Source: a virus | Direction: 5' to 3' (one strand) | Virus genome (UHGV): UHGV-0063828 | Length of the DNA: 37,358 nt | Shown here: one piece after another, positions 1 to 37,358 of the stretch | Layout: the number at the start of each line of letters is the position of its first letter | How positions within the stretch are numbered: the stretch's first letter is position 1 | Position numbers and translations under genes: made by a program | Notes under the pieces: model-generated | What the model was told of the DNA's origin: nothing | Database searches by the model: none | What the model saw: the letters and a program-made list of their open reading frames with translations, nothing else

Positions 1-49
1 ATAAAAAAGCCCCATCACAAGGACAGGGCTATAGAATCAATCACTTACA

Positions 50-355
50 TCACTTAATATCTTTCATTCTACGGATACGCGCGCTTGCTTCCGGTAGTTC
101 ATCCAGTGTTACGTGATAAGCAAGCATACAGACAGGAGTCGGATCGAATCCCTCATGAGTATTGATCAGATGGCTATTCCCGCCTTTAAACTCATCCTGT
201 CCATCCCACATAGCGTACACGTCATCTTCTGCTACATAGATAATCAATCCAATAGGGGAGTTAGTAAGCTGGAAGATGCAGCCAGTAGAATCAATGCGAT
301 GTTCCCGAACGTCATCAACAGTTTCAAAGTCAATCTTAATATCTTTAGTCTTCAT
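50..355 (-). CDS. Hypothetical protein (101 aa)
   Basis: ATG start with GAGGG Shine-Dalgarno on minus strand; weak hairpin plus T-run downstream; no recognisable motifs. Confidence 0.5.
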   Translation of the reverse strand: MKTKDIKIDFETVDDVREHRIDSTGCIFQLTNSPIGLIIYVAEDDVYAMWDGQDEFKGGNSHLINTHEGFDPTPVCMLAYHVTLDELPEASARIRRMKDIK

Positions 356-653
356 GATTTGCCCTCGCGTGAAAATATTTTCGATTATTTATAAAAAAGA
401 CTTGACAAAATCAAAAGGTACTGTTCCACTGGTGAAATAAAGGGAGTTTTCGGCACCCCGGTTTTTGATGTGCGTGTGAGATTTCAAAACAGGTGCAGTG
501 CAGCCCACCAGCGCGGTCGCTACGCGACTATTAACACCAGCCAATCCCTTTCCCCGCCTCGATCTTTCCCTTCGTTATAAAGCGTTTTAGGCGCTCTCCT
601 GAATGCGCAGATCAGATAAATAATTTTACGCAAATTTAATGGAGGATAACCGG

Positions 654-1208
654 ATGAAAGAAGAATTAACCCTTACAGAAATTTCCCGCTTATACGGCTA
701 TACAATTAACGCCGCTAAGAAATGGTTAGAAAGGGGTCTACCGATGAACACCCACACGCGTCGTGTACCACTCAAGGAAGGGACCGAATGGATAGCAAAA
801 AATATCATCAGTCCACTCAGGGAAACTACTGTCAAAGAACAAATCGACGTAGAGAAGTTACGCCGCGAGAGAGCATTAGCGGACGCAGCCGAACGAGAGA
901 ACCAGGAAGCAATGAATCTCCTGATTCCCGTCGGTTATGTAGAACAGCAACTAGCGGAATATTGTGGGAAAGTTAAAACTACCATCTTACAAATTTGTAC
1001 GATTGACGTTTTAGAAATTCTCGAATCTGCGAGTGACCAGAAAACATTAAAGAATAAGCTAAGGGAGATTATCGAGCGTCGTTTAAATGAAGTAGGTGAC
1101 TTGTTCGAAAATGCAGATTTGGGAGAAGACGAGGAAGAAGAATTACCATTAATGGATGAACCGGAAGAACAAGAACCAGAAGAAGACGATGAATTTGATG
1201 TGTCTTAA
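654..1208 (+). CDS. Nu1-like winged-HTH protein, putative terminase small subunit
   Basis: GGAGGA SD 7 nt before ATG at 654 (track start 639 lies inside the SD). N-terminal LTLTEISRLYGYTINAAKKWLERGLPM resembles the lambda Nu1 HTH as recalled; coiled-coil middle; acidic C-terminal tail. Confidence 0.45.
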   Translation: MKEELTLTEISRLYGYTINAAKKWLERGLPMNTHTRRVPLKEGTEWIAKNIISPLRETTVKEQIDVEKLRRERALADAAERENQEAMNLLIPVGYVEQQLAEYCGKVKTTILQICTIDVLEILESASDQKTLKNKLREIIERRLNEVGDLFENADLGEDEEEELPLMDEPEEQEPEEDDEFDVS

Positions 1209-1303
1209 AACGCGTTATAAATAAATGTATGAAAGATGTTGAACGGGTCAACGTCTACGGGGGGAGAACATCCCCCGCTTAACTTTTAAGAGGATATAAA
1301 ACT

Positions 1304-1588
1304 ATGGCTACTTTTATTACCTATGCTGTCATCATTACTATTCTGGCTGTTATTTCTGCTTATAAACTCGGAACCGAAAATAGAGAACGTGCTGAATTAT
1401 TCTTAGGTGCGTTTGTTGCATTTGCTAGCCTTGCGTTAATTGTCGAAGGAATTTCTTATATTGTTGGCCTAGTTAGTATGACACTTTTTAACTTCCATCC
1501 AACTATTGCTATGCATTTGATGCTGACCGTACTTTGGGTATATTGCTTAATCGAATTTTTAACGTTTGTTTTCAAACAGACTAAATAA
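1304..1588 (+). CDS. Small integral membrane protein (94 aa, 3-4 predicted TM helices)
   Basis: AAGAGGA SD; strongly hydrophobic throughout; followed by tetraloop terminators. Confidence 0.5.
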   Translation: MATFITYAVIITILAVISAYKLGTENRERAELFLGAFVAFASLALIVEGISYIVGLVSMTLFNFHPTIAMHLMLTVLWVYCLIEFLTFVFKQTK

Positions 1589-1746
1589 TATTGTAATCTG
1601 CCTTTTCTCCTTATGTGGTTTTAACAGGGGGCTTTCGAAAGAGAGTTCCCGATTAAAAGCCATAAAACACATTCAGTACAGTGTTTTCATAGTCAGTGAT
1701 CTATACAACATAAAAACATAACAAGTATAGATTGAGTATTAATCCT

Positions 1747-1773
1747 CCCGCCCTTCGGGGCGGTTATTTTTCT
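1747..1773 (+). terminator. Intrinsic terminator with UUCG tetraloop
   Basis: CCGCCC-TTCG-GGGCGG followed by TTATTTTT. Confidence 0.7.
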
Positions 1774-1847
1774 GGCTTTACTAGATAATGTAGCATTATG
1801 TTCATTATAACCTCATCTTTGTTGTGCAACCTAACCTAAACTTACTA

Positions 1848-1873
1848 GGGACTCTTCGGAGTCCCTTTTTTTA
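1848..1873 (+). terminator. Intrinsic terminator with UUCG tetraloop
   Basis: GGGACTC-TTCG-GAGTCCC followed by TTTTTTT. Confidence 0.7.
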
Positions 1874-2812
1874 TTGGCAGTAAGAAAAGTTAGTACCGTA
1901 CATTTCATCATGAAGCATTGCAGCATTGCGTTTCTGTTCTTCTTCCTCATCTTCTACATCACTAGAAAAATGAGATTTGCCCTTAAAAGAACGAAGTAAT
2001 TGCAGTGCAGCCATCGGATCACGCATCACATCGATTTTCACTTCTACTTCATCATTTGCGGCCTCATCAGCCGCGTTTTCAACTACTGCTACCGGAGCAA
2101 CTTCTTTAGCTTTCAGTTCTTCAATCTCAGCTTTCTGTGCTTCGATAATCTGGTCTTTTTCTTCCAGTGCAGCTTTCAGTTCTGCGATCTGTGCTTCCAG
2201 TGCAGCAAAGCGATCTTCAACAACCGGAGAAACAGCATTCACCTGTGCTTCCAGTTCCAGAAATGCTTCGCAAGATTCAATACGTTCTTTCTCTTCACCT
2301 TCATAAGCAACCAGTTCTACAACTTCTTTTTCGGTAGCGTGGCTGTTAAAGAAAACAGCAAAGTAAGGATTGCCGGATTTAGTGAAGTTCAGTTTAGCTT
2401 TTCCGGTAACTTCTTTACGACGACCGAAGGTGATCTGGCAATCAGCGGTATCCTGAAAATCCATGTTAGGAGCGGAAACGATAGCAGTATCACCAGCAAT
2501 AACCAGGTGGAACAGTTCAGAAGAGTTCTTAACGGTAAAGGTAACGATGTGGTCTACTGCAACGTCTTTAGCTGGTTTAACGCGGTCGATTGCTTTACGA
2601 ATGCCGTTAGGCAGTTTACCGTCAACACCAAAGCCAGCCGCGATCAGTGCTTCACGATGTGCTTTAAAGCCAGCGAAAGCGGATTTCTGCTGTGCAAAGG
2701 AAACATGAGCAACAACTTTCGGCTGAATCTTCTTGTTTGCTTCTGTGCCAAATTTGATAACTGCTTTAGCGTTGGTTACTTCGTTAGTGAAAAAGTTAGC
2801 GGAAAATAACAT
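1871..2812 (-). CDS. Hypothetical protein with coiled-coil segment and acidic C-terminal region (313 aa)
   Basis: ATG start with GGAG upstream; heptad-like AALEAQIAELKAALEEKDQIIEAQKAEIEELKAKE; acidic stretch DVEDEEEEQ near C-terminus. Confidence 0.5.
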   Translation of the reverse strand: MLFSANFFTNEVTNAKAVIKFGTEANKKIQPKVVAHVSFAQQKSAFAGFKAHREALIAAGFGVDGKLPNGIRKAIDRVKPAKDVAVDHIVTFTVKNSSELFHLVIAGDTAIVSAPNMDFQDTADCQITFGRRKEVTGKAKLNFTKSGNPYFAVFFNSHATEKEVVELVAYEGEEKERIESCEAFLELEAQVNAVSPVVEDRFAALEAQIAELKAALEEKDQIIEAQKAEIEELKAKEVAPVAVVENAADEAANDEVEVKIDVMRDPMAALQLLRSFKGKSHFSSDVEDEEEEQKRNAAMLHDEMYGTNFSYCQ

Positions 2813-2855
2813 TATAAATACTCCGTGGAAAGTTAGTTTTAATTGTTCATTTCAA

Positions 2856-2893
2856 GCCTCCCTTGTTGCAGCAAAGGAGGCTTTTTCTTTTTT
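2856..2893 (+). terminator. Plus-strand intrinsic terminator located between two minus-strand genes
   Basis: GCCTCC...GGAGGC stem followed by TTTTTCTTTTTT. Confidence 0.55.
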
Positions 2894-2925
2894 AAAGCCA
2901 TCATATAATTCTCAGTGAAAGGTTA

Positions 2926-3108
2926 TTACCACACCTCTGCGGTAATCTTTACTTTAATGTCATACTTCTTTAAGAGTTTGTGGAAGGTTGATTGATCAAT
3001 ACCTTCACCTTTAAACCATTCACCCATCACTACATCAGGTGTCAGTTCAAAATAACGCTTTGCCATTTCTAAAACGATTTCGCGAGTGAACTTAACAGGT
3101 CGTGCCAT
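2926..3108 (-). CDS. Small HTH-type DNA-binding protein (60 aa), candidate regulator
   Basis: Strong AGGAGGA SD before ATG; borders the large repeat-rich non-coding region and is divergent from the rightward early genes. Confidence 0.5.
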   Translation of the reverse strand: MARPVKFTREIVLEMAKRYFELTPDVVMGEWFKGEGIDQSTFHKLLKKYDIKVKITAEVW

Positions 3109-3626
3109 CTCGAATCCTCCTAAATCTGGATTAATGATTTCTTAAAAAAGAGCGTTAACCGCTCACTATTATTTATATGGGGATTGTATTTTATTTTTCA
3201 ACCCCTCACATTTATCTCTTATATATGTATTTATAACAGAGATATGTTAAAATGTTATTCAGATGTTATCAGGCGTGTTAAATGTGTTAAACCACAGCAC
3301 GAATTGCTAAAGCGAAGAACACGATTTAACCAAATTGATGTTTATTCAATCAATTTAGAAAAAGGCATAGCACTTTTTGCTAAAGCGGTGAGCATTAATT
3401 GAGCTATGAATTGTAAAGATTTGTTACAAGATTTTCTCTCAGATCCAAATCTTCACAGACATATAACAATTTAACACGGTGATAACAATAGGAAGGAAAA
3501 TCGGTAAATTTTCACTTTCAATACAAATATTATACCACATTTTTCTCGAATTGTCAAGTATAGCACCAAACCTACATAGTGTCAAGAAAGGACTTTCAAA
3601 CCTACACTAGCCCTACACTATGAAAA

Positions 3627-3866
3627 TTGCCCCTGAATTTTTGCCCCTGAACCAAAATCCCCCTAGATTCCACATCCCATTTTTGCCCCTGAAACCCACT
3701 ATTTTTGCCCCTGAAATTCTGGGGAACAGTGATTTTGCCCCTCATTTTTGCCCCTGAAATGCCAATAATTGCCCCTGAAAATCTCATTTTTGCCCCTGAA
3801 ATTTGCCCCCGAAAAGGATTGGTGAGAAAAACTCTTTATAAAACATTAACTTAGTGAGGGGCAAAA
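3627..3866 (+). repeat. Iteron-like array: 7 perfect and 2 variant direct copies of TTGCCCCTGAA, plus one inverted copy
   Basis: Perfect copies start at 3627, 3641, 3683, 3705, 3748, 3769, 3790; variants at 3735 and 3803; inverted GAGGGGCAAAA at 3856-3866; same motif forms the hairpin at 6324-6345. Confidence 0.85.
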
Positions 3867-4016
3867 GCGAGGGATCGGGCGTGCATAGATATTATATAAC
3901 ACATTCGCTACGCTCATGTGTAAAACCAAAAACAACAAATAACCAAAAAGATATTAGGAGGGCGTAGCCCGACTGCGCGAAGCGCCAACCAATTACTTCT
4001 AGTAACAACTAATTTA

Positions 4017-4230
4017 AACTAGATGATCTTAGAAGGAATTAACTAGTTTGCTCGCTCGCTTCGCTCACTCTCAAACGTCTGCGACGCCACTGCGTGGCAT
4101 CGAGAATCACTTCTGAAAGGATTTTCTTGAAAGGGATTTTAAACTAGTTACTAACTGATTCTAGAAAGATAGTAATAATCACTTTGAAGATAATAGTAGT
4201 TAACTGGTTACTAGATGATTCTAGATCACT
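4017..4230. repeat. Cluster of ACTAG-centred palindromes and direct repeats
   Basis: AACTAGTT at 4041-4048 and 4142-4149; AACTAGATGATCTTAGAA at 4017-4037 vs TTACTAGATGATTCTAGATC at 4208-4229; TCTAGA sites. Confidence 0.7.
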
Positions 4231-4485
4231 TTAATGATCATGAAAGGTATTGGTTATCCCTTCGGGATTGCAACCTTCGGTTGCTAAATTGCTTCCTGAT
4301 TATAATTTCTCCAAAAGAAAGATTCTTATATTCTAAAGATACTTCTTCGTTTTGATGATGATTTAATCAAAATCTATGAAGGAGGCGAAGCCGACTGAAT
4401 CCAATCACTTCCAAATAGATAAAAAATTCTCGTTATAAATACTAGTGTAATTTGTTTGATTCACTTTCTTTTAGAGGATACCACT

Positions 4486-4938
4486 ATGATCAATACTAAA
4501 ACTCCTTTCATTCTTCTGGGTCTGAACCATGATGATAATCTGGCTATGATGCATGTTTTCGCTAATCGTGGTTATAACATCATTCGTCATTCCGAAGACT
4601 CCAATTTCTCAACTGCTTTCTATGCTCTTAAACGTAATGGTCGCCCTACGGTTATCGTAGACTGCTTTACTGATGAAGGTCGTGAACAATACAACAACAT
4701 TCCGGCAATTATTGTTCGTGATGACCTGCCGTTTGATGTTCGTGAATATGACGTTGATTTAGGCTCTTACTACGGGATCGCGGATCTTGACCAGATTATG
4801 GCTGATTATGGTAAACAACCCGCTCAGGAAGCCCCAGAACACGATGAACAAGACGAAGATGACGACGACTACGCACCAATCGCTTTTTCTTCTCACGGTG
4901 GCTTCTACGGTTACGATGAAGGCTTAGATATGCTGTAA
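4486..4938 (+). CDS. Acidic early protein (150 aa), function unknown
   Basis: AGAGGA SD before ATG at 4486 (track start 4456 is a TTG); first gene after the non-coding region; very acidic C-terminal half (EHDEQDEDDDDY). Confidence 0.5.
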   Translation: MINTKTPFILLGLNHDDNLAMMHVFANRGYNIIRHSEDSNFSTAFYALKRNGRPTVIVDCFTDEGREQYNNIPAIIVRDDLPFDVREYDVDLGSYYGIADLDQIMADYGKQPAQEAPEHDEQDEDDDDYAPIAFSSHGGFYGYDEGLDML

Positions 4939-4973
4939 GTTAGGTCAACCCTTTGGCGTTTTGTCAAGGGGTA

Positions 4974-5003
4974 TTGACAAAATTTTATGACTTTTTTATG
5001 ATT
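4974..5003 (+). promoter_or_regulatory. Sigma70-like promoter TTGACA-N18-TATGAT with adjacent palindrome TTGTCAA-N6-TTGACAA (4961-4980)
   Basis: Hexamers read directly; located upstream of the gene at 5059. Confidence 0.45.
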
Positions 5004-5058
5004 ATCGCACTTGACAACTTTGAACCTATTTGACCTAGATTTGTAAAGAGGGTGTAAC

Positions 5059-5391
5059 ATGAAAGAATTTACCATCACTAAATCCCTGTATGACTGGACT
5101 GTTAAAATCTCCGGCAAAACCGTTTCTGTAAGCCCTAGCCATGTAGAAAATGATTGGGGCGTATCCCGTGAAACAATCTCCCGTAGTATGCATGTTCCGT
5201 TTGATCTGATGTCCTTAACTGGTATTCATGCAATGCTGGAAGTTCGCGAGCAATTCGAAGCTGGTAATCACAATGCGACTCCAGTTAGCAATCACCTTCT
5301 TACTAATGAAGAACGTGAAATCATCGAAAACTGGCGTTATGAATATGCGATTCCTTATTATGAAGAAGACCAAGTAGAAATCGATTGGTAA
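5059..5391 (+). CDS. Hypothetical protein (110 aa)
   Basis: AGAGGG SD; preceded by promoter-like TTGACA-N18-TATGAT. Confidence 0.5.
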   Translation: MKEFTITKSLYDWTVKISGKTVSVSPSHVENDWGVSRETISRSMHVPFDLMSLTGIHAMLEVREQFEAGNHNATPVSNHLLTNEEREIIENWRYEYAIPYYEEDQVEIDW

Positions 5392-5487
5392 TAAATTTCT
5401 ATCATAAATAAAATTGTTCCGGTGGTGATGCCGGAACTAGGAGGACCAATATCATTATCGCAAAACCGTTTAAGGGGAATTTTTACT

Positions 5488-6318
5488 ATGAATACTGTTA
5501 CTACTATGAATACTGCTGTTAAAACTGCTTCCGTGTCTCTGGTTGTTGATAACACCAAACCGCTGACCATGTCTTCTCGTCAGATCGCTGAATTTACCGG
5601 AAAAGAACACAAAAACGTTAAACGTGATATTAAATCCATGCTCGATGCTCTGGAATTAGATGTGCTCAGTTTTGAGCGCACCTATCTTGATCAGTGTGGA
5701 CGTGAACAAACCGAATATCACCTTGACGAAGAACTTACGCTGACTCTTGTTACTGGTTACGATGTTAAGCGTCGAATGGTTGTTATTCAGGAATGGAAAC
5801 GACTGAAAGAAGAAAATGAAAAACTGCGTTCTCAGCAAGTCAACCCATACGCAAACATGACTAAGCTCGATTGGATTCGTGAGGCAATGGAATTGGAAGC
5901 CGCAAACGAACAACTGATTCAAGAAAAGAAACAACTGGTTGAATTGCATGTTCGTAAAGCTATCGACACACACAGTCTTAGCCGCTTATTAGGCGAAAAA
6001 CGAGGCTCTACGAAGGTACAAATTATTCTGAAAGGTTTATGTGCTGCTGGTGTTCTTGAGCGTCGTCTGGATGCTTCTGGTAAGCCTAAAGGCTATGATC
6101 TGCTTCCTCCTGGCTATATGTTCGCTCGTATGTCGGCACACGGTCAGATCGAGTTCACTGCTGATGCTATCCCGCATCTCGTAAAACTCGGATTGCTTGA
6201 AGAAGAAAAGGCCGCAACTTTGAAATTGCCACAGCCGAATAACTCACGAGCAATCGTCAATAATACTGCTTTGCTGATTCGTCAGAATGCTGGATCACTG
6301 GAACACTTCGGACTGTGA
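5488..6318 (+). CDS. Rha-family phage regulatory protein / antirepressor
   Basis: Motif MSSRQIAEFTGKEHKNVKRDIKSML matches the Rha N-terminal signature as recalled; AAGGGG SD before ATG at 5488; tetraloop-free hairpin terminator downstream. Confidence 0.6.
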   Translation: MNTVTTMNTAVKTASVSLVVDNTKPLTMSSRQIAEFTGKEHKNVKRDIKSMLDALELDVLSFERTYLDQCGREQTEYHLDEELTLTLVTGYDVKRRMVVIQEWKRLKEENEKLRSQQVNPYANMTKLDWIREAMELEAANEQLIQEKKQLVELHVRKAIDTHSLSRLLGEKRGSTKVQIILKGLCAAGVLERRLDASGKPKGYDLLPPGYMFARMSAHGQIEFTADAIPHLVKLGLLEEEKAATLKLPQPNNSRAIVNNTALLIRQNAGSLEHFGL

Positions 6319-6325
6319 TAATTTT

Positions 6326-6356
6326 TGCCCCTGAATTTCAGGGGCTTTTTGTTTTC
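6326..6356 (+). terminator. Intrinsic terminator after the Rha-like gene, built from the iteron motif
   Basis: GCCCCTGAA-T-TTCAGGGGC followed by TTTTTGTTTT. Confidence 0.7.
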
Positions 6357-6364
6357 TATAGGTA

Positions 6365-6389
6365 TAAAAAAGCCACTCCGAAGAGTGGC
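6365..6389 (-). terminator. Minus-strand intrinsic terminator with UUCG tetraloop
   Basis: On minus strand GCCACTC-TTCG-GAGTGGC followed by TTTTTT. Confidence 0.65.
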
Positions 6390-6397
6390 AATGAGAA

Positions 6398-6625
6398 TCA
6401 AACTCCGTTGATTGGTACAACCTCTCCACCGTCTACACGTATAAAGAACTCGACATTAAGTTTCTTCATACTTTTATAAAACTGGGCGGTGGAGATGCCC
6501 AGATCGTTTAATACTTTCTCTCTGCTTTCTTTACCTTTGCCAGCTTTGTAAAACTCGTAGCAAATGTATGCCAGTTGTTCACGATTAAAACGGGCAGGGC
6601 GACCGCGAGTAGCTTTAGTAGTCAT
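6398..6625 (-). CDS. Small DNA-binding-like protein (75 aa) sharing a C-terminal motif with the adjacent 200 aa protein
   Basis: Start placed at ATG with GGAGAAA SD (track start is a GTG); RGRP N-terminus; C-terminal KKLNVEFFIRVDGGEVVPI resembles [21 protein letters not shown] of the neighbour. Confidence 0.4.
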   Translation of the reverse strand: MTTKATRGRPARFNREQLAYICYEFYKAGKGKESREKVLNDLGISTAQFYKSMKKLNVEFFIRVDGGEVVPINGV

Positions 6626-6660
6626 AGTCATTTTCTCCAAATTAAAGTGAATGTTCACCT

Positions 6661-7263
6661 TTATTTAGAGGACTTAGATTTTATAGGAAAAAGTTCTCCA
6701 TCGTCAATACTCATAAAGAACTCAACCTTAATCCCGTACTTCTTCAACCGTGAATAATATGTACCCCGACTTATATCAACCTTGCGAAGCACTTCAAAGA
6801 AGGATTTAGGATCGTTGTAATAGTGGCTGTACTTCACGTTAGCGAGTTCAACGAATAGTTCCCTTGTATCACCATAGCCTTTCTTGAAAGCGATGTTACG
6901 AGGCATTGTAACAGCCATATTATCCCGTGTCTGTTTCAACACTTCTCGGATCGGCTTCCACTGCAACCGATAGATAGGACCGTCATCAATGCGATAATAA
7001 CGCTTGATATCAAAATCAAACCATTCACGGACTCGCTGAAACTCTGTCTGTGATGTTCGGTGCTTCTTAAAGAAGTTATGGATATCTGTATACCCATGAT
7101 CGCGATACAACTCGATTAAAATTTGCTTCGCTTCTTCGCGACTAAAGCCGGATGTTGTGTAATCAGTCTTCTTGTGATGGTGCTTAACTGGCAAACGATA
7201 TTCATGATCGGTACAAGACAAGGCTAATTCTAATTCATCTCTTTCTTGCTGATTAATTAGCAT
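6661..7263 (-). CDS. Hypothetical protein (200 aa) with repeated HTH-like modules
   Basis: Strong AAGGAGGG SD; internally repeated helix-rich units; divergent from the large terminase gene. Confidence 0.5.
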
Positions 7264-7350
7264 ACACCCTCCTTAAATCTTAATACCCGTATTTATCAAA
7301 AAATCAACAATTTAATAAATACCTTCATATTTCGTAATGAGGGTAATTAC

Positions 7351-9258
7351 ATGAAACTGATTTCTAATAAGGCAAAATTAAAAAAGATTCTTAAAAATGC
7401 AGCCAAATATATTACGCCACCGCCTAAGCTCCTTCCTTCTGAATGGTGCGAAGCGAATCTAACGCTAGTCGATGGTCCTCGTGCTGGGGATAAAGTTAAA
7501 TTACTGTCATTTCAGAAAGGCATGATTGATGCTCCTTTCCTTGAGAAGAAAAAGAAGTACGTTTTTTGTACGAGTGCGCAGATCGGAAAGACGACCATCA
7601 TGTCAGGGATCATGTTTAACCAGATGGCAAACGATCCGTGCAATATCATTATCGGGCAAAGTACCGCTAAAGAAGTGGCTATGTACTTGAATACTAAGAT
7701 CCGTCCTTCTATTGAAGCATGTCCGGCATTACAGGAAGTGGTAACAGATAAGAATGATCGTAATGCGGTAAACAACAATAACCAGATTCAGCTAAAAACA
7801 AACCATTTCCTTTACATGGTTTCTTTGACCAGTCCTTCAAGTTTGCGTGGGCGTACTGCCAAGTTAGGGATTGTAGACGAATGCGACGCAGCAACAATCA
7901 CCGAAGAAGGTTGTCCGGTGGCACTAACTGCAAACCGTTTAACTACCTTTGGTGATGAAGCTCGATTGATTGTTTCTAGTACCCCAACCAATAAGCTGGG
8001 AATCATTAACCAGCAATGGTTATCAAGTGATATGCGTATGTTTTTTGTTCCGTGTCCTCATTGCGGGGAACACCAGGTGATCGAGTGGGAAAACGTTCAA
8101 TTTGAATGGCGTAACATCGATGGTAAGAACTTACCCGATCCTGATACCGCTCGTTATATTTGCCCCCACTGTAAGAACGCATGGACCGAAGGGGAACGAA
8201 TCAGGGCAGTAGCACAAGGCGAGTGGAGAGCAACCCGTGAAAGTGAGGTAGCAGGATTCTGGATCAGCCGTCTGTATTCACCTTTCAGCACGATCCGCGC
8301 TTGTGTGGTTGATTTTAGTCATGCGTGGCAATCCTTTGATTTACAATCATTTTATAACACCGTGTTAGGCAAGGTATACGACGATCAGGACACGGCAGTA
8401 GAAGCAAATGAACTGGAACAACTCAAAACAGATGTTTCTATCGAGAATATCCCTGATGACGTAATTTTCTTGTGCTCAGGAATTGACCAGCAATTGGACC
8501 GCGCAGAATCTACCATCTTAGGTGTAGCGAAAGATAAGGTTTACATTCTGGATCACCGCAGCTTTTACGATCATAACTGTGAACGATACGAATCACCTGT
8601 TTGGGATCGTCTGGTTAACTTCAAGAAAACCAAATTCTATAACGTTAATGGTGAACGTGTGCCAATGCTCGCCAGCTTCCTTGATACATCGAACGGTCGA
8701 TTCACTCAAGCCGGATACCGTATTTGCGGCAAGTGGAAGAACCTACACGCTATCAAAGGTAGTTCATCTGGTAATGCTCCAGTGATTCCGGTTAAACCTA
8801 CCCGCACAGGTGGTCATGAATTGCTTATGTTGGGTGTTAACGTTGGGAAATCTGCTGTTCGTGAAATGTTGGTTAGAAACCTGAAAGACAATCCTCACAT
8901 TGGCTTAGAAATATCAGAAACCGTTCCTGATGATTATCTCGATCAGCTTTTGAGTGAATCCATCAAGCGTACTACTACTGGCGTGCGTTGGGTGAAAAAT
9001 CCAGGTAGTACCCGAAACGAGGCTCTCGACTGTCTGGTTTATAGCTATGCTGCTTCTCGCTACGTCCTTTCAAAAATGTCATGGGATAAACTCATTGCAA
9101 TGAAAGACAGCTTAAACCGTGTTGTCGAAGAATCCGTAAAAGCTCCTGAAACGCAATCTGACGAGCAAATCGAAGAAACTAAGCCAATCACACGACCGCA
9201 ACGTCAAAACATCGCCAGACGCCCAAATAGAGGCCGTAGCTGGGTAACATCGTTCTAA
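7351..9258 (+). CDS. Terminase large subunit, lambda gpA family
   Basis: P-loop region [10 protein letters not shown]; zinc-ribbon-like CPHCGEHQ...CPHC; GIDQQLDR and RNEALDC motifs as recalled from lambda gpA. Confidence 0.9.
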
Positions 9259-9330
9259 TAACTCGCCGTCCTTCGGGGCGGCTTACTCCTAAATATTGTT
9301 AATCCAATAACAATTAAATAAGGGGTAATT

Positions 9331-9825
9331 ATGAGTTTAGAACTAATTCCCTTAGTAATTCGTAAAGGCGAAAAAATCACGCTGGCGAATGAAGAGGGTG
9401 TAACAATTCAGGTAGGTAATAGCAAAGGCATTGTATATCAGGTCGATGATGCACCGGAAAATCACGAGATTAAAACGTTAGACTTTCCAGAAGGGAAGAT
9501 GACCATTGTTATTACTCTTGATGAAGAACTGGTATCCATGCAGGAATTAACTGTTTTACCAGTATTCGCCAAACAATCCAAAAAAGAACATCTGCGGGAA
9601 ACTATCGCCAAAATCGAGCAAGTTATTTTCGCCCGTTTATCTGGGGACGAAGCCGCATTATCTGCAATGACAATAAAAGGGAACTCATTCGCTTATGAGT
9701 CATTGGGTGTTCTCCAGACTCTAAAAGTCGATTATGAACGTCAACTGTCTAAATTAATTCAAGCCGAACGACGTAAACAGGGAATTAGCCCGATTAAAAA
9801 TATCAAATTACGTCTTACGCGATAA
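9331..9825 (+). CDS. Hypothetical protein between terminase and portal (164 aa)
   Basis: AAGGGG SD; position corresponds to the head-tail joining gene slot in lambda-like layouts. Confidence 0.45.
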   Translation: MSLELIPLVIRKGEKITLANEEGVTIQVGNSKGIVYQVDDAPENHEIKTLDFPEGKMTIVITLDEELVSMQELTVLPVFAKQSKKEHLRETIAKIEQVIFARLSGDEAALSAMTIKGNSFAYESLGVLQTLKVDYERQLSKLIQAERRKQGISPIKNIKLRLTR

Positions 9826-9835
9826 GGGGTAAAAC

Positions 9836-11347
9836 ATGTTTAATCTTTTTCGACGCAAAAAGGCGGTAGAAACTCCAGTTAAAACTAATCACCGCCAGCA
9901 ACAACAAAAAATCTTTATCGACAAACAAGTAGAAAAATTCCAGAAAGATTTGTCTAAGCGTTCTTTGGGCTTAGTTGGTGATCGCATTGATGGATCGCTT
10001 CAACAAGACACCATTACCGGAACCTTCAATAAGGCTCTCAAATCGAACGGTAAGCGCCTTTATGATCAGGGTCGTACTCTGGCCTTAAACACTTCCGTAG
10101 GCAGTCGCTACACGCAATACATCACCGATATGGTGGTCGGTGGTGGCCTAGATCCGAAGCCATCAATCGTTAAATCAAATGGCAAACTTGATAGCGCACT
10201 GAATAAGCAGATCGAGAATGCTTTCTGGAAGTGGGCGCAGAATGCTAAACGCTTCTCTCGCAATGGTCGTTTTAACTTCCGTGAACTGCTGGTAATGGCT
10301 GAACGTGAGCGCGTTATGGGTGGTGAGTGCTTCATAGTTTTAACCAAAGAAAACAATGAGTTAAATGTTTCTATCCTGTCTGCTGATAAGTGCGACTGGT
10401 CGCTTAGTCGTGAAATAAGCAAAGACCGCGCGATCTTTCAAGGGATTGAGTATGACGTAGAAACAATGCGCCCTGTAGCATACTGGTTTAGAAAAATCAA
10501 TCTACTGACTCAGACTTACACAGGTGATAACTATCGCGTAGATGCTTCGCAAGTATGCCATTATTATCAACCACTTGCGGCTGAATCTCTGCGTGGTGTG
10601 ACTGACTTCCTGCCAGTGATTAAGGATATCGCACATCAAGACGCATTCCGCGAAACTGCGATCGTCCAGAAACGTATTGCGGCTAGTTCTATGGGCTTTA
10701 TCGAACGTCCGAAAGATTCTGGTGACGATTTTGATACTGGTGAAGAGGATGAACAATACCAAGCGCCGGAAGTAGTACAGGACTTTGCACCGGGTACTAT
10801 TCAGGAATTGCCGGAAGGGGCAACGATCAAGAGCATCCAGGCGACGCAAAGCGGTGATGACTTTAACAGCTTCAATGATGCGATGTTTACTAGCGTATCA
10901 ATGGGCTTAGGCGTGTTCAAACAGGGCTTAACGGGAGATTGTTCACAGATCAACTACTCAGCCGCACGCTACGGCGAATTACTTCAAAGAACGCGCGTTA
11001 AAGCACTGCAAAACAAATTGATTGAAACAGTGGTGTCGCCCATTTTCGAAGCATATCTACGCCATTATTCCGCGCGTGGTGTTGTTCCGATTCGTATTAC
11101 TGCAATTCCACATATTATCGATAACACTACTATTATTCGTCCGCGTTTTGAATCCGTCGATCCATTTAAAGACGTAAGCGCCGAGATTGCTTTAATTGAT
11201 AACGGACTTAAATCACGTACTGCCGTTATATTGGAACGTGGTGATGATCCTGAAAAAGTATTCTCAGAGATTCAAGCCGAAAAGAGCGCACTAAATATTA
11301 TCGTTAATGGCGAGGGTGAAGAAAAAAATTCCCCAGCCGATCCCTAA
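9836..11347 (+). CDS. Portal protein, lambda gpB-like
   Basis: 503 aa directly downstream of the terminase; segment AMFTSVSMGLGVFKQGLTGDCSQINYSAARYG resembles lambda gpB as recalled. Confidence 0.8.
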   Translation: MFNLFRRKKAVETPVKTNHRQQQQKIFIDKQVEKFQKDLSKRSLGLVGDRIDGSLQQDTITGTFNKALKSNGKRLYDQGRTLALNTSVGSRYTQYITDMVVGGGLDPKPSIVKSNGKLDSALNKQIENAFWKWAQNAKRFSRNGRFNFRELLVMAERERVMGGECFIVLTKENNELNVSILSADKCDWSLSREISKDRAIFQGIEYDVETMRPVAYWFRKINLLTQTYTGDNYRVDASQVCHYYQPLAAESLRGVTDFLPVIKDIAHQDAFRETAIVQKRIAASSMGFIERPKDSGDDFDTGEEDEQYQAPEVVQDFAPGTIQELPEGATIKSIQATQSGDDFNSFNDAMFTSVSMGLGVFKQGLTGDCSQINYSAARYGELLQRTRVKALQNKLIETVVSPIFEAYLRHYSARGVVPIRITAIPHIIDNTTIIRPRFESVDPFKDVSAEIALIDNGLKSRTAVILERGDDPEKVFSEIQAEKSALNIIVNGEGEEKNSPADP

Positions 11348-11392
11348 TAACCAACGGGGGCGCAATGCCCCCAATTAATTAAAGGTGATTAA

Positions 11393-13402
11393 ATGCTTAA
11401 ATTTCGCCGCGATCTTAACAGTTACGGTGGAGTTATTAACGAAGGGCATAACGATCAATACGAATTTGAAATTGCTTTCTCCAGTACCCAGCCTTACCAG
11501 CGCCAATTCTGGGATGAGCAAAATCAAGAAATGGTGGTATTAGATGAAATTCTGGTACATACACCGGAAGCGGTTGATCTGTCTCGTCTGAATAATAACG
11601 CTCCGTTGCTGTTCAATCATAATTTCGATAATCACATTGGTGTAGTCTGCGACGCTCGAATCGATGCGGATAACGTAGGTCGTGCTCTGGTTAAATTCTC
11701 TAAGCATGGCACTTTGGCTAATGATATTCGCAATAAAGTCATTGAAGGTACGATGGAAAAAATTTCTGTCGGTTATGACATTAAAGAATATCACATCGAC
11801 TACACCAAAGGACAATTGATTGTTACTAAGTGGGCACCCTATGAACTCTCATTTGTCACCGTTCCCGCAGACGATACGGTCGGTTTAAATCGCTCTCTAA
11901 ATACTATCACAGTTAATTTGGAGGCTAAACGCGATATGACTAAAGAACAAATCGAAGAAATCAAAGAAGAACAAGAATCCGCTCAGGTTGAAGAAACTCC
12001 GGTAGAAGAAAATAAAGAACCGGAAGTTGAAGAAACTCAAGAGCGCCAAGTTGAAGAGAATAAAGAAAATGAAAATCTCGAAGACGGAAAAGACGCTGAA
12101 CATCCTGAAAGTGTTGATGATGATAGTTCAACTGTTCGGGAAACAGAAGAAGTAAAAGAAGAACGTGAAGCCGCTCCGGTTGAAGAAGAAAAAACCGAAG
12201 AAGTGGCTGAACGTTCCGAAGAAGACGAATTAGAAATTCGCGAAATTGCACGCGAACTAAATATTGATGACTCTGAATTAGCACGCGCATTGGCAATTAA
12301 AGACATGACGCCGGAAGCATTCCGCACTAAGGCACTAAATAACATTACCAATGCTCAACGTAATAACGAACAAATTAAGGACTCTAAAATGGAAAAAACT
12401 TTCGATCTTAATAACGTAATCCGCTCCCTGGTAGATGGCGACGTGCTCGGCGCTCATGAAGCTGAATATTCCGCAATGGCTGCTACTGCAACTATGCAGC
12501 GTGGTCGTGCTGCTCGCGGTGGCTCTGTATTCGTTCCTGCTGCTGCTATGCGTGCTGCTTCCGAAGGTAACACCAAAGCTACTCTGACTGCTGTTACTGA
12601 TGAAAAACTGCTGACTGAATCCTACATCGAAATGCTGCTTCCTGCTTCGTGTCTGGGTCGTCTGGGCGTGACCGTCCTGTCTGGTCTGAATAGCCCGATC
12701 GCTGTTCCGAAAATGACTGCTTCCAGCGTTGATGCATTTGGTTTTGTTGATGAAAACGGTGCTGCACCGGAAAGCAAAGCTGAATTTTCGAACGTGAAAA
12801 TGGCTCCGAAAACTTTTGCTGGTGGCAACCCGATCAGCCGTCAGTCTCTGAAAACTGTTCCGAATATTGCTACCCTGATCACTGATCATATTAACAAAGC
12901 TGTTCGCATCAAACTGGAACAACTGATTCTGTCTGACAAAGATAATACTCGCGGTCCGGCTGGTCTGGTTAAACAACTGGTAGATGGTGGTCGCGTTGCT
13001 AAGAAAACCGCTTTCAGCTACAAAGACCTGTTGAAAGAGATTGCCGCATTGACCGACGCTGGCGTTCCTGCTCAGGCGATCAAGTTCGCTATGAGTGGTG
13101 CAACTGCTGCTGAACTGGAATCTACCCCGAAATCTGATCGTGGTGACGCTCAAGGCTTCATTATGGAAAACGGCAAAATTGCTGGTTATGAAGTAGTTAC
13201 TTCTGGCGTTATTCCGGCAGATACGATCGTTCTGGGCGATTTCAGCGGCATTATCGTTGGGGAATGGGGAGGTCTTGAGCTAGATCTGGACGATTCGACG
13301 TACCGTGCCCAGTCGGCGATCGTGCCTCGTGTATGGCTGGATTTGGACTACGTTGTAGCACAGCCGGAAGCTCTGAAAGTTCTGAAAATTGGCGAAGAGT
13401 GA
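11393..13402 (+). CDS. Fused prohead protease / scaffold-like acidic linker / HK97-fold major capsid protein
   Basis: N-terminal ~180 aa prohead-protease-like; Glu/Lys-rich acidic middle; C-terminal ~337 aa capsid-like with strongly optimised codons; in-frame internal ATGs with SD at 11936 and 12389. Confidence 0.8.
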   Translation: MLKFRRDLNSYGGVINEGHNDQYEFEIAFSSTQPYQRQFWDEQNQEMVVLDEILVHTPEAVDLSRLNNNAPLLFNHNFDNHIGVVCDARIDADNVGRALVKFSKHGTLANDIRNKVIEGTMEKISVGYDIKEYHIDYTKGQLIVTKWAPYELSFVTVPADDTVGLNRSLNTITVNLEAKRDMTKEQIEEIKEEQESAQVEETPVEENKEPEVEETQERQVEENKENENLEDGKDAEHPESVDDDSSTVRETEEVKEEREAAPVEEEKTEEVAERSEEDELEIREIARELNIDDSELARALAIKDMTPEAFRTKALNNITNAQRNNEQIKDSKMEKTFDLNNVIRSLVDGDVLGAHEAEYSAMAATATMQRGRAARGGSVFVPAAAMRAASEGNTKATLTAVTDEKLLTESYIEMLLPASCLGRLGVTVLSGLNSPIAVPKMTASSVDAFGFVDENGAAPESKAEFSNVKMAPKTFAGGNPISRQSLKTVPNIATLITDHINKAVRIKLEQLILSDKDNTRGPAGLVKQLVDGGRVAKKTAFSYKDLLKEIAALTDAGVPAQAIKFAMSGATAAELESTPKSDRGDAQGFIMENGKIAGYEVVTSGVIPADTIVLGDFSGIIVGEWGGLELDLDDSTYRAQSAIVPRVWLDLDYVVAQPEALKVLKIGEE

Positions 13403-13493
13403 AATAACGAAGAATTGCCGGAAGAAATTCCGGTAGTTACGGCGAAAGCCACAGCTAAAAAGGTGGGACGTCCACCGAAAGCAAAATAATAAT

Positions 13494-13522
13494 TAGCCCT
13501 GCCTAACGGTGGGGCTTTTTTG
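13494..13522 (+). terminator. Intrinsic terminator after capsid gene
   Basis: AGCCCTGCC-TAAC-GGTGGGGCT hairpin with wobble pairs followed by TTTTTT. Confidence 0.6.
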
Positions 13523-13551
13523 TATGTAAATACTCCATAAAGGGGGTAACT

Positions 13552-13842
13552 ATGTTCAAATTATCAGAATCACAATTATCAAGAATGTTCCGAAGTGCTC
13601 CTGTATTTTCGGTGGAAGGTGGTAAATCAATTCGTGCTTATCATGAAATTACTACTACCGACGAACAAGGGGTAATGACAGAGACAGAATTTTTATTTTG
13701 TCGTGAGGGAGACTTAAAGCAGGGTGATATTGTCATTGTAGAAAATCAGCGTTTCAAAGTTCAATACGTTAAGCGCAATGGTGACAATACAACTGATTGC
13801 TTTATCACTCTGGCAGGGGGTACACATGCTCGCTACCGTTAA
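13552..13842 (+). CDS. Putative head-tail connector / head completion protein (96 aa)
   Basis: AAGGGGG SD; position immediately after capsid gene and terminator. Confidence 0.45.
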   Translation: MFKLSESQLSRMFRSAPVFSVEGGKSIRAYHEITTTDEQGVMTETEFLFCREGDLKQGDIVIVENQRFKVQYVKRNGDNTTDCFITLAGGTHARYR

Positions 13843-14248
13843 TAATATGCCGAGACTGAAAATCAAACGCGCCTTGCAAGATATTATCGAACAAGATTTA
13901 GGTCTGGCTTTAAACGTAGAACAAACTCAGCAAGGCTTTAGTGATGATGTGGTTTGTTGGATCACCGGAATGAATGAGACTTACACTAGGGTCCGTGGTG
14001 GTAATGCAATGCAAGCTGAATGCGTTATCGAAATGCAATTGTATTCTCAGATTCATGAAACCAAAATTCATGAGGGTATTTGCCAGATAATCCAGATTCA
14101 GCCGGATAACCCACGTTTTAAAGATTTGGGCTTCGCTATTTCAGATATCACTCCAGTAGCTTCTAATACCGATTATGACGATGATTCTAGTGATGGGGGT
14201 ATCGTTGGGACACTTAGCCTTAAATTTTCTTATCTAGCGCGTTTTTAA
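13826..14248 (+). CDS. Putative head-tail connector protein (141 aa)
   Basis: Start placed at ATG 13826 with GGGGG SD, overlapping the previous gene end; positional inference only. Confidence 0.4.
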   Translation: MLATVNNMPRLKIKRALQDIIEQDLGLALNVEQTQQGFSDDVVCWITGMNETYTRVRGGNAMQAECVIEMQLYSQIHETKIHEGICQIIQIQPDNPRFKDLGFAISDITPVASNTDYDDDSSDGGIVGTLSLKFSYLARF

Positions 14249-14257
14249 GGGGTAATA

Positions 14258-15091
14258 ATGAATATTACACAAGATAACTTAGACATTTTCACGGGGTCGC
14301 ATGTTGAAGTCTCCGTGTCTACTATGGTGGATAACCAGCCGGACTTTTTCGATCCTGCATTTAGTCCTATCGAGAACATCGCAGCATTCCCGACGATAAC
14401 CGAATCTACAGATATCCAGACGTTAGAAGAGTATGATCAGGACGCTACGGGTAAACTTGCTGGCTATCGTAAACTGGAACCGACAACACTCACGTTAAAC
14501 CGTGTTCTGGATGACGAACATCAAGCAATGTTGATGAAAGCGGTAGAGGATAAAACACCTTTACGCTTCCGTATGTTCTATGTTGTGAACTCTGGCTATA
14601 GTGCTGCTAACACTGGTTACTATGTCATCTATGATGCTTACGTCACATCACATAAAACCCGTGGTAGTGATAACAAAGCTGTAACACTGGAATTTAAACT
14701 TGAACCAGATGGCGGGATTCTAGCAAGGGGTATAGCGACCGAGGGAAAAATTCTGCGACAAGGTGATTTTGGTATTGGTGCTGGTGTACATCCATTCACT
14801 GGTCCGATTGATAGTGAAGCATTAGCCGGAAACCGTTTCGTAACTTATCAGGGATCGAGCGCATCTAATCCATTTAGTGCTGATACTTCACTAATTCACG
14901 TTCAACCTAATGAAGATGGTGGATGGCAATTAACTTGCACCGCTTCCGGCGCACCACGTTTACGAGTTCGCACAGTCCAGAAAGACGGTAATTCGGGATG
15001 GGTGAAAGTGTATTCCACAGAAGAAAAACCGACACCAGCCGAGATTGAAGCCGTTTCTATCCATGACCGGATCGACTTCGGGGAATACTGA
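14258..15091 (+). CDS. Tail- or fibre-associated structural protein (277 aa)
   Basis: AAGGGG SD; C-terminal EEKPTPAEIEAVS motif also present inside the downstream tail fibre (GDKPTPAEIGAYS); ordinary codon usage argues against it being the major tail protein. Confidence 0.5.
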   Translation: MNITQDNLDIFTGSHVEVSVSTMVDNQPDFFDPAFSPIENIAAFPTITESTDIQTLEEYDQDATGKLAGYRKLEPTTLTLNRVLDDEHQAMLMKAVEDKTPLRFRMFYVVNSGYSAANTGYYVIYDAYVTSHKTRGSDNKAVTLEFKLEPDGGILARGIATEGKILRQGDFGIGAGVHPFTGPIDSEALAGNRFVTYQGSSASNPFSADTSLIHVQPNEDGGWQLTCTASGAPRLRVRTVQKDGNSGWVKVYSTEEKPTPAEIEAVSIHDRIDFGEY

Positions 15092-15164
15092 TTGCTTCTC
15101 TAAATAAAACATGACGCGGGAGGTTAACGCCTCCCTTATTCCTGTTTTATAGTGAGGTGATTCG

Positions 15165-18100
15165 ATGCAGTCGATCCAATTTAAACGAACAAATGTTTCT
15201 GGCAAAAAACCAACGCCGGAACAATTACAGGTCGGTGAGGTAGCAATCAACCTTAAAGACCATGTTATTTTTACCAAAGACCGAGATCATGAAGTAGTTC
15301 AAATCTCTGTTTCTCCTGAAACTCACGCGGCACTAGAATCTAAAGTTGATGCTAACAAACAAGAACTGGATAGCACAATTGCAGTAAATGACCGCAATAT
15401 TCACGCTAAAGTAGATGAAATTAAACAAACTACTGATGCAACCATCGCAGCAAATCACGCAGAAATTAACAATAAAGTTGATGTAATTAAACGCGAAACC
15501 GACGCGACAATCGAGGCCAATAAAAATAAAGCTGCTTCCGATCTTGCTGGTGTTAAAGCTGAATTGTCGGATACCATCAACGCTAATAAAAATGCGGCTG
15601 CTGTAGCAACTCAGGAACTGGACACCCGCATCAATAAAAAAGTTGATGATATTAAATCCCGTACCGATGCAACCATCGCAAGCAATGACAAAGCAATCAA
15701 TGACAAAGTTGATTTGATTAAGGCAGAAACTGACCGCACTATCGCAGCAAATAAAGTCTATGCGGAAAATCAGTTAACTGACACCTACAATAACCTTACT
15801 GGTGTGATTGCAGCCAATAAGCAAGAGGCAGCGGATAACGTCGCGGCATTAACCCGTGATGTTGAAGCCAAAAATACCGCAATTCATAGCAAAGTTGACA
15901 ATAACAAGTCTTACACTGATTCTGAATTGGCACGTTTAGAAAGCCGTATTGATGCAGCCGATGGATCGAGTGATGGCAAGTACATCAAAAAGCACGTAAA
16001 CACTTACACTGATGGCTATTTGCTATCTAAGACCGCAAACTATTTTGATGATCCGGGTGCGCGTAATCTTGATTATTTTGGTGCATTCCGCATGAATGAC
16101 CTGGCGGGTCATATTGCAATGATCTTGCATGTTCCGCATCCATCTGGTGTTAATCATGCTCGTGGCTTTGAGTTCACTTATGGGTCCAATCCACATGCTA
16201 CTGTAAGAACATACGGCTATGATGAATTGGGTCATTTGGCATATTCTCACCGCATGTATCATGAAGGCGATAAACCAACTCCGGCTGAAATTGGCGCATA
16301 TTCGAAAGCAGAAATTGACCGGATGTTCCAGAAGACCATCAACTTTGGTGTAGAAACTGGATGGTTTAAAATTGCTACCGCCTTTATTCCGCAAAATGAT
16401 GGACGTAGCTTGAAAATTAGATTGATTGGTGGAAATGGGTGGAACGTAGGCCAAACTGGACAATGTAATATTATTGAACTTGTTATAAGGACTAGCAACG
16501 GTTCGCCTAAAGGAATTAACTTTGTTGCGTATCATCATGTTTCTGGTTACGAGAATCAATTTTGTGCCATTAATACAAGTGATGACACTTATGATATCTA
16601 TGCATATTACTTCGAATTTACTAATATGGTAATGGCTGAATATCAAGCGTCTACCGGTGTTAATTTAACTGTACTTGATCGACCTGAATATGTAGGCGAA
16701 AAACCTGTAGCTGATCATATCTATGATGCATATACAATACACTCCTTTAACAGTTTCAGTAACCGTGGAACGTTAAATTTTGCTGGAAACCATCAAGGTC
16801 AATATGATATTGAGCATTTGAACGAACAACCGACAAATGCTAAGAAAATGCTGCGTCGCTTCCGTAGTTCTGCTCCTGCCACTATCTGGCACGAAAGTGT
16901 TGATGACCAAAATTATCGTCTTGCTACTGGATATAGCGATGTAAACCCACAATTATTGCTTTCTGCTGTAACCGGGTTACATGTCAAGAGATTAACGTTG
17001 GATGGTGGTGTCACTGGAAATTCTGGTATTGATATTCGTCGAGGACCAAACGAATCAAGCCATTTTAATTTTATGGATTATCGCACTGGTCAAGATGTTC
17101 GTAATGGCTGGTTTGGCTTCGGTGATGGTCAGACCAAAGATTTTATTTGGTGGAACGATAACGGTCAAAACTCGATAAACTTGATTGAAAACGGTGAATT
17201 GCATATTACTGGCGGTAAAGGCCAGAAAATTGTAATGAATAGCGAAGTTGCATTATCTGAAAATGCTCGTTTGGCTGTCAAAGGCGGTAACTATGGCTTA
17301 ATTTTTAGAAATGATGGATCTGACTTCCATATTCTCACCACAGGTCTCGGTGATTCCTTTGGACCGTGGAATACTCGTAGACCATTCAGCTATAATTTTG
17401 CGGATGGTGGATTGGATCTAGGTGGTACTGAAACCGCTCGTTGTTTGCACCTGGGAATTGATGGTAGCACTCGTCTCGAAGACAACCTTTTATTTAAATC
17501 TGGTTCTCGTCAATCTATGGACTATATGGAACTCGTCCATTGGGGTAACAGTAATACAGGACGCAACAACGTTTTGAGTATGCGGGATTCCAAAGGATTT
17601 TTAGCCGAATTTGAACGCACCGGAAACAATAGCATTAAAACTAGATTCTTTGGTGAAACCTTCACTGACGGTACATTATACCTAAATCAGATGAATAATA
17701 GCTCTGAACGATTCTCTATCAACAATTGGGGAAATTCAGAAGTTGGACGCGCGGCAGTAATGGAAATCGGTGATTCCAAAGGTTATCACTTCTATACGGA
17801 ACGTAGAACAGATAACAGTTTGGCGTTTGATGTTGCTGGCGCTTTTACTGTGCATGGACCTAACGGAATAACCATCAAAAACTCAGCGGGTGCACGCCAT
17901 ATCTGGTTTAGAGATGATAGCGATGCAGAAAAGGCTGTTATCTGGGCTACAGATGATGGTCTTTTACATATTCGCAATAACTACGGTGGACATTTTAGTC
18001 ATCACTTCCAGGGTGCAATGATTAAAGTGGGAGAGCGTGTTCCTTATGCCGCAGATCAAGGACTTATCCGTGGTGAGGTTTCTGGTGGTGCATATGTTGC

Positions 18101-18683
18101 ATGGAGAGACCGACCTGCTGGTTTGTTGGTTGACTGTCAACAAAGCGTTGATAGTGCTCATGCTATTTGGAAAGCGGTTGATTGGGGGCGTAACTACATC
18201 GCTGCTATGGACGTTCATTGTCCCGGTGATAGTAATAATACTGCGGCAGCGGTTCTTCATGTTCAGGGTGCTGATTATCAATTCCATGCAAGTGGAGAAT
18301 TTCATGCCACTGGTAACGGAAACTTTAACGATGTTTATATTCGTTCCGATCGTCGTCTGAAAATTAATGTTGAAGACTACGAAGAAAATGCGGTAGATAA
18401 GGTAAATAAACTCAAAGTTAAAACCTACGATAAAGTTAAATCACTTTCTGATCGCGAAGTCATCGCACATGAGATTGGTATTATCGCACAGGATTTACAA
18501 GAGGTATTACCGGAAGCTGTTAAAACCGCAAAAATTGGTGGTCTTGATAACCCAGAAGAAATTTTAACAATTTCAAACTCCGCAGTGAACGCGCTTTTAA
18601 TTAAAGCGGTCCAAGAAATGAGCGAAGAAAATAAACTTCTTCGTGAACGTCTTGCTGCTATTGAGGCTAAATTATTTGGTTAA
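15165..18683 (+). CDS. Side tail fibre with C-terminal intramolecular chaperone (peptidase S74-like) domain
   Basis: N-terminal periodic KVDxIKxxTDATIAxN repeats (4 copies); last ~112 aa SDRRLKINVEDYEENAVDK...LAAIEAKL resembles the self-cleaving chaperone of T5 L-shaped fibre and endosialidases. Confidence 0.85.
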   Translation: MQSIQFKRTNVSGKKPTPEQLQVGEVAINLKDHVIFTKDRDHEVVQISVSPETHAALESKVDANKQELDSTIAVNDRNIHAKVDEIKQTTDATIAANHAEINNKVDVIKRETDATIEANKNKAASDLAGVKAELSDTINANKNAAAVATQELDTRINKKVDDIKSRTDATIASNDKAINDKVDLIKAETDRTIAANKVYAENQLTDTYNNLTGVIAANKQEAADNVAALTRDVEAKNTAIHSKVDNNKSYTDSELARLESRIDAADGSSDGKYIKKHVNTYTDGYLLSKTANYFDDPGARNLDYFGAFRMNDLAGHIAMILHVPHPSGVNHARGFEFTYGSNPHATVRTYGYDELGHLAYSHRMYHEGDKPTPAEIGAYSKAEIDRMFQKTINFGVETGWFKIATAFIPQNDGRSLKIRLIGGNGWNVGQTGQCNIIELVIRTSNGSPKGINFVAYHHVSGYENQFCAINTSDDTYDIYAYYFEFTNMVMAEYQASTGVNLTVLDRPEYVGEKPVADHIYDAYTIHSFNSFSNRGTLNFAGNHQGQYDIEHLNEQPTNAKKMLRRFRSSAPATIWHESVDDQNYRLATGYSDVNPQLLLSAVTGLHVKRLTLDGGVTGNSGIDIRRGPNESSHFNFMDYRTGQDVRNGWFGFGDGQTKDFIWWNDNGQNSINLIENGELHITGGKGQKIVMNSEVALSENARLAVKGGNYGLIFRNDGSDFHILTTGLGDSFGPWNTRRPFSYNFADGGLDLGGTETARCLHLGIDGSTRLEDNLLFKSGSRQSMDYMELVHWGNSNTGRNNVLSMRDSKGFLAEFERTGNNSIKTRFFGETFTDGTLYLNQMNNSSERFSINNWGNSEVGRAAVMEIGDSKGYHFYTERRTDNSLAFDVAGAFTVHGPNGITIKNSAGARHIWFRDDSDAEKAVIWATDDGLLHIRNNYGGHFSHHFQGAMIKVGERVPYAADQGLIRGEVSGGAYVAWRDRPAGLLVDCQQSVDSAHAIWKAVDWGRNYIAAMDVHCPGDSNNTAAAVLHVQGADYQFHASGEFHATGNGNFNDVYIRSDRRLKINVEDYEENAVDKVNKLKVKTYDKVKSLSDREVIAHEIGIIAQDLQEVLPEAVKTAKIGGLDNPEEILTISNSAVNALLIKAVQEMSEENKLLRERLAAIEAKLFG

Positions 18684-18722
18684 TTAAAATAGCGGGGAGA
18701 AATCCCCGCTAAGGATTCTTAT

Positions 18723-19019
18723 ATGGGATATTGGGTAAGTAGTGAAATTAATACTAAAATCGATGCTTTAAAATGGCATGTATTTGATATTCCTAACGGC
18801 TATGGTACTGCTCGTGCTGGTGTCGCTGTAATGCGTCATAATGCTGGTGGTGGGTGGTCTGATGCACATATTAACGTAGATGGTTTGACCGTTGCTCGTC
18901 GTCGTGGTGGGACCAATTGGGGATCTACTATAAATTCGTTTGTTCCTGCTGGCTGCACCGTCTCCTTTGGTTTAGGGGGTGAAGGTGGTGTTGAATATTT
19001 TAAATTCATGGAGTTTTAA
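18723..19019 (+). CDS. Small Gly/Trp-rich protein, paralog 1 of 3 (FDIPNG family)
   Basis: AAGGA SD; shares W..FDIPNGW and C-terminal T-V-S-F..G...YFKF pattern with the next two ORFs. Confidence 0.6.
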   Translation: MGYWVSSEINTKIDALKWHVFDIPNGYGTARAGVAVMRHNAGGGWSDAHINVDGLTVARRRGGTNWGSTINSFVPAGCTVSFGLGGEGGVEYFKFMEF

Positions 19020-19021
19020 TT

Positions 19022-19327
19022 ATGGCTGGATGGATAAATCAAAGAATGTCAAACGCTATTAGTATTTGGGCTAATGGTGGATATTTTGATATCCCCAACG
19101 GCTGGGTTACTGATTCATGCGGAATTGTTTTTGCTCATATGGAAGCCATTAACGGTGCTGGTGATCTTGATTCTGAATTGGCTGTAAATGGATTGATTGA
19201 ATCAGGTCATCATGCTGGTGATGCTGGGAGTTGGGGCGCTAGTTCTTTAGTTGGCGCTGGTGCTACCGTTAGCTTTACATTGGGTAAAGGTAGTTTGCAT
19301 TATTTCAAATTCAGGAGAATGCACTAA
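19022..19327 (+). CDS. Small Gly/Trp-rich protein, paralog 2 of 3
   Basis: Starts 3 nt after paralog 1 stop; conserved FDIPNGW core. Confidence 0.6.
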   Translation: MAGWINQRMSNAISIWANGGYFDIPNGWVTDSCGIVFAHMEAINGAGDLDSELAVNGLIESGHHAGDAGSWGASSLVGAGATVSFTLGKGSLHYFKFRRMH

Positions 19328-19629
19328 TGGCATTTTGGGTAGATGGCGCTTTGGGGACTAGGGCGGGTAAAGCAAATCAAGGATGGTTTGATATTCCTAA
19401 CGGTTGGACAGCCGACGCTTTCGGGACTATTTCATTCTGTGTTCATTCTTCCGGTGGTGGCGGCGGTGACTCTGAATTGTTTATTCATGGTTTTTGTGTT
19501 TCTGGAAGCCATAAGGGTCATGATTGGGGACAGATCCATTCTTGTATTGCACCGCAAGGAGCAGTAATTACAGTTAGCACAAATAGGGGGATCGCTCATC
19601 TTCGTTATAGACGTTTGAGCAATCGCTAA
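19327..19629 (+). CDS. Small Gly/Trp-rich protein, paralog 3 of 3
   Basis: TAATG stop/start overlap with paralog 2; AGGAGA SD; conserved FDIPNGW core. Confidence 0.6.
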   Translation: MAFWVDGALGTRAGKANQGWFDIPNGWTADAFGTISFCVHSSGGGGGDSELFIHGFCVSGSHKGHDWGQIHSCIAPQGAVITVSTNRGIAHLRYRRLSNR

Positions 19630-19683
19630 ATAAATAGAATTACGGGTATGTACCCTATTGTTTAAAATAGAAGGAAAAGAATA

Positions 19684-20154
19684 ATGACTACTAAACTTGA
19701 TATTTTTTCTGGTGGCCTCGTTGGTCTGTTTCTGCAAGAAGACGTAAGCAATAAAGACCTTGATGCTGAAACCTATCTGGAAATCCCAGAATGTGCGGCT
19801 TTCCCGGAAACTGGTGTAGAACGTTCTACTATCGATGTTCCTAACTTCGGTGGTCCGTATAACCGTAAGCTGGTTGGTCGTATGTCTGTACCGGATATCG
19901 AACTTTCGATCAACTACATGCCGGGTAACGAAGTACACGAAAAACTGATTAAAGCAACCGAAGACGGTAAGCGCGTACAGCTTAAAATTGCTTACTACAT
20001 CGACGCTACGAAAAAATCTGGTGTGCACATCGCTTATAACGGCTTCCTGTCTAAAACTACCATGACTGGTGGTGAGGATGCTGTAGTAGGCCGTACCTTC
20101 ACCTTTGTAGTAGATGGTGCTCCGGTTAAACAAGCTGTTTTCCAGAAAGTCTAA
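19684..20154 (+). CDS. Major tail (tube) protein
   Basis: 156 aa, strongly optimised codons like the capsid domain; precedes chaperone pair and tape measure; strong tetraloop terminator immediately downstream. Confidence 0.65.
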   Translation: MTTKLDIFSGGLVGLFLQEDVSNKDLDAETYLEIPECAAFPETGVERSTIDVPNFGGPYNRKLVGRMSVPDIELSINYMPGNEVHEKLIKATEDGKRVQLKIAYYIDATKKSGVHIAYNGFLSKTTMTGGEDAVVGRTFTFVVDGAPVKQAVFQKV

Positions 20155-20163
20155 TATTATCTA

Positions 20164-20188
20164 GCCATCCTTCGGGGTGGCTTTTTTG
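20164..20188 (+). terminator. Intrinsic terminator with UUCG tetraloop after major tail protein gene
   Basis: GCCATCC-TTCG-GGGTGGC followed by TTTTTTG. Confidence 0.7.
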
Positions 20189-20236
20189 TTTCCAATTCTA
20201 AATAAACATATCTAATTAACTTAAGAGGAAACAAGA

Positions 20237-20545
20237 ATGAATATTAATGAAATGTTAGCCGCACTCTCTCCGAAACGTGAATCTTTGACCATCGGTGGAT
20301 TTACTTTCTATGCTCGCCCTATGTCAGTAAAAGAATTTAACGAACATGTTTTCAATACCGATAAAGAAGATCGTGATGAACGTTCTATTCTTCGTTGTAT
20401 TGAAGATGAAGACGGTAAGCCGGTATTTGAATCTATGGAACAAGTTAAGGCACTGTATACTAACGTCCGCAGTGAATTAATCGGTTTGGTTGCTCAAGCA
20501 TCATTGATGCAAGATCCGGCAGTAATTGAAAACGAGGTAAAGTGA
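20237..20545 (+). CDS. Tail assembly chaperone (gpG-like position)
   Basis: AAGAGGAA SD; ~100 aa acidic protein between tail tube and tape measure. Confidence 0.6.
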   Translation: MNINEMLAALSPKRESLTIGGFTFYARPMSVKEFNEHVFNTDKEDRDERSILRCIEDEDGKPVFESMEQVKALYTNVRSELIGLVAQASLMQDPAVIENEVK

Positions 20546-20916
20546 ACCCGCTTCTGAATTTCTACTTTCGGCAAATGATGCGATCGGGGCTTAGTAAAGA
20601 TGAAATGGATAATATGCCAATCACTCTGTTTTGGAAATTATACATTTTCGACACCTACTTAGAACCACAAAGCCCCGCGTTTCATGATATGCAGAATGCG
20701 ATGTTGCAATATTCCATGTATATGACGTCGCAAGGAATGACACGCGAAACTGCACGTAAACTCAAGCCTAGCCAATTCCAATTAATTAGAGAAGAAAAAC
20801 TCTTTAAAACTAAAGAAGAACTGGAAGAAATTGCACGCAAGAAAGAAGAAGAACGTAAAGCGGCAATGATGAACATGTTCGATCCATCTTTGCTTGAGAA
20901 ACTCAGAAGCGGTTAA
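20542..20916 (+). CDS. Second tail assembly chaperone (gpT-like position)
   Basis: GTG start overlapping upstream stop (GTGA) with GAGG SD; in -1 frame relative to the upstream gene. Confidence 0.55.
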   Translation: MNPLLNFYFRQMMRSGLSKDEMDNMPITLFWKLYIFDTYLEPQSPAFHDMQNAMLQYSMYMTSQGMTRETARKLKPSQFQLIREEKLFKTKEELEEIARKKEEERKAAMMNMFDPSLLEKLRSG

Positions 20917-20927
20917 AGGGGTAATTT

Positions 20928-23357
20928 ATGACAAGACATATAGTAACAATGGAAGGGGATAATAGCGGCTTAAGGAAAAGCACAAATCAAGCAATTGATA
21001 TGCTTGATAACCTTGCGGATAAGGCATCTAAACTTGATTTTTCTGGTGGCTTATCTAGTTTAGGTAGCTCTCTCAGGGGATTGGGTGGATCTGCTAGTCT
21101 TGCCGTTGGTGGTGTTCTAGGTGTCACAGGGGCAATGGTTGGACTGGTTAAAGTTGGTGCTGATTACGTTAAACAGTATTCAGAAGTATCTAAGGCGACC
21201 GGACTCTCGATTGAATCCCTTCAAAGACTAGAAAAGGAATTTTCTGGCACTGGCCTAACAGTTGAAAAATTTGGTGATATCAACAAAGACACCTTAGATA
21301 AAATGGGGGATGCATGGGCTAACGGTGGTGGTATTGCCGATGACTTAGAATCGGTTGGGCTTAAGTTAGAAAACTATGCTCACTTCATGACAGATCCGCA
21401 AGGTGGTATGAAAGCGGCGATCCAAGTGTTCTATGACATGAAGAAAGCCGGAAAATCAATGGCTGAAATCAAATTCATGATGGAATCTTTAGCCAGTGAT
21501 TCAAGCCATATGACCAGCCAGCTTGAGAAATATAATAGTGCTCAAGAAGCGATGACCGCTATCCAGAATCAATCTGTTAAAGTCACCGAAGAAAACGCAA
21601 AGAAATTTGATAAATTCTCTAAGAATATCGATACTTTGGAAAATAACCTGAAAGGCGCAGCTATGACCATTTCTGGTCCTTTGGTTGATAGCTTAAACTG
21701 GTTATTTGACTGGTTTAATATTGATTGGGAAAAGAGTTCTCTATTCAGGGCATTAGACCGACTGAATAAAGAAGGTGCGACCGCTACGGGTGGTATTCTT
21801 AACGCCAACCATAAAGACGCTCAAAAGATTATTGACAAGTACAATAAAGAAAAGCGTTGGAATAATCTGGCAGATTGGGAAAAGGCCGCGATCCGTGGTG
21901 CTGGTGTCGATCCTCGTACTGCTGGCTTTGATGTAGAAGGATTTAAGAAACGTTTTGGTGGGTCTTATAAGAAAAATGGTGCTCTGATTGTCGTAGATGC
22001 TGGTGAACATCTGACACGCAAGGCAGATCCTAACACTGATTTAACTCTACCAAATAAACCAGTAAGACCAGAATCATTGGGTAAATCTGGCAACGAGAAG
22101 AAAGCCGAGGAAGAAGCCAAAAAGAAAGCGGAAGAGGCAGCTAAAAAGGCTAAGGAAGCCGCAGAAAAAGCACAGAAAGCACGCGAGGATGCAATCAAGC
22201 GACTGAATGCACTTGATGTTAAATTGCAAGGGCAAGTTGCAGCGTCTATCACTTCTCAAAATAGCCAGTTGCAAAACAGCTTAAAAGATGTGAACGACGC
22301 GTTAGCTCTGGGCTTAATCTCTCAGGAAGACGCAGCCGCGAAACGCCAGGCGCTAATCGATCAGAATACTGAAAACGTATACAAAATGGTTTTAGGTGCT
22401 GATCCGATTGATGCTCTGAATGCTTTAACACAATTGCAACAAATCAGGGACAACGAGCTAGAAAGCCATAAACGTTTACTTGATGGTAAAGCTATCTCCT
22501 ACGAAGAATATATGCGTCGTGTGAACGATACCGAGCAAAACTATTCTCAGATTGAAAATTCTTTACAGGGAATGGATGGTTATAAAACCAATCAATTAAC
22601 TAGTGGTTATGATTATCAAGACTCAAATAATCCGTTTGCTAAATTTAATGCAATCGATAAAGAGAAATCGGATGCTGAACAAGATTATAAGACCGATAAA
22701 CTCAAGATTGACGGTATTAATGATCCGGCTAAACGGATGGAAGCATTAGAAAAACTCAATGAAAACCATCAAAAACGGATGGCTGCAATTGAAAAGAAAT
22801 ATGCTGATGCTCGCCAGTCAATAGCCGATGATATGTATGGCGGTTTTGCTGCTGCAATGACTCTCTTCGGGCAGGAAAACACTAAAGCTATGCAGATGGC
22901 TTTCACTGCTCATAAAGCATTCTCCATTGGACAAGCGACGGTGAACATGTGGACGGCTGCTACCGATGCATGGAACGATCCGACCAACGTAACCACAGGT
23001 CAAAAAATCGCGGCTGCTGCATTGGCTGTTTCTCAGAACATGGGGAGCATCGCAAACATCAAGTCTACTAACGTTAGCGGTATGGCTCATGATGGTATTG
23101 ATAACATCCCTCGTGAGGGTACATGGTTGCTTGATAAGGGTGAACGAGTAGTTGATCAGCGTACTAACGGTGATTTGAAAGACTTCCTTGCTGCTCAAAA
23201 ATCAGGCGGTGGTAACTCTCAGCCGATTGAAGTTAATGCGCCTTTGAACATTAACGGCAACGTTAATAGCTCAGACAAGATGGTCATGGATGCTATCAAA
23301 CGTCACGCTAAGTTAGTTGCTCAGGCGGTAGAAGACGCACAACGCCGTAAGATGTAA
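20928..23357 (+). CDS. Tail tape measure protein
   Basis: 809 aa, long helical low-complexity regions (KKAEEEAKKKAEEAAKKAKEAAEKAQKAREDAIK); canonical position after chaperone pair. Confidence 0.85.
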   Translation: MTRHIVTMEGDNSGLRKSTNQAIDMLDNLADKASKLDFSGGLSSLGSSLRGLGGSASLAVGGVLGVTGAMVGLVKVGADYVKQYSEVSKATGLSIESLQRLEKEFSGTGLTVEKFGDINKDTLDKMGDAWANGGGIADDLESVGLKLENYAHFMTDPQGGMKAAIQVFYDMKKAGKSMAEIKFMMESLASDSSHMTSQLEKYNSAQEAMTAIQNQSVKVTEENAKKFDKFSKNIDTLENNLKGAAMTISGPLVDSLNWLFDWFNIDWEKSSLFRALDRLNKEGATATGGILNANHKDAQKIIDKYNKEKRWNNLADWEKAAIRGAGVDPRTAGFDVEGFKKRFGGSYKKNGALIVVDAGEHLTRKADPNTDLTLPNKPVRPESLGKSGNEKKAEEEAKKKAEEAAKKAKEAAEKAQKAREDAIKRLNALDVKLQGQVAASITSQNSQLQNSLKDVNDALALGLISQEDAAAKRQALIDQNTENVYKMVLGADPIDALNALTQLQQIRDNELESHKRLLDGKAISYEEYMRRVNDTEQNYSQIENSLQGMDGYKTNQLTSGYDYQDSNNPFAKFNAIDKEKSDAEQDYKTDKLKIDGINDPAKRMEALEKLNENHQKRMAAIEKKYADARQSIADDMYGGFAAAMTLFGQENTKAMQMAFTAHKAFSIGQATVNMWTAATDAWNDPTNVTTGQKIAAAALAVSQNMGSIANIKSTNVSGMAHDGIDNIPREGTWLLDKGERVVDQRTNGDLKDFLAAQKSGGGNSQPIEVNAPLNINGNVNSSDKMVMDAIKRHAKLVAQAVEDAQRRKM

Positions 23358-23361
23358 TTAA

Positions 23362-23406
23362 AGCCCCCATAGTCATAAATAATCATAAAACTATGGGGGC
23401 TTTTCT
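23362..23406 (+). promoter_or_regulatory. Long hairpin whose 3' arm contains the only SD-like sequence of the downstream gene
   Basis: AGCCCCCATAG (23362-23372) pairs with CTATGGGGGCT (23391-23401); ATG at 23407; related hairpin CCCTCATA/TATGGGGG at 30128-30149 precedes ATG at 30156. Confidence 0.5.
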
Positions 23407-23967
23407 ATGTTCAAATCAAAGAATATTAAAATCACAGATTTTACTCTTAAATCAAAACAGCCTTTCTTCAAGGCGCAATCTATCTCCGGTAAGTTCCAGC
23501 GTCGCTTTACTGGCATCCATTTTTACGAAGCAGAATTTACCGCGAATTACATGGCTCAGGATATTAACGAAGTAAAAGAATTTGTAGCACGTCACCTTTT
23601 TGGTCGTCCTTTTAGTGTGCCACTGTCTTACTTTTCAAAATATACAGGTGATGTACGCCAGATGGTTACGGCTGCTGCTGGTACTGCTCGCGGTGGGCGT
23701 AAGGTGAGAATCTCCAACTTCACCGGAACACTGAAAGCGGGAACTATCATCCAGTTTGAGAACCACAAGAAAATCTACACGATCACCGAAGATGTGAAAT
23801 CAGGTGGTGAAATGAAACTCTTCCCTAACTTGCGTCAGAACGTCCTGGCGGGTGAGGTGATCAAGTATCAGAACGTAGAAGGTGAATTTGTTCTCAAAAC
23901 TGAAAATATCGATTGGAAGATCGCCCAGATTGGCAAGATGAAATTTGAATTAGTGGAGAATGTATAA
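23407..23967 (+). CDS. Minor tail protein (tail-tip, gpM-like position)
   Basis: First gene after tape measure; its only SD-like run (GGGGG) lies in the 3' arm of an upstream hairpin. Confidence 0.55.
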   Translation: MFKSKNIKITDFTLKSKQPFFKAQSISGKFQRRFTGIHFYEAEFTANYMAQDINEVKEFVARHLFGRPFSVPLSYFSKYTGDVRQMVTAAAGTARGGRKVRISNFTGTLKAGTIIQFENHKKIYTITEDVKSGGEMKLFPNLRQNVLAGEVIKYQNVEGEFVLKTENIDWKIAQIGKMKFELVENV

Positions 23968-24620
23968 TGGCAACTATTCAGGAATCATTCAGCAAACTTT
24001 GCACTAATCTGGACTTCATCGAGGTATACAACGACCAGACAGGTCAGAATGTGTCTAGATTGACGCTACCGCAACTTTTCTCCACTGGATCGATGTTTCA
24101 CATTATCGAAGTGATAACAGCGTCAGGGGACGTTCTACGGCTTACTGATGGGTATTTCGATTTGGACTATAACGGATTTACGTATCTCGCAACGGGTGAT
24201 TTTCTTCAAATCTCATCGAATACCGAAGAGAAGGAGATCAACAACAACGGGATTAACGTAACTGTTTCTAACGTTCGCGAAGAATACATTACCCTAATTC
24301 GAAACAAGCAATTCGATAAATCTGATGTAAAAATCGAAATGGTGTTCCTGAACCCTAACACGGGCAAGGTTGAAACCACTTACCCTGTTTTCCGTGGGGT
24401 AGTCGATTCCATCGGGATTAACATCGAACATGAAGATGATGAGTGTAAAAACGAATCAGAATTTCAGCTTAATAGTATCTGGGAAGTTCTAGATAAAAAC
24501 GCTCGAAGTCATGCTTCCGATGGTATCCACCGATCCTATGTTGGAAACGAGAACGATCTATTCTTCTCCCGTGCCGGGAAGTGGAACTCAGAAAGCAAGT
24601 GGCATTCATCGAAGAAATAA
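23967..24620 (+). CDS. Minor tail protein (tail-tip, gpL-like position)
   Basis: ATG overlaps upstream stop (TAATG); GGAGAA SD. Confidence 0.55.
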   Translation: MATIQESFSKLCTNLDFIEVYNDQTGQNVSRLTLPQLFSTGSMFHIIEVITASGDVLRLTDGYFDLDYNGFTYLATGDFLQISSNTEEKEINNNGINVTVSNVREEYITLIRNKQFDKSDVKIEMVFLNPNTGKVETTYPVFRGVVDSIGINIEHEDDECKNESEFQLNSIWEVLDKNARSHASDGIHRSYVGNENDLFFSRAGKWNSESKWHSSKK

Positions 24621-24666
24621 TCCCTTCTCCCTAAGCCTAGTAAATAACAGCATGGAGGTATTCAAC

Positions 24667-25086
24667 ATGCTAAAAACTAGGCTTATCACTGATTACATCA
24701 ATTCTTTAATAGGTCAGGAGTTCGTTCAAGGCGAGAATGATTGCAATCTAATTGCATGTAAGATCATCGATATTCTCGCTGGCACTGACCTATATAATTC
24801 TCTTTATAAAAAATATTCAACTAAAGAAGAAGGCTTGAAAATCTGCAAAGAATTAAGCGGATACACAAACATCCTTCAACCAATTAAGAAACATTTCAAA
24901 TTAGTCACTGATGATTTACAGGACGGCGACTTACTGGTCACAGCCCACAAATTAGGAAACCGCAAATATTATTCCGTAGTTCCTCATTATTCCGGTTATG
25001 GCCTCGTTGAAGAAGATGGTATCTGGATGACCATTCCTGTTTCAGACATTGACTATGAACAAGTTTATAGATTCGGGGGTGAATAA
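24667..25086 (+). CDS. Tail-tip protein with NlpC/P60-like Cys/His motif (gpK-like position)
   Basis: Start placed at ATG 24667 with GGAGGT SD; ENDCNL...DGDLLVTAH...PHY suggests a Cys-His peptidase fold. Confidence 0.5.
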   Translation: MLKTRLITDYINSLIGQEFVQGENDCNLIACKIIDILAGTDLYNSLYKKYSTKEEGLKICKELSGYTNILQPIKKHFKLVTDDLQDGDLLVTAHKLGNRKYYSVVPHYSGYGLVEEDGIWMTIPVSDIDYEQVYRFGGE

Positions 25087-28000
25087 TGGGATTTGAAGTA
25101 TTGGTAGGCGCGGTTATTGCTGGTGCGTCTGCTGGGATGGCTGCTGCTGCAACATTTTCTGTTATGACCGCAGTCGCTATCGGTATGGCTGCTGGTGCAA
25201 TGACCTTGATCGCTTCCACTGTAGGCGCACCAAAAACACCTAAAGTACAAAGCCCAGATAATGCGGTGACACTAGGAACATCAAACGATCCTAAAACAGT
25301 ATTACCCGTTCTTTTCGGTACTACCCGAACTGGTGCAATCTGCGTTTACAAAGCAATTTCACAGCGTGAAAATAACAAACTGGTACAAATTTTTGCTATT
25401 TCAGAAGGTGAGATCGATCACTTTAAAGCACTGCACATCGATAATAAAAACGTTCTCATTAGTCAGAATATGACAATTCGTGATGGTATTCTCGATAAAG
25501 GAAACATTAAAGACGAATACCGCAAAGTGTTAGAAGTCGAGTTTCGCACTGGTAAAAATCCTAACACTGCATTGGATCTGGCTAAACATCATTTGGGCGC
25601 TGATTGGGATGATCGGTATCAGGGTAACGGCATTGCGACCATGTGTATTGTTTTACGTCGTGATGACAAATCTCTTGCTGCTGGTGTTGATATTCTCCAG
25701 CCAAATAGCCAGGTAGCAGTAGACGTTTGCGGCCTTAAAATCCGTAACCTTGAAACCAATGCTATTGAGGCTAGCACTAACGGCGTGGATCAGATTTTCC
25801 ACTACCTAACAAATGAAAAATATGGCTTATCCGTACCAATTGAAAACATTAACGTTGATTCATTCCTGAAAGTACGTAAACAAGTACGCCAGATGGATCT
25901 ACATTCAAACGGTGCATGTGATCCGAACGCCAGCTTTAAAGAGAACTTGACTAATCTTATGCAGACTTTCGGCGGGGTGATGTTCGAATCCTTTGGACGT
26001 ATTACGCTGAAACTGGATGCTCCTGATATTGTTAAGCATACCTTCAATGAAGACAATATCATGATGGGTAAGGTATCACTGAAAACAGGTGGCACTAACG
26101 GTTATTTCAATACCATTAACGCGATGTATCAAGAACCATCAATTGACTATTCAGAGCAAATGCTACGTTATCCGGCTGATGCTGAAAACGATGCTACTGT
26201 TCGCGCAGATGGTCGAATTATTGCTAAGGATGTAGAATATCGTTTCGTTAAGTCTAAAGATCAGATTGATAAACTCGCGAGCATTGAGCGAAATAAATCT
26301 CGTATCACTCAGGTTATCAGCTTTATGACTACTGACGCATTCACTGCCGAAGTTTGGGATGTTATTAGCGTTACCTATGATGAATTGAAACTGAATAATT
26401 CACTTTGGCGCATTACTGCAATTGATCGTTCTATTGATTCTGGTATTGCTGGGATGATGACTATCACCGCTACAGAATATAATTCTCAGGTTTATACTGA
26501 CCTGAACTATGCGGCAACTCCAGACAATAGACCAAGTGGTTTACCGGATTCAATGACAGTACAGAAACCGACTAATTTCAGAATTAAGGCAACTGGTGAG
26601 ACAATCCACGGTAAGAACGTTACTTTAACATGGGATGCACCGGAAGATTTTAACCGCTACGGCTTCCAGATTGATTATCGTGTGAGTGGATCACCTAACT
26701 GGATTAAGCTGGGACAGACTTCACAGCAAATTTTCAATATCAATGCACTGACAAAAGGTCGCTCCTACGATTACCGAGTTTGTGCTTTCGGTATTATTGC
26801 TCGTTCCGAATGGGTGGAACTGGTTAACCAGAATCCAGAAGTTACCTATGAATTGCCGACTCCGGTTATTCGAATCAAAAATCAGGGTAGCACGCCTGGT
26901 ACTTTCGAAGGCAATGATCTGATTATCGAATGGGAAAATCAGCAAGCCTTAGATGTGGTTATCAACGGTGAAACTAACAAGTTTAGTGACCTGTTTGAAG
27001 CCTACATTATCAAGGTAACTAACAAGGCTGGTAAGTCTATTCAGTACCGTACCCGCGATCCTGAATCATGGACCTATACGCTTGATATGAACCAGTTTAA
27101 CGGCCTTTCCCGTGAATTGACGGTAGAAGTATCAGTCAAGGGCTATAACAACTCAGAGAGCGCCCCAGCGCGTTTAGTGGCTATTAACCCACAGCATAAG
27201 CCAATGAAAGGTTTTAGTGCGCGTGGTGGCTTTAATACTGCGTTTGTTAGCTGGGCGGATGACGTAGAACATGACTATGCAGGGTCAATCATCCAGTATG
27301 CAACCGATAACACTTTCTCAGATGCAAGGGCAGTAAGCACGAATAGTGTTAGCCATACTTCCTTTGATTTGGCTGACGGTGATTATTATATCCGTGGTGC
27401 TCACTATGATATTTTCGGTATGGATGATGCTGTTTGGTCTGAACCGTATTTCATGCAAATGAAATCTACCATTAGTTGGGACGATCAGGACAAAGAAGCA
27501 CTGGAAGACCTGATTGGTTTACAAGATCGCTTAGATGAAACCATCGCGGATGCTATTGCTCAAGCTGGCGCTAATGCCGATGCTAAAATTGATGCAATGC
27601 ATAAGCAAATCACTACCGAAACAGGGCAGACGGTCCAAGCCTCAGCCAATACCTTAAAGAGTCTGATTGCTACCAGCGAGCAAGCTAGCTCCACTAAGAT
27701 TGATCAGGTTAAAGCTGAACTGAAAGGCGATATCACCAAAGAAGTTAGCGCATCCGCTACTACCCTGAAACAAGCAATTGCTACCAGTGAGGCAGCAAGC
27801 GCAAGTAAGATTGATCAAGTTCGGGTAGAAATGGATGGCAAGATTGCTGGTGTGAATCAGGAAGCAGATGTAAAAATCGATGCTTTGAAGGGAACCATTA
27901 ACAGCAAATATAATCTGGCGGTTAATGCAGATGGTCGCGTGGCTGGTATTCACATGAGCGCAACCAACGATCCGGCGCAACCGACGAGAATCATCTTTAC

Positions 28001-28862
28001 GGCTGATAAAATCGCGGTAGCTCCACAGAACGGATCGGAAGTATGCCCGTTTGGCATCGAAGATAACAAAGTTTATCTCGATAATGCGATGATTCGTAAT
28101 GCTGCAATTGGCACAGCCCAGATTAGTGATGCTAGTATCACCACGGCTAAGATCGGCACAGCCCAGATTAACGGCGCTCACATCCAACACGCACAGATCG
28201 GAACAGGTCATATCATTGATGGCTCTATCGATAATGCTAAAATTGGTAACTATATCCAGTCTTATAACTGGAATGGTAACGATGGATGGTATATCGGCAA
28301 AGATGGCACTTGTCATTTTAGACACGCTAATATTCGTGGTCATTTGGTGGCTGATTCCGGAGAAATGAACAACGTAACGATTAATTCAAGTTGCCGCATT
28401 TTGGGTATGCTTGATGCTAATCAGGTGCGTGGTGACTTCGTGAAAGCTATTGGTCGTCGATTCCCACATTGGGACGAAAACCCATCATTGGGCTACCCCG
28501 GTTATCCGCAAGGTACAATCACTGTTCGAATTGAAGATGATCACCCGTTTGATCGTCAGATTATCGTTCCGGCTATTAGCTTTGGTGGTCTTAATGCGCG
28601 TGAAGGCTCGAATAACAATACTTACTATGATAACTGTCGCTTGATTGTTCGCAAGAACGGTGCTGAATTATATAACCGTGCATATGGTAGACAGACTGGA
28701 TTGTATAGTGCTGTTATTGATATGCCAGCCGGACACGGACCAGTTACGCTAACTTTTGAAGTAAGTTCAAGCGCAATCAACAACTGGACTCCCAGCACAT
28801 GGATCAGCGATCTTTCTGTAATTGTTACTAAGAAAGCCGCGACTGGTATTTCTGTTTCTTAA
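25086..28862 (+). CDS. Central tail fibre / host specificity protein: gpI-like N-terminal segment fused to gpJ-like body
   Basis: 1258 aa; N-terminal Gly/Ala-rich hydrophobic segment resembles lambda gpI C-terminus as recalled; fibronectin-III-like repeats (LTWDAPEDF...YDYRVCAFG); C-terminus DDHPFDRQIIVP...ATGISVS resembles lambda J as recalled. Confidence 0.85.
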   Translation: MGFEVLVGAVIAGASAGMAAAATFSVMTAVAIGMAAGAMTLIASTVGAPKTPKVQSPDNAVTLGTSNDPKTVLPVLFGTTRTGAICVYKAISQRENNKLVQIFAISEGEIDHFKALHIDNKNVLISQNMTIRDGILDKGNIKDEYRKVLEVEFRTGKNPNTALDLAKHHLGADWDDRYQGNGIATMCIVLRRDDKSLAAGVDILQPNSQVAVDVCGLKIRNLETNAIEASTNGVDQIFHYLTNEKYGLSVPIENINVDSFLKVRKQVRQMDLHSNGACDPNASFKENLTNLMQTFGGVMFESFGRITLKLDAPDIVKHTFNEDNIMMGKVSLKTGGTNGYFNTINAMYQEPSIDYSEQMLRYPADAENDATVRADGRIIAKDVEYRFVKSKDQIDKLASIERNKSRITQVISFMTTDAFTAEVWDVISVTYDELKLNNSLWRITAIDRSIDSGIAGMMTITATEYNSQVYTDLNYAATPDNRPSGLPDSMTVQKPTNFRIKATGETIHGKNVTLTWDAPEDFNRYGFQIDYRVSGSPNWIKLGQTSQQIFNINALTKGRSYDYRVCAFGIIARSEWVELVNQNPEVTYELPTPVIRIKNQGSTPGTFEGNDLIIEWENQQALDVVINGETNKFSDLFEAYIIKVTNKAGKSIQYRTRDPESWTYTLDMNQFNGLSRELTVEVSVKGYNNSESAPARLVAINPQHKPMKGFSARGGFNTAFVSWADDVEHDYAGSIIQYATDNTFSDARAVSTNSVSHTSFDLADGDYYIRGAHYDIFGMDDAVWSEPYFMQMKSTISWDDQDKEALEDLIGLQDRLDETIADAIAQAGANADAKIDAMHKQITTETGQTVQASANTLKSLIATSEQASSTKIDQVKAELKGDITKEVSASATTLKQAIATSEAASASKIDQVRVEMDGKIAGVNQEADVKIDALKGTINSKYNLAVNADGRVAGIHMSATNDPAQPTRIIFTADKIAVAPQNGSEVCPFGIEDNKVYLDNAMIRNAAIGTAQISDASITTAKIGTAQINGAHIQHAQIGTGHIIDGSIDNAKIGNYIQSYNWNGNDGWYIGKDGTCHFRHANIRGHLVADSGEMNNVTINSSCRILGMLDANQVRGDFVKAIGRRFPHWDENPSLGYPGYPQGTITVRIEDDHPFDRQIIVPAISFGGLNAREGSNNNTYYDNCRLIVRKNGAELYNRAYGRQTGLYSAVIDMPAGHGPVTLTFEVSSSAINNWTPSTWISDLSVIVTKKAATGISVS

Positions 28863-28879
28863 AATTTAATTCTAATAAT

Positions 28880-28921
28880 TAATCCCGCTTAATTCTTTTG
28901 AGTTAGGCGGGATTATTTTTA
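28880..28921 (+). terminator. Intrinsic terminator after central tail fibre gene
   Basis: AATCCCGC...GCGGGATT stem followed by ATTTTTAT. Confidence 0.55.
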
Positions 28922-28964
28922 TCTAAATAATTCTGCCATTAAATTATAAAATATCGGGGGCGTA

Positions 28965-29243
28965 ATGACTGAAATTATATATGGCGGTATCGGTGTTATC
29001 GCCTTAATTTGTGGTGGTCTTTGGAGACTTCACCGAAATCAATTAGCAACAGAAAATAGATTGTCGAAATTAGAGTCCAATGATGCATTGTTTAATCAGA
29101 AGTTTGAAACAATGCAAAGTAACCACGACCAGATCGCCGAGAGAGTTTATCGCATGGAACAAACACTACACGGTATAGAGAAGAAAGTGGTTGCGATGGA
29201 CGCCAAATTTGACCAAGTTCTCGACATACTCAAACAAAAATAA
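28965..29243 (+). CDS. Membrane-anchored coiled-coil protein (92 aa), possible lysis or spanin-like component
   Basis: Single N-terminal TM helix (IIYGGIGVIALICGGLW) then predicted coiled coil; follows the terminator after the central fibre gene. Confidence 0.45.
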   Translation: MTEIIYGGIGVIALICGGLWRLHRNQLATENRLSKLESNDALFNQKFETMQSNHDQIAERVYRMEQTLHGIEKKVVAMDAKFDQVLDILKQK

Positions 29244-29261
29244 TAATAAAGGGGTGAATAT

Positions 29262-29432
29262 ATGAAGAATAAACTTAAGAAATATTTTGGTTATCTCTTG
29301 ATTATCGCCCTCACTTATAACGTAGCAATTAGACCTCTGCTAACGTCCTTTGGGCTTGAACTCCCGGCTATGACCGTGGATGAACAATTGCTAAGGACAC
29401 TGGCGGGGGTCTTTTCGTTATTAGGGGGCTAA
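29262..29432 (+). CDS. Small membrane protein (56 aa), possible holin-like
   Basis: Found by manual translation (below track size cut-off); AAGGGGTGA SD; hydrophobic segment YFGYLLIIALTYNVAI; no cysteine so not a lipoprotein. Confidence 0.4.
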   Translation: MKNKLKKYFGYLLIIALTYNVAIRPLLTSFGLELPAMTVDEQLLRTLAGVFSLLGG

Positions 29433-29433
29433 C

Positions 29434-30117
29434 ATGGCAACCAGTACCAATAAACGAAACGCTCTAAGGACTAAGAAAGCGTTGAGGCAATGGTCTGAAA
29501 AGGCAACAGATACATTCGAAAGGGCACTAGGGGAAGGGGCGATCTTTGCTTCCAGAGCACTCCAGAAGAAGATTAACAAGAATGTTGATAGACCTACTCG
29601 CTGGACTCAGCAAGCTGTAGGTAATACCAACTACAAGAACCGATCAGGGACGAGACACCAAATCTTCATCAAGGGCGCAAGGGATAAGGATAAGAAGATC
29701 GGCAGTCAGGACGACTATTTGAAACACTATTTCGATGGAGGCAAAATCAATAAGCTAGTTCCAATCGCTAACGGTAAGGTCTTAGACTCCCACGGGAACA
29801 TTAAGGCCATCAAAGGCGGTAAGATGATGCGTAACATCGAAAACGGCAACTTCATCAAGGTAGAGAACAAGGAAGGGACTTTTATCATGAAGAAGTACAA
29901 GCCTAAGAAATCCCGAACCAAACGCGCTAGGAATGGATCTGCGGTGGCAAAACGTCGCTTAGAGAAACGCATACAGAAACAGAGCAAGCGAATTGTTGCC
30001 GTTAAATCGGATAAAATTTCTACTCGTTATTCGACGCTAGGATCGTGGGAAAGTAACGAAGCAATGATGCTTAAGAACATCAATAAGCACATTAAATCGC
30101 GCATGAAATACGTTTAA
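29434..30117 (+). CDS. Highly basic Lys/Arg-rich protein (227 aa), function unknown
   Basis: GGGGG SD; start 1 nt after upstream stop; dense K/R content throughout. Confidence 0.55.
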   Translation: MATSTNKRNALRTKKALRQWSEKATDTFERALGEGAIFASRALQKKINKNVDRPTRWTQQAVGNTNYKNRSGTRHQIFIKGARDKDKKIGSQDDYLKHYFDGGKINKLVPIANGKVLDSHGNIKAIKGGKMMRNIENGNFIKVENKEGTFIMKKYKPKKSRTKRARNGSAVAKRRLEKRIQKQSKRIVAVKSDKISTRYSTLGSWESNEAMMLKNINKHIKSRMKYV

Positions 30118-30155
30118 TCCATAAATACCCTCATAGAAACTTATGGGGGTATAAC

Positions 30156-30503
30156 ATGGCTAAAAATATTTTTACTGAATTTCCTACTTATCCGGTCGAT
30201 CAGCTTTCCGGTATTTTTATTAATGGCATTAGCCCAGAATCAATGACACATGATTTTGAGGCGAAGAGAGTTAAACATAAACAATATAAAGAATGTATCC
30301 GCGATCATGAAAAAGGGACCGTGTTTTGTGTCGCTACATTGGCTAAACGTCCTAAATATCGTTTTCGTGTAGGGCAAGAAGTCGATGTAGTTAATCCTTA
30401 TAGCTTTAACTGTCTGGGTGATGCACGCGCGGTGTGTGTAGGCACTGCTCCTTATTATATCAAGGGTATGCGCTTTATTGGTTATATCTTCGAAATGATC
30501 TAA
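30156..30503 (+). CDS. Hypothetical protein (115 aa)
   Basis: SD lies in the 3' arm of an upstream hairpin; no recognisable motifs. Confidence 0.5.
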   Translation: MAKNIFTEFPTYPVDQLSGIFINGISPESMTHDFEAKRVKHKQYKECIRDHEKGTVFCVATLAKRPKYRFRVGQEVDVVNPYSFNCLGDARAVCVGTAPYYIKGMRFIGYIFEMI

Positions 30504-30512
30504 GGGGGTAAT

Positions 30513-30866
30513 ATGTTAAGCAAACATTTTTCTCGCAAGGAATTTAAATGTAAATGCGGAAAATGTGATTATGATACAATCGACGCTGAATTACTGGTAA
30601 TTCTTGAGGATGTACGCGAACACTTCGGGAAACCAGTAATTATTAACAGTGGGAACCGTTGTCCGACTCATAACAAGAATGTAGGCGGTGCAACCAACAG
30701 CTATCACGTTCGAGGCCGTGCGGCTGACATTGTGATCAAGGGTGTCTCCCCTGATATTGTCCATGCTTATCTTGATGGGAAATATCCTACTCAATACGGC
30801 TTAGGCAAATATAAAACCTTTACGCATATCGATTCCAGATCGAAAAAATCACGATGGAATGGATAA
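30513..30866 (+). CDS. Peptidase M15-family protein, putative endolysin
   Basis: FSRKEFKCKCGKC...INSGNRCPTHNKNVGGATNSYHVRGRAADI matches the zinc peptidase M15 / YcbK-like signature as recalled; AAGGGGG SD; bidirectional terminator downstream. Confidence 0.6.
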   Translation: MLSKHFSRKEFKCKCGKCDYDTIDAELLVILEDVREHFGKPVIINSGNRCPTHNKNVGGATNSYHVRGRAADIVIKGVSPDIVHAYLDGKYPTQYGLGKYKTFTHIDSRSKKSRWNG

Positions 30867-30868
30867 AA

Positions 30869-30897
30869 TTAAAGCGCCCACTAGAGGCGCTTTTTTG
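30869..30897. terminator. Bidirectional terminator between convergent M15 peptidase and helicase genes
   Basis: AGCGCC-cactaga-GGCGCT hairpin flanked by A-run upstream and T-run downstream. Confidence 0.65.
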
Positions 30898-32388
30898 TTA
30901 TATAGCAATTGTTTTAGTTGCATAGCTGAACTTGTCGGTTAGATAATAGCGGATTCTCTCAAGTGCATGTTTTACCGCATAATTTTTATGCTTGACTTTT
31001 CCGTTACGACCGAATATACACAAATGATCGATAAGATCCCAGACCGTTGCAATGTCTTTCGAACCATGTTTACGCAATGCACGACCGATACTCTGACGAA
31101 CGATAGTTGATTCCTTCACTGGATGACCGAAAATAACATGGTGCAAATTCTTAATTGAAACACCAGTAGAGAACACACCATAAGACGCAACACAAATGAT
31201 CCCGGTGTCACCCTCCGCCATTTTCTTAAATTCATCACGTTCTTCTGTCTTAACTCCACCGTCAATATAATAAACCTTGTCGTGTACCTTCTGTAACGCG
31301 TCATACATAAGTTTTCCGTGCTTAGTATTGCGGAACATCAGGAATACGTTTTCGCCCTTCTTAGCGAGTTTTAGCGCCAAATTACAAGCAAACTTATTTC
31401 GTCGTGGGTTAGATGTAATATACTTGATCTCTTCCGCATATTCTCTCCCCTTAACCGCGCTACATTCCTCATCGGTATAACGAAGGAAAAGACAGTTGAT
31501 TTTCAGTTTCGTCACTTGACCTTCTTCCATCAGGCGGTCAATACTCACGATCTTAGAAATATCACCGAAAAGCCCGACATACTGCATTAAATGGCACTTT
31601 GATTCTTTCGGGGAACCAGTCATACCGATCTTAAACTGGCAATGATTCATTCCGTTAATGATATTGGTAATATTTTTGGCACTAGCCTTATGCGATTCAT
31701 CAACTATCAACATTCCATATTGTCGGAACCATTCAGGAGGCATCTTGCAAGCTGATTGCCAGGTACTAACCGTGATTAACCTGTCTCCCGGATGTTTCCC
31801 GCTACCACTCATCATTGTATGGATTGCTTCATAAGGGAATAACCGATAATCGATGAAATCATCCCTCATTTGAACCACTAGCGATGTAGTCGGGACAATG
31901 ATTAACACCTTTCCGGTGTAATGCTCTAAGTACCAACGAGACAGCATACAAGCAATCAATGACTTTCCGGCACTGGTAGGAAGAACCAGCATTCTACGGC
32001 GATTGTGGATACCCTGAAAGACTGCTTCACGCTGATACCAGTAAGGATTGATTTTATTGGAACCGGAATACACTTCTAAAGAGTCAATCCACGAATCAAT
32101 CTGTTCTTTGGTTACATCTTCCTTCTCAAGTAATCGCGGGTCAATCCAGACTGAATAGCCCATATTTTTAACGAAGACACCCAATGTTTTTAATAGTCCA
32201 ATTGGTAGGGTATTTTCATGCGTAAACAGTCTTATTCGTCCATCCCAGCCGGAATACTTGTAGCGGGGGCTAAACCTAGCCCCTTCAACCTCAAACGAGA
32301 AATAATCTCTTAATTCCATTCCGATAGAAGGAGAGCAATCAACCTTAACGAAACTGTAATCTTGAAAATGAATTTTAATATCTTGCAT
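30898..32388 (-). CDS. SF2 helicase, T4 UvsW-like
   Basis: Walker A LPTSAGKS, DESH box, TGSP, QSIGRALR motifs; N-terminus MQDIKIHFQDYSFVKVDC resembles T4 UvsW as recalled; start placed at ATG 32388 with GGAGTGG SD (track start 32397 is GTG). Confidence 0.65.
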   Translation of the reverse strand: MQDIKIHFQDYSFVKVDCSPSIGMELRDYFSFEVEGARFSPRYKYSGWDGRIRLFTHENTLPIGLLKTLGVFVKNMGYSVWIDPRLLEKEDVTKEQIDSWIDSLEVYSGSNKINPYWYQREAVFQGIHNRRRMLVLPTSAGKSLIACMLSRWYLEHYTGKVLIIVPTTSLVVQMRDDFIDYRLFPYEAIHTMMSGSGKHPGDRLITVSTWQSACKMPPEWFRQYGMLIVDESHKASAKNITNIINGMNHCQFKIGMTGSPKESKCHLMQYVGLFGDISKIVSIDRLMEEGQVTKLKINCLFLRYTDEECSAVKGREYAEEIKYITSNPRRNKFACNLALKLAKKGENVFLMFRNTKHGKLMYDALQKVHDKVYYIDGGVKTEERDEFKKMAEGDTGIICVASYGVFSTGVSIKNLHHVIFGHPVKESTIVRQSIGRALRKHGSKDIATVWDLIDHLCIFGRNGKVKHKNYAVKHALERIRYYLTDKFSYATKTIAI

Positions 32389-32957
32389 TAGTTCCACTCC
32401 ACACTTGCAATATTCTTTATATTGTTTAGTGATTTATTGCAGTAGTGGAATGTTTCAGTTTTACCGTATTCAATCCCGCCTATACCCACATCCAGTAATC
32501 TCTTTATTGCTCTTTCAGTGGCTAAAGCATGTTTCATTGATGGCATTTCACCAGCAAAGACAATATCAAAGTTATGACCGGGATTGCGTACACCCAGATT
32601 AACACGTCGCTTGATGATTGACTTTGTAACACCAAATTTACCAATATCCCCTGATTTCATTACATAGAGATAAGGCACACCCGCTTTATATTGAAAGTAA
32701 TCACTTTTGAGACATGCACAGCGTTTACCTTCATTAAGCAGGTTGGTAGCTGATTTGTCGGCTCTATTGCCGCATCTGGTACATGTAAGAGCAATTCTTG
32801 AATGAAGCCCTTTAAACTCACCCAGAAAGCCATGAAAGACTAATGGTAAGTCCTTCTCTTTGATGTGAGTCAGAATGCGTTGTTCTAATGCCGATGGAGT
32901 TACAGCACGGGAGGATTTAGGAGTAAAAACAATATCTTTAGCCATTACTGGAATCAT
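32388..32957 (-). CDS. Zinc-ribbon plus T5orf172 (GIY-YIG-like) domain protein
   Basis: CTRCGN...CACLK cysteine pairs followed by YLYVMKSGDIGKFGVTK...ERAIKR...GKTETFHY; stop overlaps the helicase ATG (TAATG). Confidence 0.55.
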   Translation of the reverse strand: MIPVMAKDIVFTPKSSRAVTPSALEQRILTHIKEKDLPLVFHGFLGEFKGLHSRIALTCTRCGNRADKSATNLLNEGKRCACLKSDYFQYKAGVPYLYVMKSGDIGKFGVTKSIIKRRVNLGVRNPGHNFDIVFAGEMPSMKHALATERAIKRLLDVGIGGIEYGKTETFHYCNKSLNNIKNIASVEWN

Positions 32958-33110
32958 ATAGACCTCACTTTTTAACTTATAGGCATAACCTCAATATGGT
33001 TGGTTTGGGATTTAGGGTCGCGTATTATACACATCCAGATAGAGAATGCAATAGTAAGACAATTTTCTCTAATAAATAGTAGTGAGCTTATTATTTTAGA
33101 GGAAACTACT

Positions 33111-34286
33111 ATGAAACTTGCTTACGCTGCCGAAATTCCTTTTGTTAAGAAAACTCGCGGTTTATCGCCGGAAGAGTACCAACAACGAATCATCGCTAAA
33201 CTGGAACCTGCTTTCGTATTTGGTGGATTTATCCTACCGTGGAAGGGTAATCACACTTACTTTCGAATCTACAATTTAGATACACAAGAATATAAGGACT
33301 ACAAATTACGCAAACTGGAAGATACTAACGGGGGTGAGTTATTCCAGACTGAAAAGGCTGTATGGTTGAAAATGGAATCTCGTTGTAATGAGAAGGGAAA
33401 GAAATTCCTCGGATGGCAAGGAGAATGGAAAGGGCGAAATAGAACGAAAGCCCGTGTTTTGTGCCCTGAACACAATCAAATCATGACGCCATCTCTATTA
33501 CATGCTCTTAAAGATGATTTCGATTTTGATTGCAAAATCTGTATGGCTGAAAAATCCCAACGGGTAAGAAGTGGCAAGACTTTTGATGAAGTTATTAAGG
33601 ACAAAGAGACAATCATCAATGCACGTTGCGAGACTACACCTTACATCTTCAAAGGATTCATCATAAACACCCCACACCTAAAGGATGTTAAATTTAAAAC
33701 CTATTGCAAGACACATAACCACGAATGGGAATCTCATTTAAGATGTGCTGATTCTTTCACTTGTCCGCTTTGCATTAAAGACCAACTGGTGCAACTGTCT
33801 AACCGGACTTATCAGGGTAAGGCTAGTTTCTACATTCAATTATTAGATGACAAATTTATTAAATTTGGAATCACTACCCGGAAACCAGAAGAACGAATGA
33901 GAGAGCAAACCAGAAAGAGCAACTTCACTCACCGCTTAATCTTTACTCATGAGTTTGAGGATGGTTGGAAAGCCGTTGATTTAGAGCATGAAGTAAAACA
34001 ACGCTTCAAGACTCATGCAGCACCCTACAAAGATTTCAAGGATGGATGGTCGGAAACTCTGACTATTGATGAGTTACCACACTTACAGCAACTGGTTTAT
34101 GACTACCTAACCAATCAACCGGACGAGGCTAATATGTGGGTATCTCCGAAAGATGTATTTGATGACGATACATTCAAGCTACATACTCACTTCTACGGCA
34201 TCAATAAACCGGAATTTTTCTGTATTGATGACGACAGTCCTGATTTAATGGATGAATACTTTAATACTCTCTTAGAGGCTCTCTAA
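33111..34286 (+). CDS. Zinc-finger plus T5orf172 (GIY-YIG-like) domain protein
   Basis: Start placed at ATG 33111 with AGAGGA SD; Cys/His clusters (CPEHN...CKIC; CKTHNH...CPLC) then FYIQLLDDKFIKFGITTRKPEERMRE...GWSETL. Confidence 0.55.
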   Translation: MKLAYAAEIPFVKKTRGLSPEEYQQRIIAKLEPAFVFGGFILPWKGNHTYFRIYNLDTQEYKDYKLRKLEDTNGGELFQTEKAVWLKMESRCNEKGKKFLGWQGEWKGRNRTKARVLCPEHNQIMTPSLLHALKDDFDFDCKICMAEKSQRVRSGKTFDEVIKDKETIINARCETTPYIFKGFIINTPHLKDVKFKTYCKTHNHEWESHLRCADSFTCPLCIKDQLVQLSNRTYQGKASFYIQLLDDKFIKFGITTRKPEERMREQTRKSNFTHRLIFTHEFEDGWKAVDLEHEVKQRFKTHAAPYKDFKDGWSETLTIDELPHLQQLVYDYLTNQPDEANMWVSPKDVFDDDTFKLHTHFYGINKPEFFCIDDDSPDLMDEYFNTLLEAL

Positions 34287-34298
34287 CGCAATTAAATT

Positions 34299-34326
34299 AA
34301 AAAGGGGTACGAATGTACCCCTTAAC
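34299..34326. terminator. Bidirectional terminator-like hairpin between T5orf172 gene and integrase gene
   Basis: AAGGGGTAC-GAAT-GTACCCCTT perfect 9 bp stem, A-run upstream, T-containing tract downstream. Confidence 0.5.
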
Positions 34327-34359
34327 TGTTTTAGCTCGTTATACGTAGATTTAGGCCGC

Positions 34360-36039
34360 TTAAATTCCAAATTCCTGTAATGGACCTGGTATTTCCTCTT
34401 CTGGTTTCCAGTTCTTATCTGTCAGCATGTCTAAACATGGATGCAAAACAAGCCCGTTACTTTCCAGAATCTGCCTATCATTGATAGTTTTCAAATCAAT
34501 GAATATCCGGCCTTTCCTCGTTCCTCTTGAATTTTCTATTACAACTCTCTGGGTTTTTCCATCGATGTATTCCAGTACAAACAAGTTTTTGTTTCTGTCA
34601 ATCCTGCTACACCCGATCCGCTTTAGAGCTTGCTTAATCTTAAACCGGACCTTTAGTCGTTCCTCGTTGTAAACATCTTCTAAATCAAATTCTGCGAGCT
34701 TCTCCCAGCCTTGAGAGTCAACAGAATACATTTCCTCTTCTGCCATCTTGATCTGATTGTAGAGTGTTTCACGCTCGCTATTGAGGGTAGTAATCTGATC
34801 GGCTAGTTCCTTCGTTGCTCCTGTCATAGCAGAAAGGGCAATCAGGTTATCAATCTTGCGTGATATCTCATCAACCTGTACTTTCAACGCCGGAACCGGA
34901 TTAGCCTTATCCTCAGCAATCCAGATTTTATCAGCCAGCAATTGCAATACAGCTTTCTCTAATTGATCACCTCGAAAACTCCAGTTTGGATGCTCGCAAT
35001 CAAGTCTACGTGAACGGGTCGCATCACATGTATAACGATACTGGTCAGAACGTTTGTTCGTTCCCTTCACTTTAACCATAGCGCAACCGCAATGATCACA
35101 TTTCAATAGGCCAATACCACTAAGCAGGGGGATCGGTTTAACTTCTTCCTTGTCTCCAAAGTTCCATGCTCTAGCACCAATATTTTTCTTAAGGTGATAG
35201 AACGTAGCATCATCAATAACACGAGGGTAATAATCCTTTAACTCATAGTTAACGCCATCTACAGAGACCTCCTTGATACCAATCAAAGCGCGGGTATGAA
35301 ACAACCTTTCAACCATTGCCCGTGACCATTTTGAATGCTTCTTATTACTAACCGCTGGTGGTGGTGCATATGTCTCGTTAAGGTGATCCAGTATTTCGGC
35401 GGTTGAACGTCCATTCTTCCGTAATTCCACAATCTCCTGAACAACAGGGAAGAAGACCGGATGAGGCAACACATAACCGGAAGTGGTATCAGTCCACCAC
35501 ATATTCTTTCCAACTTCCTCGATTGCCACTGCCGGATTCTGGGGATTTTCTTGATGGGCTTTAATCTTAATCAGTGCGCTTGAGTTAGTACGATTGCGCT
35601 TAGTCTGGCTTTCCTCATTACCACGGATGAATAAAAGGATGGAGAACATCAGGTCCATCGGATTAGCGGTAACAGTATCCAGCGAGTAGATCTTGTTATC
35701 CATGCCAGTAACAATGGTTATCCCCCTACGGATTATTGAAAGGAATAACTCCTGCGCACTGACAATATCGGCACGGGATAAACGGTCCAAGTTTTCAATG
35801 AATAGCCAGCTACCAACAGGAACGGATCTACCAATTGCATCAAGGAAACGAGATAGCGCCCCTGTTTTAGAGTTAGCACCTTTAAACGCAGATACACCCA
35901 GATCCTGATAATCATTTACCAGTTCTAAGTCATACTTTGCCGCAATCTCTCTCGCCATCCTGATTTGTCGTTCATAACTCGAACCATCACTCTGACGCAT
36001 AGACGAGAAGCGAATATACGAATACAGTTTAGTTTTCAT
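34360..36039 (-). CDS. Large serine recombinase (integrase)
   Basis: N-terminal resolvase-type catalytic domain (YSYIRFSSMRQ, ENLDRLSR); cysteine-rich zinc ribbon (CDHCGC...YTCDA...CEH); C-terminal coiled coil; ~559 aa from ATG at 36039. Confidence 0.85.
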   Translation of the reverse strand: MKTKLYSYIRFSSMRQSDGSSYERQIRMAREIAAKYDLELVNDYQDLGVSAFKGANSKTGALSRFLDAIGRSVPVGSWLFIENLDRLSRADIVSAQELFLSIIRRGITIVTGMDNKIYSLDTVTANPMDLMFSILLFIRGNEESQTKRNRTNSSALIKIKAHQENPQNPAVAIEEVGKNMWWTDTTSGYVLPHPVFFPVVQEIVELRKNGRSTAEILDHLNETYAPPPAVSNKKHSKWSRAMVERLFHTRALIGIKEVSVDGVNYELKDYYPRVIDDATFYHLKKNIGARAWNFGDKEEVKPIPLLSGIGLLKCDHCGCAMVKVKGTNKRSDQYRYTCDATRSRRLDCEHPNWSFRGDQLEKAVLQLLADKIWIAEDKANPVPALKVQVDEISRKIDNLIALSAMTGATKELADQITTLNSERETLYNQIKMAEEEMYSVDSQGWEKLAEFDLEDVYNEERLKVRFKIKQALKRIGCSRIDRNKNLFVLEYIDGKTQRVVIENSRGTRKGRIFIDLKTINDRQILESNGLVLHPCLDMLTDKNWKPEEEIPGPLQEFGI

Positions 36040-36051
36040 ACCATTTCCAAA

Positions 36052-36088
36052 CAAAAACGCCCCTACCGTGTATTATAACGATAGGGGC
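36052..36088 (-). terminator. Minus-strand terminator between secreted-protein gene and integrase start; loop contains TATAAT
   Basis: On minus strand GCCCCTA...TAGGGGC stem followed by GTTTTTGTTT; candidate integrase promoter overlaps. Confidence 0.45.
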
Positions 36089-36104
36089 ATTGGTTAGTAA
36101 GTCA

Positions 36105-36350
36105 TTAATATTTCTTTCCAGTTAGTTTTGCATCACGTTTATTAATATCCTCGATATGACTCCATACACACGCAGTAATAAAGTCGTCATCGTCACCAAC
36201 TCCGGCAATCTGTGCTAATTCAGTACACAGTTGATTTAAAGAAGGTGCAACGGCAGCACGCTTGACACTATCACCCTGTACATATTGATCCGCATTAGCA
36301 GCACCCACCAAACCCAGAGCAAGAACAACACCAGCGATAATCTTTTTCAT
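36105..36350 (-). CDS. Small secreted protein (81 aa) with signal peptide
   Basis: AAGAGGAAA SD; N-terminal MKKIIAGVVLALGLVGAANA signal-like sequence; DDDD motif and two Cys in mature part. Confidence 0.55.
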   Translation of the reverse strand: MKKIIAGVVLALGLVGAANADQYVQGDSVKRAAVAPSLNQLCTELAQIAGVGDDDDFITACVWSHIEDINKRDAKLTGKKY

Positions 36351-36395
36351 AGTAGAATTTCCTCTTGTTATTTGAATTACGATATATTTATATCG

Positions 36396-36521
36396 TTAAA
36401 AATTGATGCTAATTACCAGACCAAACACAACCGCACCAATCAAATCAATCCAGTTAATACACAATCCGCTATATTCTTTCTTGAATGTCTTAGATGAAAT
36501 GCCATCATGAAATTGTTTCAT
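36396..36521 (-). CDS. Small membrane peptide (41 aa)
   Basis: Manual translation MKQFHDGISSKTFKKEYSGLCINWIDLIGAVVFGLVISINF; GGGG-rich SD overlapping upstream peptide stop; C-terminal TM helix. Confidence 0.35.
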   Translation of the reverse strand: MKQFHDGISSKTFKKEYSGLCINWIDLIGAVVFGLVISINF

Positions 36522-36524
36522 TGC

Positions 36525-36605
36525 TCACCCCATACTAACGACAATATAAGAAAGGCTGATCATAGTTGTGAGACTACCTCCCACGAATGAGATAAAAGCT
36601 AACAT
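36525..36605 (-). CDS. Small hydrophobic peptide (26 aa)
   Basis: Manual translation MLAFISFVGGSLTTMISLSYIVVSMG; GGAGAA SD 6 nt before ATG; directly after a hairpin terminator. Confidence 0.3.
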   Translation of the reverse strand: MLAFISFVGGSLTTMISLSYIVVSMG

Positions 36606-36620
36606 GTTTGATTCTCCATT

Positions 36621-36647
36621 TAAAAAGCGGTGGGAATTGCACCCACC
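36621..36647 (-). terminator. Minus-strand terminator/attenuator hairpin preceding the small-peptide ORFs
   Basis: On minus strand GGTGGGTGCAATTCCCACC followed by GCTTTTTAAA, then the SD of the 26 aa ORF. Confidence 0.5.
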
Positions 36648-36657
36648 AAATTAGAAA

Positions 36658-36927
36658 TTACTTCTTGCTAATAAACTCTTTGTAGATAAAATCTAAGACT
36701 TCCTTTAACTTCTTATCGGTGTCAATCATCACCGGAAGTTCTTCTTTAATATCGCGAGGAAGATACACATTACCTTTCCAGAACAAGCAACCACATTGAG
36801 CAATCGAATAGCTGAACATCCATTCACAATCTTGTTCTATCTCCCAGAATCTAACCTGCTCATCTTCGAGTTGAAGTTCGATTCCACGGCGGCGAGCATA
36901 GTTATGGATTGCTTTGGTAATGTTCAT
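36658..36927 (-). CDS. Hypothetical protein (89 aa) abutting attR
   Basis: GAGAGGATA SD; start lies ~30 bp from the host junction, so its promoter must lie in host DNA in the integrated state. Confidence 0.5.
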
Positions 36928-36939
36928 CGTTGTATCCTC

Positions 36940-36975
36940 TCGTGTTATTGTGGGTACATGATATTAGGGAATCCC
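36940..36975. other. Approximate prophage-host junction (attR) inside ycdX
   Basis: Phage gene SD at 36928-36936; YcdX-like coding sequence recognisable from ~36966 (GGGAATCCCAAATATGAAAT); exact crossover cannot be set without the uninterrupted host allele. Confidence 0.55.
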
Positions 36976-37308
36976 AAATATGAAATAGATGTGAAAGCCG
37001 TTGCTGAAGCAGCCGCGAAACATCAGGTGGCGCTGGAAATCAATAATTCTTCATTTTTACACTCACGTAAGGGCAGTGAAGACAACTGTCGTGCGGTAGC
37101 CGCAGCGGTACGTGATGCTGGAGGTTGGGTGGCATTAGGCTCGGATTCTCACACCGCGTTTACCATGGGGGAATTTGAAGAGTGTCTTAAAATCCTCGAC
37201 GCGGTAGATTTTCCGCCAGAGCGCATTTTGAATGTTTCGCCGCGCCGCTTACTGAACTTCCTTGAATCTCGCGGTATGGCACCGATTGCGGAATTTGCAG
37301 ACCTTTAA
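36961..37308 (+). pseudogene. ycdX: 3' remnant of host PHP-family phosphoesterase gene ycdX, truncated by prophage insertion
   Basis: Translation [32 protein letters not shown]...PIAEFADL matches the YcdX C-terminus as recalled; the upstream part of the track ORF (36796-36960) is phage-derived read-in. Confidence 0.7.
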
Positions 37309-37331
37309 TTACTAGTAATGGAAATATATTA

Positions 37332-37358
37332 ATGAACGAGTTTTCTATCCTCTGTCGT
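37332..37358 (+). CDS. ycdY: 5' end of host ycdY-like gene (partial, continues beyond window)
   Basis: ATG followed by NEFSILCR, matching the remembered YcdY N-terminus; located just after the ycdX stop. Confidence 0.5.

Follow-up and report, generated by a model that had tools for sequence, protein, structure and literature searches.

The window analysed here, a stretch of 37,358 nucleotides (UHGV virus genome UHGV-0063828), is a complete E. coli prophage of ~37 kb that is integrated in ycdX and has a full complement of genes for the head, tail, lysis and integrase. Many unrelated strains harbour the prophage, which uses more than one integration site, and 64 of 5426 complete E. coli genomes (about 1%) carry the region. 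A megablast search with positions 1-9300 against cultured phages returned no match, and the literature on ycdX prophages yielded nothing relevant. The gene for a lambda-type large terminase subunit (TerL) and a gene for a putative Nu1-type small subunit (TerS) are separated by 6142 bp (1209-7350) with nine genes on both strands, and the features of this part of the window are as follows:

414-454, plus strand: bipartite element A(A/T)AG(G/T)TACT-N23/24-GA(T)GTTT(T)CG(C/G)C, candidate cos (cosN-like)
654-1208, plus strand: putative TerS, Nu1 type, 184 aa (PHROG 57, hhalign, AF2 model, Foldseek, dN/dS)
1258-1277, plus strand: terminator-like hairpin after TerS (hairpin search)
1304-1588, plus strand: 94-aa membrane protein with multiple TM segments, a variable accessory gene missing in many relatives
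1748-1763 and 1847-1866: further terminator-like hairpins
1871-2812, minus strand: 313-aa coiled-coil protein of the presumed leftward early operon, present in some relatives only
2926-3108, minus strand: 60-aa protein, first gene of the leftward operon
3109-4455, no strand: non-coding repeat/control region of 1347 bp (promoters, repeats, mini-hairpin motifs)
4486-4938, plus strand: 150-aa protein with an acidic C-terminus, first rightward gene
4974-5002, plus strand: promoter TTGACA-17-TATGAT (11/12), preceding the 110-aa gene
5059-5391, plus strand: 110-aa protein, absent from the list in the original prediction
5422-6318, plus strand: Rha-domain regulator or antirepressor (Phage_pRha 1.7e-13, PHROG 63 1.4e-19)
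6327-6345: terminator-like hairpin after the Rha gene
6398-6658, minus strand: 86-aa gene, candidate regulator
6661-7263, minus strand: 200-aa gene, candidate regulator
7351-9258, plus strand: TerL, lambda gpA family, first gene of the structural operon (Pfam, PHROG 15)

The 635-aa TerL contains both a GpA_ATPase (PF05876, 1.9e-55) and a GpA_nuclease domain (PF20454, 2.6e-44), each far above its gathering score, and matches PHROG 15 at 2e-130, which bears out the original prediction that it belongs to the gpA family. Two TerL alleles that are only 57% identical pair with the same TerS, their first 14 residues being identical, and the allele-swap junction at 7398 (codon 16) is also where DNA homology breaks.

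The TerS reading frame begins with an ATG at 654, preceded by GGAGGA at 641-646, and ends with a stop at 1208; its homologues begin at the same Met. The product matches PHROG 57 over nearly its full length (E 2.8e-15, residues 2-173), and hhalign profile-profile comparison gave 91.8% against lambda Nu1 and 97.3% probability over 130 columns against a three-member alignment of lambda Nu1 and the TerS of Achromobacter phage Mano and Escherichia phage ECO1230-10, two PHROG 57 proteins whose genes overlap gpA-type TerL genes and which pass Pfam Phage_Nu1. An HMM built from the 654-1208 family matched the TerS of Mano (4e-9), ECO1230-10 (3e-6) and lambda Nu1 (4e-5). The profile search that had been proposed as a check on this gene thus came out positive with PHROG 57, yet the product has no match at E<=1 to Pfam PF07471 (Phage_Nu1), nor any in NCBIfam, so that the link to Nu1 rests on PHROG 57 together with the profile-profile comparison. 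The AF2 model, which is of moderate quality (pLDDT 73.6, pTM 0.33), predicts a winged HTH and long helices, with an acidic tail that is disordered. Residues 4-39 form a strand-helix-helix-strand unit (pLDDT 80-85) as in MerR/Nu1-type winged HTHs, the predicted long helices at 40-152 align with the TerS helices of Mano and ECO1230-10, and the disordered tail at 156-184 ends in EFDVS. Foldseek placed the model near a terminase small subunit (6hn7_B, prob 0.93, E 0.3, individually non-significant) as well as winged HTHs of the MerR family, BldC and Xis (every match at E>=0.28), and a PDB profile search returned weak matches to 1j9i, 6hn7 and 7lw0 over residues 5-72; sequence and fold matches in the PDB are each non-significant (E 0.25-0.3). 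HMMs of the protein's own family and of the lambda, Mano and ECO1230-10 TerS detected no other TerS-like reading frame in the window at E<=10. The 164-aa gene after TerL was considered as an alternative TerS and dropped, as it matched no TerS HMM; it holds the position of the ECO1230-10 'head-tail joining' gene, to which it has no significant similarity. By tblastn against phages, TerS matched only the chimeric DCP80 record, and annotated relatives carry the gene in RefSeq as 'hypothetical protein'. At the level of sequence and profile, these comparisons confirm that 654-1208 encodes a homologue of the Nu1-type small terminase subunit, and the claim that it is the only Nu1-like gene held throughout the window.

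The membrane protein gene, minus-strand genes, repeats, acidic protein gene and Rha gene that had been predicted to lie between the two subunits are all there. The start of the Rha gene is probably 5488, following the annotation of RefSeq relatives. Promoters and terminators of the region's own had also been predicted, and three consensus promoters are present along with the hairpins: besides the rightward one at 4974-5002, the control region contains two leftward promoters on the minus strand at 3529-3585 (12/12 and 11/12). It further holds about 10 copies of TTTTTGCCCCTGAAA at 3626-3814, mostly at a spacing of 21/22 or 42/43 bp, and a cluster of GCGNAGC mini-hairpin motifs at 3907-4391, and three relatives (loci L032 and L034, and DCP80) have a comparable non-coding region of 1.0-1.3 kb with the same GC-rich motifs. 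L032 also encodes a 287-aa ZapB-like protein analogous to the 313-aa protein. The 60-, 86- and 200-aa proteins share a weak paralogous domain of ~55 aa (BLASTP E 4e-8 to 2e-4), C-terminal in the latter two, while the description of the minus-strand genes beside TerL as DNA-binding-like found no profile support. No repressor or replication initiator was identified in the intervening DNA, and an Rfam scan of positions 1-7400 gave a single sub-threshold chance match to a snoRNA. The promoters, the Rha domain and the position of this DNA suggest a role in early control.

Upstream of TerS, the bipartite element at 414-454 is similar to the sequences that flank cosN in lambda and N15 (GTTACG, overhang, CGCGGGTTTTCGC). 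All clade members with upstream DNA available for comparison have it ahead of TerS, as do the unsplit outgroup loci L041, L043 and L046; homology with relatives starts exactly at 401. The element overlaps a weak promoter-like sequence, TTGACA(402-407)-N17-TACTGT, with a poor -10 (3/6). We found no R-site-like repeats between it and TerS, and 11 metagenome contigs carrying it showed no consistent ends at the element. Two further sources of genome ends were discarded: the DCP80 record starts inside a minus-strand gene and carries T4-like genes from about 30.7 kb, so its ends are uninformative on cos, and IMG/VR contigs of 35.3-35.6 kb, in which TerS lies at a fixed distance from one end, are proviruses with a recombinase at the other end, so that their ends are att sites and not cos. 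Placing cos at this element, near TerS, is a tentative assignment to which we give slightly less than an even chance. Among other motifs considered, AGKTACTNT as a repeated late-promoter element occurs once, which is not above chance, and TATTTATMAAAAAA, which precedes both TerS (386) and TerL (7290), is not above chance at 2 mismatches; relatives lack the copy before TerS, which falls to the left of the mosaic junction at 401, and the motif was dropped.

The same order of TerS, a gap of 6-9 kb and TerL recurs in 25 IMG/VR loci and in the 64 E. coli genomes, and the split order extends to L032/L033 (TerL 50%) and, at 43% TerL identity, to the Serratia remnant L034 and the phage portion of DCP80, so that the proposed synteny comparison found the separated order common to relatives from E. 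coli, Serratia and a phage isolate. At the level of the gene itself, homologues of TerS also occur in Salmonella and Proteus. The usual position of a Nu1 gene, immediately upstream of or overlapping a gpA-type TerL, is a typical and not an essential feature, and this gene does not occupy it. Among 80 other gpA-type loci from species-representative genomes, TerS was detectable in 47; it abuts or overlaps TerL in 45 of these, lies just downstream in two and is separated in none, and the TerS orthologues of the nearest enterobacterial outgroup overlap TerL. A profile scan of species-representative genomes with the TerS alignment returned nothing because the species representatives lack this prophage. 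The separation of TerS and TerL is a fixed, lineage-wide arrangement. Since TerS directly follows the lysis genes in relatives that have no integrase module, and since the gap has the look of an early-control region, TerS is more aptly viewed as the gene that closes the late region, and the early region as lying between it and TerL.

This bears on the original prediction that a packaging operon had been split by a regulatory island: the genes are indeed unlinked and regulatory-looking DNA lies between them, whereas a recent insertion is at odds with an order that holds across the lineage down to a TerL identity of 43%. That a mobile or regulatory island recently entered a once contiguous cos-TerS-TerL operon of this prophage might be argued from the overlap of TerS and TerL in the outgroup, which implies a rearrangement at some point, and from the highly mosaic nature of the intervening region among relatives. 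However, the split is common to all clade members examined, across genera; 1209-7350 is not bordered by a transposase, an integrase or repeats; the gap holds the only early-control-like features of the phage; the position of TerS after lysis in relatives puts the early region in its standard place among the modules rather than making it an extra; and among about 90 genomes and contigs no close relative (TerL >80%) has an abutting TerS. We therefore regard a recent island as quite improbable.

The suggestion that small-subunit function is supplied differently found no support, as the window offers no other TerS candidate, all 28 TerS genes are intact (183-186 aa, median dN/dS 0.11) and the nearest outgroup orthologues overlap TerL. 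In a rival reading, 654-1208 would encode a winged-HTH regulator, such as an excisionase or recombination-directionality factor beside a serine recombinase site, and TerL would act alone or with an unrecognised partner. Xis, MerR and BldC proteins have this fold too, the distance from the gene to attL in the E. coli prophages is about 600 bp, the product lacks the Pfam Nu1 match, and the Mano and ECO1230-10 TerS themselves weakly match PHROG 66 'excisionase'. Against this, the TerS homology reaches well past the winged HTH, over the 130 columns aligned by hhalign, and the protein, with 184 aa and a helical region homologous to that of TerS, exceeds typical Xis proteins in size. Linkage to attL, moreover, is confined to the E. 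coli members, the gene in L032, L034 and DCP80 following lysis genes and not an integrase or att site, and a regulator of this kind is accordingly improbable. Nor does the gene look like a decaying relic left by a rearrangement in a defective prophage: one relative, the Serratia remnant L034, is clearly degraded by IS insertion, but the uniform length and purifying dN/dS of TerS, the full gene set of the window and the spread of the prophage over many strains and integration sites make decay highly improbable.

The reading that we favour, and hold to be very probable, is that of a complete temperate siphophage whose lambda-type terminase is made from unlinked genes, with 654-1208 supplying the Nu1-type small subunit. 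DNA binding by TerS, its contact with TerL and the timing of its expression are inferred: the winged-HTH N-terminus would recognise the packaging site, the helical middle would oligomerise, and binding to the basic N-terminus of TerL would fall to the acidic tail, the holoenzyme assembling in trans. TerS would occupy the far end of the late region, past the lysis genes, followed by an early-control region made up of strong divergent promoters, an iteron array, the Rha regulator and small candidate DNA-binding proteins, and then by TerL. In E. coli members, a module of integrase, helicase and attP appears to have been inserted between lysis and TerS, such that TerS would need its own promoter. 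The cos site would most likely stay with TerS at 414-454, as in lambda.

The similarities with the lambda terminase (gpNu1 and gpA) comprise a gpA-family TerL with ATPase and nuclease domains, a TerS in which a Nu1-like winged HTH is followed by a helical region, a cosN-flank-like candidate element about 200 nt upstream of TerS (lambda cosN-cosB lies immediately upstream of nu1), and a portal and then a protease-capsid region downstream of TerL. In lambda, however, nu1 (191-736) and A (711-2636) overlap, whereas in the prophage an early region keeps the two genes 6.1 kb apart; the prophage TerS has a strongly acidic C-terminal tail in addition to lacking the Pfam match, and the spacer of the candidate element is 24 nt as opposed to 18 nt in lambda. 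Phages of the Mano/Jilinvirus type (Mano, ECO1230-10, HeidiAbel and Serratia MQ-4) share a TerS of PHROG 57 that aligns over its full length and a TerL of the same family (28-31% identity), and ECO1230-10 has lysis genes just upstream of TerS as well, but TerS and TerL are adjacent or overlapping in these phages. Phage P2/186 has its terminase genes M and P in divergent operons, non-contiguous and separately transcribed; the P2 subunits belong to other families, and their genes lie next to cos with only scaffold and capsid genes, and no early region, between them. Pseudomonas phage E217, a large lytic PB1-like myovirus, has an unrelated ring-type TerS and so differs from a temperate siphophage with a lambda-type Nu1/gpA cos system. 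It is nevertheless a documented precedent for non-neighbouring subunits, its terS lying about 58 kb from terL (review PMC9611059), cited without a lineage-wide survey comparable to the present one.

We also considered that packaging specificity (cos and the DNA-binding domain of TerS) and the motor (TerL) may form separate modules, independent of one another both physically and in transcription and each recombining on its own, a generalisation that we find rather doubtful. The TerL alleles described above share a TerS, and TerS itself shows exchange of N-terminal domains against a C-terminal half that stays constant. If the modules were independent, nothing but a short contact, in which the acidic TerS tail meets the basic N-terminal helix of TerL, would couple them; TerS, driven by a promoter of its own, would follow another expression schedule than the late operon and might have a second regulatory role near attP.

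The significance of the arrangement is modest: the unlinked gene order is unusual and conserved across the lineage, but the machinery itself is of the known lambda type and no new packaging machinery is revealed. Annotation pipelines that seek TerS beside TerL will make this prophage lineage appear to lack a small terminase; once the unlinked arrangement is recognised, it leads to a testable prediction of cos at 414-454, and the natural reassortment of TerS and TerL alleles could help to map the minimal interface of a lambda-type terminase. The lineage occasionally carries mcr-1, and in strain PE15 an mcr-1 transposon is located between TerS and the gene for the 313-aa protein.

The gene at 654-1208, whose product we refer to as TerS, starts at ATG 654, with GGAGGA seven bases before it and the same Met in its homologues. 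Profile searches with this product found no match in Pfam or NCBIfam, and in PHROG they returned PHROG 57, 'terminase small subunit' (2.8e-15, residues 2-173), a family shared with the small subunits of Achromobacter phage Mano and Escherichia phage ECO1230-10, whose genes overlap a gpA-type TerL and whose products themselves pass Pfam Phage_Nu1. A family HMM built from 18 sequences matched the Mano (4e-9) and ECO1230-10 (3e-6) proteins end to end as well as lambda Nu1 (4e-5), and profile-profile comparison of this family scored 91.8% against lambda Nu1 (E 7e-7, 86 columns) and 97.3% against Nu1, Mano and ECO1230-10 combined (E 2.4e-11, 130 columns). In the AF2 model (pLDDT 73.6), a winged HTH at the N-terminus is followed by three long helices and then by an acidic tail that is disordered. 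Foldseek gave nothing significant with this model (best E 0.28); its top matches were the N-terminal domain of a phage TerS (6hn7_B, prob 0.93) and the wHTHs of MerR, BldC and Xis, the fold class to which the DNA-binding domain of Nu1 belongs. All 28 orthologues are intact (183-186 aa; median pairwise dN/dS 0.11). We conclude, in agreement with the original prediction, that 654-1208 encodes the Nu1-type TerS of this phage, a divergent subfamily mostly annotated as 'hypothetical' at present. TerL (7351-9258) is, as had also been proposed, unambiguously of the gpA family (GpA_ATPase 1.9e-55, GpA_nuclease 2.6e-44). The suggestion that small-subunit function might be supplied differently is rejected, as no other ORF in the window matched the TerS HMMs at E<=10.

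The synteny comparison called for originally bore out the separation of the two genes: the order TerS, intervening genes, TerL is invariant in 25 IMG/VR loci (start-to-start distance ~6.7 to 9.1 kb) and is kept in more distant relatives with TerL 50% and 43% identical. Between lysozyme and TerL, an E. coli prophage with the 50% TerL carries, in order, two defence-like genes, TerS, minus-strand genes, a 1.1-kb non-coding stretch, and then genes on the plus strand followed by others on the minus strand, while TerS follows the lysis genes, far from TerL, both in a degraded Serratia marcescens prophage and in the siphophage part of the chimeric DCP80 record (TerL 43% in each). As a baseline, we searched 80 gpA-type TerL loci from species-representative genomes with three TerS HMMs; TerS was detectable in 47, where it abuts or overlaps the TerL start (45 loci) or lies just after TerL (two, from Campylobacter), and none of these 47 was separated from TerL. 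In the nearest outgroup (Enterobacter, Buttiauxella, Serratia proteamaculans, Pseudescherichia and Kluyvera; TerL 35-41%), clear TerS orthologues (E 1e-17 to 1e-39) overlap TerL. Since the outgroup genes overlap and the relatives keep the separation, the split is a derived, clade-defining character, not a peculiarity of one prophage. The proposal of a packaging operon split by an island thus holds in part, in that TerS is real and unlinked, and is better worded as an early region lying between TerS and TerL clade-wide.

In P2, the small and large terminase genes are separately transcribed. Pseudomonas phage E217 is a documented case of unlinked terS and terL (review PMC9611059). Given such precedents, the arrangement is of modest interest: the machinery is a lambda-type terminase, and what is new is the lineage-wide unlinked gene order.

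All features originally listed between 654 and 7350 are present where the coordinates placed them, and one gene, encoding a 110-aa protein, had been overlooked. The interval and its surroundings contain:

414-454: bipartite element A(A/T)AG(G/T)TACT-N23/24-GA(T)GTTT(T)CG(C/G)C, 200-240 nt upstream of the TerS ATG
2926-3108 (-): gene for a 60-aa protein
3529-3585: a pair of sigma-70 consensus promoters (12/12 and 11/12, each with an extended -10), leftward into the 60-aa and 313-aa genes
3626-3814: array of ~10 copies of TTTTTGCCCCTGAAA, spaced mostly 21/22 or 42/43 bp, immediately upstream of the leftward promoters
4974-5002: promoter (11/12) upstream of the 110-aa and Rha genes
5059-5391 (+): gene for the 110-aa protein
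6398-6658 (-) and 6661-7263 (-): genes for 86-aa and 200-aa proteins

The units of the interval are bounded by terminator-like hairpins, and across relatives its gene content is highly mosaic while the layout is preserved. This is the anatomy of an early-control region, a label that we only infer, since neither a repressor nor a replication initiator was identified in the interval. The TTTTTGCCCCTGAAA array could be an operator or iteron set; the terminator hairpin downstream of the Rha gene is made up of an extra copy (6321-6345). The 60-, 86- and 200-aa proteins have in common a weak paralogous domain of ~55 aa (BLASTP E 4e-8 to 2e-4), of which the 200-aa protein may have two copies. None of the three matched Pfam or PHROG, so that the label 'DNA-binding-like' given to the two larger ones lacks profile backing; we consider all three candidate phage-specific DNA-binding regulators. 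Of the 13 GCGNAGC motifs in the window, a class that forms very stable DNA mini-hairpins, five fall within 485 bp of the non-coding region (3907-4391; ~0.2 expected), with C(TTCG)G hairpins nearby. The GC-rich motifs GGCGTAGCC, CGCT(A/T)CGCT and GCGCGAAGCGC recur in equivalent non-coding regions of the distant relatives (5893-6190 in the E. coli prophage with the 50% TerL, 20700-20980 in the Serratia remnant, 446-890 in DCP80) and could mark an origin, a priming signal or structured RNAs.

The element at 414-454 occurs in every clade member with sequence available upstream of TerS and also in outgroup loci with overlapping TerS and TerL, amid otherwise unalignable intergenic DNA. Its two arms resemble the cosN flanks of lambda (cAGGTTACG | GGGCGGCGACCT | CGCGGGTTTTCGC) and N15 (GTTACG | GGGCGGCGTCCG | CGCAGATTCTCGC; in each, the overhang is in the middle), a post-hoc resemblance, and it lies as far from the TerS start as cosN does from nu1 in lambda. 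With 24 nt, the spacer is longer than the 18 nt of lambda and, provided the nick geometry is kept, would give a cohesive end of ~18 nt. R-site repeats were not found between the element and TerS, and metagenome contigs carrying the element showed no consistent ends at it. Alternatively, 414-454 could be a promoter or leader element, or cos could sit within the 1.35-kb non-coding region. Overall, we give the reading of 414-454 as cos slightly less than an even chance.

Homology among relatives starts exactly at 401, one base ahead of a TTGACA whose paired -10, TACTGT, is poor. Relatives without an integrase module have TerS after the endolysin gene and on its strand; in the E. coli members, insertion of a block of helicase, GIY-YIG, recombinase and attP has separated TerS from lysis. 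All genes of this helicase-to-recombinase block flanking TerS upstream are on the minus strand; therefore, the late transcript cannot reach TerS, which needs its own promoter.

TerS and TerL also show signs of modularity. Otherwise similar prophages pair one TerS (>90% identical) with either of two TerL alleles that share only ~57% identity; the DNA junction lies at 7398 (codon 16; window 7351-7398 compared with 27364-27411 of locus L001 and many IMG/VR loci), and both alleles begin with the same 14 residues. Variation in TerS is concentrated in residues 1-80, and its variants have the C-terminal half in common. In lambda, the Nu1 C-terminus binds the gpA N-terminus. Together, these points suggest, by analogy only, that the acidic TerS tail may contact the basic N-terminal helix of TerL. 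The portal and a 164-aa gene are likewise mosaic.

The window holds a complete prophage, with truncated ycdX adjoining its left end and the rest of ycdX, then ycdY, at the right end. The order is attL, a 101-aa minus-strand ORF, TerS, ~6 kb, TerL, portal, protease-capsid, tail and lysis, then UvsW-like helicase, GIY-YIG/CapR genes, recombinase and attR. The right-hand part comprises:

30898-34286: lysis-to-recombinase segment with the UvsW-like helicase (UvsW_N 2e-34), a 189-aa CapR-domain protein and a 428-aa CapR + GIY-YIG (T5orf172/MUG113) protein
34360-36054 (-): large serine recombinase

The first 9.3 kb is found in 64 of 5426 complete E. coli genomes (identity 80-97%), and a DNA-level search of cultured phages with 1-9300 found none matching. 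A mosaic boundary falls sharply at 401, and this position, a short way upstream of the cos-like element, is a hot spot for accessory genes: the DNA to its left (1-401) is unrelated among relatives and carries the 101-aa ORF, in some relatives in its place a GIY-YIG/CapR gene similar to that of the window and immediately upstream of TerS, or, with the 50% TerL, TIR and YuaX defence-like genes. The DCP80 record (PQ671644, 'Escherichia phage DCP80', 140,978 bp, classified as Gaprivervirus) looks chimeric, its first ~30 kb being a siphophage related to the window prophage, followed by T4-like genes (motA, rIIA, gp44 and others), with rIIA present twice in opposite orientation. In E. coli PE15 (NZ_CP041628; locus L165, 1814-6467), a related prophage that adjoins truncated hicB, not ycdX, has an ISApl1-mcr-1-pap2-ISApl1 composite transposon inserted between TerS and its 313-aa gene; strain HeN100 (H57) is a further case of this insertion. 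In PE15, a chromosomal colistin-resistance gene is thus carried inside this prophage lineage.

Follow-up and report, generated by a model that had tools for sequence, protein, structure and literature searches.

The window analysed here, a stretch of 37,358 nucleotides, is an uncharacterised chromosomal prophage of E. coli that carries a serine integrase and belongs to a family without isolated relative. Only E. coli chromosomes match its region 1200-3200, and megablast and blastn searches of phage and plasmid collections with this region returned no match; the best match of the large terminase in the phage collection is 43% identical, and no relatives were found when GTDB species genomes were searched with the 313-aa and small-terminase (terS) proteins of the locus. 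The comparisons presented below cover a set of 45 related prophage loci from E. coli, Salmonella and Edwardsiella, designated by L numbers. No tRNA or tmRNA was found in the region, while Rfam gave no match at gathering thresholds and only noise at E <= 10 (e.g., suhB/mmgR with 16.7 bits versus a threshold of 41 bits). A scan of positions 1-6000 with a terminator consensus detected 14 terminator-like sites, compared to 4.4 +/- 2.2 in shuffled sequences.

The rightward, plus-strand unit starts with a Nu1-like small terminase (terS-like) gene at 639-1208, whose product matches the terminase small subunit family phrog_57 over its full length (E = 2.8e-15); RefSeq relatives carry it as a plus-strand CDS with a start corresponding to window position 654, and its Edwardsiella homologue gives weak or faint Pfam matches to DUF1441 and Phage_Nu1. 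Between this gene and the following small ORF the consensus scan identified a plus-strand G+C hairpin with a T-rich tail (1258-1287), which looks like an attenuator or a partial terminator and which is kept in relatives, with changes in the loop and one exact flip of the hairpin in L007. The last gene of the unit, orf94 (1304-1588, plus strand), appears in the ORF list as a hydrophobic membrane ORF of 94 aa and as a CDS in RefSeq relatives, its place being taken in other relatives by plus-strand hydrophobic ORFs of 33 aa and 57 aa, each preceded by a Shine-Dalgarno-like GAGG and ending at a common TAAATAATA junction. Irrespective of the ORF located upstream, a structured 3' untranslated region (3'UTR; 1589-1747, plus strand), recognised by folding and conservation, is kept in front of the first terminator, with 68-75% identity to the divergent relative L037. 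The intergenic region as a whole folds with -79.2 kcal/mol on the plus strand (z = -4.1) and with -71.2 kcal/mol on the minus strand (z = -2.7). It contains hairpin H0 (1627-1650, plus strand), which has a 10-bp stem, a GAAA loop and no T run and is far more stable on the plus than on the minus strand (-14.2 versus -4.1 kcal/mol). Pairs of its stem covary (UA<->CG, AU<->GU and UG<->UA<->CG), and Salmonella and Edwardsiella have an entirely different stem at the same position. Judging from these comparisons, the conserved RNA feature of the locus is the structured 3'UTR upstream of the first terminator and not the spacer that follows it.

Two intrinsic terminators on the plus strand, both identified by consensus scan and folding, lie beyond this 3'UTR. 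T1 is composed of a hairpin at 1748-1763 (CCGCCC-TTCG-GGGCGG), with a stem of 6 bp that are all G-C (-13.0 kcal/mol), and of the tail TTATTTTTCT, the element extending to 1773. T2 (hairpin 1847-1866, element to 1876) possesses an 8-bp stem (AGGGACTC-TTCG-GAGTCCCT; -14.1 kcal/mol) and the tail TTTTTTATTG, and its T run shares bases with the stop codon (1871-1873) of the converging gene for the 313-aa protein. An earlier note on this DNA had placed both terminators inside a block of minus-strand genes; however, the two genes directly upstream, the terS-like gene and orf94, are on the plus strand, and T1 and T2 can thus be regarded as tandem terminators of the rightward unit. Because the U tract of T1 is interrupted (UUAUUUUUC), this terminator is probably leaky, in which case T2 would serve as its backup. 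Together with T3, a third terminator described below, T1 and T2 appear to be unidirectional in the window, since the minus-strand sequences that follow the T1, T2 and T3 stems (AGGATTAATA, AGTAAGTTTA and TGAAATGAAC, respectively) are not T-rich and none of the three is preceded by an A tract on its 5' side. In addition, the consensus scan found no minus-strand terminator in 1589-1875. In three Salmonella loci a marginal T-rich tail follows the reverse of T2, so that not every copy would be strictly unidirectional. The leftward operon is not equipped with an intrinsic terminator at this junction; at 6318/6398, where the prophage has its other convergent junction, each strand is served by one.

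The leftward early operon, on the minus strand, is preceded by two near-consensus sigma-70 promoters at 3529-3585, with 12/12 and 11/12 matches, both with TG, which occupy ranks 1 and 2 in the window according to a PWM. Its first gene (2926-3108) encodes a protein of 60 aa with homologues in E. coli, Salmonella and Edwardsiella. The second position is held by a variable cassette, in this case the gene for the 313-aa protein (1871-2812, from the ORF list), which is located between T2 and T3 and is introduced by a leader that alignments show to be conserved (2813-2854; Shine-Dalgarno GGAG, TTTATAA and the mini-ORF ATG AAC AAT TAA) and that is also present in L037, L038 and L039-L045. The 313-aa protein has only 12 relatives among 1.84 billion representative proteins, and the best 120 of its 396 matches are 99-100% identical; it received no Pfam or PHROG assignment, and its single-sequence AlphaFold model (pLDDT 46) was too poor for a fold search. 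In relatives this gene is swapped for other genes, so that at least nine different cassettes are found between common flanks.

T3, which lies in the cassette leader, between the 60-aa gene and the cassette gene, and hence between two minus-strand genes as had been noted earlier, is a plus-strand intrinsic terminator with a hairpin at 2855-2882 (AGCCTCC-C-TTG-TTGCAG-CAA-A-GGAGGCT) and the tail TTTTCTTTTTT, the element reaching 2893. It comprises 7+3(4) bp with -16.5 kcal/mol and z = -3.6 (0/200 shuffles as good; z-scores of T1, T2 and T3 span -2.1 to -4.1), it is unique in the window, and it was not picked up by the criteria of the consensus scan. The window carries a flipped copy, for which the minus strand gives the better fold (-17.5 versus -15.0 kcal/mol). 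T3 is accompanied by its T run in E. coli, Salmonella (L040, L041, L044 and L045) and Edwardsiella (L039), and its absence from one Salmonella sub-lineage (L042/L043) indicates that it is not essential. The outer stem AGCCTCC/GGAGGCT and the flanks AAAGCCATCAT display a sequence conservation far beyond the need of a plain terminator, which hints at an extra function. An ORF of 21 codons that spans T3 was discarded, as its reading frame is not conserved. No plus-strand gene or strong promoter was found in 1871-2855, i.e., T3 does not close a co-oriented unit of the kind seen at T1 and T2. Moreover, read along the plus strand, the regulatory region (3109-3600) comes only after T3, so that T3 could stop only polymerase arriving from 1871-2855, antisense to the 313-aa gene; the earlier suggestion that T3 may end antisense transcription is left standing, but the regulatory region as the source of such transcription is not. 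T3 most likely blocks antisense transcription and less likely ends a sar-like antisense RNA.

The manner in which these hairpins vary among relatives indicates the strand on which they are maintained. Stem variants of H0, T1, T2 and T3 were counted in 38, 38, 38 and 36 loci, respectively, and the plus strand was the more stable one in 26 of 28 distinct variants; two T1 variants tie between strands, and the window-type T3 is the only one that favours the minus strand. T1 is represented by nine variants, including a series from C-G through U.G to U-A, while T2 varies by C-G <-> G-C exchanges and by G.U pairs and in L037 has a different stem with two wobbles that pair on the plus strand only. Of seven T3 variants, six fold more stably as plus-strand RNA, with plus-only wobbles at three different stem positions. 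In an alignment of H0, T1 and T2, to which T3 does not belong, 99.1% of cells are paired and the covariation score reaches 0.145, versus 0.109 in shuffles (0/500 attain 0.145), and pairing drops to 46-70% when the registers are slid. Unrelated sequences replace the T1, T2 and H0 stems in Salmonella and Edwardsiella, with hairpin and T run retained at T1 and T2 (L039, L043 and L044, for example, have unrelated stems plus a T run at the position of T1), and T runs are kept in all relatives examined. These compensatory and G.U changes, which pair on the plus strand only, show selection on the plus-strand RNA. This selection, along with the location of the hairpins, upholds the earlier identification of strong plus-strand terminators at 1747-1773, 1848-1873 and 2856-2893: T1, T2 and T3 are, as far as their conservation reveals, real stop signals for rightward transcription, at which polymerase would be expected to terminate.

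The spacer between the tandem terminators (1774-1846, plus strand) supports neither a gene nor a small RNA (sRNA). It had previously been described as an ORF-free segment of about 75 nt, of which the shortness (73 nt) and the lack of a conserved ORF stand, while tiny ORFs are present whose frame or stop is lost in relatives. Thus, a plus-strand ORF of 13 codons loses its frame, and a minus-strand ORF of 13 codons (1805-1765) undergoes only non-synonymous changes and has a stop that moves with the length of the T run. A candidate minus-strand promoter with a perfect TATAAT (1810-1805), the one good -10 on that strand, was dismissed in view of its poor -35 and its 6.0 bits, and because it is not conserved in L037 or Salmonella; the consensus scan found no minus-strand terminator downstream of it. 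A Rho-utilisation site for leftward transcripts was likewise discarded, as base counts show that the minus-strand spacer is not C-rich over G, and so was a type I toxin-antitoxin system, for which small hydrophobic ORFs are present but no antisense sRNA gene with promoter and terminator was found. A short CT/GT-rich core of the spacer, CTCATCTTTGTTGTGCAAC, recurs in relatives.

Several other explanations of these elements were considered. If spacer and T2 formed an independent sRNA gene, with a rightward promoter in or just after T1 and its end at T2, one would understand why E. coli relatives hardly differ in the spacer (mean pairwise difference 0.070), why it combines the lack of a conserved ORF with a strong terminator next to it, and why its core recurs in the spacers of Salmonella (in a form that is roughly UCUCCUUUGUGUUGU) and Edwardsiella. 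However, the adjacent 3'UTR is just as uniform (0.070 versus 0.075), and in a comparison with L037 no segment is less conserved than the spacer (32% identity and 25 gap columns, against 68-75% identity for the 3'UTR). Spacer length ranges from 73 nt to ~250 nt (L039). The best plus-strand promoter candidate in the spacer (TTTTCT-17-TAGCAT) attains 6.75 bits and rank 320/6534 in the window, a consensus promoter scan of the spacer gave no match, and none of the candidates is found at a constant position across eight representative relatives. Furthermore, the 100-nt RNA made up of spacer and T2 folds no better than shuffles (z = -1.7) and finds no Rfam match beyond noise even at E <= 10, and the predicted spacer hairpin contains no varying pairs and no covariation. 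With no conserved promoter on either strand, no Rfam match, no covariation and 32% identity to L037, such an sRNA, the short spacer transcript that had been proposed, is unsupported and very improbable. The functional RNA might instead be the 3'UTR, which spans ~185 nt from the stop codon up to and including T1 (H0, two A/U hairpins and T1) and which would either stabilise the mRNA for the small membrane proteins or give rise to an sRNA. We consider this possible though doubtful, and compatible with the converging units described below: the 3'UTR is kept with differing upstream ORFs and folds with z = -4.1 on the plus strand, H0 combines strong plus-strand covariation with complete stem replacement in other genera, and the stretch 1650-1746, in which the weaker hairpins H1 and H2 are found, has 68% identity to L037, where each of the two hairpins shows one compensatory double change. 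Conversely, H1 is deleted in three loci (L030 type), H2 is broken in L011, L024 and L030, the H0 loops vary (GAAA, UUU, UUCG), the 3'UTR sequence gives no basis for calling a promoter or a processing site, and no Rfam family matches it. At the level of DNA, the hairpin blocks beside T2 and T3 could mainly be boundaries that provide homology for cassette swapping, their terminator shape being incidental. In this regard, T2 is a mosaic boundary, as similarity to relatives with other cassettes stops right after its T run (~1875) and again at the start codon beside TATAAATAC, and at least nine cassettes occupy the slot between these shared flanks. This view leaves unaccounted for both the compensatory and plus-only wobble changes and the whole-stem replacements that retain hairpin and T run, and it seems improbable as the main role of these blocks; boundary and terminator functions are not mutually exclusive.

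The excess conservation of T3 invites comparison with known antisense regulators. P22 immI sar RNA and lambda OOP RNA are small cis-antisense RNAs that have their own terminator inside an operon of opposite sense, and in P22 sar controls ant, located downstream of arc. The role of sar as an antisense regulator of ant has been described (PMC2629481, PMC5415839). By analogy, T3 might terminate a cis-antisense RNA of ~65-85 nt that would base-pair with the cassette mRNA in its leader and at its ribosome-binding site. The layout is similar, with a very strong promoter, a 60-aa first gene, an intercistronic palindrome that would terminate antisense transcription only and a gene of ~300 aa, and the T3 hairpin starts 43 nt past the first start-codon base (2812) of the 313-aa gene on the opposite strand, a position like that in sar and OOP and one from which an RNA of this size would follow. 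Besides the unusual conservation of T3 and its flanks, at least eight cassette types combine T3 with TATAAATAC beside the start codon, a motif absent from the T3-less L042/L043, and each cassette type but L007 (5/6) has a weak -10/-35 candidate (4.6-8.5 bits) whose -10 ends 36-55 nt before the T3 hairpin. The proposed promoter would be weak and overlap the cassette start codon, with the -10-like TATAAA at 2813-2818 or, alternatively, TAACAT/CATTAT. On the other hand, all the candidates are weak when set against a 95th percentile of 6.7 bits in the window, and the -35 would fall in variable coding sequence. The conservation of TATAAATAC is equally well explained by a shared translation-initiation leader or a recombination joint, and L007 has T3 without this motif. 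In contrast to sar and OOP, no convincing antisense promoter was found for T3; neither the sequence of the locus nor its proteins resemble arc or ant, and the 313-aa protein shows no similarity to antirepressors. We therefore judge a sar-like RNA at T3 to be unlikely, albeit within reach, and see only a slim prospect that T3 forms the 3' end of a ~70-nt RNA gating translation of a diversifying, exchangeable early cassette in an undescribed Enterobacterales serine-integrase prophage family. The palindrome could also act in the minus-strand mRNA, as a 3'-exonuclease barrier for the 60-aa cistron, by sequestering the GGAGG Shine-Dalgarno of the mini-ORF ATG AAC AAT TAA, or as a nut-like boxA/boxB site, given that its minus-strand hairpin is stable as well (-19.5 kcal/mol with flanks), that GGAGG is followed 4-9 nt later by ATG-N3/N6-TAA in most T3 variants, that the flanks are conserved on the side absent from a terminated plus-strand RNA, and that the upstream GGCUUUAAAAA bears a weak resemblance to the boxA consensus. 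Nonetheless, on the minus strand 6/7 variants (34/36 loci) have C-A mismatches in place of the wobbles at three stem positions, the plus-strand T run is conserved, and the mini-ORF varies in codons and in length (2 or 3 codons), which makes a minus-strand role hard to credit. The loop sequence of the palindrome varies and is even flipped between close relatives, which is incompatible with a loop-specific protein site of the boxB type; a nut-type site was rejected on finding loops as different as UUGCAG, CUGCAA, UUGCCG, CGCCAA, UUACCG and CUGCCA.

The explanation that we favour for the whole, and hold to be probable, is that the left arm of the prophage consists of two converging transcription units, one rightward and one leftward. 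The rightward unit would run from the terS-like gene through the attenuator-like hairpin, one or two small membrane ORFs and the structured 3'UTR to T1 and T2, where T2 would catch the read-through of a leaky T1. The leftward unit would start at the two promoters (3529-3585) and proceed through the 60-aa gene into a cassette specific to each relative, here the 313-aa gene, before meeting T2 from the wrong side, as a hairpin without a U tract. T3, in turn, may stop polymerase that moves antisense through the cassette, be it read-through from T1 and T2 or the product of spurious starts in the AT-rich cassette, before it collides with, or silences, the 60-aa gene and its promoters. T1, T2 and T3 would thus behave as one-way valves that let leftward early transcription pass and block rightward transcription. 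This convergent arrangement with one-way terminators is, on balance, the likely reading of the gene orientations, hairpins, T runs, plus-only pairing and conservation across three genera observed at the locus.

Parts of this arrangement have counterparts in well-studied systems. The E. coli rrnB T1-T2 pair consists of tandem Rho-independent terminators at the end of an operon, and the prophage pair resembles it in that two G+C hairpins of the same orientation, each with a U tract, follow the last gene at a distance of tens to hundreds of nt from one another, and the second would catch read-through. It differs in being located at a convergent junction, where it abuts the stop codon of the opposing gene, and in that its architecture, rather than its sequence, is conserved across three genera. 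Terminators between convergent gene pairs, including bidirectional ones, have been described by full-length RNA profiling. The prophage shares with them the convergent intergenic position and a hairpin that is physically common to both transcripts; unlike bidirectional terminators, T1, T2 and T3 have no upstream A tract, and the leftward operon lacks an intrinsic terminator of its own. A classical moron brings its own promoter and a co-oriented terminator. The term moron has been defined for phage accessory genes (PMC2629481). As in morons and at mosaic boundaries, a variable gene set occupies a fixed slot whose conserved flanks contain transcription signals, whereas, in contrast to a classical moron, the prophage cassette would depend on the operon promoter for its transcription and is flanked by two terminators that are both oriented opposite to it.

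In conclusion, the picture of the locus is corrected to that of a convergent junction with one-way terminators, instead of orphan terminators or a hidden sRNA gene, and this prophage family gains predicted transcript-end annotations (T1, T2 and T3) together with a conserved structured 3'UTR. As it stands, the biology of the locus is standard. Were T3 to form the end of an antisense RNA, or to act as an insulator of the early promoter, it would represent a reusable control element at a hotspot of accessory-gene exchange, and, if the sar-like RNA exists, the block formed by leader and T3 would be a portable antisense control module inherited by any incoming cassette.

The 37.4-kb window is a chromosomal Escherichia coli prophage: its first 8 kb find matches of 80-97% identity in 64 of 5,426 complete E. 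coli genomes, it begins ~35 bp past a truncated ycdX gene, relatives are inserted in hicB or a cytosine-permease gene, and a 564-aa serine integrase is encoded at its right end. No DNA-level similarity to the prophage was found in phage and plasmid collections, and the closest isolated-phage counterpart of its large terminase is at most 43% identical. Forty-five related loci (L001-L045) were gathered for comparison, 12 of them from E. coli genomes via BLAST, 24 from IMG/VR through an exact spacer pattern, L037 and L038 through distant homologues of a 313-aa protein, and seven Salmonella and Edwardsiella loci (L039-L045) through homologues of a 60-aa protein; the IMG/VR loci were left out when judging spacer conservation because that selection biased them.

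The left arm opens with a variable cargo gene (50-355, minus strand), in a slot where the window and L004, L008 and L039 hold a 101-aa ORF, an LprI-family protein, a GIY-YIG nuclease and a reverse transcriptase-TIR protein (the last in the Edwardsiella locus), and which probably serves as a hotspot for accessory or defence genes. Two rightward genes follow, a Nu1-like small terminase (639/654-1208; phrog_57, E = 2.8e-15) and a 94-aa hydrophobic ORF (1304-1588), with a plus-strand G+C hairpin whose tail is rich in T (1258-1277) between them, and then a 282-nt intergenic region (1589-1870). Beyond it lie the leftward 313-aa (1871-2812) and 60-aa (2926-3108) genes, and two near-perfect leftward sigma-70 promoters with TG extensions (3529-3585, minus strand; PWM ranks 1 and 2 in the window) adjoined by ~10 iterons, TTTTGCCCCTGAA or TTTTGCCCCTGAA(A), at 3628-3814; for iterons and promoters together an operator array or a replication origin is conceivable. 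About 40 nt 5' of the 60-aa gene start, in a long leader, a terminator-like minus-strand hairpin (3143-3164; GAGCGGTTAACGCTC followed by TTTTTTAAGA) may attenuate the early operon, and similar sequence occurs in L037 and L038. Between the small terminase gene and the gpA-like large terminase (7351-9258) lie ~6 kb that hold the leftward early operon, the iterons and a Rha-family gene, a layout unusual for lambda-type packaging genes. Further right, within plus-strand structural genes, ARAGORN calls a 91-nt tRNA-Gln(UUG) (14013-14103, minus strand; anticodon at position 40) of odd length, perhaps a false positive, perhaps an unusual tRNA.

Three plus-strand hairpins are at issue: T1 (1748-1763, tail TTATTTTTCT) and T2 (1847-1866, tail TTTTTTATTG), both among the top matches of a terminator scan that returned 14 sites in 1-6000 versus 4.4 +/- 2.2 in shuffles, and T3 (2855-2882, tail TTTTCTTTTTT; -16.5 kcal/mol, z = -3.6), which the scan did not pick up and which is single-copy in the window. 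On the minus strand, none is followed by a T run. T1 occurs with nine stem variants, one position running C-G, U.G and U-A, and L039, L043 and L044 carry unrelated stems in its place, always with the T run 3' of the stem. Variants of T2 include a C-G to G-C exchange and G.U pairs, and the divergent relative L037 replaces its stem altogether by another of 10 bp that includes two wobbles. T3 comes in seven forms: wobbles occur at three separate positions of its stem, and an A-U/U-A exchange is seen in Salmonella. These wobbles would read as C-A mismatches on the minus strand, and in nearly every variant of the three hairpins the plus-strand RNA is the more stable. In an unbiased 13-sequence alignment that covers T1, T2 and a further hairpin, H0 (T3 lies outside it), 99.1% of cells are paired versus only 46-70% in slid registers, and the covariation score is above that of every one of 500 shuffles. 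Thus the strong plus-strand terminators claimed in the earlier note are borne out by scan, folding and stem variants as real, conserved hairpins, and the comparison argues that all three are genuine intrinsic terminators under selection, with RNA ends predicted there from sequence. As a separate observation, the T3 hairpin of the window is the perfect reverse complement, with identical flanks, of the copy in several close relatives (L001, L005, L006, L011), and the hairpin at 1258-1277 is likewise exactly flipped in L007; such flips transfer a G.U wobble to the opposite strand and look like quasi-palindrome template-switch mutation.

The same note had placed all three among minus-strand genes, which holds for T3 only: T1 and T2 directly follow two plus-strand genes, for which RefSeq relatives give the same orientation. 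T1 and T2 are accordingly read as terminating the rightward unit. In relatives, hydrophobic plus-strand ORFs of 33 and 57 aa replace the 94-aa ORF and stop at the same TAAATAATA junction, and therefore a plus-strand coding unit always precedes the intergenic block; the tandem layout is preserved in 8/8 divergent loci. The T run of T2 and the stop codon of the 313-aa gene overlap, and it is at this T run that relatives with other cassettes (the genes between T2 and T3) cease to resemble the window. The terminator scan found no terminator of the leftward operon's own in 1589-1875; the other convergent junction of the prophage (6318/6398) has one per strand.

The conserved element of this region is the 3'UTR, from stop codon to T1, instead of the 73-nt spacer (1774-1846) between T1 and T2. 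H0 (1627-1650) has ten pairs, including UA<->CG and AU<->GU changes, is favoured by 10 kcal/mol on the plus over the minus strand, and in Salmonella and Edwardsiella is rebuilt from different sequence at an unchanged position; what matters is its stem, since the loop is not conserved. Each of two weaker A/U hairpins shows one compensatory change, but some loci have them broken or deleted. As a whole, the intergenic region folds with z = -4.1 (plus strand) versus -2.7 (minus strand). The 3'UTR may act as an mRNA stabiliser or as the source of a 3'UTR-derived sRNA.

On the other hand, a small RNA from the spacer itself, as had been proposed, found no support in promoter, Rfam, folding or conservation checks. 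The spacer, described as ~75 nt and ORF-free, is close to that length, and tiny ORFs occur on both its strands, none maintained in relatives. A promoter scan of it gave no match, its best plus-strand candidate by PWM reaches 6.75 bits (rank 320/6534), and across eight representative relatives no candidate is positionally kept on either strand. Rfam gave no match, spacer plus T2 folds with z = -1.7, and the predicted spacer hairpin shows no variation among relatives. Within E. coli, spacer diversity (0.070 versus 0.075 for the adjacent 3'UTR) indicates no extra conservation; the spacer is the segment least conserved relative to L037 (32% identical with large indels, versus 68-75% before T1), and in Edwardsiella the T1-T2 distance is ~250 nt. 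A short CT/GT-rich core at 1830-1846 (CTCATCTTTGTTGTGCAAC in the window, TCTCCTTTGTGTTGT in Salmonella; complement AAGGAG) nonetheless recurs in otherwise divergent spacers across three genera (L037, L039-L045).

Read in gene sense, T3 precedes the start codon of the cassette gene by ~45 nt. The T2-T3 slot (1871-2812 in the window; L003, L006-L010, L037, L039-L045) is an exchange hotspot with at least nine different gene sets among relatives; a globular N-domain, a coiled coil and an acidic tail are common to the first proteins of these sets, the second proteins have a C-terminal PTLR(L/I/V)VA, and one protein (L010) has a YA repeat at its end. The 313-aa protein has just 12 relatives among 1.84 billion representatives. 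Conservation of T3, in its sequence, T run and flanks, reaches to an AT-rich relative with a cassette protein of 34% identity, and one Salmonella sub-lineage lacks T3. In L037 a 230-nt insert parts T3 from the 60-aa gene, and T3 remains with the cassette leader; this insert (locus 3700-3900), absent from the window, holds three TTGTGGATAA motifs resembling DnaA boxes.

Plus-strand polymerase reaches T3 only from 1871-2855. Transcripts from the regulatory region (3109-3600) are thus out of its reach, which rules out the suggestion that it ends antisense transcription issuing from there. An antisense RNA resembling sar or OOP, begun nearby and ended at T3, is judged rather unlikely; upstream of T3 no good plus-strand promoter was found, the candidates being weak (4.6-8.5 bits, -10 ending 36-55 nt before the hairpin). 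A role on the minus strand, as an SD-sequestering hairpin with a mini-ORF, a stabiliser or a nut-like site, is disfavoured, being opposed by the strand-specific wobbles and by a variable, even flipped, loop. On minus-strand RNA the 3' arm of T3 does supply GGAGG followed by a mini-ORF of 2-3 codons (2841-2852, minus strand), found as ATG AAC AAT TAA, ATG ACA CAT TAA, ATG AAA CAC TAA and ATG ACT TAA, with ATG and TAA constant and the codons between them varying. In the preferred reading, T3 would work as a one-way block, shielding the 60-aa gene and the early promoters from antisense polymerases. The prophage family carrying the T1-T3 junction is uncharacterised, and the locus itself is best read, from its sequence, as an ordinary, if tidy, convergent junction with terminators in tandem and in antisense orientation.

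Follow-up and report, generated by a model that had tools for sequence, protein, structure and literature searches.

In the intercistronic regions of phage T4, CUUCGG hairpins were described by Tuerk et al. (1988), as cited in PMC4371310 and PMC8948821. They have been associated with transcript stability (PMC8948821), and protection against 3' exonucleases has been proposed for many of them. An annotated terminator with the same loop is T7 TE (7562-7581, GGCUCACC-UUCG-GGUGGGCC). In Krischvirus phages of the RB49/phi1 type, stem-loops form part of promoter-early stem-loop (PeSL) cassettes (Arbiol et al. 2010, PMC2839356; Comeau et al. 2014, PMC4122927), which these two papers describe in T4-like myoviruses only and whose stem-loops terminate transcription experimentally, in reporter assays (PMC2839356).

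Here we analyse hairpins of this type in an E. coli prophage inserted at ycdX (41% GC), the whole 37,358-nucleotide stretch of which we call the window. The prophage encodes siphovirus-type tail proteins (tail tube, tape measure and tail tip), a lambda gpA-type terminase and a serine recombinase. The reading that we consider probable is a joint one, in which four of its five UUCG hairpins are terminators or attenuators, the fifth (9265) is part of an intercistronic fold, and three of the five belong to a hairpin family of Krischvirus. All five would act at the RNA level, as short GC-rich stems with an extra-stable C(UUCG)G cap at the 3' ends of genes.

UUCG hairpins at gene ends of the prophage

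The original prediction had listed five TTCG hairpins, all of which are present within 1-2 nt of the positions that it gave (Table 1). Their GC-rich stems are 6-8 bp long with at least five G-C pairs, the 4-nt loop is closed by a C-G pair in 5/5, and the predicted folds lie between -13 and -14 kcal/mol; four of the five stems have a common (A)GCC...GGC(U) frame. When the window was scanned with a strict criterion (TTCG loop, stem of 6 bp or longer with four or more G-C pairs and no more than one G.U pair), no sixth hairpin was found elsewhere, and 1000 dinucleotide-preserving shuffles yielded a mean of 0.038 and a maximum of 1. TTCG is the commonest loop in the window both among the strict tetraloop hairpins (5/20) and among the generic terminator-like hairpins (4/17), unlike in E. 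coli K-12, where 1/56 of the latter have it (Fisher p = 0.009), that is, about a quarter versus ~2% in 300 kb.

Strict UUCG hairpins occur at 1.34 per 10 kb in the window and at 0.10 in K-12 (6 x 50 kb), a 13-fold difference (300 kb sampled; p = 7e-4, conditional binomial), so that the excess over the host on which the original prediction was staked is borne out. The corresponding densities are 1.00 in T4 (first 100 kb), 0.61 in T1, 0.25 in T7, 0.24 in Krischvirus G37-3 and 0.21 in lambda.

All five hairpins are intergenic, lie downstream of genes and are conserved among relatives; three of them (6372, 9265 and 20163) stand 7-9 nt past a stop codon. The UUCG sequence reads on the transcribed strand in every case (binomial p = 0.03), which argues for a role in RNA rather than for a DNA palindrome.

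Table 1. Hairpins, flanking genes and related segments of the window, with predicted hairpin fold energies in kcal/mol.
Feature	Position	Strand	Sequence or relation	Fold
ORF 1304-1588	1304-1588		upstream of tandem hairpins 1748 and 1847	
Hairpin 1748 (1)	1748-1763	+	CCGCCC-TTCG-GGGCGG, 6 G-C pairs, then TTATTTTTCT	-13.0
3' tract of hairpin 1748	1764-1773	+	UUAUUUUUCU	
Hairpin 1847 (2)	1847-1866	+	AGGGACTC-TTCG-GAGTCCCT, 8 bp, then T7 (U7 1867-1873)	-14.1 (z = -3.8)
Convergent ORF	1871-2812	-	stop codon 1871-1873 adjoins hairpin 1847	
Hairpin 6372 (3)	6372-6389	-	GCCACTC-TTCG-GAGTGGC, 7 bp, then T6 (U6 6366-6371)	-13.0 (z = -5.0)
ORF 6398-6658	6398-6658	-	stop 9 nt upstream of hairpin 6372	
TerL stop codon	9256-9258		hairpin 9265 begins 7 nt further on	
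Hairpin 9265 (4)	9265-9282	+	GCCGTCC-TTCG-GGGCGGC, 7 bp incl. one G.U pair, then TTACTCC	-14.1
Anti-SD segment	9283-9290	+	UUACUCCU; predicted pairing with 9321-9328	
Shine-Dalgarno region	9321-9328	+	AGGGGUAA; belongs to gene starting 9331	
Tail-fibre module	16029-19645	+	distal part of tail-fibre gene and three small paralogous ORFs	
Tail-tube gene	19684-20154		hairpin 20163 starts 9 nt past stop	
Hairpin 20163 (5)	20163-20182	+	AGCCATCC-TTCG-GGGTGGCT, 8 bp incl. one G.U pair, then TTTTTGTTT	-13.4
3' tract of hairpin 20163	20183-20192	+	UUUUUGUUU	
Tail assembly chaperone gene	starts 20237		downstream of hairpin 20163	
UvsW-like helicase gene	30898-32397	-	Pfam UvsW_N, E = 2e-34	
Krischvirus/T-even homologous segments	158-259, 4296-4377, 16029-19645, 31021-32208			

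Putative terminators and the predicted fold at 9265

In hairpins 1748, 1847, 6372 and 20163 a U-tract (7/8 T) directly follows the stem, and their anatomy suggests factor-independent terminators or attenuators at which the nascent hairpin and its U-rich tract would release host RNA polymerase. Hairpins 1748 and 1847, ~160 nt and ~260 nt past the stop at 1588, are the first and second of a tandem pair that may close a rightward unit against the convergent gene; 1847 is unidirectional, its minus strand having no U-tract. Hairpin 6372, which faces a plus-strand hairpin at 6327-6345, may likewise close a leftward transcription unit. The abundant tail-tube gene is followed by hairpin 20163, which is likely to reduce expression of the chaperone genes beyond it; in read-through RNA the U-tract of 20163 is predicted to be able to pair with the downstream ribosome-binding site (z = -3.7). 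Both 20163 and 9265 sit in a conserved late structural operon.

Among the relatives, which are close (TerL 79-95% aa identity; too close for covariation at 9265 and 20163), hairpin 20163 is invariant in 15 loci. Hairpin 1748 keeps its stem with a loop of UUCG, GAA(G) or GAAA; next to the GAAA loop, one pair of the stem is compensated (CCGCCTC-GAAA-GAGGCGG, seen in L025). The site of 1847 is occupied by another stem and loop in L014, L020 and L023, and nine relatives have a second allele of 6372, (AG)GCCAATCC-TTCG-GGGTTGGC(CT), in which the stem differs and the loop is the same. From the variants at these three sites, selection appears to act on hairpin structure and not on sequence.

Unlike canonical intrinsic terminators, hairpin 9265 has no U-tract, either in the window (4/8 T; TTACTCCT) or in 23/23 relatives that carry the hairpin. 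It is invariant in 23 relative loci, with a 1-nt deletion variant in L027 and L034. Its 3' flank is predicted to pair, as an anti-Shine-Dalgarno (anti-SD) segment, with the Shine-Dalgarno (SD) region of the next gene; a small A/U hairpin is predicted between the two, and an outer helix would pair the terL 3' end with the first codons of that gene. The fold of 9250-9350 reaches -35.7 kcal/mol (z = -7.0), and 9283-9335 folded alone has z = -2.9. The anti-SD variants of the relatives (CUCCCCCU, AUCCCU and UUGCUCCU) are all complementary to the invariant SD; changes in the 9250-9350 fold are one-sided, with no double covariation among the relatives. The same core may have been retained and the U-tract lost. 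Hairpin and anti-SD flank together would form a compact intercistronic fold in which, as we infer from the model, the following gene has its ribosome-binding site masked. Hairpin 9265 is more likely to tune translation or coupling, or to stabilise a 3' end, than to stop transcription. The original prediction that the hairpins are used as terminators is supported by anatomy for the four that combine a U-tract, sense orientation and a position at the end of a transcription unit, and is not supported for 9265.

Twins of prophage hairpins in Krischvirus

Hairpins 6372, 9265 and 20163 are exact twins of 3/4 UUCG hairpins in the whole genome of Krischvirus vB_EcoM_G37-3, compared with 0/18 control hairpins (P = 3.5e-5 to 3.2e-3) and a single twin among 315 control pairs (P <= 3e-3). 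For 6372, an exact 26-mer that includes the U-tract is found in RB49, JSE and G37-3 (59095-59120 in the last). The core of 9265 reappears unchanged in the G37-3 terminator at 100595-100614, there with a U-tract. The 20-mer of 20163 recurs at 101749-101768, followed by TTGACA-17-TATAAT, and a longer match of 33-36 nt (94-97% identity, E = 2e-6 to 2e-7) links this hairpin to Krischvirus, at 3-5 places per genome, and to Aeromonas T4-type phages, reaching non-stem sequence on both flanks (E = 2e-7). The G37-3 twins are annotated as terminators by ARNOLD, and those of 6372 and 20163 are each followed by a consensus sigma-70 promoter; TTGACA-17-TATAAT or CATAAT accompanies 3/4 strict G37-3 UUCG hairpins, the twin of 9265 being the one without.

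The two remaining hairpins gave other results: for 1748 the phage database yielded no significant twin, and 1847 shares an exact 30-mer with E. coli jumbo phages and is found nearly identical at 12 sites in each genome of Erwinia MM7-like phages. An exact 20-mer of 9265 also occurs in more than 100 unrelated phages, including those of Pseudomonas, Caulobacter, Streptomyces and Sinorhizobium, so identical hairpins can arise independently. Since UUCG terminators are moreover found in T7, lambda, T1 and E. coli rpoC, the description of the tetraloop as a hallmark of T4-type transcription units was overstated.

The prophage and Krischvirus have further DNA in common. The UvsW-like helicase named in the original prediction is real (Table 1), and shares 82.5% aa identity over its full length with that of Krischvirus vB_EcoM_G5211 (56 records lie at 80-90%) and ~52% with those of other T4-type phages (E. 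coli, Klebsiella, Shigella and Salmonella); a patch of the gene, 31021-31507, is 95.7% identical to G37-3 at the nucleotide level. The 3.6-kb tail-fibre module has 85-96% nt identity to Krischvirus and T-even phages (against G37-3, 96% over 18600-19645 and 85% over 3641 nt), and its small ORFs have 96-99% aa identity. Two ORFans and one repeated intergenic motif are also common to the prophage and Krischvirus. All five hairpins fall outside the Krischvirus/T-even homologous segments, no UUCG hairpin marks the edges of the tail-fibre and UvsW segments (16029, 19645 and within uvsW), and the hairpin matches to Krischvirus span 26-34 nt only, with no homologous flanking genes. Any transfer may have run in either direction, given that the hairpin density of G37-3 is lower than that of the prophage.

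Hairpins 6372, 9265 and 20163 would form one sequence family with stem-loops of RB49-like Krischvirus, most of which are the stem-loop halves of PeSL cassettes. As far as the sequences suggest, they most likely entered both genomes in the course of the same gene flow by which UvsW, the tail-fibre module and ORFans passed between these phages. The proposal of a mosaic with a T4-like contribution thus survives by way of RB49-like Krischvirus (three twins, UvsW and the tail-fibre module), and not for T4 itself.

Alternative readings and comparison with known systems

The short reach of the Krischvirus matches raises the alternative of pure convergence, in which ordinary terminators of an AT-rich genome, transcribed by E. 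coli RNA polymerase and selected to be as stable as possible, independently reached the same stem and UUCG loop, and the identity with Krischvirus has no historical signal. The wide occurrence of the 9265 20-mer and the jumbo and Erwinia MM7-like copies of 1847 fit this, as does the shared stem frame, since it leaves fewer possible sequences. We nonetheless hold convergence to be unlikely, if a serious contender, given the twin counts in G37-3 and controls, the non-stem flanks taken in by the 20163 match and the demonstrable exchange of DNA between prophage and Krischvirus genomes. Chance or composition, to which the 22 other, stemless occurrences of CTTCGG in the window might point, is a negligible explanation: it is refuted by the shuffle test and the host-density comparison, and the hairpins are all intergenic, sense and conserved.

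The hairpins could also serve chiefly to protect mRNA 3' ends or to bar processing by 3' exonucleases, with termination a minor function, as the missing U-tract of 9265, the U-tract-free minus-strand form of 1847 after the stop of ORF 1871-2812 and the T4 hairpins tied to transcript stability, of which 6/10 strict examples have no T-run, would allow. We find this improbable, since strong U-tracts stand right behind the stem in 4/5 hairpins, 3/4 of these stand where convergent transcription units end and a stop is required, and their Krischvirus counterparts act as terminators in reporter assays (PMC2839356). Still less probable is a role in DNA, with the hairpins as short conserved linkers that, like PeSL stem-loops (PMC2839356), serve as recombination sites for module swaps between phages. 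Breakpoints in 22 relatives do concentrate at terminator hairpins (1265-1287, 1841-1874 and 6329-6363), and 1847 (n = 8 at 1841-1874) and 6372 coincide with clusters in the variable left arm; relative L009 conserves only ~40 nt around 6372 between unrelated flanks; and the ORFans with Krischvirus homologues and the repeated motif would agree with such swaps. Against this, the promoter half of the PeSL is missing at the window hairpins, the large Krischvirus-like segments do not end at UUCG hairpins, and any mosaic phage should show breakpoints at gene ends, irrespective of how they arise.

Read as four putative terminators or attenuators and one intercistronic fold, the hairpins are like T4 in their loop and closing pair, intergenic sites, density, and mixture of forms with and without a U-tract; none of the stems exactly matches one of the 10 T4 hairpins compared, and the tail genes, terminase and serine recombinase set the prophage apart from T4. 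T7 TE and the E. coli rpoC terminator show the same anatomy of a GC-rich 6-8 bp stem, C(UUCG)G, a U-tract and a nearby stop codon. Annotated rho-independent terminators directly follow the TerL, major head and major tail genes of T1, and a cUUCGg hairpin lies 3 nt past the gene E stop of lambda; these terminators behind structural genes occupy the same positions as 9265 and 20163, although T1 loops are mostly of other types (UUCG in 1/26 terminator-like hairpins). Unlike PeSLs, the window hairpins have neither a consensus sigma-70 promoter nor an AT-rich UP region behind them (up to ~100 nt downstream of the five, the promoter scans gave only a weak 9/12 match at 20285-20314, inside a gene), and 9265 and 20163 lie within a late structural operon rather than in a hyperplastic ORFan region. 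On the other side, 3/5 window hairpins are letter-for-letter G37-3/RB49 stem-loops, U-tract included for 6372 and 20163, whose G37-3 twins are themselves PeSL stem-loops, and 1847 and 6372, at breakpoint clusters, may resemble PeSLs in marking mosaic junctions. The function of the hairpins would be an ordinary one, and their sharing across phage families is modestly novel.

Enrichment of UUCG hairpins in the prophage

All five TTCG-loop hairpins listed in the original prediction were found, with coordinates moved by no more than 1-2 nt and every loop closed by a C-G pair; we name each by its start coordinate. Alone, each folds as predicted, at -13 to -14 kcal/mol, and hairpins 9265 and 20163 contain one G.U pair each. 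Using a strict definition (a TTCG-loop stem of at least 6 bp, including four or more G-C pairs and no more than one G.U pair), we counted five hairpins in the window, compared with a mean of 0.038 and a maximum of 1 in 1000 dinucleotide-preserving shuffles. TTCG is the commonest tetraloop of the window, both among strict tetraloop hairpins (5 of 20) and among generic terminator-like hairpins (4 of 17). Two CTTCGG-containing mini-hairpins at 4250-4290 were left out of the count, their register being wrong (UUC triloops).

Coordinates of hairpins, predicted helices, genes and repeats in the window
Feature	Position (strand)	Remark
ORFan	50-355 (-)	60% aa identity to G37_3_00209
TerS-like gene	639-1208	phrog_57, E = 3e-15
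Hairpin 1748	1748-1763 (+)	
Hairpin 1847	1847-1866 (+)	
Repeat array	3627-3813	eight direct copies of TTGCCCCTGAA, one mismatched
Krischvirus intergenic motif	4296-4377	
Ant-like anti-repressor	5422-6318	
Perfect palindrome	6327-6345	GCCCCTGAA-T-TTCAGGGGC
Hairpin 6372	6372-6389 (-)	
TerL	7351-9258	lambda gpA-type
Hairpin 9265 (helix 1)	9265-9282 (+)	UUCG hairpin
Helix 2	9283-9290 with 9321-9328	Shine-Dalgarno region of gene starting at 9331
Helix 3 (outer)		terL end with first codons of next gene
Host-range module	16029-19645	
Hairpin 20163	20163-20182 (+)	
UvsW-like helicase	30898-32397 (-)	Pfam UvsW_N, E = 2e-34
uvsW patch	31021-31507	487 nt
CapR-domain protein	32388-32957 (-)	
Larger CapR-domain protein	33000-34286 (+)	divergent from the smaller
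ORFan	36658-36927 (-)	44% aa identity to G37_3_00196

The same scan was applied to comparison sequences, recording strict UUCG hairpins per 10 kb and the UUCG share of terminator-like hairpins.

Strict UUCG hairpins in the window and in comparison sequences
Sequence	Strict hairpins per 10 kb	UUCG among terminator-like hairpins
This window	1.34	4/17
T4, first 100 kb	1.00	4/12
T1	0.61	1/26
T7	0.25	0/1
Krischvirus G37-3, whole genome	0.24	4/43
Lambda	0.21	1/17
E. coli K-12, six 50-kb pieces	0.10	1/56

The comparison with host frequency, proposed as a check, now has a clean quantitative answer: hairpin density in the window is 13 times that of K-12 (p = 7e-4, conditional binomial), and the fraction of terminators carrying UUCG also differs from the host (p = 0.009, Fisher). 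The enrichment is therefore real, at a T4-like density, and the observation of the hairpins is confirmed and statistically solid. The idea that this design is a T4 hallmark is overstated, since other genomes use it as well: the one strict hit in T7 corresponds to the classical TE terminator, that in lambda falls 3 nt past gene E, and one strict hit in K-12 is the rpoC terminator. UUCG is reportedly over-represented among E. coli terminators, a finding attributed to d'Aubenton-Carafa and colleagues in 1990.

Terminator-like hairpins and the fold downstream of terL

At all five sites UUCG is the loop sequence on the strand that encodes the upstream gene (p = 0.03), and an RNA role is therefore favoured over a DNA palindrome. 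The proposed use as terminators is supported for part of the set: hairpins 1748, 1847, 6372 and 20163 have the sequence features of intrinsic terminators, while hairpin 9265, which lies 7 nt past the TerL stop with UUACUCCU after it, does not. Hairpins 1748 and 1847 form a tandem pair downstream of ORF 1304-1588, the second directly against the stop codon of convergent ORF 1871-2812 and with a U-tract on the plus strand only. Hairpin 6372 sits 9 nt past the stop of ORF 6398-6658 (-), has a U6 tract and stands opposite the plus-strand palindrome hairpin. Hairpin 20163 lies 9 nt past the tail-tube stop, upstream of the tail chaperone genes, and carries UUUUUGUUU; T1 has an annotated terminator at the equivalent place. 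Judged by sequence, the best reading of these four is that they are ordinary intrinsic terminators or attenuators. Searching the entire window against Rfam at the gathering threshold returned no hits, and a search of 1200-4500 at E <=1 gave noise only, so that a known sRNA lying between the two tandem hairpins is not supported; inspection of 1764-1846 by eye found weak promoter matches only.

We followed these sites through 33 related IMG/VR loci (TerL 79-95% aa identity) and the prophage of E. coli strain UTME-8 (NZ_CP157115). A TerL search of GTDB genome contigs found no relative, so there were no distant relatives for covariation. UUCG hairpins in the relatives are confined to the same five sites, and those at 9265 and 20163 are essentially invariant. 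At 1748 the stem is retained beneath a loop of UUCG, GAA(G) or GAAA, with a compensated stem pair in locus L025; a second allele of 6372 has another stem and an unchanged UUCG loop, and L014, L020 and L023 carry other stems at 1847. Hairpin structure is therefore conserved even where sequence is not. The polymorphic 1748 loop (L010, L019, L020, L023, L025 and L027) appears as TTCG, as a near-exact inverted form (C4-GAA-G4/5) and as GAAA, and the near-inversion resembles the product of a template-switch or quasipalindrome mutation.

Among 22 relatives, mosaic breakpoints cluster on hairpins, at 1265-1287, 1841-1874 and 6329-6363. The left arm (1-6600) is highly mosaic throughout, breaking recurrently also at 401, 1580, 2812-2832, 4242, 5047-5064, 5389 and 6569-6570; the structural genes from 6570 on are collinear, except for a universal break at 13383-13436, just past the capsid gene.

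Hairpin 9265 probably belongs to an intercistronic fold that tunes translation. Region 9250-9350 is predicted to fold into three helices at -35.7 kcal/mol (z = -7.0), the second pairing an anti-Shine-Dalgarno segment with the Shine-Dalgarno region of the next gene, and its right-hand part still scores z = -2.9 once the UUCG hairpin is removed. The U-tract after 9265 is absent in all relatives, and the anti-Shine-Dalgarno segment varies (CUCCCCCU, AUCCCU, UUGCUCCU) with complementarity to the unchanged Shine-Dalgarno always kept. A consensus fold of seven distinct relatives kept the structure with zero double-sided compensatory changes, and the model of ribosome-binding-site sequestration therefore draws only on folding energy and on changes to one side of the pairing. 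Around 20163 the predicted fold has three helices in a similar arrangement, likewise with no double-sided covariation, and in read-through RNA the U-tract is predicted to pair with the downstream ribosome-binding site (z = -3.7). We infer both three-helix folds from modelling.

Hairpins, genes and repeats in common with Krischvirus

The lytic, T4-type phage vB_EcoM_G37-3 (G37-3), an RB49-like Krischvirus, has only four strict UUCG hairpins in its entire 167.8-kb genome, and three of them are letter-for-letter twins of 6372, 9265 and 20163. No twin in G37-3 was found for any of 18 control hairpins from T4, lambda, T7, T1 and K-12; control pairs yielded one twin in 315, and the probability of at least three twins in 20 pairs is 3.5e-5 (point estimate) or 3.2e-3 (95% upper bound). 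The 20163 match takes in sequence on both sides of the hairpin (33-36 nt in all, E as low as 2e-7), occurs in 3-5 copies per Krischvirus genome and is also present in Aeromonas T4-type phages; for 6372, RB49 and JSE have an exact 26-mer. Identity of the 9265 20-mer was rejected as sole proof of homology because it recurs in many unrelated phages. Hairpin 1847 has a twin in jumbo phages, and Erwinia MM7-like phages carry near-identical copies of it; no significant twin of 1748 was found in the phage database. Homology at the hairpins ends after 26-34 nt.

Three of the four G37-3 hairpins have TTGACA-17-TATAAT or CATAAT downstream, within 20-40 nt, the architecture of the promoter-early stem-loop (PeSL) cassettes, whose stem-loops terminate in reporter assays (Arbiol et al. 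2010, PMC2839356). The window hairpins are not full PeSLs, as no adjacent sigma-70 promoter was found. T4 proper was rejected as their source, with no twins among 10 T4 hairpins, as was the possibility that they form the edges of transferred tail-fibre or UvsW segments, since none marks such an edge. The proposed T4-like contribution was right in outcome, with an RB49-like Krischvirus and not T4 as the partner; the reasoning behind it was weak, UUCG terminators being generic.

Sharing extends to genes. When the first 20 kb were compared by megablast with 50,697 phage records, only the distal tail-fibre region matched (16028-19645; T-even phages and Krischvirus). This region is 85% identical to G37-3 in nucleotide sequence overall and 96% across 18600-19645, and T-even gp37 regions share it too. 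It includes, after the tail fibre, three small paralogous ORFs (98, 101 and 100 aa; mutual identity 35-42%) with 96-99% aa identity to G37-3 genes 00253-00255. This host-range module is placed between the genes after the capsid gene and the tail-tube gene, in a prophage whose tail genes are siphovirus-type. The predicted UvsW-like helicase was borne out, and is 82.5% identical to Krischvirus UvsW over its full length and ~52% identical to that of other T4-type phages (E. coli, Klebsiella, Shigella, Salmonella). One patch of uvsW has 95.7% nucleotide identity to G37-3 and adjoins a stretch at 78%, which suggests recent partial gene conversion. Homologues of Krischvirus ORFans lie one at each prophage end, and an intergenic motif is ~78-86% identical to four copies in G37-3 (63202, 100338, 100480 and 153189) and found in other Krischvirus genomes, always between genes. 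Copy orientation is consistent in G37-3, which implies that the motif reads leftward in the window; it does not fit a consensus sigma-70 promoter.

The larger CapR-homology-domain protein carries a T5orf172/MUG113 domain as well; it shares 27% identity with G37_3_00240, whose gene in G37-3 comes directly after a UUCG PeSL.

The prophage lineage and its exchange with T4-type phages

The prophage is compact (41% GC) and its lineage is poorly characterised, without a close cultured relative; the closest capsid match is phage DCP80, at 45% aa identity. Of 5426 complete E. coli genomes, 64 match the window at ~92% identity, every time in the chromosome, and in UTME-8 the element lies inside a truncated ycdX, with window position 1 just beyond that junction. 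Besides the genes tabulated, its set includes portal, capsid (669 aa), T-even-type tail fibre, tail tube, chaperone, tape measure and tail tip genes, an endolysin and a large serine recombinase. A tRNA-Gln called by ARAGORN at 14013-14103 (-) is 91 nt long, lies inside ORF 13778-14248 and is probably a false positive.

The TerS-like gene stands ~6 kb from TerL, unusual for a gpA-type terminase, with variable genes, the anti-repressor and the iteron region between them. The repeat array there lies in an ORF-poor 1.5-kb stretch that also holds the window's two best sigma-70 promoter matches (minus strand, -35 at 3557 and 3585). The perfect palindrome, scored by the scan as a terminator on the plus strand, has a ninth copy (6325-6335) as one of its halves. 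By chance, 0.6 copies would be expected. The array looks like an iteron or operator array and is possibly an origin or regulator-binding site.

In function the hairpins are known biology: they are ordinary stop and attenuation signals, and hence no new mechanism is involved. The modest novelty is that identical regulatory hairpins are common to a temperate prophage and lytic T4-type phages; this lineage trades DNA with RB49-like T4-type phages, down to identical regulatory hairpins of 20-30 nt. A wider reading, which we put forward tentatively and consider rather unlikely, is that PeSL-family stem-loops, ORFans, UvsW and tail-fibre tip modules move between strictly lytic T4-type myoviruses and a temperate prophage of the same host whose tail genes are siphovirus-type. 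PeSL-type shuffling would then cross families and lifestyles, possibly via encapsidated mini-circles as in RB49 and phi1, and captured stem-loops would be redeployed, two as late-operon attenuators, one of these rebuilt to sequester a ribosome-binding site. If the sharing is cassette transfer, resident prophages would serve therapeutic-type lytic phages as a reservoir of regulatory parts and host-range genes, and would be a recipient of them too. Arbiol et al. 2010 (PMC2839356) and Comeau et al. 2014 (PMC4122927) describe PeSLs only in T4-like myoviruses, and such transfer would take the PeSL shuffling model beyond that group.

Follow-up and report, generated by a model that had tools for sequence, protein, structure and literature searches.

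A gene-free, modular region in a family of Escherichia coli prophages pairs a repeat array with an orphan protein and is a candidate origin of replication

Introduction

What could a temperate phage gain from keeping more than a kilobase of its genome free of genes and filling it with repeats? The question is raised by UHGV virus genome UHGV-0063828, a stretch of 37,358 nucleotides (referred to as the window, i.e., the whole stretch of DNA that was analysed, to which all coordinates refer), in which no gene lies between positions 3109 and 4485. An earlier note, written from the sequence, had described 1.35 kb lacking any open reading frame (ORF) with both an ATG and a Shine-Dalgarno sequence, and had proposed an immunity or origin region that could hold an origin of replication, operator arrays or non-coding RNAs. 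All of the repeat families listed at the time are indeed in place and non-random, and the present study adds three elements: the modular build of the region, the conservation of its architecture across a whole prophage family and a protein partner of 313 amino acids. On this basis, we tentatively propose that the gap may serve a temperate phage as its central, non-coding control region, composed of three exchangeable modules and including an origin of replication—an explanation that, taken as a whole, we hold at somewhat below even probability.

Results

Setting of the gap in an uncharacterised prophage family

The window corresponds almost exactly to a prophage of ~36 kb inserted in ycdX of E. 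coli. The gene order begins with the small terminase (639–1208) and a 94-aa membrane protein (p94), followed by a leftward operon on the minus strand that comprises a 60-aa gene (2926–3108, first in the operon) and, downstream of it, a 313-aa gene (1871–2812). Across the gap (3109–4485), rightward genes on the plus strand encode p150, p110 and a Rha/antirepressor-like protein, with the first start codon at position 4486; the position of the gap between two divergent operons, as the earlier note had it, is thereby borne out. Beyond Rha, two leftward genes on the minus strand encode proteins of 86 aa (p86) and 200 aa (p200), and a single small domain family unites the 60-aa protein with the 86-aa protein and with two repeats of the 200-aa protein. 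Then come the large terminase, portal, capsid, tail and lysis genes and, at the end, a UvsW-like helicase, two nuclease-like genes and a large serine recombinase. Family and homology searches across the prophage identified no recognisable CI-like or other repressor, and no recognisable replication initiator, polymerase or primase.

Within the gap, the largest ORFs span 45–72 aa; they are short and unconserved among relatives, and no Shine-Dalgarno sequence was seen ahead of their start codons. Likewise, the NCBI annotation pipeline (PGAP) placed nothing under the match in 56 of the 58 E. coli genomes that carry the gap sequence—all of which agrees with the non-coding character claimed before. 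Single-base indels in the hairpin loops of the gap shift reading frames among relatives, and a 20-codon ATG ORF (4376–4438), considered as a small gene, was rejected on this ground.

The 58 matching genomes represent ~1% of 5426 complete E. coli genomes. The nearest large terminase in the phage collection is only 43% identical, which marks the prophage family as uncharacterised. A scan of species-representative genomes with the large terminase gave no relatives, and a 16-mer scan of species-representative genomes returned chance matches only, in unrelated taxa. In phage and plasmid collections, megablast and blastn produced a sole match, an 85-nt Krischvirus element (see below). The comparison covered 41 related loci, taken from E. 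coli genomes, from IMG/VR and from a single assembly of public reads. In the loci read or measured in full, 1.2–1.5 kb of gene-free DNA separates the 60-aa gene from the first rightward gene, also in those whose sequence has been replaced; the exception is locus L174, in which two extra genes split the gap. BLAST coverage further reveals the boundaries of separate modules, with some genomes sharing only 3633–4447 and others only ~4107–4444. By these comparisons, the gap is composed of at least three independently exchangeable modules, in an architecture kept across the prophage family.

A direct-repeat array occupies the centre of the gap

The central module (3627–3866) is an array of iterons. 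A motif scan placed nine direct copies with the core TTGCCCCTGAA on the plus strand at 3627–3813, starting at positions 3627, 3641, 3683, 3705, 3735, 3748, 3769, 3790 and 3803 (start-to-start spacings of 14, 42, 22, 30, 13, 21, 21 and 13); eight copies in this interval are within one mismatch of TTGCCCCTGAA, and the copy at 3735 is the variant TTGCCCCTCA. In the whole window, nine matches to TTGCCCCTGAA were found against 0.6 expected, a count reached in none of 100 shuffles. The direct iterons lie in approximate helical register, largely 21–22 bp, and are followed by a moderately AT-rich spacer from 3814 and a single inverted iteron, TGAGGGGCAAAA, at 3855–3866—the same layout as in locus L033. 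Relatives have between 5 and 14 copies, and strain UTME-9 carries a 107-bp internal duplication in the array. AT content is 68% at 3821–3860 and 75% at 3921–3960, against ~64% for the region. No IHF consensus was found in the region and DnaA boxes are absent, the only DnaA-like sequences being two one-mismatch 9-mers away from the array. Three CCTACA(C/T) repeats (3567–3620, plus strand), missing from the earlier list, border the array on the left and resemble the type-C iteron described below.

Two further leads were discarded. An exact iteron copy at 6325–6335, considered as a second binding site, is half of a terminator palindrome after Rha and is present in all iteron types, with no co-variation. 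Genomes matched in two places, considered as an immunity test (double lysogens), gave in the two cases fetched a single array matching itself, one of them with an internal duplication.

Iteron type follows the N-terminal domain of an orphan protein

Six iteron types were distinguished among the 41 loci: the window's own type A (TTGCCCCTGAA, 19 loci), type B (TCCCCAAGATTCCA, 5 copies, one locus), type C (ACCTACACT, 7–9 copies, 17 loci), type D (TCCCCG, ~16 copies, two loci), type A' (TTTGCCCCTC, 7 copies and one inverted, one locus) and type E (RGCATYYGAA, ~13 copies, one locus). In all 41 loci, the iteron type agrees with the N-terminal domain of the 313-aa protein (the slot protein), the gene of which lies 0.8 kb to the left of the array. 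This concordance is not simple linkage, because the left module and the 60-aa gene separate the 313-aa gene from the array and yet reassort with both A and C types: two left-module types are each seen with A and with C iterons, and two 60-aa variants each occur within A and within C. Among ten neighbouring proteins, the slot protein is the sole tracker of iteron type, its identity being 95% or more in every A locus and no higher than 21% in the others, and the type is not tracked by terS, p94, p60, p150, p110, Rha, p86 or p200. The 60-aa and Rha proteins, which the earlier note had named for binding tests, do not fit this role: both reassort independently of iteron type (the 60-aa variants also independently of the left module), and the partner is the 313-aa protein.

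Natural variants narrow the link further. In locus L179, where the iterons are of type A, the slot protein has the N-terminal domain of type A but the C-terminal domain of type B, which indicates that specificity follows the N-terminal domain; in addition, a relative with a 47%-identical N-terminal domain has a slightly diverged iteron. We infer that the N-terminal ~170 residues of the slot protein read the iterons, and the repeat array is probably the set of binding sites of this protein. As judged from sequence comparison, the co-variation is a functional link, compatible with either an origin or an operator array.

The slot protein itself consists of a β-rich N-terminal domain, a coiled coil and an acidic C-terminus. 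It has no match in Pfam, PHROGs, NCBIfam or PDB sequences, nor to any Rep, O, RepA or repressor family (CI/XRE helix-turn-helix, Mu c, P1 C1), and a tblastn search of phage and plasmid collections gave zero matches; only 12 clusters were found among 1.84 billion representative proteins. The structure model is moderately confident (pLDDT 62) and yielded no informative structure or fold match and no known DNA-binding fold. Between slot protein types A, B and C, similarity is undetectable outside the coiled coil.

The same co-variation analysis bears on a role of the arrays in DNA packaging (as cos or pac sites for the small terminase) or in partition (as the centromere of a plasmid-like state). 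The small and large terminase genes flank the region, and several metagenomic contigs end inside the gap, as packaging might suggest. However, the small terminase is 83–93% identical across types A and C and does not co-vary with the array, and the contig ends fall at differing positions and look like assembly breaks. As for partition, no ParA or ParM gene was found in the prophage, and all 61 E. coli gap matches are chromosomal. We consider this reading very improbable.

The left module resembles a promoter-to-terminator RNA unit

Promoters and terminators, which are pattern matches obtained by consensus scan, were compared in three types of the left module (3143–3585, minus strand). Two tandem leftward σ70 promoters were predicted in the window: P1 (3585–3557, TTGACA-17-TATACT, 11/12) and P2 (3557–3529, TTGACA-17-TGgTATAAT, 12/12, with an upstream TG). 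A predicted intrinsic terminator on the same strand (3164–3144, GAGCG-GTTAA-CGCTC and a T run) lies directly upstream of the ribosome-binding site of the 60-aa gene. Between them, a candidate non-coding RNA or leader (3143–3550, minus strand) would measure ~380 nt from P2 or ~408 nt from P1, ending at the terminator. Left-module type 2 has a leftward promoter of 11/12 (TTGACA-17-TATACT), the third type, in L033, has TTGACA-17-TATAAT (read by eye), and hairpins with a different sequence occupy the terminator position in the other left-module types—the layout of promoter, leader and terminator is thus kept in three largely unrelated sequences. The predicted left transcript has a folding z-score of −5.3 relative to shuffles, and its type-2 counterpart one of −4.0. 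The left unit looks like a candidate non-coding RNA gene that runs from promoter to terminator. None of the neighbouring proteins co-varies with it, as would be in keeping with a self-contained RNA cassette.

Covariance analysis across homologous phages, which the earlier note had recommended, gave a weak signal in this module. In an alignment of 14 type-2 leaders, one compensatory pair was found among 76 predicted pairs, 16 pair types being kept and 10 broken, while paired columns vary at 18% and unpaired columns at 29%. Searches of the whole window against Rfam gave zero matches at the gathering threshold (the C4 family included); at a permissive threshold, the best scores of 22–26 bits belong to unrelated families and look like chance. 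An RNA-duplex energy scan for targets of the left RNA returned nothing above background.

The module also contains five RTGTTAW repeats within 47 nt (3244–3290, plus strand), a motif that averages ~1 per kb in the window, together with an inverted copy at 3471–3477 that lies inside an inverted repeat of ~22 nt. The cluster and the segment 3461–3488 form an imperfect long inverted repeat, in which the TGTTA/TAACA pairing would span ~180 nt in RNA. In locus L004, changes in this pairing are uncompensated, which makes the RTGTTAW repeats as likely to be protein binding sites as RNA pairing elements.

A 14-nt motif, TATAAATA[AC]TAGTG, which was not in the earlier list, is present in inverted orientation at the two ends of the gap, where each copy precedes the first gene of one of the divergent operons by 45–60 nt. 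The left copy, TATAAATAATAGTG (3164–3177, minus strand), lies ~60 nt upstream of the 60-aa start codon and just upstream of the terminator; it is retained in left-module type 2 as TATAAATACAAGTG and may be a promoter or an operator of the leftward operon. The right copy, TATAAATACTAGTG (4434–4447, plus strand), lies ~45 nt upstream of the first rightward gene and is conserved in all iteron types. A transcript that starts at the left TATAAATA motif would begin inside the terminator hairpin and escape termination, so that the strong promoters P1 and P2 may make a separate RNA rather than the messenger of the operon.

The arrangement of promoters is also relevant to a different reading of the array, according to which the gap is an immunity region, with the slot protein as the prophage repressor, the iterons as its operators between divergent operons and the six pairs as heteroimmune types. 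Several observations speak for it. The prophage has no other recognisable repressor; the 313-aa gene diverges from the early rightward genes, the Rha/antirepressor-like gene among them, and lies downstream of very strong promoters, as expected if it is expressed in lysogens; and a protein and its sites that switch type together are typical of immunity regions. The domain layout of the slot protein also resembles that of Mu c. The Mu repressor binds DNA through its N-terminal domain, oligomerises through a coiled coil and has a C-terminus with a regulatory role, and it acts on the operators O1–O3 between divergent operons. Here, likewise, a mid-sized protein with a putative DNA-binding N-terminus, a coiled coil and a tail at the C-terminus is accompanied by several repeats between divergent operons, with a pairing that is specific to type, as in immunity. 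In contrast to Mu c, to which there is no sequence or fold similarity (nor is the slot protein like any other repressor family), the repeats share one orientation and lie off recognisable promoters. The array begins 42 bp upstream of the −35 element of P1, without overlap; from the array to the first gene there is no rightward σ70 promoter of at least 9/12, the sole plus-strand candidate (9/12) being located at 3551–3580, to the left of the array; and repeats that number nine to fourteen, share an orientation and keep helical register are seen more typically at origins than at operators. We consider an immunity function of the array the chief competitor of the origin reading, possible if doubtful.

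The right module is a series of exchangeable small hairpins

The right module (3947–4455, plus strand) contains seven small GC hairpins embedded in AT-rich DNA, among CTAG-rich and RATCACTTY repeats. The stem of H1 (3960–3970) reads GGGC/GCCC in type A, CGGC/GCCG in type C and GGCC/GGCC in type A'; H2 (3975–3985) lies next to it. H3 (4082–4102) is GCCAC/GTGGC in A and GTCCC/GGGAC in A'; in its place, C has ACGCC/GGCGT and B has CCGCGC/GCGCGG. H4 (4256–4268, ATCCC-TTC-GGGAT) and H5 (4270–4284, GCAACC-TTC-GGTTGC) form a tandem pair with UUCG-type loops, which is swapped for other hairpins in B, D and A'. H6 (4350–4372) is followed by H7 (4384–4392), the loop of which occurs as GAA, TTT, TTTA, TAT or GATA. 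Stems accordingly persist while their sequences differ, through compensatory changes or whole-hairpin replacement, and it is for these short hairpins only that the covariance analysis gave a positive result in this module. The folding z-score is about −3, equal on both strands, and the UUCG-type loops are on the plus strand. Indications of the active strand disagree: H3 shows a C–A mismatch on the plus strand, while a common H6 variant keeps a G–U pair on the plus strand. The hairpins could act as RNA or as single-stranded DNA, on either strand.

Repeats are interspersed with these hairpins. Seven copies of CTAG lie in 3999–4224, in a window where the tetranucleotide is under-represented overall (63 copies in the whole 37 kb vs 90.6 expected), and four of the window's seven RATCACTTY copies, absent from the earlier list, lie in 4105–4411. 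A repeat of the form GGAGG-hairpin-GACTG occurs at 3955–3974 and 4380–4397.

The 85-nt element (4297–4380, plus strand) is ~80% identical to an intergenic element of Krischvirus (RB49-like) genomes, which hold one to three copies of it between late genes; one compensatory stem change was observed in it (TTGAT/ATCAA to TTGGT/ACCAA). The right module recalls T4-type intercistronic signals and those of Krischvirus in its AT-rich stretch, its small GC hairpins with UUCG-type loops and the TATAAATA motifs, whereas the genome that hosts it here is a temperate prophage and not a T4-like phage. We also considered the shared element as a PeSL cassette, which is defined by a consensus σ70 promoter, a G/C-tract stem-loop and a 3' Shine-Dalgarno sequence with a start codon (PMC2839356). 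These components are lacking: there is no promoter in 4297–4380, the sole stem is AT-rich (TTTTGAT/ATCAAAA) and the next start codon is ~100 nt away.

Taken together, the two flanking modules could be read as RNA-centred control, in which a leftward immunity-type RNA of ~400 nt (similar to P4 CI or P1 C4) and a long, structured rightward leader do the regulating and the repeats are mainly RNA elements. Like P4 CI and P1/P7 C4 RNAs, the left unit would combine a strong constitutive promoter and a structured leader with a terminator that precedes the genes beyond. The persistence of this layout in three unrelated sequence versions, the strong folding scores, the lack of a co-varying neighbouring protein (as expected if RNA carries the specificity) and the right-module hairpins that are kept by compensation or replacement, with UUCG-type loops on the plus strand, all agree with such a reading. 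Against it, and in contrast to the known systems, the left unit, a prediction from sequence, matches no Rfam family at either threshold and shows weak covariation, with its single compensatory pair and the uncompensated changes in L004; the strand signals of the right module conflict (H3 vs H6); and co-variation with a protein explains the iterons better. RNA-centred control of the whole region appears unlikely.

Discussion

Of the functions considered for the gap, we favour an iteron origin of replication with a new initiator-like protein, while putting its probability slightly short of one half. Four features motivate this choice: (i) the direct repeats are largely in 21–22 bp register and vary in copy number; (ii) an AT-richer spacer and then palindromes follow, in a λ-ori-like order; (iii) as in λ O, the N-terminal domain of the partner protein is specific to type and its C-terminal domain can be exchanged independently; and (iv) the prophage has no other candidate initiator. 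In λ ori, four 19-bp iteron sites are followed by an AT-rich stretch and a palindrome. The likeness to lambdoid origins and their O proteins (λ, ϕ80, P22) extends to type-specific iterons followed by an AT-richer stretch and a palindrome, and to an array specificity that switches along with the N-terminal domain of the neighbouring protein, the C-terminal part being exchanged separately. There are also differences. Here, the array is not within the gene but 0.8 kb from it, with another module in between; it consists of 9–14 short direct repeats (11–14 nt) instead of four 19-bp sites; and the slot protein is unlike O or Rep, without a recognisable P-, DnaB- or DnaC-like partner in the prophage.

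Under the origin reading, the N-terminal domain of the slot protein would bind the iteron array, and this array, the AT-richer spacer and inverted copy that follow it, and the GC palindromes farther right would make up the phage replication origin. The slot protein would then act as a λ-O-like initiator, in which the variable N-terminal domain reads the iterons and the coiled coil and C-terminal domain may oligomerise and recruit host or phage factors. P1 and P2 would drive a structured RNA of ~380–410 nt that stops at the terminator before the 60-aa/313-aa operon, serving as a regulator or as a gate on initiator expression, and the right module would be a hairpin-rich untranslated or regulatory stretch ahead of the rightward early genes.

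Some observations count against an origin. The slot protein matches no Rep or O family, and, in the absence of a classical repressor, it could itself be the repressor. DnaA boxes and IHF sites are missing and the AT-richness is modest (68–75%), although host-factor sites are not universal in iteron origins. In addition, a perfect-consensus promoter beside an initiator operon would be odd for a stable prophage unless it is silenced.

A broader scenario would combine several of these elements. In it, the prophage would have no protein repressor of a known kind and would control itself through exchangeable RNA cassettes (the leftward RNA of ~400 nt); its origin would be read by a previously unknown class of initiator, with the DNA-reading domain and the iterons replaced at least four to six times; and T4-type signals (the TATAAATA motifs ahead of the two divergent operons, the UUCG hairpins and the Krischvirus element) would allow the prophage to react to infection by T4-like phages, with which a tail-fibre gene has already been exchanged. 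We regard this combination as quite unlikely.

With respect to what had been proposed for this DNA, the general idea of an immunity or origin region that holds an origin, operators or non-coding RNAs has gained an iteron array tied to a specific protein and a putative promoter-to-terminator unit, with functions that we infer from sequence. The region is not categorically new: it is a phage control or origin region, to which an orphan-protein/site pairing and a candidate unannotated RNA are added.

The implications depend on the slot protein and on the left unit. None of the early proteins of this prophage family has a known function, and nature provides six iteron–protein specificity pairs, in which the N-terminal ~170 residues should bind a defined repeat of 11–14 nt. 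If this binding is true, the slot protein would represent a new family of DNA-binding domains and, depending on the outcome, either a phage initiator or a repressor of a new kind. As for the left unit, it is a candidate abundant prophage RNA that genome annotation has missed entirely.

A recurrent small domain encoded around the control region

A single domain of ~60 residues, with the signature RPxxFxRE ... GIS..TFYK.LKKY.IKV, is common to three proteins of the prophage: the 60-aa protein (window 2926-3108), the 86-aa protein (6398-6625) and the 200-aa protein (6661-7263). Since the last of these carries two repeats of it, the prophage encodes four copies in all. Family searches with the domain gave no match. 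It is probably a small DNA-binding domain, and the proteins that contain it are candidate binders of the other repeat families of the gap, i.e., those besides the iterons. We also found the family in the gene-free control region's counterpart in a more distant relative (L174, IMG/VR 2823530352), where two additional minus-strand genes occupy positions ~500-1450 of the gap, between the left module and the sixth iteron type; one of the two encodes another member of the 60/86-aa domain family.

Variation in slot proteins and iteron arrays

The C-termini of the slot proteins, i.e., the putative iteron-binding proteins that differ between iteron types, were compared across six related loci (L006, L007, L026, L033, L179 and L180). 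The last two residues are alanines in types B, C, D and A' (RKAA, AYAA, DFAA and RRAA), and one type-C variant displays an expanded AYAYAYAYAYAA tail—endings reminiscent of C-terminal degradation tags of the ClpX type. The type-A slot protein of the window terminates in SYCQ. The arrays themselves can also expand: in the prophage of E. coli UTME-9, a 107-bp internal duplication yields an iteron array of 14 copies (794-1085 of that locus).

An exact type-A iteron was found as the left arm of the palindrome TTTTGCCCCTGAA-TT-TCAGGGGCTTTTT, which constitutes the terminator 3' of Rha (window 6322-6346). This palindrome is present in phages with every iteron type and therefore does not co-vary with the iterons.

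Promoters, hairpins and terminators outside the gap

At window 4950-5040, upstream of p110, a promoter (TTGACA-17-TATGAT) lies within the palindrome TTTTGTCAA-GGGGTA-TTGACAAAA and is followed by more TTGAC repeats. TGTCAAG recurs at the leftward promoters, and these elements together may represent a shared operator. Between the 313-aa and 60-aa genes, a strong plus-strand hairpin with a T run (window 2854-2883) is a terminator of rightward (antisense) transcription placed within the leftward operon. In several relatives (L001, 12200-12340; L006, 6340-6620; L011, 6640-6800), small hairpins whose loops are AT-rich stand in arrays in the intergenic DNA 3' of Rha, which gives the phage family a second non-coding stretch rich in hairpins. 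A 91-nt tRNA-Gln called by ARAGORN on the minus strand (window 14013-14103) sits inside a plus-strand structural ORF and is probably a false positive.

Possible T4-type signals, and tail-fibre genes related to those of T4-like phages

The T4 late-promoter consensus, TATAAATA, occurs seven times in the window (at 386, 1216, 2813, 3170, 3228, 4434 and 36385) against 2.8 copies expected. Six of these lie in the leftmost 4.5 kb, the structural genes contain no copy, and two belong to the inverted 14-nt motif that precedes the divergent operons. The element could be an ordinary -10-like sequence or, alternatively, a link to T4-type transcription. The tail-fibre genes (window 16028-19645) display 84-92% DNA identity to genes for long tail fibres in T4-like phages, Krischvirus among them—a level of sequence identity suggesting that this temperate prophage and virulent phages of the T4-like group have exchanged DNA recently.

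Follow-up and report, generated by a model that had tools for sequence, protein, structure and literature searches.

An array of short direct repeats in the early intergenic region of an Escherichia coli prophage is assigned here, with high confidence and from comparisons of sequence, as the cognate binding site of the N-terminal domain of a 313-amino acid (aa) protein that is encoded close by. Judged from the same comparisons, this domain and the array are swapped together between related phages as a specificity module. The best overall explanation of the pair is that the array is a cluster of binding sites which forms an origin of replication, and that the protein is its initiator, of a new kind; we favour this explanation, while holding it to be a little short of probable.

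The repeat array

In the window, by which we mean the whole analysed stretch of 37,358 nucleotides, the array (type B in the classification given below) occupies positions 3627..3813 on the plus strand and consists of nine direct units. Seven of these are exact copies of TTGCCCCTGAA, starting at 3627, 3641, 3683, 3705, 3748, 3769 and 3790, and two are variants, TTGCCCCTCAT at 3735 and TTGCCCCCGAA at 3803, so that the distances from start to start are 14, 42, 22, 30, 13, 21, 21 and 13 bp. The last direct unit is followed by an A+T-rich spacer of 41 bp (3814..3854) and then, on the minus strand at 3855..3866, by a terminal inverted unit, TGAGGGGCAAAA, which is the reverse complement of the variant unit at 3733-3744. 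The count in the original prediction, i.e., seven exact and two variant direct copies and one inverted copy between 3627 and 3866, was thus correct. When the flanks of the units are taken into account, the repeated element is about 14-15 bp long, (T)TTTTGCCCCTGAAA, with the extended consensus TTTTTGCCCCTGAAA. Relatives also retain two degenerate units, one at 3657-3667 (ATCCCCCTAGA) and one, inverted, at 3719-3726 (CTGGGGAA).

The exact 11-mer TTGCCCCTGAA occurs eight times in the window when a copy in a terminator further to the right is included, as compared with 0.00 expected from 100 shuffles, and the 14-mer TTTTTGCCCCTGAA occurs six times, the terminator copy again included, with 0.00 expected in shuffled sequence. 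A motif search across the whole prophage, proposed earlier as a check, finds these copies confined to array and terminator, with just three 7-mer cores of the motif elsewhere in the window, which is the chance level. From this confinement follows that compositional bias is excluded as the origin of the array.

The array had also been expected to be non-coding and unlike a CRISPR, and this is borne out. No RefSeq gene is annotated over it in E. coli genomes, and the small open reading frames that cross it are by-products of the repeats. A CRISPR array would have regular repeats of 24-48 bp with spacers of similar length, whereas the units here measure 11-14 bp and are irregularly spaced by 13-42 bp. 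No Rfam family was found for the region at gathering or relaxed thresholds, and ARAGORN found no tRNA in or near the array.

Constraint on the motif is seen when 20 distinct related type-B arrays are aligned. Among the columns of the motif, 4 of 99 are variable, as against 14 of 86 in the spacers (p = 0.006), and the copy number ranges from 6 to 10 and changes through insertions and deletions of the size of a unit. The 41-bp spacer at 3814-3854, with about 70% A+T, is nearly invariant in the same alignment.

Co-variation of array type and N-terminal domain

The compared loci came from 21 related viral contigs found by way of the large terminase and 18 found by way of the motif. Four array types occupy the same position in these related prophages. 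The type-A array is made of AAACCTACACTA, in 6-10 copies with spacings of 13, 44, 22, 14 and 19 bp; the type-B array, that of the window, has the core TTGCCCC; the type-C array, from locus L033, is built from TCCCCG in about 16-20 copies, many of which follow each other at 11 bp, and is adjoined by a second array with a period of 8 bp; the type-D array, from Proteus mirabilis, has about 16 copies of CTAGGGAT(G/A), seven of them in exact 11-bp tandem, with palindromic copies at the end.

Between loci, the window shows a mosaic: its segment 1875-2812, with the gene for the 313-aa protein, and its segment of about 3177-4242, with the array and the DNA next to it, are kept together or replaced together. 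The product of the replacement gene has the same architecture, in which an N-terminal domain (about 170 aa) precedes a coiled coil and an acidic tail, and its N-terminal domain is unrelated or distantly related to that of type B. Array type matches N-domain type in 32 of 32 loci from three genera (22 of type B, eight of type A, one of type C and the Proteus type D, with no exception), many of which are closely related, so that the independent events are fewer. The flanking genes behave differently: neither array type is tied to particular variants of the 60-aa protein (54-100% identity), of the 160-aa protein (55-100%) or of the small terminase (52-100%). Since the types of N-domain and array co-vary while the flanking genes assort freely, the array is the putative binding site of the 313-aa protein. 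In Providencia P0134, a type-A-like N-domain is joined to a different C-terminal half and stands beside a type-A array, and from this hybrid follows that it is the N-domain alone that tracks the motif, also across genera. Gene order is the same in the distant homologues from Proteus mirabilis and Providencia.

The left boundary of the exchanged cassette lies exactly at the first type-B unit. It is marked in the window by three vestigial type-A units, AAACCTACA, AAACCTACACTA and CCCTACACTA (3567..3622, plus strand), which overlap the leftward promoters described below and are missing from type-B loci with another left flank (L006, L013 and L018).

These data also bear on packaging. The direct repeats and the one inverted copy of the array, by G+C-rich sequence, recall the R sites in the cosB region of phage lambda, and the array lies between the genes for the small terminase (639-1208) and the large terminase (7351-9258), as might be expected of a cosB- or pac-type site recognised by terminase or by an accessory specificity factor. 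We nevertheless regard such a site as most unlikely: the small terminase gene is 2.4 kb from the array and its variants (83-100% identity) are distributed without regard to array type, the large terminase region is conserved in all array types, the partner that does co-vary belongs to an early operon on the opposite strand, and a better candidate for cos is the G+C-rich segment (about 440-560) directly upstream of the small terminase gene. The two terminase genes are about 6 kb apart, with the whole early region between them.

In locus L033, two paralogous family genes for proteins of 333 and 337 aa are found at 2640-4682, and side-by-side arrays, one of TCCCCG units and the one of 8-bp period built from ACCTACA and ACCAATA, are found at 5540-5885; the numbers of genes and arrays fit one protein per array. 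An inverted copy of the type-A core, ACCTACAC, occurs within the coding region for the type-A N-domain, at about codons 72-74 (L020 1496, minus strand; L045 8222, plus strand), in both E. coli and Providencia, and may simply be conserved coding sequence.

The 313-aa protein

The gene for the putative array binder occupies 1871..2812 on the minus strand. The N-terminal domain of its product (about residues 1-170) has a pI of 9.6 and is followed by a coiled coil (about residues 181-236) and an acidic tail, the pI of this remainder being 4.3. Among the ten family members for which these values were computed, the window protein included, seven have an N-domain with a pI of 9.4-9.8 and three one with a pI of 6.2-8.3, while nine of the ten have an acidic remainder.

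The protein is found almost exclusively in E. coli. It belongs to no family in Pfam, NCBIfam, PHROG or PADLOC, it matches just coiled-coil segments among PDB sequences, profile search included, and tblastn against phages and plasmids gave no match. Out of 1.8 billion cluster representatives about eleven proteins were matched, the cluster of the query included, and three of these are long repetitive proteins and apparently spurious. While a single-sequence AlphaFold model was poor (pLDDT 46), a model from an alignment of 13 sequences reached an overall pLDDT of 66, with about 80-90 over N-domain residues 31-110; three fold searches returned no informative relative. The protein is not a member of the known initiator families Phage_rep_O, Rep_3, RepA_N, TrfA or DnaA-like, and no nicking motif is conserved in its family.

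Many family members, and likewise the 80-aa coiled-coil protein that accompanies type A, have AA or VA after a hydrophobic residue at the C-terminus, as in LKAA, RRAA, AYAA and RIVA (P0122, P0126, P0134, P0136, P0138, L020 717-1712 and L033 2640-4682). Such ends resemble a ClpXP degradation tag; the window protein ends in FSYCQ instead.

The prophage and its distribution

The window corresponds to a prophage of E. coli that measures about 36 kb and is integrated in ycdX. The same element is found inside ycdX in E. coli ETEC1703, and position 1 of the window is close to the left attachment site. Besides the Nu1-like small terminase and the gpA-type large terminase, the prophage encodes structural and lysis proteins, a UvsW-like helicase, two endonuclease-like proteins and a large serine recombinase (34360-36054). 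When the region was compared by megablast with collections of phages and plasmids, no close relative came up, the best match of the large terminase to a sequenced phage or plasmid being 43% identical; PADLOC made no defence assignment, and a literature search for the ycdX prophage returned nothing relevant.

The family is present in 63 of 5426 complete E. coli genomes (about 1%), in 33 of them with a type-B array, and it occurs also in Salmonella, Proteus and Providencia. A first scan of a genome collection with the large terminase gave no match, and a second gave one distant relative, in Atlantibacter, which has neither the family protein nor the array, a joint absence that speaks for the pairing of the two. 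E. coli BS74R-D carries two related prophages (L046 and L047), one in ycdX and one in hicB, from which follows that the family uses at least two attachment sites; their 313-aa proteins are identical and their type-B arrays are not. Two type-B arrays each are carried by 4 of the 33 genomes with a type-B array.

Repeats of this kind may also serve in partition. The parC site of plasmid R1 consists of 11-bp iterons, in ten or more direct repeats, which are bound cooperatively near a promoter by ParR. Here as there, ten or more short direct repeats are found with a phasing of about 11 bp, most clearly in types C and D, where 15-20 short units are phased at 11 bp, and the coiled coil of the 313-aa protein could mediate pairing. 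The array would then be a centromere-like partition or tethering site, and the protein would bind it as ParR binds parC. This we consider very unlikely, for no gene for a ParA, ParM or TubZ-type NTPase was found in the prophage, the protein is of neither the small ribbon-helix-helix nor the ParB type, each of the 66 occurrences in complete E. coli genomes is on the chromosome and none on a plasmid, and no plasmid homologue was found; R1, in contrast, has a ParM-type partner and a ribbon-helix-helix protein, and is not an integrated element.

The 60-aa protein, an 86-aa protein (6398-6658, minus strand) and the C-terminus of a 200-aa protein (6661-7263, minus strand) share a paralogous helix-turn-helix-like segment, GIxxxTFxKLLKKYxIKV, which makes three related small DNA-binding proteins in one prophage. 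ARAGORN calls a putative tRNA-Gln (anticodon ttg) at 14013-14103 on the minus strand, within a plus-strand open reading frame of the structural region.

The early intergenic region and a possible role in transcriptional control

The array is situated in an intergenic region of 1.35 kb (3109-4455) between divergent early operons. The leftward operon begins with the gene for the 60-aa helix-turn-helix-like protein (2926..3108, minus strand), whose variants are independent of array type, and continues with the gene for the 313-aa protein; the rightward operon consists of a 160-aa gene, a 110-aa gene and a Rha-like gene. In consensus scans, which are the only basis for the promoter positions given here, two tandem near-consensus sigma-70 promoter-like sites are found at 3529..3585 on the minus strand, with 12/12 and 11/12 matches and both with an extended -10 element. 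They read leftward, away from the array, and the type-B units begin 42 bp past their upstream edge. In the rightward direction, the best promoter-like sequence directly precedes 4456, at a distance of about 600 bp from the array.

The strong leftward promoters are followed, at 3140..3525 on the minus strand, by about 380 nt of structured leader or non-coding RNA. Its folding has a z value of -6.3, and 0 of 100 shuffles fold as well. At the 3' end, immediately ahead of the ribosome binding site of the 60-aa gene, is a hairpin that resembles a terminator (3164 to 3150) and is followed by a T-run, and the hairpin is preserved via compensatory changes in L020 and L041. This leader may be an attenuator or a regulatory RNA.

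Between the promoter and the operon of the 60-aa and family proteins, relatives have LexA boxes. In the Salmonella relative (L041 280-398), three exact boxes, CTGT-N8-ACAG, are found upstream of the operon within 120 bp, as compared with 0.08 expected in the whole 9.9-kb locus, and the E. coli type-A flanks (L020 2111-2229) have three boxes, one exact and two with one mismatch. No convincing box was found in the left flank of the window, where the best candidate, at 3282-3297, has one mismatch.

On the other side of the array, a conserved part of the intergenic region (4100..4290, plus strand) contains a second, type-independent set of repeats, ATCACTTT..., GAAAGGRATT and ACTAGNTGATTCTAGA, and two hairpins with UUCG loops at 4252-4285. 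The repeats of this set, ATCACTTTGAAGAT, GAAAGGGATT and ACTAGATGATTCTAGA (4100-4290 and 4400-4420), are kept together with the UUCG hairpins across all array types, and both are conserved also in Proteus and Providencia. Probably they serve as sites for a conserved regulator, or else they belong to a structured leader at the 5' end of the rightward operon.

With promoters so near, the array could instead be a transcriptional control element, and the 313-aa protein an autoregulator, activator, silencer or repressor of the lysogeny switch. The protein would then coat the array and control the leftward promoters, and perhaps also the rightward operon by looping, and its specificity would be of the immunity kind. 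This regulatory role is the main rival to the origin, although we hold it to be unlikely. In heteroimmune phages, the immunity regions comprise elements such as the c repressor of Mu and the direct-repeat operators of phi105. As in these regions, a module of protein and site is swapped here between similar phages in a divergent early region, and several specificity types in near-identical prophages make up the classic heteroimmune pattern. The domain order of the Mu repressor (DNA-binding domain, coiled coil and tail) recalls that of the 313-aa protein, many members of the family end in AA in the manner of a ClpXP tag, and the array is 45-100 bp upstream of the two near-consensus leftward promoters, or about 200 bp in other flanks. 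The sites of heteroimmune regions are, however, not placed off the promoters as they are here, where the type-B units overlap neither the leftward nor the distant rightward promoter, and 9-20 sites far exceed typical operators. The LexA boxes of the relatives imply production of the protein upon SOS induction and not in lysogeny. Furthermore, the two type-B prophages of BS74R-D share one chromosome and four genomes carry two type-B arrays each, a co-residence within one type that would not be expected of an immunity determinant.

Replication as the proposed function

We infer with moderate confidence that the array is an iteron-type origin with a new kind of initiator. Upon induction of the prophage, the 313-aa protein would be made from the leftward operon. 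Its basic N-domain, encoded about 800 bp to the left of the array, would bind the array units and the coiled coil would allow the protein to multimerise, so that copies of it would fill the 9 to 20 short units, which are spaced by about one, two or four helical turns. One large nucleoprotein complex would in this way form in the middle of the early intergenic region. The complex would be the replication origin of the phage, and the protein a non-enzymatic initiator that recruits host replication factors; N-domain and array, exchanged jointly between related prophages, would set the specificity.

The argument for an origin starts from what the prophage encodes. Within its approximately 36 kb we could recognise neither a polymerase, primase or helicase loader nor a known initiator, a UvsW-like helicase being all that was found, and the origin is favoured because the phage needs an initiator and no other is visible. 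It is favoured also because the early promoters flank the array without overlapping it, because the LexA boxes upstream of the operon in relatives imply expression on induction, because two prophages of one type reside together in BS74R-D, and because the succession of direct repeats, A+T-rich 41-bp spacer and inverted repeat resembles known origins. Two properties by which iteron origins are recognised, a surplus of non-coding direct repeats and a nearby protein with matching specificity, are both found, the latter as genetic co-variation. The co-variation with the N-domain and the constraint on the motif support the original prediction of direct repeats that bind a protein. Of the three roles which that prediction had allowed for the protein, initiation fits best; packaging is unlikely because the small terminase is independent of array type, and partition because a partner NTPase is lacking and the element is integrated.

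Other observations speak against an origin. There is no strongly A+T-rich unwinding element, as the A+T content near the array peaks at about 76% when read in windows of 50 bp, and a single DnaA-box-like site (3917) is found there; the scan for origin signals found no IHF consensus near the array, and the GC skew has a minimum between 4 and 8 kb that is confounded by gene orientation. The layout of inverted copy and spacer is not conserved across types: terminal inverted copies also close the type-C array of L033 and the type-D array of L043, and none was seen in type-A arrays. The left flank of the window itself is without good LexA boxes, and the protein has no homologue on any plasmid, where a role in replication would be self-evident. 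Finally, specificity has diversified strongly among prophages with about 90% identity, a pattern more characteristic of systems driven by conflict, such as immunity.

A wider claim would be that the 313-aa protein founds an undescribed family of sequence-specific DNA-binding proteins with interchangeable N-domains, each with its own array of 9-20 repeats, and that together they make up an origin-initiator system of a new type in uncharacterised Enterobacterales prophages, with expression gated by a structured leader RNA and in some members by LexA. This composite is possible, and somewhat more doubtful than the function of the pair in the window. If the array is an origin and the protein its initiator, they would represent a new initiator fold with at least four orthogonal specificities of protein and site, which could be used to study how specificity of DNA recognition is rewritten, and as orthogonal parts for replication or DNA binding, and they would explain how a group of prophages without recognisable replication genes replicates. 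If the function is regulatory instead, the strict co-variation of N-domain and array would still provide a system for dissecting a new DNA-binding domain.

Comparison with known systems

In lambda with O and ori-lambda, in plasmids with Rep and in the PLE with RepA, non-coding direct repeats are found by the gene of a protein that matches the repeats, as is the case here. In the PLE satellite of Vibrio cholerae, a non-coding repeat region and one open reading frame are necessary for replication (PMC7145576). Iteron origins in general exchange specificity as a unit of protein and site, and it is the N-terminal part of the initiator that binds DNA, which leaves the remainder available for interactions, as predicted here. 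There are also differences. The 313-aa protein has no similarity to the iteron initiators (Phage_rep_O, Rep_3, RepA_N and TrfA) or to another initiator family, iteron units are 17-22 bp long as compared with about 8-14 bp for the more numerous units of the prophages, the repeats of lambda lie inside O whereas the prophage repeats lie outside the gene, and no clear unwinding element or cluster of DnaA boxes is seen in the prophage.

Shorter units are known from the origins of SaPI and PICI elements and from the alpha system of P4 with ori and crr, where many iterons of 6-8 bp, direct and inverted, are specific to the initiator of each element. The array here is like these in its short units in many copies, in both orientations, and in being specific to its element. 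Their initiators are primase-helicases with ATPase domains, in contrast to the 313-aa protein, which has no enzymatic domain. Tandem 11-bp direct repeats are the high-affinity initiator site of plasmid pMV158 RepB, the bind locus (PMC1851628). This locus resembles the tandem 11-bp array of Proteus type D, but RepB is a rolling-circle nicking enzyme with three repeats, and the family described here has no conserved nicking motif. Overall, the prophage pair is best read as a new variant on the theme of iterons and initiator, with a functional array paired with a new family of DNA-binding proteins by a mechanism that we infer.

The copy of the motif in a terminator

The eighth exact copy of TTGCCCCTGAA, at 6325-6335, is the left arm of the hairpin in an intrinsic terminator (6322..6353, plus strand) that follows the Rha/Ant-like gene (5422-6318). 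The hairpin, GCCCCTGAA TTTCAGGGGC at 6327-6345 followed by TTTTTG, has a stem of eight pairs, six of them G-C, and a 3-nt loop, is followed by TTTTTGTTTT, and begins 9 nt past the stop codon of the Rha-like gene. With a G+C-rich stem-loop and a T run at the end of a gene it has the features of Rho-independent termination, and it has the Rha operon on one side and the terminase and late genes on the other. Its left arm together with the upstream T-run is the array 14-mer TTTTTGCCCCTGAA. The reuse of the motif after the Rha-like gene, as originally predicted, is thereby confirmed in an exact copy where 0.00 are expected.

From the shared motif it had further been suggested that a protein might modulate termination, and to this the distribution of the terminator gives no support. 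The terminator motif is confined to the prophage family in E. coli (29 E. coli genomes). It is present with type A in 5 of 8 loci, with type B in 6 of 8 and with type C in 1 of 1, i.e., with three types alike, and missing in the relatives from Proteus, Providencia and Salmonella. Being independent of array type, the terminator copy has not co-evolved with the array-binding protein, and control of termination is rejected as a conserved function.

The array could also act as RNA, if GCCCCUGAA transcripts were to pair with the right arm of the terminator (6327-6345) and thus block termination between early and late genes. The exact 14-mer common to the array and the left arm of the terminator is not due to chance, and the position of the terminator, ahead of the terminase and late genes, would suit such a switch. 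Even so, this is the least probable of the alternatives: the same terminator is found in type-A and type-C phages, which are without such repeats, the array co-varies with a protein domain and not with the terminator, RNA from the array shows no unusual structure when its folding is compared with that of shuffled sequences (z = -1.0 and +0.5), and there is no good promoter into the array, the best promoter-like site that reads into it matching 9/12 positions.

It is possible that the motif reached the terminator by recombinational spread, as the original prediction had offered as its other explanation, or that the copy is a relic of recombination. In type-B phages the terminator, with its two inverted 9-bp cores, may be an extra binding site.

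Follow-up and report, generated by a model that had tools for sequence, protein, structure and literature searches.

The gene at 4486–4938 (+) of the window, which is the whole stretch of 37,358 nt analysed here from UHGV virus genome UHGV-0063828, is a real, conserved gene. It encodes an acidic protein of 150 residues with two distinct parts, a folded and fast-evolving N-terminal domain and a polyacidic, predicted disordered tail that ends in a conserved aromatic/hydrophobic motif. The best explanation for this 150-aa protein, to which we would assign a probability of about 0.35, is an abundant two-part partner-binding or decoy protein, the tail of which would block a conserved and probably host partner, with the N-terminal domain adding specificity; what is inferred here is when the gene is expressed, that a partner exists and which one it is, and how it would be blocked. 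Upon induction or infection the protein would be made in stoichiometric amounts, and its tail would sit on a surface of the partner that is basic and binds nucleic acid, or that docks peptides. The acidic run would then serve as an electrostatic mimic of nucleic acid, with the Tyr, Phe, Leu and Met residues anchoring the tail and the N-terminal domain giving specificity or a second contact. Most likely the partner would be a protein from the host's DNA metabolism or its defences, so that competitive blocking would result in host takeover or counter-defence.

Anti-defence activity of the 150-aa protein is possible, and it is a reasonable candidate for a host-directed early function. Whether it stands for a new class of counter-defence or host-hijack protein, combining a disordered polyacidic tail and aromatic anchor with a diversifying domain and produced as abundantly as capsid when the lytic phase begins, is doubtful. 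Should the tail block a host nucleic-acid-binding protein, a disordered-tail mode would be added to the known rigid DNA mimics, and the short conserved tail peptide could serve to fish out the protein that it binds. The gene is also a clean candidate for a defence panel, being small, orphan, conserved and apparently abundant, with one fast-evolving domain. The finding would be an ordinary one if the product served replication or regulation as a routine cofactor.

Prophage context

The window is essentially one prophage of ~37 kb inside E. coli ycdX. The counterpart of the region in the chromosome of E. coli ETEC1703, 96.6 % identical, lies within a split ycdX, and the last ORF of the window (36796–37308) is the 3′ part of ycdX, which encodes a PHP-domain protein. 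The coordinates of two of its genes are:

639–1208: small-terminase-like gene, left arm
34360–36054: large serine recombinase gene

In the left arm, the small-terminase-like gene is followed by a gene for a 94-aa membrane protein, the leftward 313-aa (1871–2812, −) and 60-aa (2926–3108, −) genes, a gap and the 150-aa gene. Thereafter come a 110-aa gene (5059–5391, +), a Rha-family gene, the leftward 86-aa (6398–6658, −) and 200-aa (6661–7263, −) genes, a gpA-type large terminase and the portal, and then a protease–capsid fusion, tail genes, lysis genes, a UvsW-like helicase and two CapR/T5orf172 proteins. The small-terminase-like gene is thus ~6 kb from the large terminase gene (7351), with regulatory and accessory genes located between the two. 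The closest phage match to the capsid among 50,697 sequenced phage records is 45 % identical, and no nucleotide match to the prophage was found in phages or plasmids. The prophage family is extremely mosaic and lacks a close sequenced phage relative; it is a little-studied family of E. coli prophages, the regulatory and replication modules of which are uncharacterised. A tRNA-Gln of 91 nt is called by ARAGORN at 14013–14103 (−), inside and antisense to the ORF at 13778–14248; from its length and position this call is probably a false positive.

Coordinates, family and distribution of the 150-aa gene

The coding sequence and its ribosome-binding site are:

4486–4938 (+): coding sequence of the 150-aa acidic protein, from the ORF list and the sequence, stop codon counted in
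4473–4478 (+): Shine–Dalgarno sequence AGAGGA, 7 nt before the ATG, read from the sequence

The ORF runs for 150 codons from an ATG at 4486 to a TAA at 4936–4938. The Shine–Dalgarno sequence is conserved as TTTTAGAGGA, and its GAGG and the start codon are kept in all 30+ aligned alleles; a longer TTG start at 4456 does not have Shine–Dalgarno or conservation support like that of the ATG. The gap upstream (3109–4485, 1,377 nt) is free of CDS both in the annotation of the closest RefSeq genome and among the genes called on related contigs, and the 150-aa gene is therefore the first rightward gene after the gap. The pI of the product, 4.17, is the lowest among the 38 ORFs tabulated in the window. 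It has 30 D+E against 10 K+R for a net charge of −20, divided as −1 over the first 75 residues and −19 over the last 75.

No hit at E ≤ 1 was obtained with the 150-aa protein in Pfam, PHROG or NCBIfam, and 15 family members searched against Pfam and PHROGs gave nothing consistent even at E ≤ 10. PADLOC defence-system profiles did not hit the 150-aa protein or its immediate neighbours, and a sequence profile search of the PDB returned noise only (TCR alpha, E 0.18; CheY-3, E 0.23; calmodulin). The original prediction had described a first gene after a large non-coding region, a strong Shine–Dalgarno sequence, a very acidic C-terminal half and no recognisable motif, and this description stands in each respect.

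The gene is under purifying selection: pairwise dN/dS over 33 distinct alleles is ~0.29, with 0.23 for codons 1–110. These ratios, the homologues, the existence of distant full-length members and the conserved Shine–Dalgarno sequence and start together establish that the gene is real. Seventy-six homologue clusters were recovered, every one of them named 'hypothetical protein', from E. coli/Shigella with one stray Salmonella label. An exhaustive HMM search of 1.84 billion representatives gave only 11 hits and added just three more distant full-length members (37–39 % identity), plus fragments; an ankyrin-repeat protein among the 11 was rejected as spurious. Homologues down to 37 % identity retain the length and architecture of the protein. 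In the loci of two distant homologues, P0078 and P0080, the gene occupies the same slot, between a gap of 1.4 kb with iterons and the Rha gene, and in the P0080 locus a 218-aa CapR/T5orf172 gene is located inside that gap.

The gene is present in 56 of 5,426 complete E. coli genomes (about 1 %) and is always chromosomal. By tblastn, no match was found in 72,556 plasmids or in 50,697 phage records, megablast with the region likewise gave no match in phages or plasmids, and the GTDB species-representative genomes scanned contain no relative. The full-text literature yielded nothing relevant on the protein or on ycdX prophages. Among 29 related IMG/VR contigs, which were collected via the neighbouring 200-aa gene, 28 carry the 150-aa gene; the exception (L039, 7850–8104, −) has the first 32 codons only, fused to unrelated sequence. 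Additionally, the allele of L031 has an internal stop after codon 114. Given the truncated copy (1/29 loci) and the internal-stop copy, the gene is dispensable, at least for carriage of the prophage. Frameshifted versions are also found in the database (P0077 and P0081).

Protein architecture and predicted structure

Three segments are distinguished within the coding sequence:

4486–4815 (+): folded α/β N-terminal domain, codons 1–110, β1-α1-β2-α2-β3-α3-β4 … α4, fast-evolving
4816–4869 (+): polyacidic low-complexity linker QPAQEAPEHDEQDEDDDD, codons 111–128, of variable length
4870–4935 (+): conserved aromatic/hydrophobic C-terminal motif YAPIAFSSHGGFYGYDEGLDML, codons 129–150

Two AlphaFold2 runs were made, with 31 and 32 sequences, the second including distant members, and both agree in giving residues 1–110 a pLDDT of 70–87 and residues 111–150 a pLDDT below 50. 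Residues 111–150 are predicted to be disordered, with the caveat that the low pLDDT of the tail may simply reflect unmodelled structure. The folded domain is mildly acidic (17 D+E against 10 K+R). The tail has 13 D/E and zero basic residues, and so provides −13 of the net −20 of the protein.

Linker length and composition differ between alleles. Even in members with an overall identity of 37 %, residues D128, Y129, P131, F134 and L150 do not change, and Y143, G146, L147 and M149 hardly vary. The family-wide tail motif is DDDYxP[IV]xF[SY][SA]…[FY]Y(GY)x[DE][GA][LF][DEQ]ML-COOH, which can also be summarised as DDDYxP[IV]xF…YGYxEGLDML. A conserved tail end combined with a linker of variable length is a pattern typical of short linear docking motifs, and the tail end may be one. 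A search for other carriers with the tail alone returned just fragments of the same gene and no other protein family.

In the AlphaFold2 models, the topology of the N-terminal domain weakly resembles that of P-loop nucleoside/nucleotide kinases (gluconate kinase, the PNK kinase domain and designed P-loop 2x3 folds). However, the Walker A motif GxxxxGK[ST] after strand 1 is absent in every member, with LLGLNHDDNLAMM at this place in the 150-aa protein, and no catalytic motif was found despite the kinase-like topology. The ordinary enzymatic fold that would have counted against the original prediction of an anti-defence role was thus not seen, the kinase likeness being weak and the P-loop absent. 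The domain also does not have the acidic pocket of a CheY-like receiver (DD after β1, D after β3), nor the T/S after β4 and K after β5.

Codon adaptation and rate of change

Codon adaptation indices (CAI) were calculated with the Sharp & Li (1987) E. coli values and are a proxy for expression only. The values of interest are:

313-aa gene: CAI 0.64
Tail tube: CAI 0.62
150-aa gene: CAI 0.50, rank 3 of 38 ORFs
110-aa gene: CAI 0.49
Major capsid: CAI 0.47

Capsid and tail tube, the most abundant virion proteins, rank at the top, which supports the use of the proxy. The CAI of the 150-aa gene stays high in divergent loci (0.48, 0.52 and 0.39). The protein is probably highly expressed, and the codon usage points to abundant, stoichiometric use over a catalytic or regulatory amount.

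The two parts of the protein change at different rates. Identities to the orthologues in the L068 locus are:

164-aa protein: 84 %
TerL, portal, Rha, 200-aa and TerS-like proteins: 55–65 %
Tail of the 150-aa protein: 55 %
Capsid N-half: 44 %
N-terminal domain of the 150-aa protein: 35 %

In this comparison, the N-terminal domain evolves at roughly double the rate of the phage core genes. Together with the high codon adaptation, this strengthens the descriptive profile given in the original prediction. In the L070 locus the N-terminal domain is undetectable by tblastn, yet the tail still aligns. Within E. coli, the N-terminal domain falls into deep allele classes with dS of about 1. This within-species divergence is not special to the domain, because TerL, Rha, the 60-aa and 86-aa genes and other genes of this mosaic prophage family show similar deep classes. 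Co-variation of N-terminal domain alleles with neighbouring genes or iteron type amounted to weak linkage with physically adjacent genes, in a sample that is small and phylogenetically structured. Such a lack of co-variation fits a partner located outside the variable left arm.

Upstream region and iterons

The gap between the 60-aa gene and the 150-aa gene contains the following features:

3109–3620: replaceable cassette, swapped between related prophages
3626–3815: nine iterons TTTGCCCCTGAA and one inverted copy, spaced about 13–43 bp
4240–4485 (+): upstream leader/promoter region of the 150-aa gene, conserved whatever the iteron type, from an alignment of 32 distinct upstream regions
4256–4284 (+): two adjacent short GC-rich hairpins, ATCCC-TTC-GGGAT and GCAACC-TTC-GGTTGC, from the sequence and RNA folding
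4434–4441 (+): TATAAATA box, an inferred candidate −10 element, invariant in all aligned alleles

The gap, which the original prediction called a regulatory region, is not a single one, and at least in part it looks like an iteron module.

Within the cassette, leftward sigma-70 promoters are predicted at 3557→3529 (12/12, with an extended TG) and 3585→3557 (11/12). A leftward transcript of ~380 nt (3525→3140, −) would contain no ORF and would fold strongly (z = −6.3 against shuffles), and its predicted end is a terminator-like hairpin at 3150–3164 followed by a U run. Such an RNA could serve as a long leader for the 60-aa gene or as a non-coding RNA of the immunity type. Rfam searches of the gap at gathering and relaxed thresholds gave no credible RNA family.

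The N-half of the 313-aa gene accompanies the TTTGCCCCTGAA iterons in 18/18 loci, against 0/14 loci with other iterons, and this pairing holds although the cassette between the two recombines. Other family members contain AAACCTACACTA-type, CTTGGAAGATTCC or ATCCCTAG iterons together with a different gene of 318–357 aa; the ATCCCTAG iterons number about 15 copies, several of them at 11-bp spacing. Distant prophages have iterons of differing sequence at the same location. These patterns, from loci L002–L037, L068 and L070, suggest a swappable module of iterons and a cognate binding protein, which could form an origin or another protein–DNA assembly site.

At loci with other iteron types, only ~18–28 % of 3621–4400 still matches the window, and conservation is seen from about 4240 onward, in an upstream alignment that spans 260 nt before the ATG. 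The hairpin pair at 4256–4284 is replaced in L029 and L033 by a different stable hairpin, GACGCTC-AGG-GAGCGTC, and could act as an insulator, a terminator or a leader element. UUCG tetraloops were considered for these hairpins and dropped, as the pairing gives triloops and not the canonical cUUCGg. The TATAAATA box has no recognisable −35 and was not flagged by the sigma-70 scan, which found no promoter scoring ≥ 9/12 on the + strand between 3600 and 4486. Repeats of the extended TATAAATA motif elsewhere are not above chance, and likewise no promoter box or operator common to the region upstream of the 150-aa gene and other places exceeded chance.

A unit consisting of AGGAGG, a short GC hairpin and GACTG occurs twice in the gap, at 3957–3985 (AGGAGGGCGTAGCCCGACTG) and 4379–4399 (AAGGAGGCGAAGCCGACTG). 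In other alleles the second copy keeps its stem, with variation in the loop and in stem length (GGGCTTTAGCCC, GGGCTTTGCCC and GGCGAAGCC).

Since the 150-aa gene adjoins iterons that are found together with the 313-aa gene, a role in the replication or packaging of the prophage itself is a serious alternative to the blocking of a host partner, albeit an unlikely one. In such a role the protein would be an accessory acting at the iterons, and its tail would recruit the sliding clamp, DnaB, an SSB-partner or a phage protein. The gene directly flanks the nine-iteron array and is near-universal in the lineage, the iteron type is tied to the 313-aa gene, and distant relatives keep an array of different sequence in the same place. 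Additionally, among the 16 ORFs scanned at the two ends of the prophage (up to 7351 and from 28862 on), no recognisable replication initiator, primase or helicase loader was seen, and a UvsW-like helicase was all that turned up. The β-clamp-binding consensus is QL[SD]LF or QLxLxL, and clamp-binding peptides include QADMF and QLxLF. The GLDML C-terminus is loosely like these peptides, and all members end in [GA][LF][DEQ]ML, a clamp-like hydrophobic pattern; however, they lack the leading Gln, and the SSB-like DDD..P..F element lies within the protein and not at its C-terminus. The acidic protein is itself unlikely to bind DNA, its very high codon adaptation would be unusual in an initiation cofactor, and truncated and stop-containing copies exist. 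The N-terminal domain alleles, moreover, are independent of iteron type and of the presence of the 313-aa gene, which in this small sample weakens the replication reading.

Downstream boundary

The region between the 150-aa gene and the next gene has one prominent feature:

4960–5002 (+): perfect palindrome TTTGTCAA-GGGGTA-TTGACAAA (N6 spacer), overlapping the −35 of an 11/12 sigma-70 promoter for the next gene

The intergenic region (4939–5058) is conserved at 87–98 %, even where the next gene is replaced. As the palindrome and the 11/12 promoter precede the next gene, that gene is served by its own promoter and operator, and the palindrome is probably the operator of a Rha operon made up of the 110-aa and Rha genes. 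The same operator was not found upstream of the 150-aa gene. No terminator-like site was found between its stop codon and the next promoter, and read-through into the next gene is possible.

The neighbourhood also raises the idea that the 150-aa protein is part of a lysis–lysogeny switch, an antirepressor or anti-adaptor that would work with the downstream Rha-family gene in a manner recalling the P1 immI operon. DNA-binding repressors can be inactivated by small acidic proteins through mimicry, and the order of a leader RNA, a small first gene and an antirepressor is immI-like. The gene is located between the variable cassette, with its leftward promoters and structured leftward RNA, and the Rha-family gene, and its conserved, structured leader travels with it. 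We regard this idea as improbable, however. The Rha operon is separated from the 150-aa gene by its own promoter and palindromic operator, an operator that the 150-aa gene does not have upstream, and no homology to known antirepressors was found. A specific antirepressor would be expected to co-vary with its repressor, but the N-terminal domain alleles do not co-vary with the helix-turn-helix-like 60-aa, 86-aa and 200-aa proteins or with the cassette at 3109–3620; the same small sample thus counts against a switch component as it does against a replication factor.

Comparison with known acidic proteins

Blocking of a host partner by the tail finds its nearest parallel in proteins that dock through acidic tails. 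The acidic, aromatic-tipped tails of SSB (E. coli …DFDDDIPF) and T7 gp2.5 dock on partners, and they and nucleic acid compete for basic clefts. The 150-aa protein resembles these in its predicted disordered acidic stretch, its DDDDYAPIAF segment and its hydrophobic C-terminus. It differs from SSB in having no OB fold and no predicted DNA-binding N-terminal domain. Furthermore, DDDDYAPIAF is internal (residues 125–134, with 16 residues following) and does not form a free C-terminus of the SSB type, …DDDIPF-COOH, and the order within it is P-I-x-F, compared with I-P-F in the SSB-type tail. By analogy, the architecture appears more like that of docking-tail proteins such as SSB and T7 gp2.5 than that of rigid mimics, a likeness in kind only.

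Ocr of T7 (gp0.3) and ArdA of conjugative elements are DNA mimics, the former directed against restriction and BREX. In Ocr, a folded dimer, carboxylates on the surface imitate bent B-DNA, and its 116 aa include 34 acidic and 6 basic residues (PMC3439906). ArdA forms an elongated dimer with three alpha–beta domains per monomer and a helical Asp/Glu pattern imitating 42 bp of DNA (PMC2731889). The 150-aa protein is like Ocr in being small and very acidic, in having a good ribosome-binding site and no enzymatic motif and, from codon adaptation, in being probably abundant. It is unlike Ocr in that most of the charge is placed by the models in the disordered tail, with a folded part that is alpha/beta and mildly acidic, and in that Ocr belongs to a lytic phage with ordered genome entry, whereas the 150-aa protein belongs to an integrating temperate prophage. 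With ArdA it has in common acidity, alpha–beta units and carriage by a mobile element, but it consists of one 110-residue domain with a floppy tail and never occurs on plasmids.

A sequence relationship to Ocr was not detected in Pfam, PHROG, NCBIfam or the phage tblastn, and the N-terminal domain, with 17 D/E against 10 K/R, is not an Ocr-like folded body saturated with acidic surface residues. There is no Pfam match to ArdA and no elongated three-domain dimer with a helical Asp/Glu pattern. For ArdB/KlcA there is likewise no Pfam hit of any kind, nor a match in the 72,556 plasmids, which are the home of ArdB/KlcA. The protein is not a member of the Ocr or ArdA family.

The proposal that a folded, charged surface plugs the DNA groove of a type I restriction–modification or BREX system, as a rigid dsDNA mimic of the Ocr/ArdA kind, is very improbable: the folded domain has 17 acidic and 10 basic residues where Ocr has 34 and 6 in 116 aa (PMC3439906), −13 of the net −20 falls in the predicted disordered tail, neither sequence nor structure matched Ocr, ArdA or ArdB/KlcA, and the gene is absent from plasmids and lytic phages, where such genes are common. 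The original prediction had seen in the gene the classical profile of a DNA-mimic anti-restriction protein, and this part of it is not upheld, both AlphaFold2 runs placing the charge in the 40-residue tail. Reasoning from the order of gene entry, as in T7, would also not transfer to an integrating temperate phage. Some properties nevertheless agree with a rigid mimic, namely the lowest pI of the prophage and the net charge of −20, the high codon adaptation expected of a stoichiometric inhibitor, and the orphan and fast-evolving character of the gene. Nor does an alpha/beta fold exclude mimicry, because DNA mimics have no common fold and ArdA itself is alpha–beta (PMC2731889).

Additional observations on neighbouring genes

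The 313-aa gene has the highest CAI in the prophage, above capsid and tail tube. Its product is 99–100 % identical among the matches listed, which comprise hundreds of E. coli entries, and its middle part is a coiled coil, with a C-terminus that is acidic and aromatic (…DEMYGTNFSYCQ); neither protein families nor the PDB gave a match for it. The abundance that its codon adaptation implies would be odd for a replication initiator.

The 110-aa gene encodes an acidic protein (pI 4.8), and its L068 counterpart has a CAI of 0.62, compared with 0.49 in the window. The gene is accessory, being absent or replaced by a 48-aa ORF in many relatives, and has no family match.

To the eye, three sequences appear paralogous: the 60-aa protein, the 86-aa protein and the C-terminal part of the 200-aa protein. 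No other repressor was recognised in the prophage, and from their sequences these three proteins are candidate small DNA-binding regulators. They have in common RGRPxxFxRE and YxxLKKYxIKVxF-like motifs, and each occurs in several deep allele classes.

Follow-up and report, generated by a model that had tools for sequence, protein, structure and literature searches.

Introduction

The small DNA-binding proteins known from phages include transcription regulators. Protein p4 of phage phi29, which acts at the A2c and A3 promoters, is encoded divergently from the late operon that it controls, and P2 Cox and 186 Apl are small phage regulators with a dual role. Divergent genes are also known from DNA packaging, as the small and the large terminase genes of P2 are arranged in this way. 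Finally, the directionality factors known for recombinases are small, mutually unrelated and often basic proteins.

Here, we describe a locus in the virus genome UHGV-0063828 (37,358 nucleotides, referred to as the window in the following), which came to attention through an earlier note on two adjacent minus-strand genes coding for proteins of 75 and 200 amino acids, p75 and p200. The window is a prophage, the DNA of which is matched in 57 out of 5,426 complete E. coli genomes. We present evidence for a module that is used four times in three proteins of this prophage and weigh the functions that these proteins might have. At even odds, we consider p75, p200 and the related protein p60 to be sequence-specific DNA-binding transcription regulators acting at the boundary between the early and the late genes.

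A shared module in p75, p200 and p60

Inspection of the open reading frames (ORFs) bears out the presence of the two adjacent minus-strand genes and their divergent orientation with respect to the large terminase gene, from which they are separated by an 87-bp spacer:

p75: 6398-6625, minus strand, 75-aa ORF starting from ATG (MTTKATRGRP...), single-module protein, pI 9.7
p200: 6661-7263, minus strand, 200-aa ORF with an N-terminal helix, module A, a linker and module B, pI 9.3
module A of p200: 6961-7164, minus strand, residues ~34-101, found by BLASTP against module B, by hhalign with p75 and as domain 1 of the module HMM
module B of p200: 6673-6894, minus strand, residues ~124-197, BLASTP against p75 E 3e-9, contains the C-terminal block pointed out previously
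spacer: 7264-7350, 87 bp between p200 and TerL, with the ribosome-binding sites (RBSs) of both
TerL: 7351-9258, plus strand, gpA-type large terminase (Pfam GpA_ATPase 1.9e-55, GpA_nuclease 2.6e-44), first gene of the rightward structural operon

The open frame of p75 extends upstream to a GTG codon at position 6658; we used the start of the 75-aa protein, since homologues and the RefSeq annotation of a 100%-identical protein begin there.

A motif shared by the C-termini of p75 and p200 had been proposed previously. The similarity between the two proteins is indeed beyond chance (BLASTP E 4e-8 over 40 aa for p75 against p200, improving to E 3e-9 over 58 aa with just the C-terminal half of p200 as partner), but it is not confined to the C-terminus and spans the whole of p75. 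The close C-terminal block itself, VEFFIRVDGGEVVPI, is present in the window but typical only of a minority allele of p75: the C-terminus reads KFFVQV..G..VEATG in most relatives of p75, a segment in which only 14-36% of the residues match the p200 C-terminus, and the last 20-57 codons of p75 are unaligned in many E. coli matches to the region. It is possible that the block is a gene conversion patch from p200 into p75, for which the codon data give no proof. At the nucleotide level, a 52-nt direct repeat (6408-6459 and 6680-6731) is 75% identical between the two genes. A DNA element behind the shared block was nevertheless rejected, as this repeat is explained by the protein similarity, with five of eight third-codon positions conserved, which is not unusual.

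Within p200, module A and module B are similar to each other (BLASTP E 4e-5), and the p75 family profile also aligns with module A (hhalign probability 95.6%, E 1.3e-8).

A further member became apparent on inspecting an ORF-free gap upstream:

p60: 2926-3108, minus strand, fourth module copy, 60 aa (MARPVKFTRE...KKYDIKVKI), opens the leftward p60-p313 operon next to the iteron array

By BLASTP, p60 matches p75 with E 4e-4 and p200 with E 3e-4, and its family aligns with the p75 family (hhalign probability 98.3%, E 1.7e-14) and with module B (E 1.2e-7). When the window is translated in six frames, an HMM built from all modules detects exactly four copies. Alignments and profile comparisons thus indicate that p75, p200 and p60 are paralogues, with four module copies in three genes, and the duplicated DNA-binding module that the earlier note had proposed for two genes is supported by alignment and widened accordingly.

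The replication operon and its repeat array

The gene for p60 lies at the head of an operon next to a repeat array:

iteron array: 3626-3865, nine to ten direct copies of TTTGCCCCTGAA and one inverted copy, in a conserved 1.4-kb ORF-free gap

Thirteen matches to TTTGCCCCTGAA were found where 3.5 are expected, a number reached in none of 100 shuffles. The repeat motif differs between relatives and tracks only the allele of the ~313-aa protein p313 (1871-2812, minus strand), which is encoded downstream of p60. We therefore rejected the array as a target of the module proteins, as the motif does not follow the p60, p75 or p200 alleles; p313 and the array are likely an iteron origin with its Rep initiator, as judged from this co-variation. 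No library recognises p313 as such an initiator. A perfect copy of TTTGCCCCTGAA is also present in the stem of the Rha-operon terminator (6324-6335); as a functional iteron it was rejected as probably coincidental, since it does not track the p313 allele in the relatives L001 and L012.

Two further observations concern this region. A conserved hairpin followed by a T-run (GAGCG-N5-CGCTC TTTTT; 3150-3164, minus strand) is located between the promoter-like box TATAAATA and the p60 RBS in all relatives and may be a leader terminator (attenuator) of the replication operon. On the plus strand, a conserved 150-aa protein without a family match is encoded at 4486-4938, the acidic tail of which, DDDDYAPI(A/V)FSS..G.YGY..GL(D/E)ML, resembles the C-terminal tip of SSB.

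Architecture and predicted fold of the module

The module is ~65 aa long; its predicted elements are, in order, the basic arm RGRPxRF, three helices and a beta-hairpin. In p75, the arm RGRPARF is followed by helices at residues 15-27, 32-42 and 46-55 and the C-terminal beta-hairpin. AlphaFold2 models (mean pLDDT 82 for p75 and 75 for p200) show for each module a basic arm without structure, followed by three helices and a short hairpin, in agreement with the helix-turn-helix (HTH)-like helices noticed previously. All three proteins are basic, with pI values of 9.0-9.7. The N-terminal helix of p200 (residues 3-16) is conserved at the protein level despite synonymous codon changes. The third helix of p75 (ISIAQFYKS) is nearly invariant in the family alignment, and across lineages the third helices of p75 and p60 are almost invariant, whereas those of p200 vary. 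An almost invariant third (recognition) helix in p75 and p60 fits a conserved DNA target.

No above-threshold family was found for the module in Pfam, PHROGs, NCBIfam or PADLOC, sequence-profile searches of the PDB gave nothing significant, and the two-domain p200 model had no Foldseek match in the PDB or BFVD. The top Foldseek matches of the p75 model are homeodomains, Myb and TnpE, with non-significant E values of 0.5-1 and TM scores of 0.33-0.48, and the arm and first helix of the module profile align with the GBX-1 homeobox signature (E 0.14). The window copies of p75 and p200 have no HTH_7, HTH_23 or HTH_28 match at E<=1 in Pfam. Sub-threshold matches occur among their relatives, namely to HTH_7 in 6 of 25 p75 relatives (best E 0.035), to HTH_Tnp_1 in 4 of 25, and to HTH_28 in 3 of 19 p200 relatives. 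With the full-length p200 profile, two non-family proteins were matched among 1.84 billion representatives. One of these is composed of seven HTH_23 repeats (E 4e-4) and is the only non-family protein with repeated matches; the other, a cell-wall-binding repeat protein, aligns only with the hairpin and was rejected as spurious. Based on these weak signals and the basic charge, the module was read as an HTH, and we infer a resolvase- or homeodomain-like HTH domain whose arm would contact the minor groove and which carries an additional hairpin. DNA binding by p75, p200 and p60 would follow from the fold class, the charge and the motif.

Distribution of the gene pair

A relative of the window in ETEC4090 is an element of ~35 kb integrated in ycdX; a search of the literature on ycdX prophages returned nothing relevant. 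The deposited-phage collection contains no relative of the window at the nucleotide or protein level, and one scan of species-representative genomes gave no match. The closest TerL among deposited phages is that of Escherichia phage DCP80 (43% identity), yet this phage lacks the gene pair. The family is very small, with 43 clusters for p200 and 30 for p75 among 5.8 billion; the 1.84 billion representatives yielded 13 matches. All of them are annotated as 'hypothetical', and their sources are E. coli, Shigella, Salmonella, Proteus and Providencia. From these searches, the module family is restricted to one uncharacterised Enterobacterales prophage lineage, which is inserted in ycdX.

The position next to the terminase gene had been regarded as unusual and as a hint at a regulatory or homing-element origin. 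It is not unusual within the lineage: the pair is found head-to-head with TerL in the relatives fetched from E. coli, Salmonella and Proteus, even where p200 identity is as low as 36%, the sole exceptions to the full pair being two internal deletion variants that each keep one gene. Likewise, the pair region was detected in 54 and the portal region in 55 of the 5,426 complete E. coli genomes. The terminase-adjacent position is, by this comparison, a fixed trait of the prophage lineage and not a local oddity. Downstream of TerL, the gene order is head-tail joining protein (phrog_5774), portal, protease-capsid fusion and tail genes, which are followed in ETEC4090 by an endolysin-like gene. In the interval from the lysis region to the serine recombinase gene of the window, positions 30898-34286 code for a UvsW-like helicase and two CapR-domain proteins, one of which also has a MUG113/T5orf172 domain; they are probably cargo, because they are absent from the ETEC4090 relative.

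A regulatory role of the pair is plausible, while the homing part of the proposal did not hold up. The pair would in that case be a remnant or cargo of a homing endonuclease or another selfish insertion beside the terminase gene, and it does form a unit with its own promoter-like sites and terminator that runs opposite to its neighbours; in addition, the HTH part of p75 has a weak, non-significant match to the PADLOC 'HEase' (homing endonuclease) entry (E 0.013). Against this, searches of four libraries (Pfam, PHROGs, NCBIfam and PADLOC) detected no nuclease domain of the HNH, GIY-YIG, LAGLIDADG or PD-(D/E)xK type, and a weak MUG113 match (E 0.062) was below threshold. Furthermore, the base composition resembles that of the surrounding DNA, the paralogue p60 sits in the core replication operon, and the pair occupies the same site in essentially every relative instead of occurring sporadically. 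Due to the lack of a nuclease domain and of a patchy distribution, a homing origin is unsupported and we regard it as highly improbable.

Transcription signals and a possible regulatory role

The p200 and p75 genes make up a transcription unit of their own, which ends at a predicted terminator:

p75 promoter-like site: 6707-6678, minus strand, TTGACG-18-TAAAAT, inside the 3' end of p200
p75 leader palindrome: 6647-6658, minus strand, 12 bp, GTGAATGTTCAC, palindromic in most relatives despite changed sequence
p200-p75 unit terminator: 6372-6389, minus strand, intrinsic, faces the Rha-operon terminator
Rha-operon terminator: 6327-6345, plus strand, end of the rightward Rha operon

The spacer contains two outward-facing ATAAATAC elements (7289-7296, minus strand, and 7315-7322, plus strand; inverted repeat I7), which resemble -10 boxes and are each located 25-28 nt before a start codon. 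As their spacing varies among relatives, two promoters fit better than one dimeric operator. The spacer is 86% identical in a comparison in which both flanking genes are only ~50% identical. ATAAATAC was found six times against 4.4 expected and TAAATAnnAGTG seven times against 1.95; both are promoter-like and only weakly enriched. Motif searches revealed no repeated operator motif common to the candidate target regions, and the leader palindrome GTGAATGTTCAC has no second copy within the window. Among the operator candidates, GTGA-N4-TCAC was rejected as not enriched, and WTAAATAC and TAAATAHWAGTG were rejected as resembling promoter elements with weak enrichment. In the TerL leader (7322-7343), a conserved predicted hairpin (CCTTCAT...ATGAGGG) would cover the RBS; only one of its pairs shows a compensatory change (covariation term +0.25).

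The regulators of this prophage must be among the unknown genes, because the 35-kb ETEC4090 relative has Rha as its only recognisable regulator gene. We propose that the module proteins regulate transcription of the compact ~6-kb early region, with the RGRPxRF arm of the module probably lying in the DNA minor groove. The p200-p75 unit would be transcribed leftward from the 87-bp region, in which the promoter of the ~23-kb rightward operon coding for the terminase, head, tail and lysis functions must lie as well. By binding in or near this region and in the p75 leader, p200 and p75 could control the late operon as well as their own expression, by activation or by repression, similar to a regulator that is divergent from its target operon, and p60 might play the corresponding part for the replication operon, which it heads. 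TerL, which does not belong to the module family, is thus a neighbour and a possible regulatory target of the module proteins. Besides the lack of a shared operator motif, it speaks against a regulator that all family or structure matches are below significance and that the p200 interior is exchanged without regard to the alleles of p75, TerL and the spacer, which is odd for a sequence-specific regulator of the phage's own promoters.

Hypervariability and natural loss of p200

Mosaic analysis showed that the interior of p200, approximately codons 17-183, is hypervariable among relatives. Between L005 and L012, TerL and p75 are 95% identical and p200 is 45% identical, with the divergent block confined to this interior; for the pairs L005/L012 and L012/L013, TerL is 94-95% and p200 44-45% identical. 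No DNA site was found to change together with the p200 interior.

Natural deletions affect both genes. In L014 and at least two complete E. coli genomes, p200 is deleted between two copies of TACGGG(T)ATTAAG, so that only the last 20 p200 codons and the p75 gene are kept. In L014, the recombination took place between TACGGGTATTAAG in the p200 leader and TACGGGATTAAG in the 3' coding part of p200; synonymous sites within the TACGGGATTAAG microhomology are not conserved, a further reason against a DNA element behind the shared C-terminal block. In L013, three ~42-bp hairpin repeats take the place of p75. Arrays of such repeats replace or trail p75 in the Salmonella relatives (L013 8606-8780, L012 8856-9090, L014 8830-9000). 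The L014 and L013 prophages keep apparently intact structural genes in the stretch seen.

These data bear on whether p200, with or without p75, is the lysogeny repressor that sets immunity and is divergent from the lytic operon like lambda CI. Such a role would agree with HTH proteins being transcribed opposite a large lytic operon, with the variability of p200, which is the highest in the region and usual for immunity repressors, and with no other repressor being recognisable in the prophage. Nevertheless, prophages that have cleanly lost p200 (L014 and the E. coli genomes mentioned above) or p75 (L013) are still resident, and the intergenic DNA expected to hold the operators does not change with the p200 allele: the spacer and early-region DNA are 86-100% identical where p200 is 45-50% identical. 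The early regions of the window and L007 are nearly identical, with p60, p313 and p150 being 91-100% identical and p200 50%. The natural deletions and the lack of an operator varying with the p200 allele make a maintenance repressor less likely, and we consider it rather unlikely. For the transcription regulators favoured here, the natural losses of p200 or p75 fit a function in lytic growth better than the sole upkeep of lysogeny.

The DNA-reading modules of p200 seem to be swapped as a cassette between conserved ends and apart from the prophage's own regulatory DNA, and one might therefore speculate that p200 acts on foreign DNA. It could be a hypervariable specificity determinant directed at rival phages, satellites or the host, an exclusion or cross-immunity factor, or variable through an arms race with its recogniser, with p75 and p60 being conserved housekeeping paralogues. 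We think this unlikely, and yet the hypervariability of the p200 interior is the one feature that could conceal something more interesting.

Packaging and recombination functions

HTH proteins that adjoin a gpA-type TerL, without a Nu1-type gene immediately upstream, could also take part in packaging, with p200 and/or p75 acting as the small terminase or as an accessory factor that binds the cos site, as lambda Nu1 does. In line with this, p75, p200 and most of TerL co-diverge between the window and L007/L008 (40-65% nucleotide identity, against 85-98% in the flanks). However, a full-length small terminase is already encoded elsewhere:

Nu1-like small terminase: 639-1208, plus strand, full-length, phrog_57 'terminase small subunit' E 2.8e-15

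Its orthologues have sub-threshold Phage_Nu1 matches (1.4e-4 and 4e-3), and it is found in the same place in those relatives whose fetched DNA extends that far. In addition, p200 alleles are shuffled with respect to TerL alleles (L005/L012 and L012/L013), prophages lacking p200 or p75 retain their structural genes, and neither protein matches a small-terminase family in Pfam, PHROGs or NCBIfam. With the Nu1-like gene located at 639-1208, the pair is very unlikely to be the small terminase.

The mosaic boundaries within TerL can be explained without p200. In the comparison with L007/L008, the middle of TerL has ~54% protein identity, while its first ~16 and last ~50 codons go with the ~90%-identical small-terminase and portal alleles; lambda biology would predict such co-inheritance for terminase contact regions. 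The small terminase gene adjoins the attachment site, 6 kb from TerL, with the replication and regulation region in between. A conserved near-palindrome, GCGGTCGCTACGCGAC (513-528), is located ~110 nt upstream of this gene and could be a candidate terminase cutting site.

The prophage uses a large serine recombinase for which no directionality factor is annotated:

large serine recombinase: 34360-36054, with Recombinase and Zn_ribbon_recom domains

One of the small proteins might be this directionality factor (excisionase) or have another non-transcriptional role in lytic growth, and the loss of such a gene would be tolerated in resident prophages. On the other hand, the genes are ~27 kb away from the recombinase gene, on the far side of the prophage, they have no specific link to recombination, and three paralogues at operon heads are more regulator-like. 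A role as directionality factor is accordingly quite unlikely.

Comparison with known systems

Taken together, the analysis defines a protein module absent from current libraries, four copies of which occur in an uncharacterised lineage of temperate phages carried by E. coli, Salmonella, Shigella, Proteus and Providencia. If the module proteins are transcription regulators, they would provide a handle on the choice between lysogeny and lytic growth in a ~35-kb phage with almost no recognisable regulatory genes. The practical gain is in annotation, to which the four copies of the module, the Nu1-like small terminase and the likely Rep/iteron origin can be added.

Similar to lambda gpNu1 and other small terminases, p75 and p200 are small HTH proteins encoded beside a gpA-type TerL; they differ in their opposite orientation, in having no sequence similarity to these proteins and in the p200 alleles not tracking TerL. 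With the HTH modules of homing endonucleases (NUMOD/I-TevI-type), they share a short HTH module and the one weak PADLOC HEase match, but the pair has neither a nuclease domain nor a sporadic distribution.

At the level of the fold, the module is most readily compared with the HTH domains of resolvases/invertases and homeodomain-like proteins (HTH_7, HTH_23, HTH_28), in which a basic Gly-Arg-Pro arm precedes a three-helix bundle of ~45 residues, a layout that the models predict for the module. The DNA-binding domain of Hin is a resolvase-type example with a GRPR minor-groove arm. In contrast to these domains, the module stays below all family thresholds, has no attached catalytic domain and includes a conserved C-terminal beta-hairpin (..KVEFF..vDgGe..), and p200 carries tandem modules together with a conserved N-terminal helix.

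In terms of gene arrangement, phi29 p4, P2 Cox and 186 Apl have no homology to the module proteins. If the module proteins bind DNA as proposed, both groups are nevertheless alike in being small DNA-binding proteins encoded in a leftward unit that shares its start region with a rightward structural operon, and in employing several paralogous or repeated binding units.

Follow-up and report, generated by a model that had tools for sequence, protein, structure and literature searches.

In phages lambda (C/Nu3) and Mu (I/Z), an in-frame internal start in the protease gene yields a protease-less, co-C-terminal assembly protein in large excess. The C protein of lambda belongs to a different protease family from the one described here. 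HK97 uses two genes for protease and capsid protein, and its protease is recruited non-covalently. The precedents for nested protease genes comprise lambda C/Nu3, UL26/UL26.5 of HSV-1 and gp17/gp17.5 of the archaeal HFTV1 (bioRxiv 10.64898/2026.09.13.751334).

Fusions of protease, scaffold and capsid protein have been annotated in actinobacteriophage clusters EE, AN and others, in the Rhodobacter RcC cluster, in Paracoccus prophages and in Lactococcus c2 (PMC7302621, PMC8601537, PMC6536676). The gpO protein of P2 is a protease–scaffold fusion, which is made as one chain and is self-processed (summarised in bioRxiv 10.64898/2026.09.13.751334, PMC10612066). We found no report of internal initiation in protease–capsid fusions in the literature searched, and absence there is not proof. 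The fusion architecture itself is already known and very widespread; what we propose here is nested translation of protease–capsid fusions.

Thousands of phages and prophages have protease–capsid fusion genes, each annotated as one ‘major capsid protein’. Read as a plain fusion, such a gene poses a puzzle, namely that each of about 415 subunits would bring its own protease and a large scaffold. We know of no well-studied phage like that; in those phages, the protease is a minor component. If the conserved internal starts described below are used, they would resolve the puzzle of protease excess and would extend the principle of lambda C/Nu3, in which the start site chosen sets the dosage, to the gene of the capsid protein. 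The annotation of fused genes and the reading of proteomic and cryo-EM data on such phages would then change.

The window analysed here is a stretch of 37,358 nucleotides of viral DNA (UHGV virus genome UHGV-0063828). The features of its fused capsid gene are as follows:

11382..11389, + strand: Shine-Dalgarno-like (SD) sequence AAGGTGAT of the annotated full-length start (duplex −4.3 kcal/mol against the 9-nt anti-SD)
11393..13402, + strand: fused ORF of protease, linker, scaffold-like region and HK97-fold capsid protein (669 aa, 73.6 kDa)
11393..11896, + strand: HK97-type prohead serine protease domain, aa 1–168, with folded core aa 21–168 (PF04586, pLDDT > 90)
11920..11938, + strand: internal start site 1, GGAGG (11920–11924), 11-nt spacer and in-frame ATG (11936–11938, M182)
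11936..12202, + strand: acidic, mostly disordered linker, aa 182–270 (pI 4.05, AlphaFold2)
12203..12568, + strand: helical scaffold-like (delta-domain-like) region, aa 271–392 (AlphaFold2 helices 276–390, family consensus)
12377..12391, + strand: internal start site 2, AAGGA (12377–12381), 7-nt spacer and in-frame ATG (12389–12391, M333)
12569..12613, + strand: predicted flexible loop with the probable maturation cleavage site, aa 393–407 (pLDDT < 50)
12614..13399, + strand: HK97-fold capsid domain, aa 408–669, strongly codon-optimised (PF05065, Foldseek, codon adaptation index (CAI))

The ORF starts with ATG and stops with TGA, and many E. coli prophages encode a ‘phage major capsid protein’ that is 93–100% identical to its product. 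This E. coli prophage family was found in 49 of 5426 complete genomes, with strain EC24 (NZ_CP182191) as an example of a lysogen, and a nucleotide search of the window against phage records gave no match. Our Pfam analysis placed Peptidase_S78 (PF04586) at aa 40–162 (E = 5.5 × 10−10, 40.1 bits against a cut-off of 21 bits) and Phage_capsid (PF05065) at aa 412–666 (E = 8.6 × 10−25, 88.1 bits against a cut-off of 24.2 bits). H76 and S125, which we take to be the candidate catalytic pair by analogy with HK97 gp4, are invariant across 61 diverse homologs (24–43% identity). The linker holds 38 D + E against 10 K + R and is disordered in the AlphaFold2 prediction; aa 271–392 gave a confident model and are conserved family-wide, and the capsid domain was modelled with a pLDDT of about 90. 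The top Foldseek matches of the capsid domain were 8gta (R4C) and the RcGTA, D3 and HK97 capsids (probability 1.00, TM (target) 0.6–0.76). A sequence match to PDB 8gta_A had E = 2.7 × 10−23. The first-pass annotation had proposed that three functions, prohead protease, scaffold and HK97-fold capsid, share this one ORF, and these results bear it out. Antisense ORFs in the linker (11897–12103, 11961–12296, 12037–12351) were judged to be artefacts of the GAA-rich sequence because their translations are the Phe/Leu/Ser-rich products of its reverse complement.

The ORF lies in a head-morphogenesis module, with a gpA-type terminase and a lambda-family portal directly upstream and a head–tail attachment-like protein downstream. 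It resembles gp4 and gp5 of HK97, an S78 protease and a capsid protein with a delta domain at its N-terminus, in having the same two Pfam families, order, portal adjacency and HK97 fold. As in HK97, the scaffold function would reside in the N-terminal part of the capsid precursor and would be removed by the protease. Unlike in HK97, no stop codon separates the protease and capsid parts, so that the protease is covalently tethered, and downstream start signals persist. Both domains share a single uninterrupted frame in 34 close relatives, 78 diverse viral contigs and 146 cluster representatives (540–720 aa). Altogether 6886 cluster representatives match the window protein, and the best 146 (50% identity clusters) all have the full-length architecture. 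The locus is like the annotated fusions, in which a single ORF encodes a prohead protease at the N-terminal end and a capsid protein at the C-terminal end. However, those reports describe one fused polypeptide, and none of those searched mentions internal initiation; some of the fusions are built from other protease or capsid families, as in Paracoccus, where ClpP is joined to Mu gpT.

In R4C, the solved capsid chain (8gta_A) comprises the last 268 residues encoded by a fused ORF of 629 aa. Residue 398 of the window protein aligns with the first residue of this chain. The mature capsid protein is therefore probably about aa 398–669 (28.7 kDa), with an N-terminus near 398 predicted from the R4C homolog. 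The start at 12389 had been expected to give a capsid protein of canonical size, about 337 aa. This length is right (337 aa, 35.5 kDa); as the mature capsid protein, however, the product does not fit, and it would retain a propeptide of about 65 aa.

In-frame ATGs with SD sequences had been noted at 11936 and 12389, and both are present, as GGAGG-N11-ATG and AAGGA-N7-ATG. The product of site 1 would be 488 aa (53.0 kDa) and would consist of linker, scaffold and capsid; its predicted N-terminal sequence is (f)M-TKEQIEEIK, and that of the site 2 product is (f)M-EKTFDLNNVIR. The energy of the SD:anti-SD duplex is −9.3 kcal/mol at 11936 and −5.8 kcal/mol at 12389, compared with −4.3 to −12 for real genes of this phage; just 5.7% of ORF positions reach −5 kcal/mol or lower. 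Of the 14 in-frame ATGs, the three that lie in the least structured RNA locally are those at 11393, 11936 and 12389; an estimate of unpaired probability in a 300-nt context did not single out 11936. The spacer of site 1 is long (11 nt). Site 2 is inside a predicted long helix (aa 307–336), so that half of the scaffold-like region would be missing from the 337-aa product. In the window alone, 2 of 13 internal ATGs have an SD, where about 0.7 would be expected. These two pairs are within chance, and the significance comes only from comparison with relatives.

These motifs could also be read in a second way. Only the full-length 669-aa polypeptide would be made, and each subunit would bring its own protease and scaffold, as happens for protease and scaffold in P2 gpO, and would be trimmed after assembly. 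The internal SD and ATG pairs would be chance occurrences or decaying relics of gene boundaries, and the codon difference would reflect mosaic origin or stronger selection on the virion part. P2 gpO is the model for this reading, and it differs from the window ORF in having no capsid domain and no described internal start. The unremarkable statistics of the two window sites agree with it, the gene is annotated everywhere as one protein, and published work takes such genes to be plain fusions (PMC7302621, PMC6536676, PMC8601537). In addition, exchange of the protease module takes place as a mosaic unit, so that its history may be a different one.

To compare relatives, we used 78 diverse fused loci, which were dereplicated to 39 lineages (24–40% identity). 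In the 78 loci, 35 of 68 in-frame ATGs located 8–30 residues past the protease domain have an SD. The motif precedes 183 of 1726 non-ATG codons and 3 of 42 out-of-frame ATGs of the same zone, and 4–11% of ATGs elsewhere in the fused ORFs. After dereplication, it was found at 20 of 31 post-protease ATGs against 99 of 866 neighbouring codons (11%; Fisher’s test, p-value = 1.6 × 10−11). The SD rate at post-protease ATGs is thus 51–65%, against 55% at annotated starts and a background of about 11%. A position-blind scan gave hot spots of ATG with SD in three places and no others: annotated starts (55%), the zone after the protease and the column of M333 (11/14). At the protein level, Met is two-fold enriched 10–24 residues past a conserved Arg in the 146 cluster representatives. 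The association holds across lineages whose linkers no longer align. There is therefore strong comparative support that diverged relatives keep an internal start behind the protease domain more often than chance would allow. An SD as frequent as at true starts, in spite of unalignable linkers, argues against production of the full-length chain only, as does its scarcity at out-of-frame ATGs.

The post-protease internal start is present in the cultured phages VP882, R4C, phiHAP-1, RcCronus, Bas97 and DCP80. The candidate internal start codons are M185 in VP882, M189 in R4C, M217 in Bas97 and M180 and M321 in DCP80. Because VP882, R4C, Bas97 and DCP80 carry the same signals, the idea is open to test. 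The extra CDS under the VP882 gene in its GenBank record were called on the antisense strand and are thus no nested genes. Only about half of the lineages show a recognisable SD at site 1; some, such as Xanthomonas phage FoX2, have none. M182 is absent from two close relatives, whose protease allele differs and in which GGAG-N8-GTG takes its place.

Site 2 is invariant in 34 close relatives, and its spacer varies. The AAGGA and ATG are kept in the seven lineages closest to the window, all below 60% identity, with AAG-GAx 7–13 nt before the ATG and varying peptide spacing. The motif uses AAG, a rare Lys codon that makes up 10–40% of Lys codons in those lineages. The retention of rare AAG codons to build AAGGA is not what would be expected if only the full-length chain were made. 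Met is also conserved in the column of window residue 328/329 (motif IGM-x-DK); this column lacks an SD and is a structural Met/Leu position, not a start.

Codon usage was first described as switching to an optimised style only in the capsid portion. CAI, calculated with E. coli weights, which are approximate for other hosts, is 0.32 for the protease, 0.45 for the linker and 0.58 for aa 333–669, and most window genes are at 0.25–0.35; codon usage differs significantly between the protease and aa 333–669 (Mann-Whitney test, p-value = 1.5 × 10−6). Without Glu and Lys codons, CAI is 0.29 (aa 1–181), 0.32 (182–270), 0.28 (271–332), 0.63 (333–397) and 0.54 (398–669), so the apparent optimisation of the linker comes from its Glu/Lys content only. 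The change point is residue 341 (support 317–361), which matches M333 and was reached in 0 of 2000 permutations. The analysis with all codons gave a tie of residues 178 and 330, an artefact of GAA/AAA-rich stretches that is replaced by the single step near 341 when Glu and Lys are removed. Neither M182 nor the predicted start of the mature protein (about residue 398) coincides with a step. The switch is thus real, and its place is refined to M333, which precedes that predicted start by about 65 residues. Only one other structural gene, the tail-tube gene, has a CAI above 0.6.

This position bears on the full-length reading. With a step at M333, the propeptide that would be discarded is as optimised as the retained part, which argues against selection on the retained part only. 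Moreover, codon bias is stronger in the capsid part than in the protease part, in 37 of 39 lineages by CAI and in 32 of 39 by Nc, and independent mosaic histories would not give that. We therefore consider it unlikely that only the full-length chain is made. Judged by the step, the start with high flux in the E. coli prophage of the window would be 12389 and not 11936. Because the linker is not codon-optimised here, site 1 may contribute little in this prophage. Capsid-like codons occupy the linker downstream of site 1 in 16 of the 17 lineages having only site 1.

We consider it likely that one reading frame gives nested, co-C-terminal capsid precursors from starts at 11393, 11936 and 12389. 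The nested products analogous to lambda C/Nu3 suggested by the first-pass annotation thus gain support from the conserved SD and ATG sites and the codon-usage step, that is, from comparative and compositional evidence only. Also in favour are the low local RNA structure at the three starts and a gene-boundary signature, namely the fall in nucleotide diversity at 11880–12230 in close relatives and a mosaic breakpoint at about 11945. Initiation at 11393 would give the 73.6-kDa full chain, which would carry the S78 protease into the procapsid covalently joined to a capsid subunit. Initiation at 12389 would give a 35.5-kDa capsid precursor with a short propeptide, which we infer to be the abundant product. 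Initiation at 11936 would probably give a 53-kDa form with the whole acidic linker and the helical scaffold and no protease. The 11393 and 11936 forms would be minor and would carry the protease or the scaffold. By analogy with HK97, all forms may co-assemble through their common HK97-fold domain, and a few tethered proteases may cut each chain near residue 398 and free the N-terminal parts, so that the mature capsid protein, of about 29 kDa, remains. Internal initiation at one or two sites would thus make far more capsid protein than protease from one frame. If the forms from the three starts co-assemble, the ratio of protease, scaffold and capsid would be set by the strengths of three ribosome-binding sites and not by separate genes.

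In the proposed choice of start that sets the stoichiometry of co-C-terminal products, the locus is like lambda C/Nu3, and also like Mu I/Z, HSV-1 and HFTV1. However, the nested products of the lambda type are scaffold only, with the capsid protein in a separate gene, whereas here they would include the capsid domain and possibly arise from two internal starts. Because the capsid domain is within the nested products, the locus would work like C/Nu3 in a different arrangement.

A third explanation is control at the RNA level, in which an internal promoter or an RNA processing site in the linker yields a shorter abundant mRNA that is translated from 12389, so that choice of initiation does not set the stoichiometry. 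In 30 close relatives, nucleotide diversity falls sharply at every true gene junction and also at 11880–12230, where synonymous divergence is low (pS 0.039 against 0.17–0.30); in the close relatives, that of the linker is about five-fold below the rest of the ORF. Synonymous conservation of this 350-nt block would fit an embedded nucleic-acid signal, and phage late promoters need not look like sigma-70 sites. However, no sigma-70-like promoter was found on the + strand inside the ORF, an Rfam scan of 10500–14500 gave no match, and the block, whose start is site 1, resembles those at ordinary gene junctions. The low synonymous divergence of aa 166–270 may be explained by recombination rather than constraint. 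Such a model still needs the SD and ATG at 12389; it would therefore supplement nested translation, not replace it, and we regard it as quite improbable.

That the internal motifs are translational pause sites, letting the protease domain fold before the linker emerges, suits an SD-like motif at a domain boundary but is hardly credible, since the motif is tied to an in-frame ATG 4–11 nt downstream and is at background frequency before non-ATG codons there, and since pausing does not predict the codon-usage step.

Nested translation from internal starts may not be the only special decoding of this gene. Two further features are found at its end:

13400..13492, + strand: TGA stop (TGA-A context) and an in-frame open extension of 28 codons (13403–13486) ending TAA TAA, a candidate read-through tail
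13495..13524, + strand: intrinsic terminator-like hairpin and T-run immediately past the extension (nucleotide diversity of 0.014 in relatives)

The conserved open frame after TGA suggests programmed read-through. Recoding at the end of a coat gene gives a minor fraction of capsid subunits a C-terminal extension in Q-beta (A1, by read-through) and in T7 (10B, by frameshift). The candidate tail differs from both, as Q-beta is an RNA phage and T7 uses a frameshift, not read-through. UGA read-through in the capsid gene of a tailed dsDNA phage was not described in the literature searched; if the tail is translated, stop-codon read-through of this kind would be unusual for such a phage. As a tentative and rather doubtful extension, the one capsid gene might be decoded in up to four ways, from starts at 11393, 11936 and 12389 and through a leaky TGA at 13400 with a conserved basic tail of 27–45 codons. 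It might then be the source, in fixed proportions, of subunits that carry the protease or the scaffold, of the bulk capsid subunit and of a rare subunit with a tail, and the internal-start part might apply to the very large ‘fused’ capsid family, including VP882, R4C, phiHAP-1 and the BASEL phage Bas97.

The frame past the TGA is open for 27–45 codons in all 32 close relatives, and all have TGA-A. The extensions are 27, 28, 42, 43, 44 or 45 codons long, with indels in multiples of three and the same TAA TAA end. The other two frames always contain stops in the 30 aligned loci. The predicted read-through junction, with Trp at the UGA, would be ...LKIGEE-W-NNEELPEEIPVVTAK.

The fused ORF was present exactly as the first-pass annotation had described it, a single frame of 669 aa at 11393-13402 on the + strand. 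It lies within a head-morphogenesis module, given here with the genes further along:

7351-9258, upstream of the fused ORF: large terminase, gpA-type
upstream: 164-aa protein, family not assigned
9836-11347, upstream: portal, lambda-family
11393-13402, + strand: fused ORF
downstream: head-tail attachment-like protein
further downstream: tail-tube-like gene (weak match, under Pfam's threshold)
further along the window: gpJ-like tip protein
further along the window: UvsW-like helicase
further along the window: serine recombinase

By this gene content, the window is a temperate siphovirus-type prophage. Of 5426 complete E. coli genomes, 49 carry DNA of the fused ORF, on the chromosome in every case, and many E. 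coli genomes have entries named "phage major capsid protein" that match its product at 93-100% identity. A GC-rich hairpin (GGGGGC-GCAAT-GCCCCC, 11355-11373) that separates the portal stop from the Shine-Dalgarno (SD) motif of the fused ORF is nearly unchanged among relatives. It is probably not a terminator, since no T-run follows it on the + strand; a part in RNA stability or in attenuation is possible.

The fusion architecture itself is not new; "protease-scaffold-capsid fusion" is an established term in the literature (PMC7302621; PMC8601537; PMC6536676). When 1.84 billion cluster representatives were scanned in full, 6886 matched the fused protein, the best 146 of them all being full-length fusions of 540-720 aa. 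The same fused gene occurs in the cultured phages VP882, phiHAP-1, R4C, RcCronus, FoX, Mano, Arya, ep3 and Bas97. The closest phage-database relative of the head module (45% identity) is Escherichia phage DCP80 (PQ671644.1, 1-13765). There the module sits at the left end of a record of 141 kb classed as a T4-like Straboviridae phage, and its terminase, portal and fused capsid genes are lambda/HK97-like; the record appears to be either an assembly chimera or misclassified.

The proposal that one ORF unites three functions was borne out: Pfam placed Peptidase_S78 (aa 40-162) and Phage_capsid (aa 412-666) over their curated thresholds, and a disordered acidic linker and a helical region were modelled between them by AlphaFold2 from 61 diverse homologs.

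Regions of the fused protein in the AlphaFold2 model
aa 21-168: protease domain, confident
aa 169-181: disorder
aa 201-270: disorder, acidic portion of the linker
aa 271-390: all-helical, confident
aa 393-407: loop, low confidence
aa 408-669: HK97 fold

The linker (aa 182-270) has a pI of 4.05. H76 and S125 do not vary across the fused-protein family and are likely the catalytic pair. In Foldseek, the HK97-fold part matched capsid proteins from roseophage R4C, RcGTA, D3 and HK97. For R4C, the capsid chain has been solved (8gta_A, 268 aa); it corresponds to the 268 residues at the C-terminus of a fused ORF of 629 aa. Because its first residue aligns with residue 398 of the window protein, the mature capsid protein is predicted to span about aa 398-669 (28.7 kDa).

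Two internal in-frame starts had also been put forward, and both were found, at 11936 (M182; GGAGG, spacer 11 nt) and 12389 (M333; AAGGA, spacer 7 nt). At -9.3 and -5.8 kcal/mol, respectively, their SD:anti-SD energies are within the range of this phage's real genes (tail-tube gene, -5.7 kcal/mol), and among the 14 in-frame ATGs the annotated start, M182 and M333 have the least local structure. However, two of 13 internal ATGs with an SD motif is not beyond chance in the window alone, so a comparison with relatives was needed.

For M182, just 3' of the protease domain, we sampled 78 fused loci (24-40% identity) from viral contigs, and an SD core (GGAG, GAGG, AGGA or longer) was scored 4-11 nt 5' of each in-frame codon.

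Frequency of SD motifs in the 78 fused loci
In-frame ATGs, 8-30 residues past the protease domain: 35/68 (51%)
Non-ATG codons, same zone: 10.6%
Out-of-frame ATGs, same zone: 7%
ATGs inside the protease domain: 7%
ATGs in the remainder of the linker: 11%
ATGs inside the capsid domain: 3.6%

After dereplication to 39 lineages, the post-protease ATGs still stood out (20/31 versus 99/866, Fisher p = 1.6 × 10−11). An alignment scan without preset windows gave ATG+SD hot spots only at the annotated starts (positive control, 31/56), the post-protease zone and the M333 column (11/14). At the protein level, Met was two-fold enriched 10-24 residues past a conserved Arg in 146 representatives. Equivalents with an SD motif are VP882 M185, R4C M189, phiHAP-1 M152, RcCronus M190, Bas97 M217 and DCP80 M180, usually the sole internal ATG so equipped; FoX2 has no such signal.

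Only the clade closest to the window has the M333-type start; it consists of seven lineages with <60% mutual identity, several of which lack the M182-type site. All seven carry AAG-GAx 7-13 nt 5' of the ATG. A nucleotide signal fits this pattern better than a peptide motif, because AAG is kept though it makes up only 10-40% of their Lys codons, and the spacing from Lys-Asp/Glu to Met is variable. Across 34 close relatives, AAGGA and ATG are unchanged and the spacer varies.

Codon usage was taken as a proxy for ribosome flux, with codon adaptation index (CAI) weights from the E. coli values of Sharp and Li. The switch reported by the first-pass annotation is real, and the intermediate CAI of the linker is an effect of Glu/Lys content only.

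CAI without Glu/Lys along the fused ORF
aa 1-181: 0.29
aa 182-270: 0.32
aa 271-332: 0.28
aa 333-397: 0.63
aa 398-669: 0.54

Change-point analysis gave one step, at residue 341 (support interval 317-361; reached by 0/2000 permutations). Thus, the step coincides with M333, and it matches neither M182 nor the predicted cleavage site. The discarded propeptide is as codon-optimised as the mature part, which argues against selection on the retained part alone. Across the family, codon bias is stronger in the capsid part than in the protease part: this holds for 37/39 lineages by CAI and for 32/39 by Nc, which does not depend on the host. Where only the M182-type site exists, the linker 3' of it has capsid-like codon usage in 16/17 lineages. 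Elsewhere in the window, a 313-aa ORF without a Pfam match (1871-2812, - strand) has the top E. coli-type CAI, 0.64, on a par with the capsid and tail-tube genes; such a value points to a very highly expressed gene, or to one that is expressed in lysogeny or derived from the host.

We infer that nested, co-C-terminal translation is the best-supported model. Its rivals are that only the full-length polypeptide is made, that an internal transcript exists, and that the internal SD motifs are pause sites. Use of at least one internal start is quite probable; use of both falls slightly short of an even chance. Under nested translation, a minor full-length chain would tether the protease to a capsid subunit, probably a minor M182 chain would carry the entire scaffold region, and the M333 chain would be the major product, every chain being cut near residue 398 once assembled. 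The same logic is known from lambda C/Nu3, HSV-1 UL26/26.5 and HFTV1 gp17/17.5. Here it would apply to an HK97 gp4-gp5 pair that has lost the stop between the genes and kept the downstream start signals.

Past the TGA stop, no further stop interrupts the frame for 28 codons (NNEELPEEIPVVTAKATAKKVGRPPKAK; 13400-13492 with the TGA and the final double stop), and it then ends in TAA TAA directly 5' of a conserved terminator. The TGA-A context was found in 32/32 relatives examined. Their extensions have 27, 28, 42, 43, 44 or 45 codons, always with the same double stop, and all indels are multiples of three; the other two frames contain stops in 30/30 aligned loci. No start codon opening the extension was found, and distant fused relatives lack it. 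It encodes an acidic/Pro-rich spacer and then a basic tail (KKVGRPPKAK or KKQRKTKE). Its CAI without Glu/Lys (0.26) is at background level, which is what rare decoding would give. This pattern suggests programmed UGA read-through, by which a few capsid subunits would gain the spacer and tail; our literature search found no precedent for such read-through in tailed phages.

Nucleotide diversity among 30 close relatives was near zero at every head-module gene junction (about 9300, 9840, 11340, 13500, 14200 and 15120), against differences of 10-30% within gene bodies. Conserved regions of translation initiation, or exchange of modules directed to the junctions, would fit this pattern. Diversity also collapses in a 350-nt block inside the fused ORF (11880-12230), which starts abruptly past the segment of the protease domain that varies most and has a five-fold lower synonymous divergence than the rest of the gene (pS 0.039 versus 0.17-0.30). 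In two prophages whose protease allele differs, the sequence changes over to the common one at about 11945. From this switch and the collapse of diversity, the protease/linker border behaves like a boundary between exchangeable modules; the block reflects either recombination where modules join or a nucleic-acid constraint not yet recognised. In E. coli CFSAN061761 (L040, 7275-8519), a GIY-YIG nuclease gene that is absent from the window is inserted between the counterpart of 14258-15091 and a tail-fibre gene, and it is probably a homing endonuclease.
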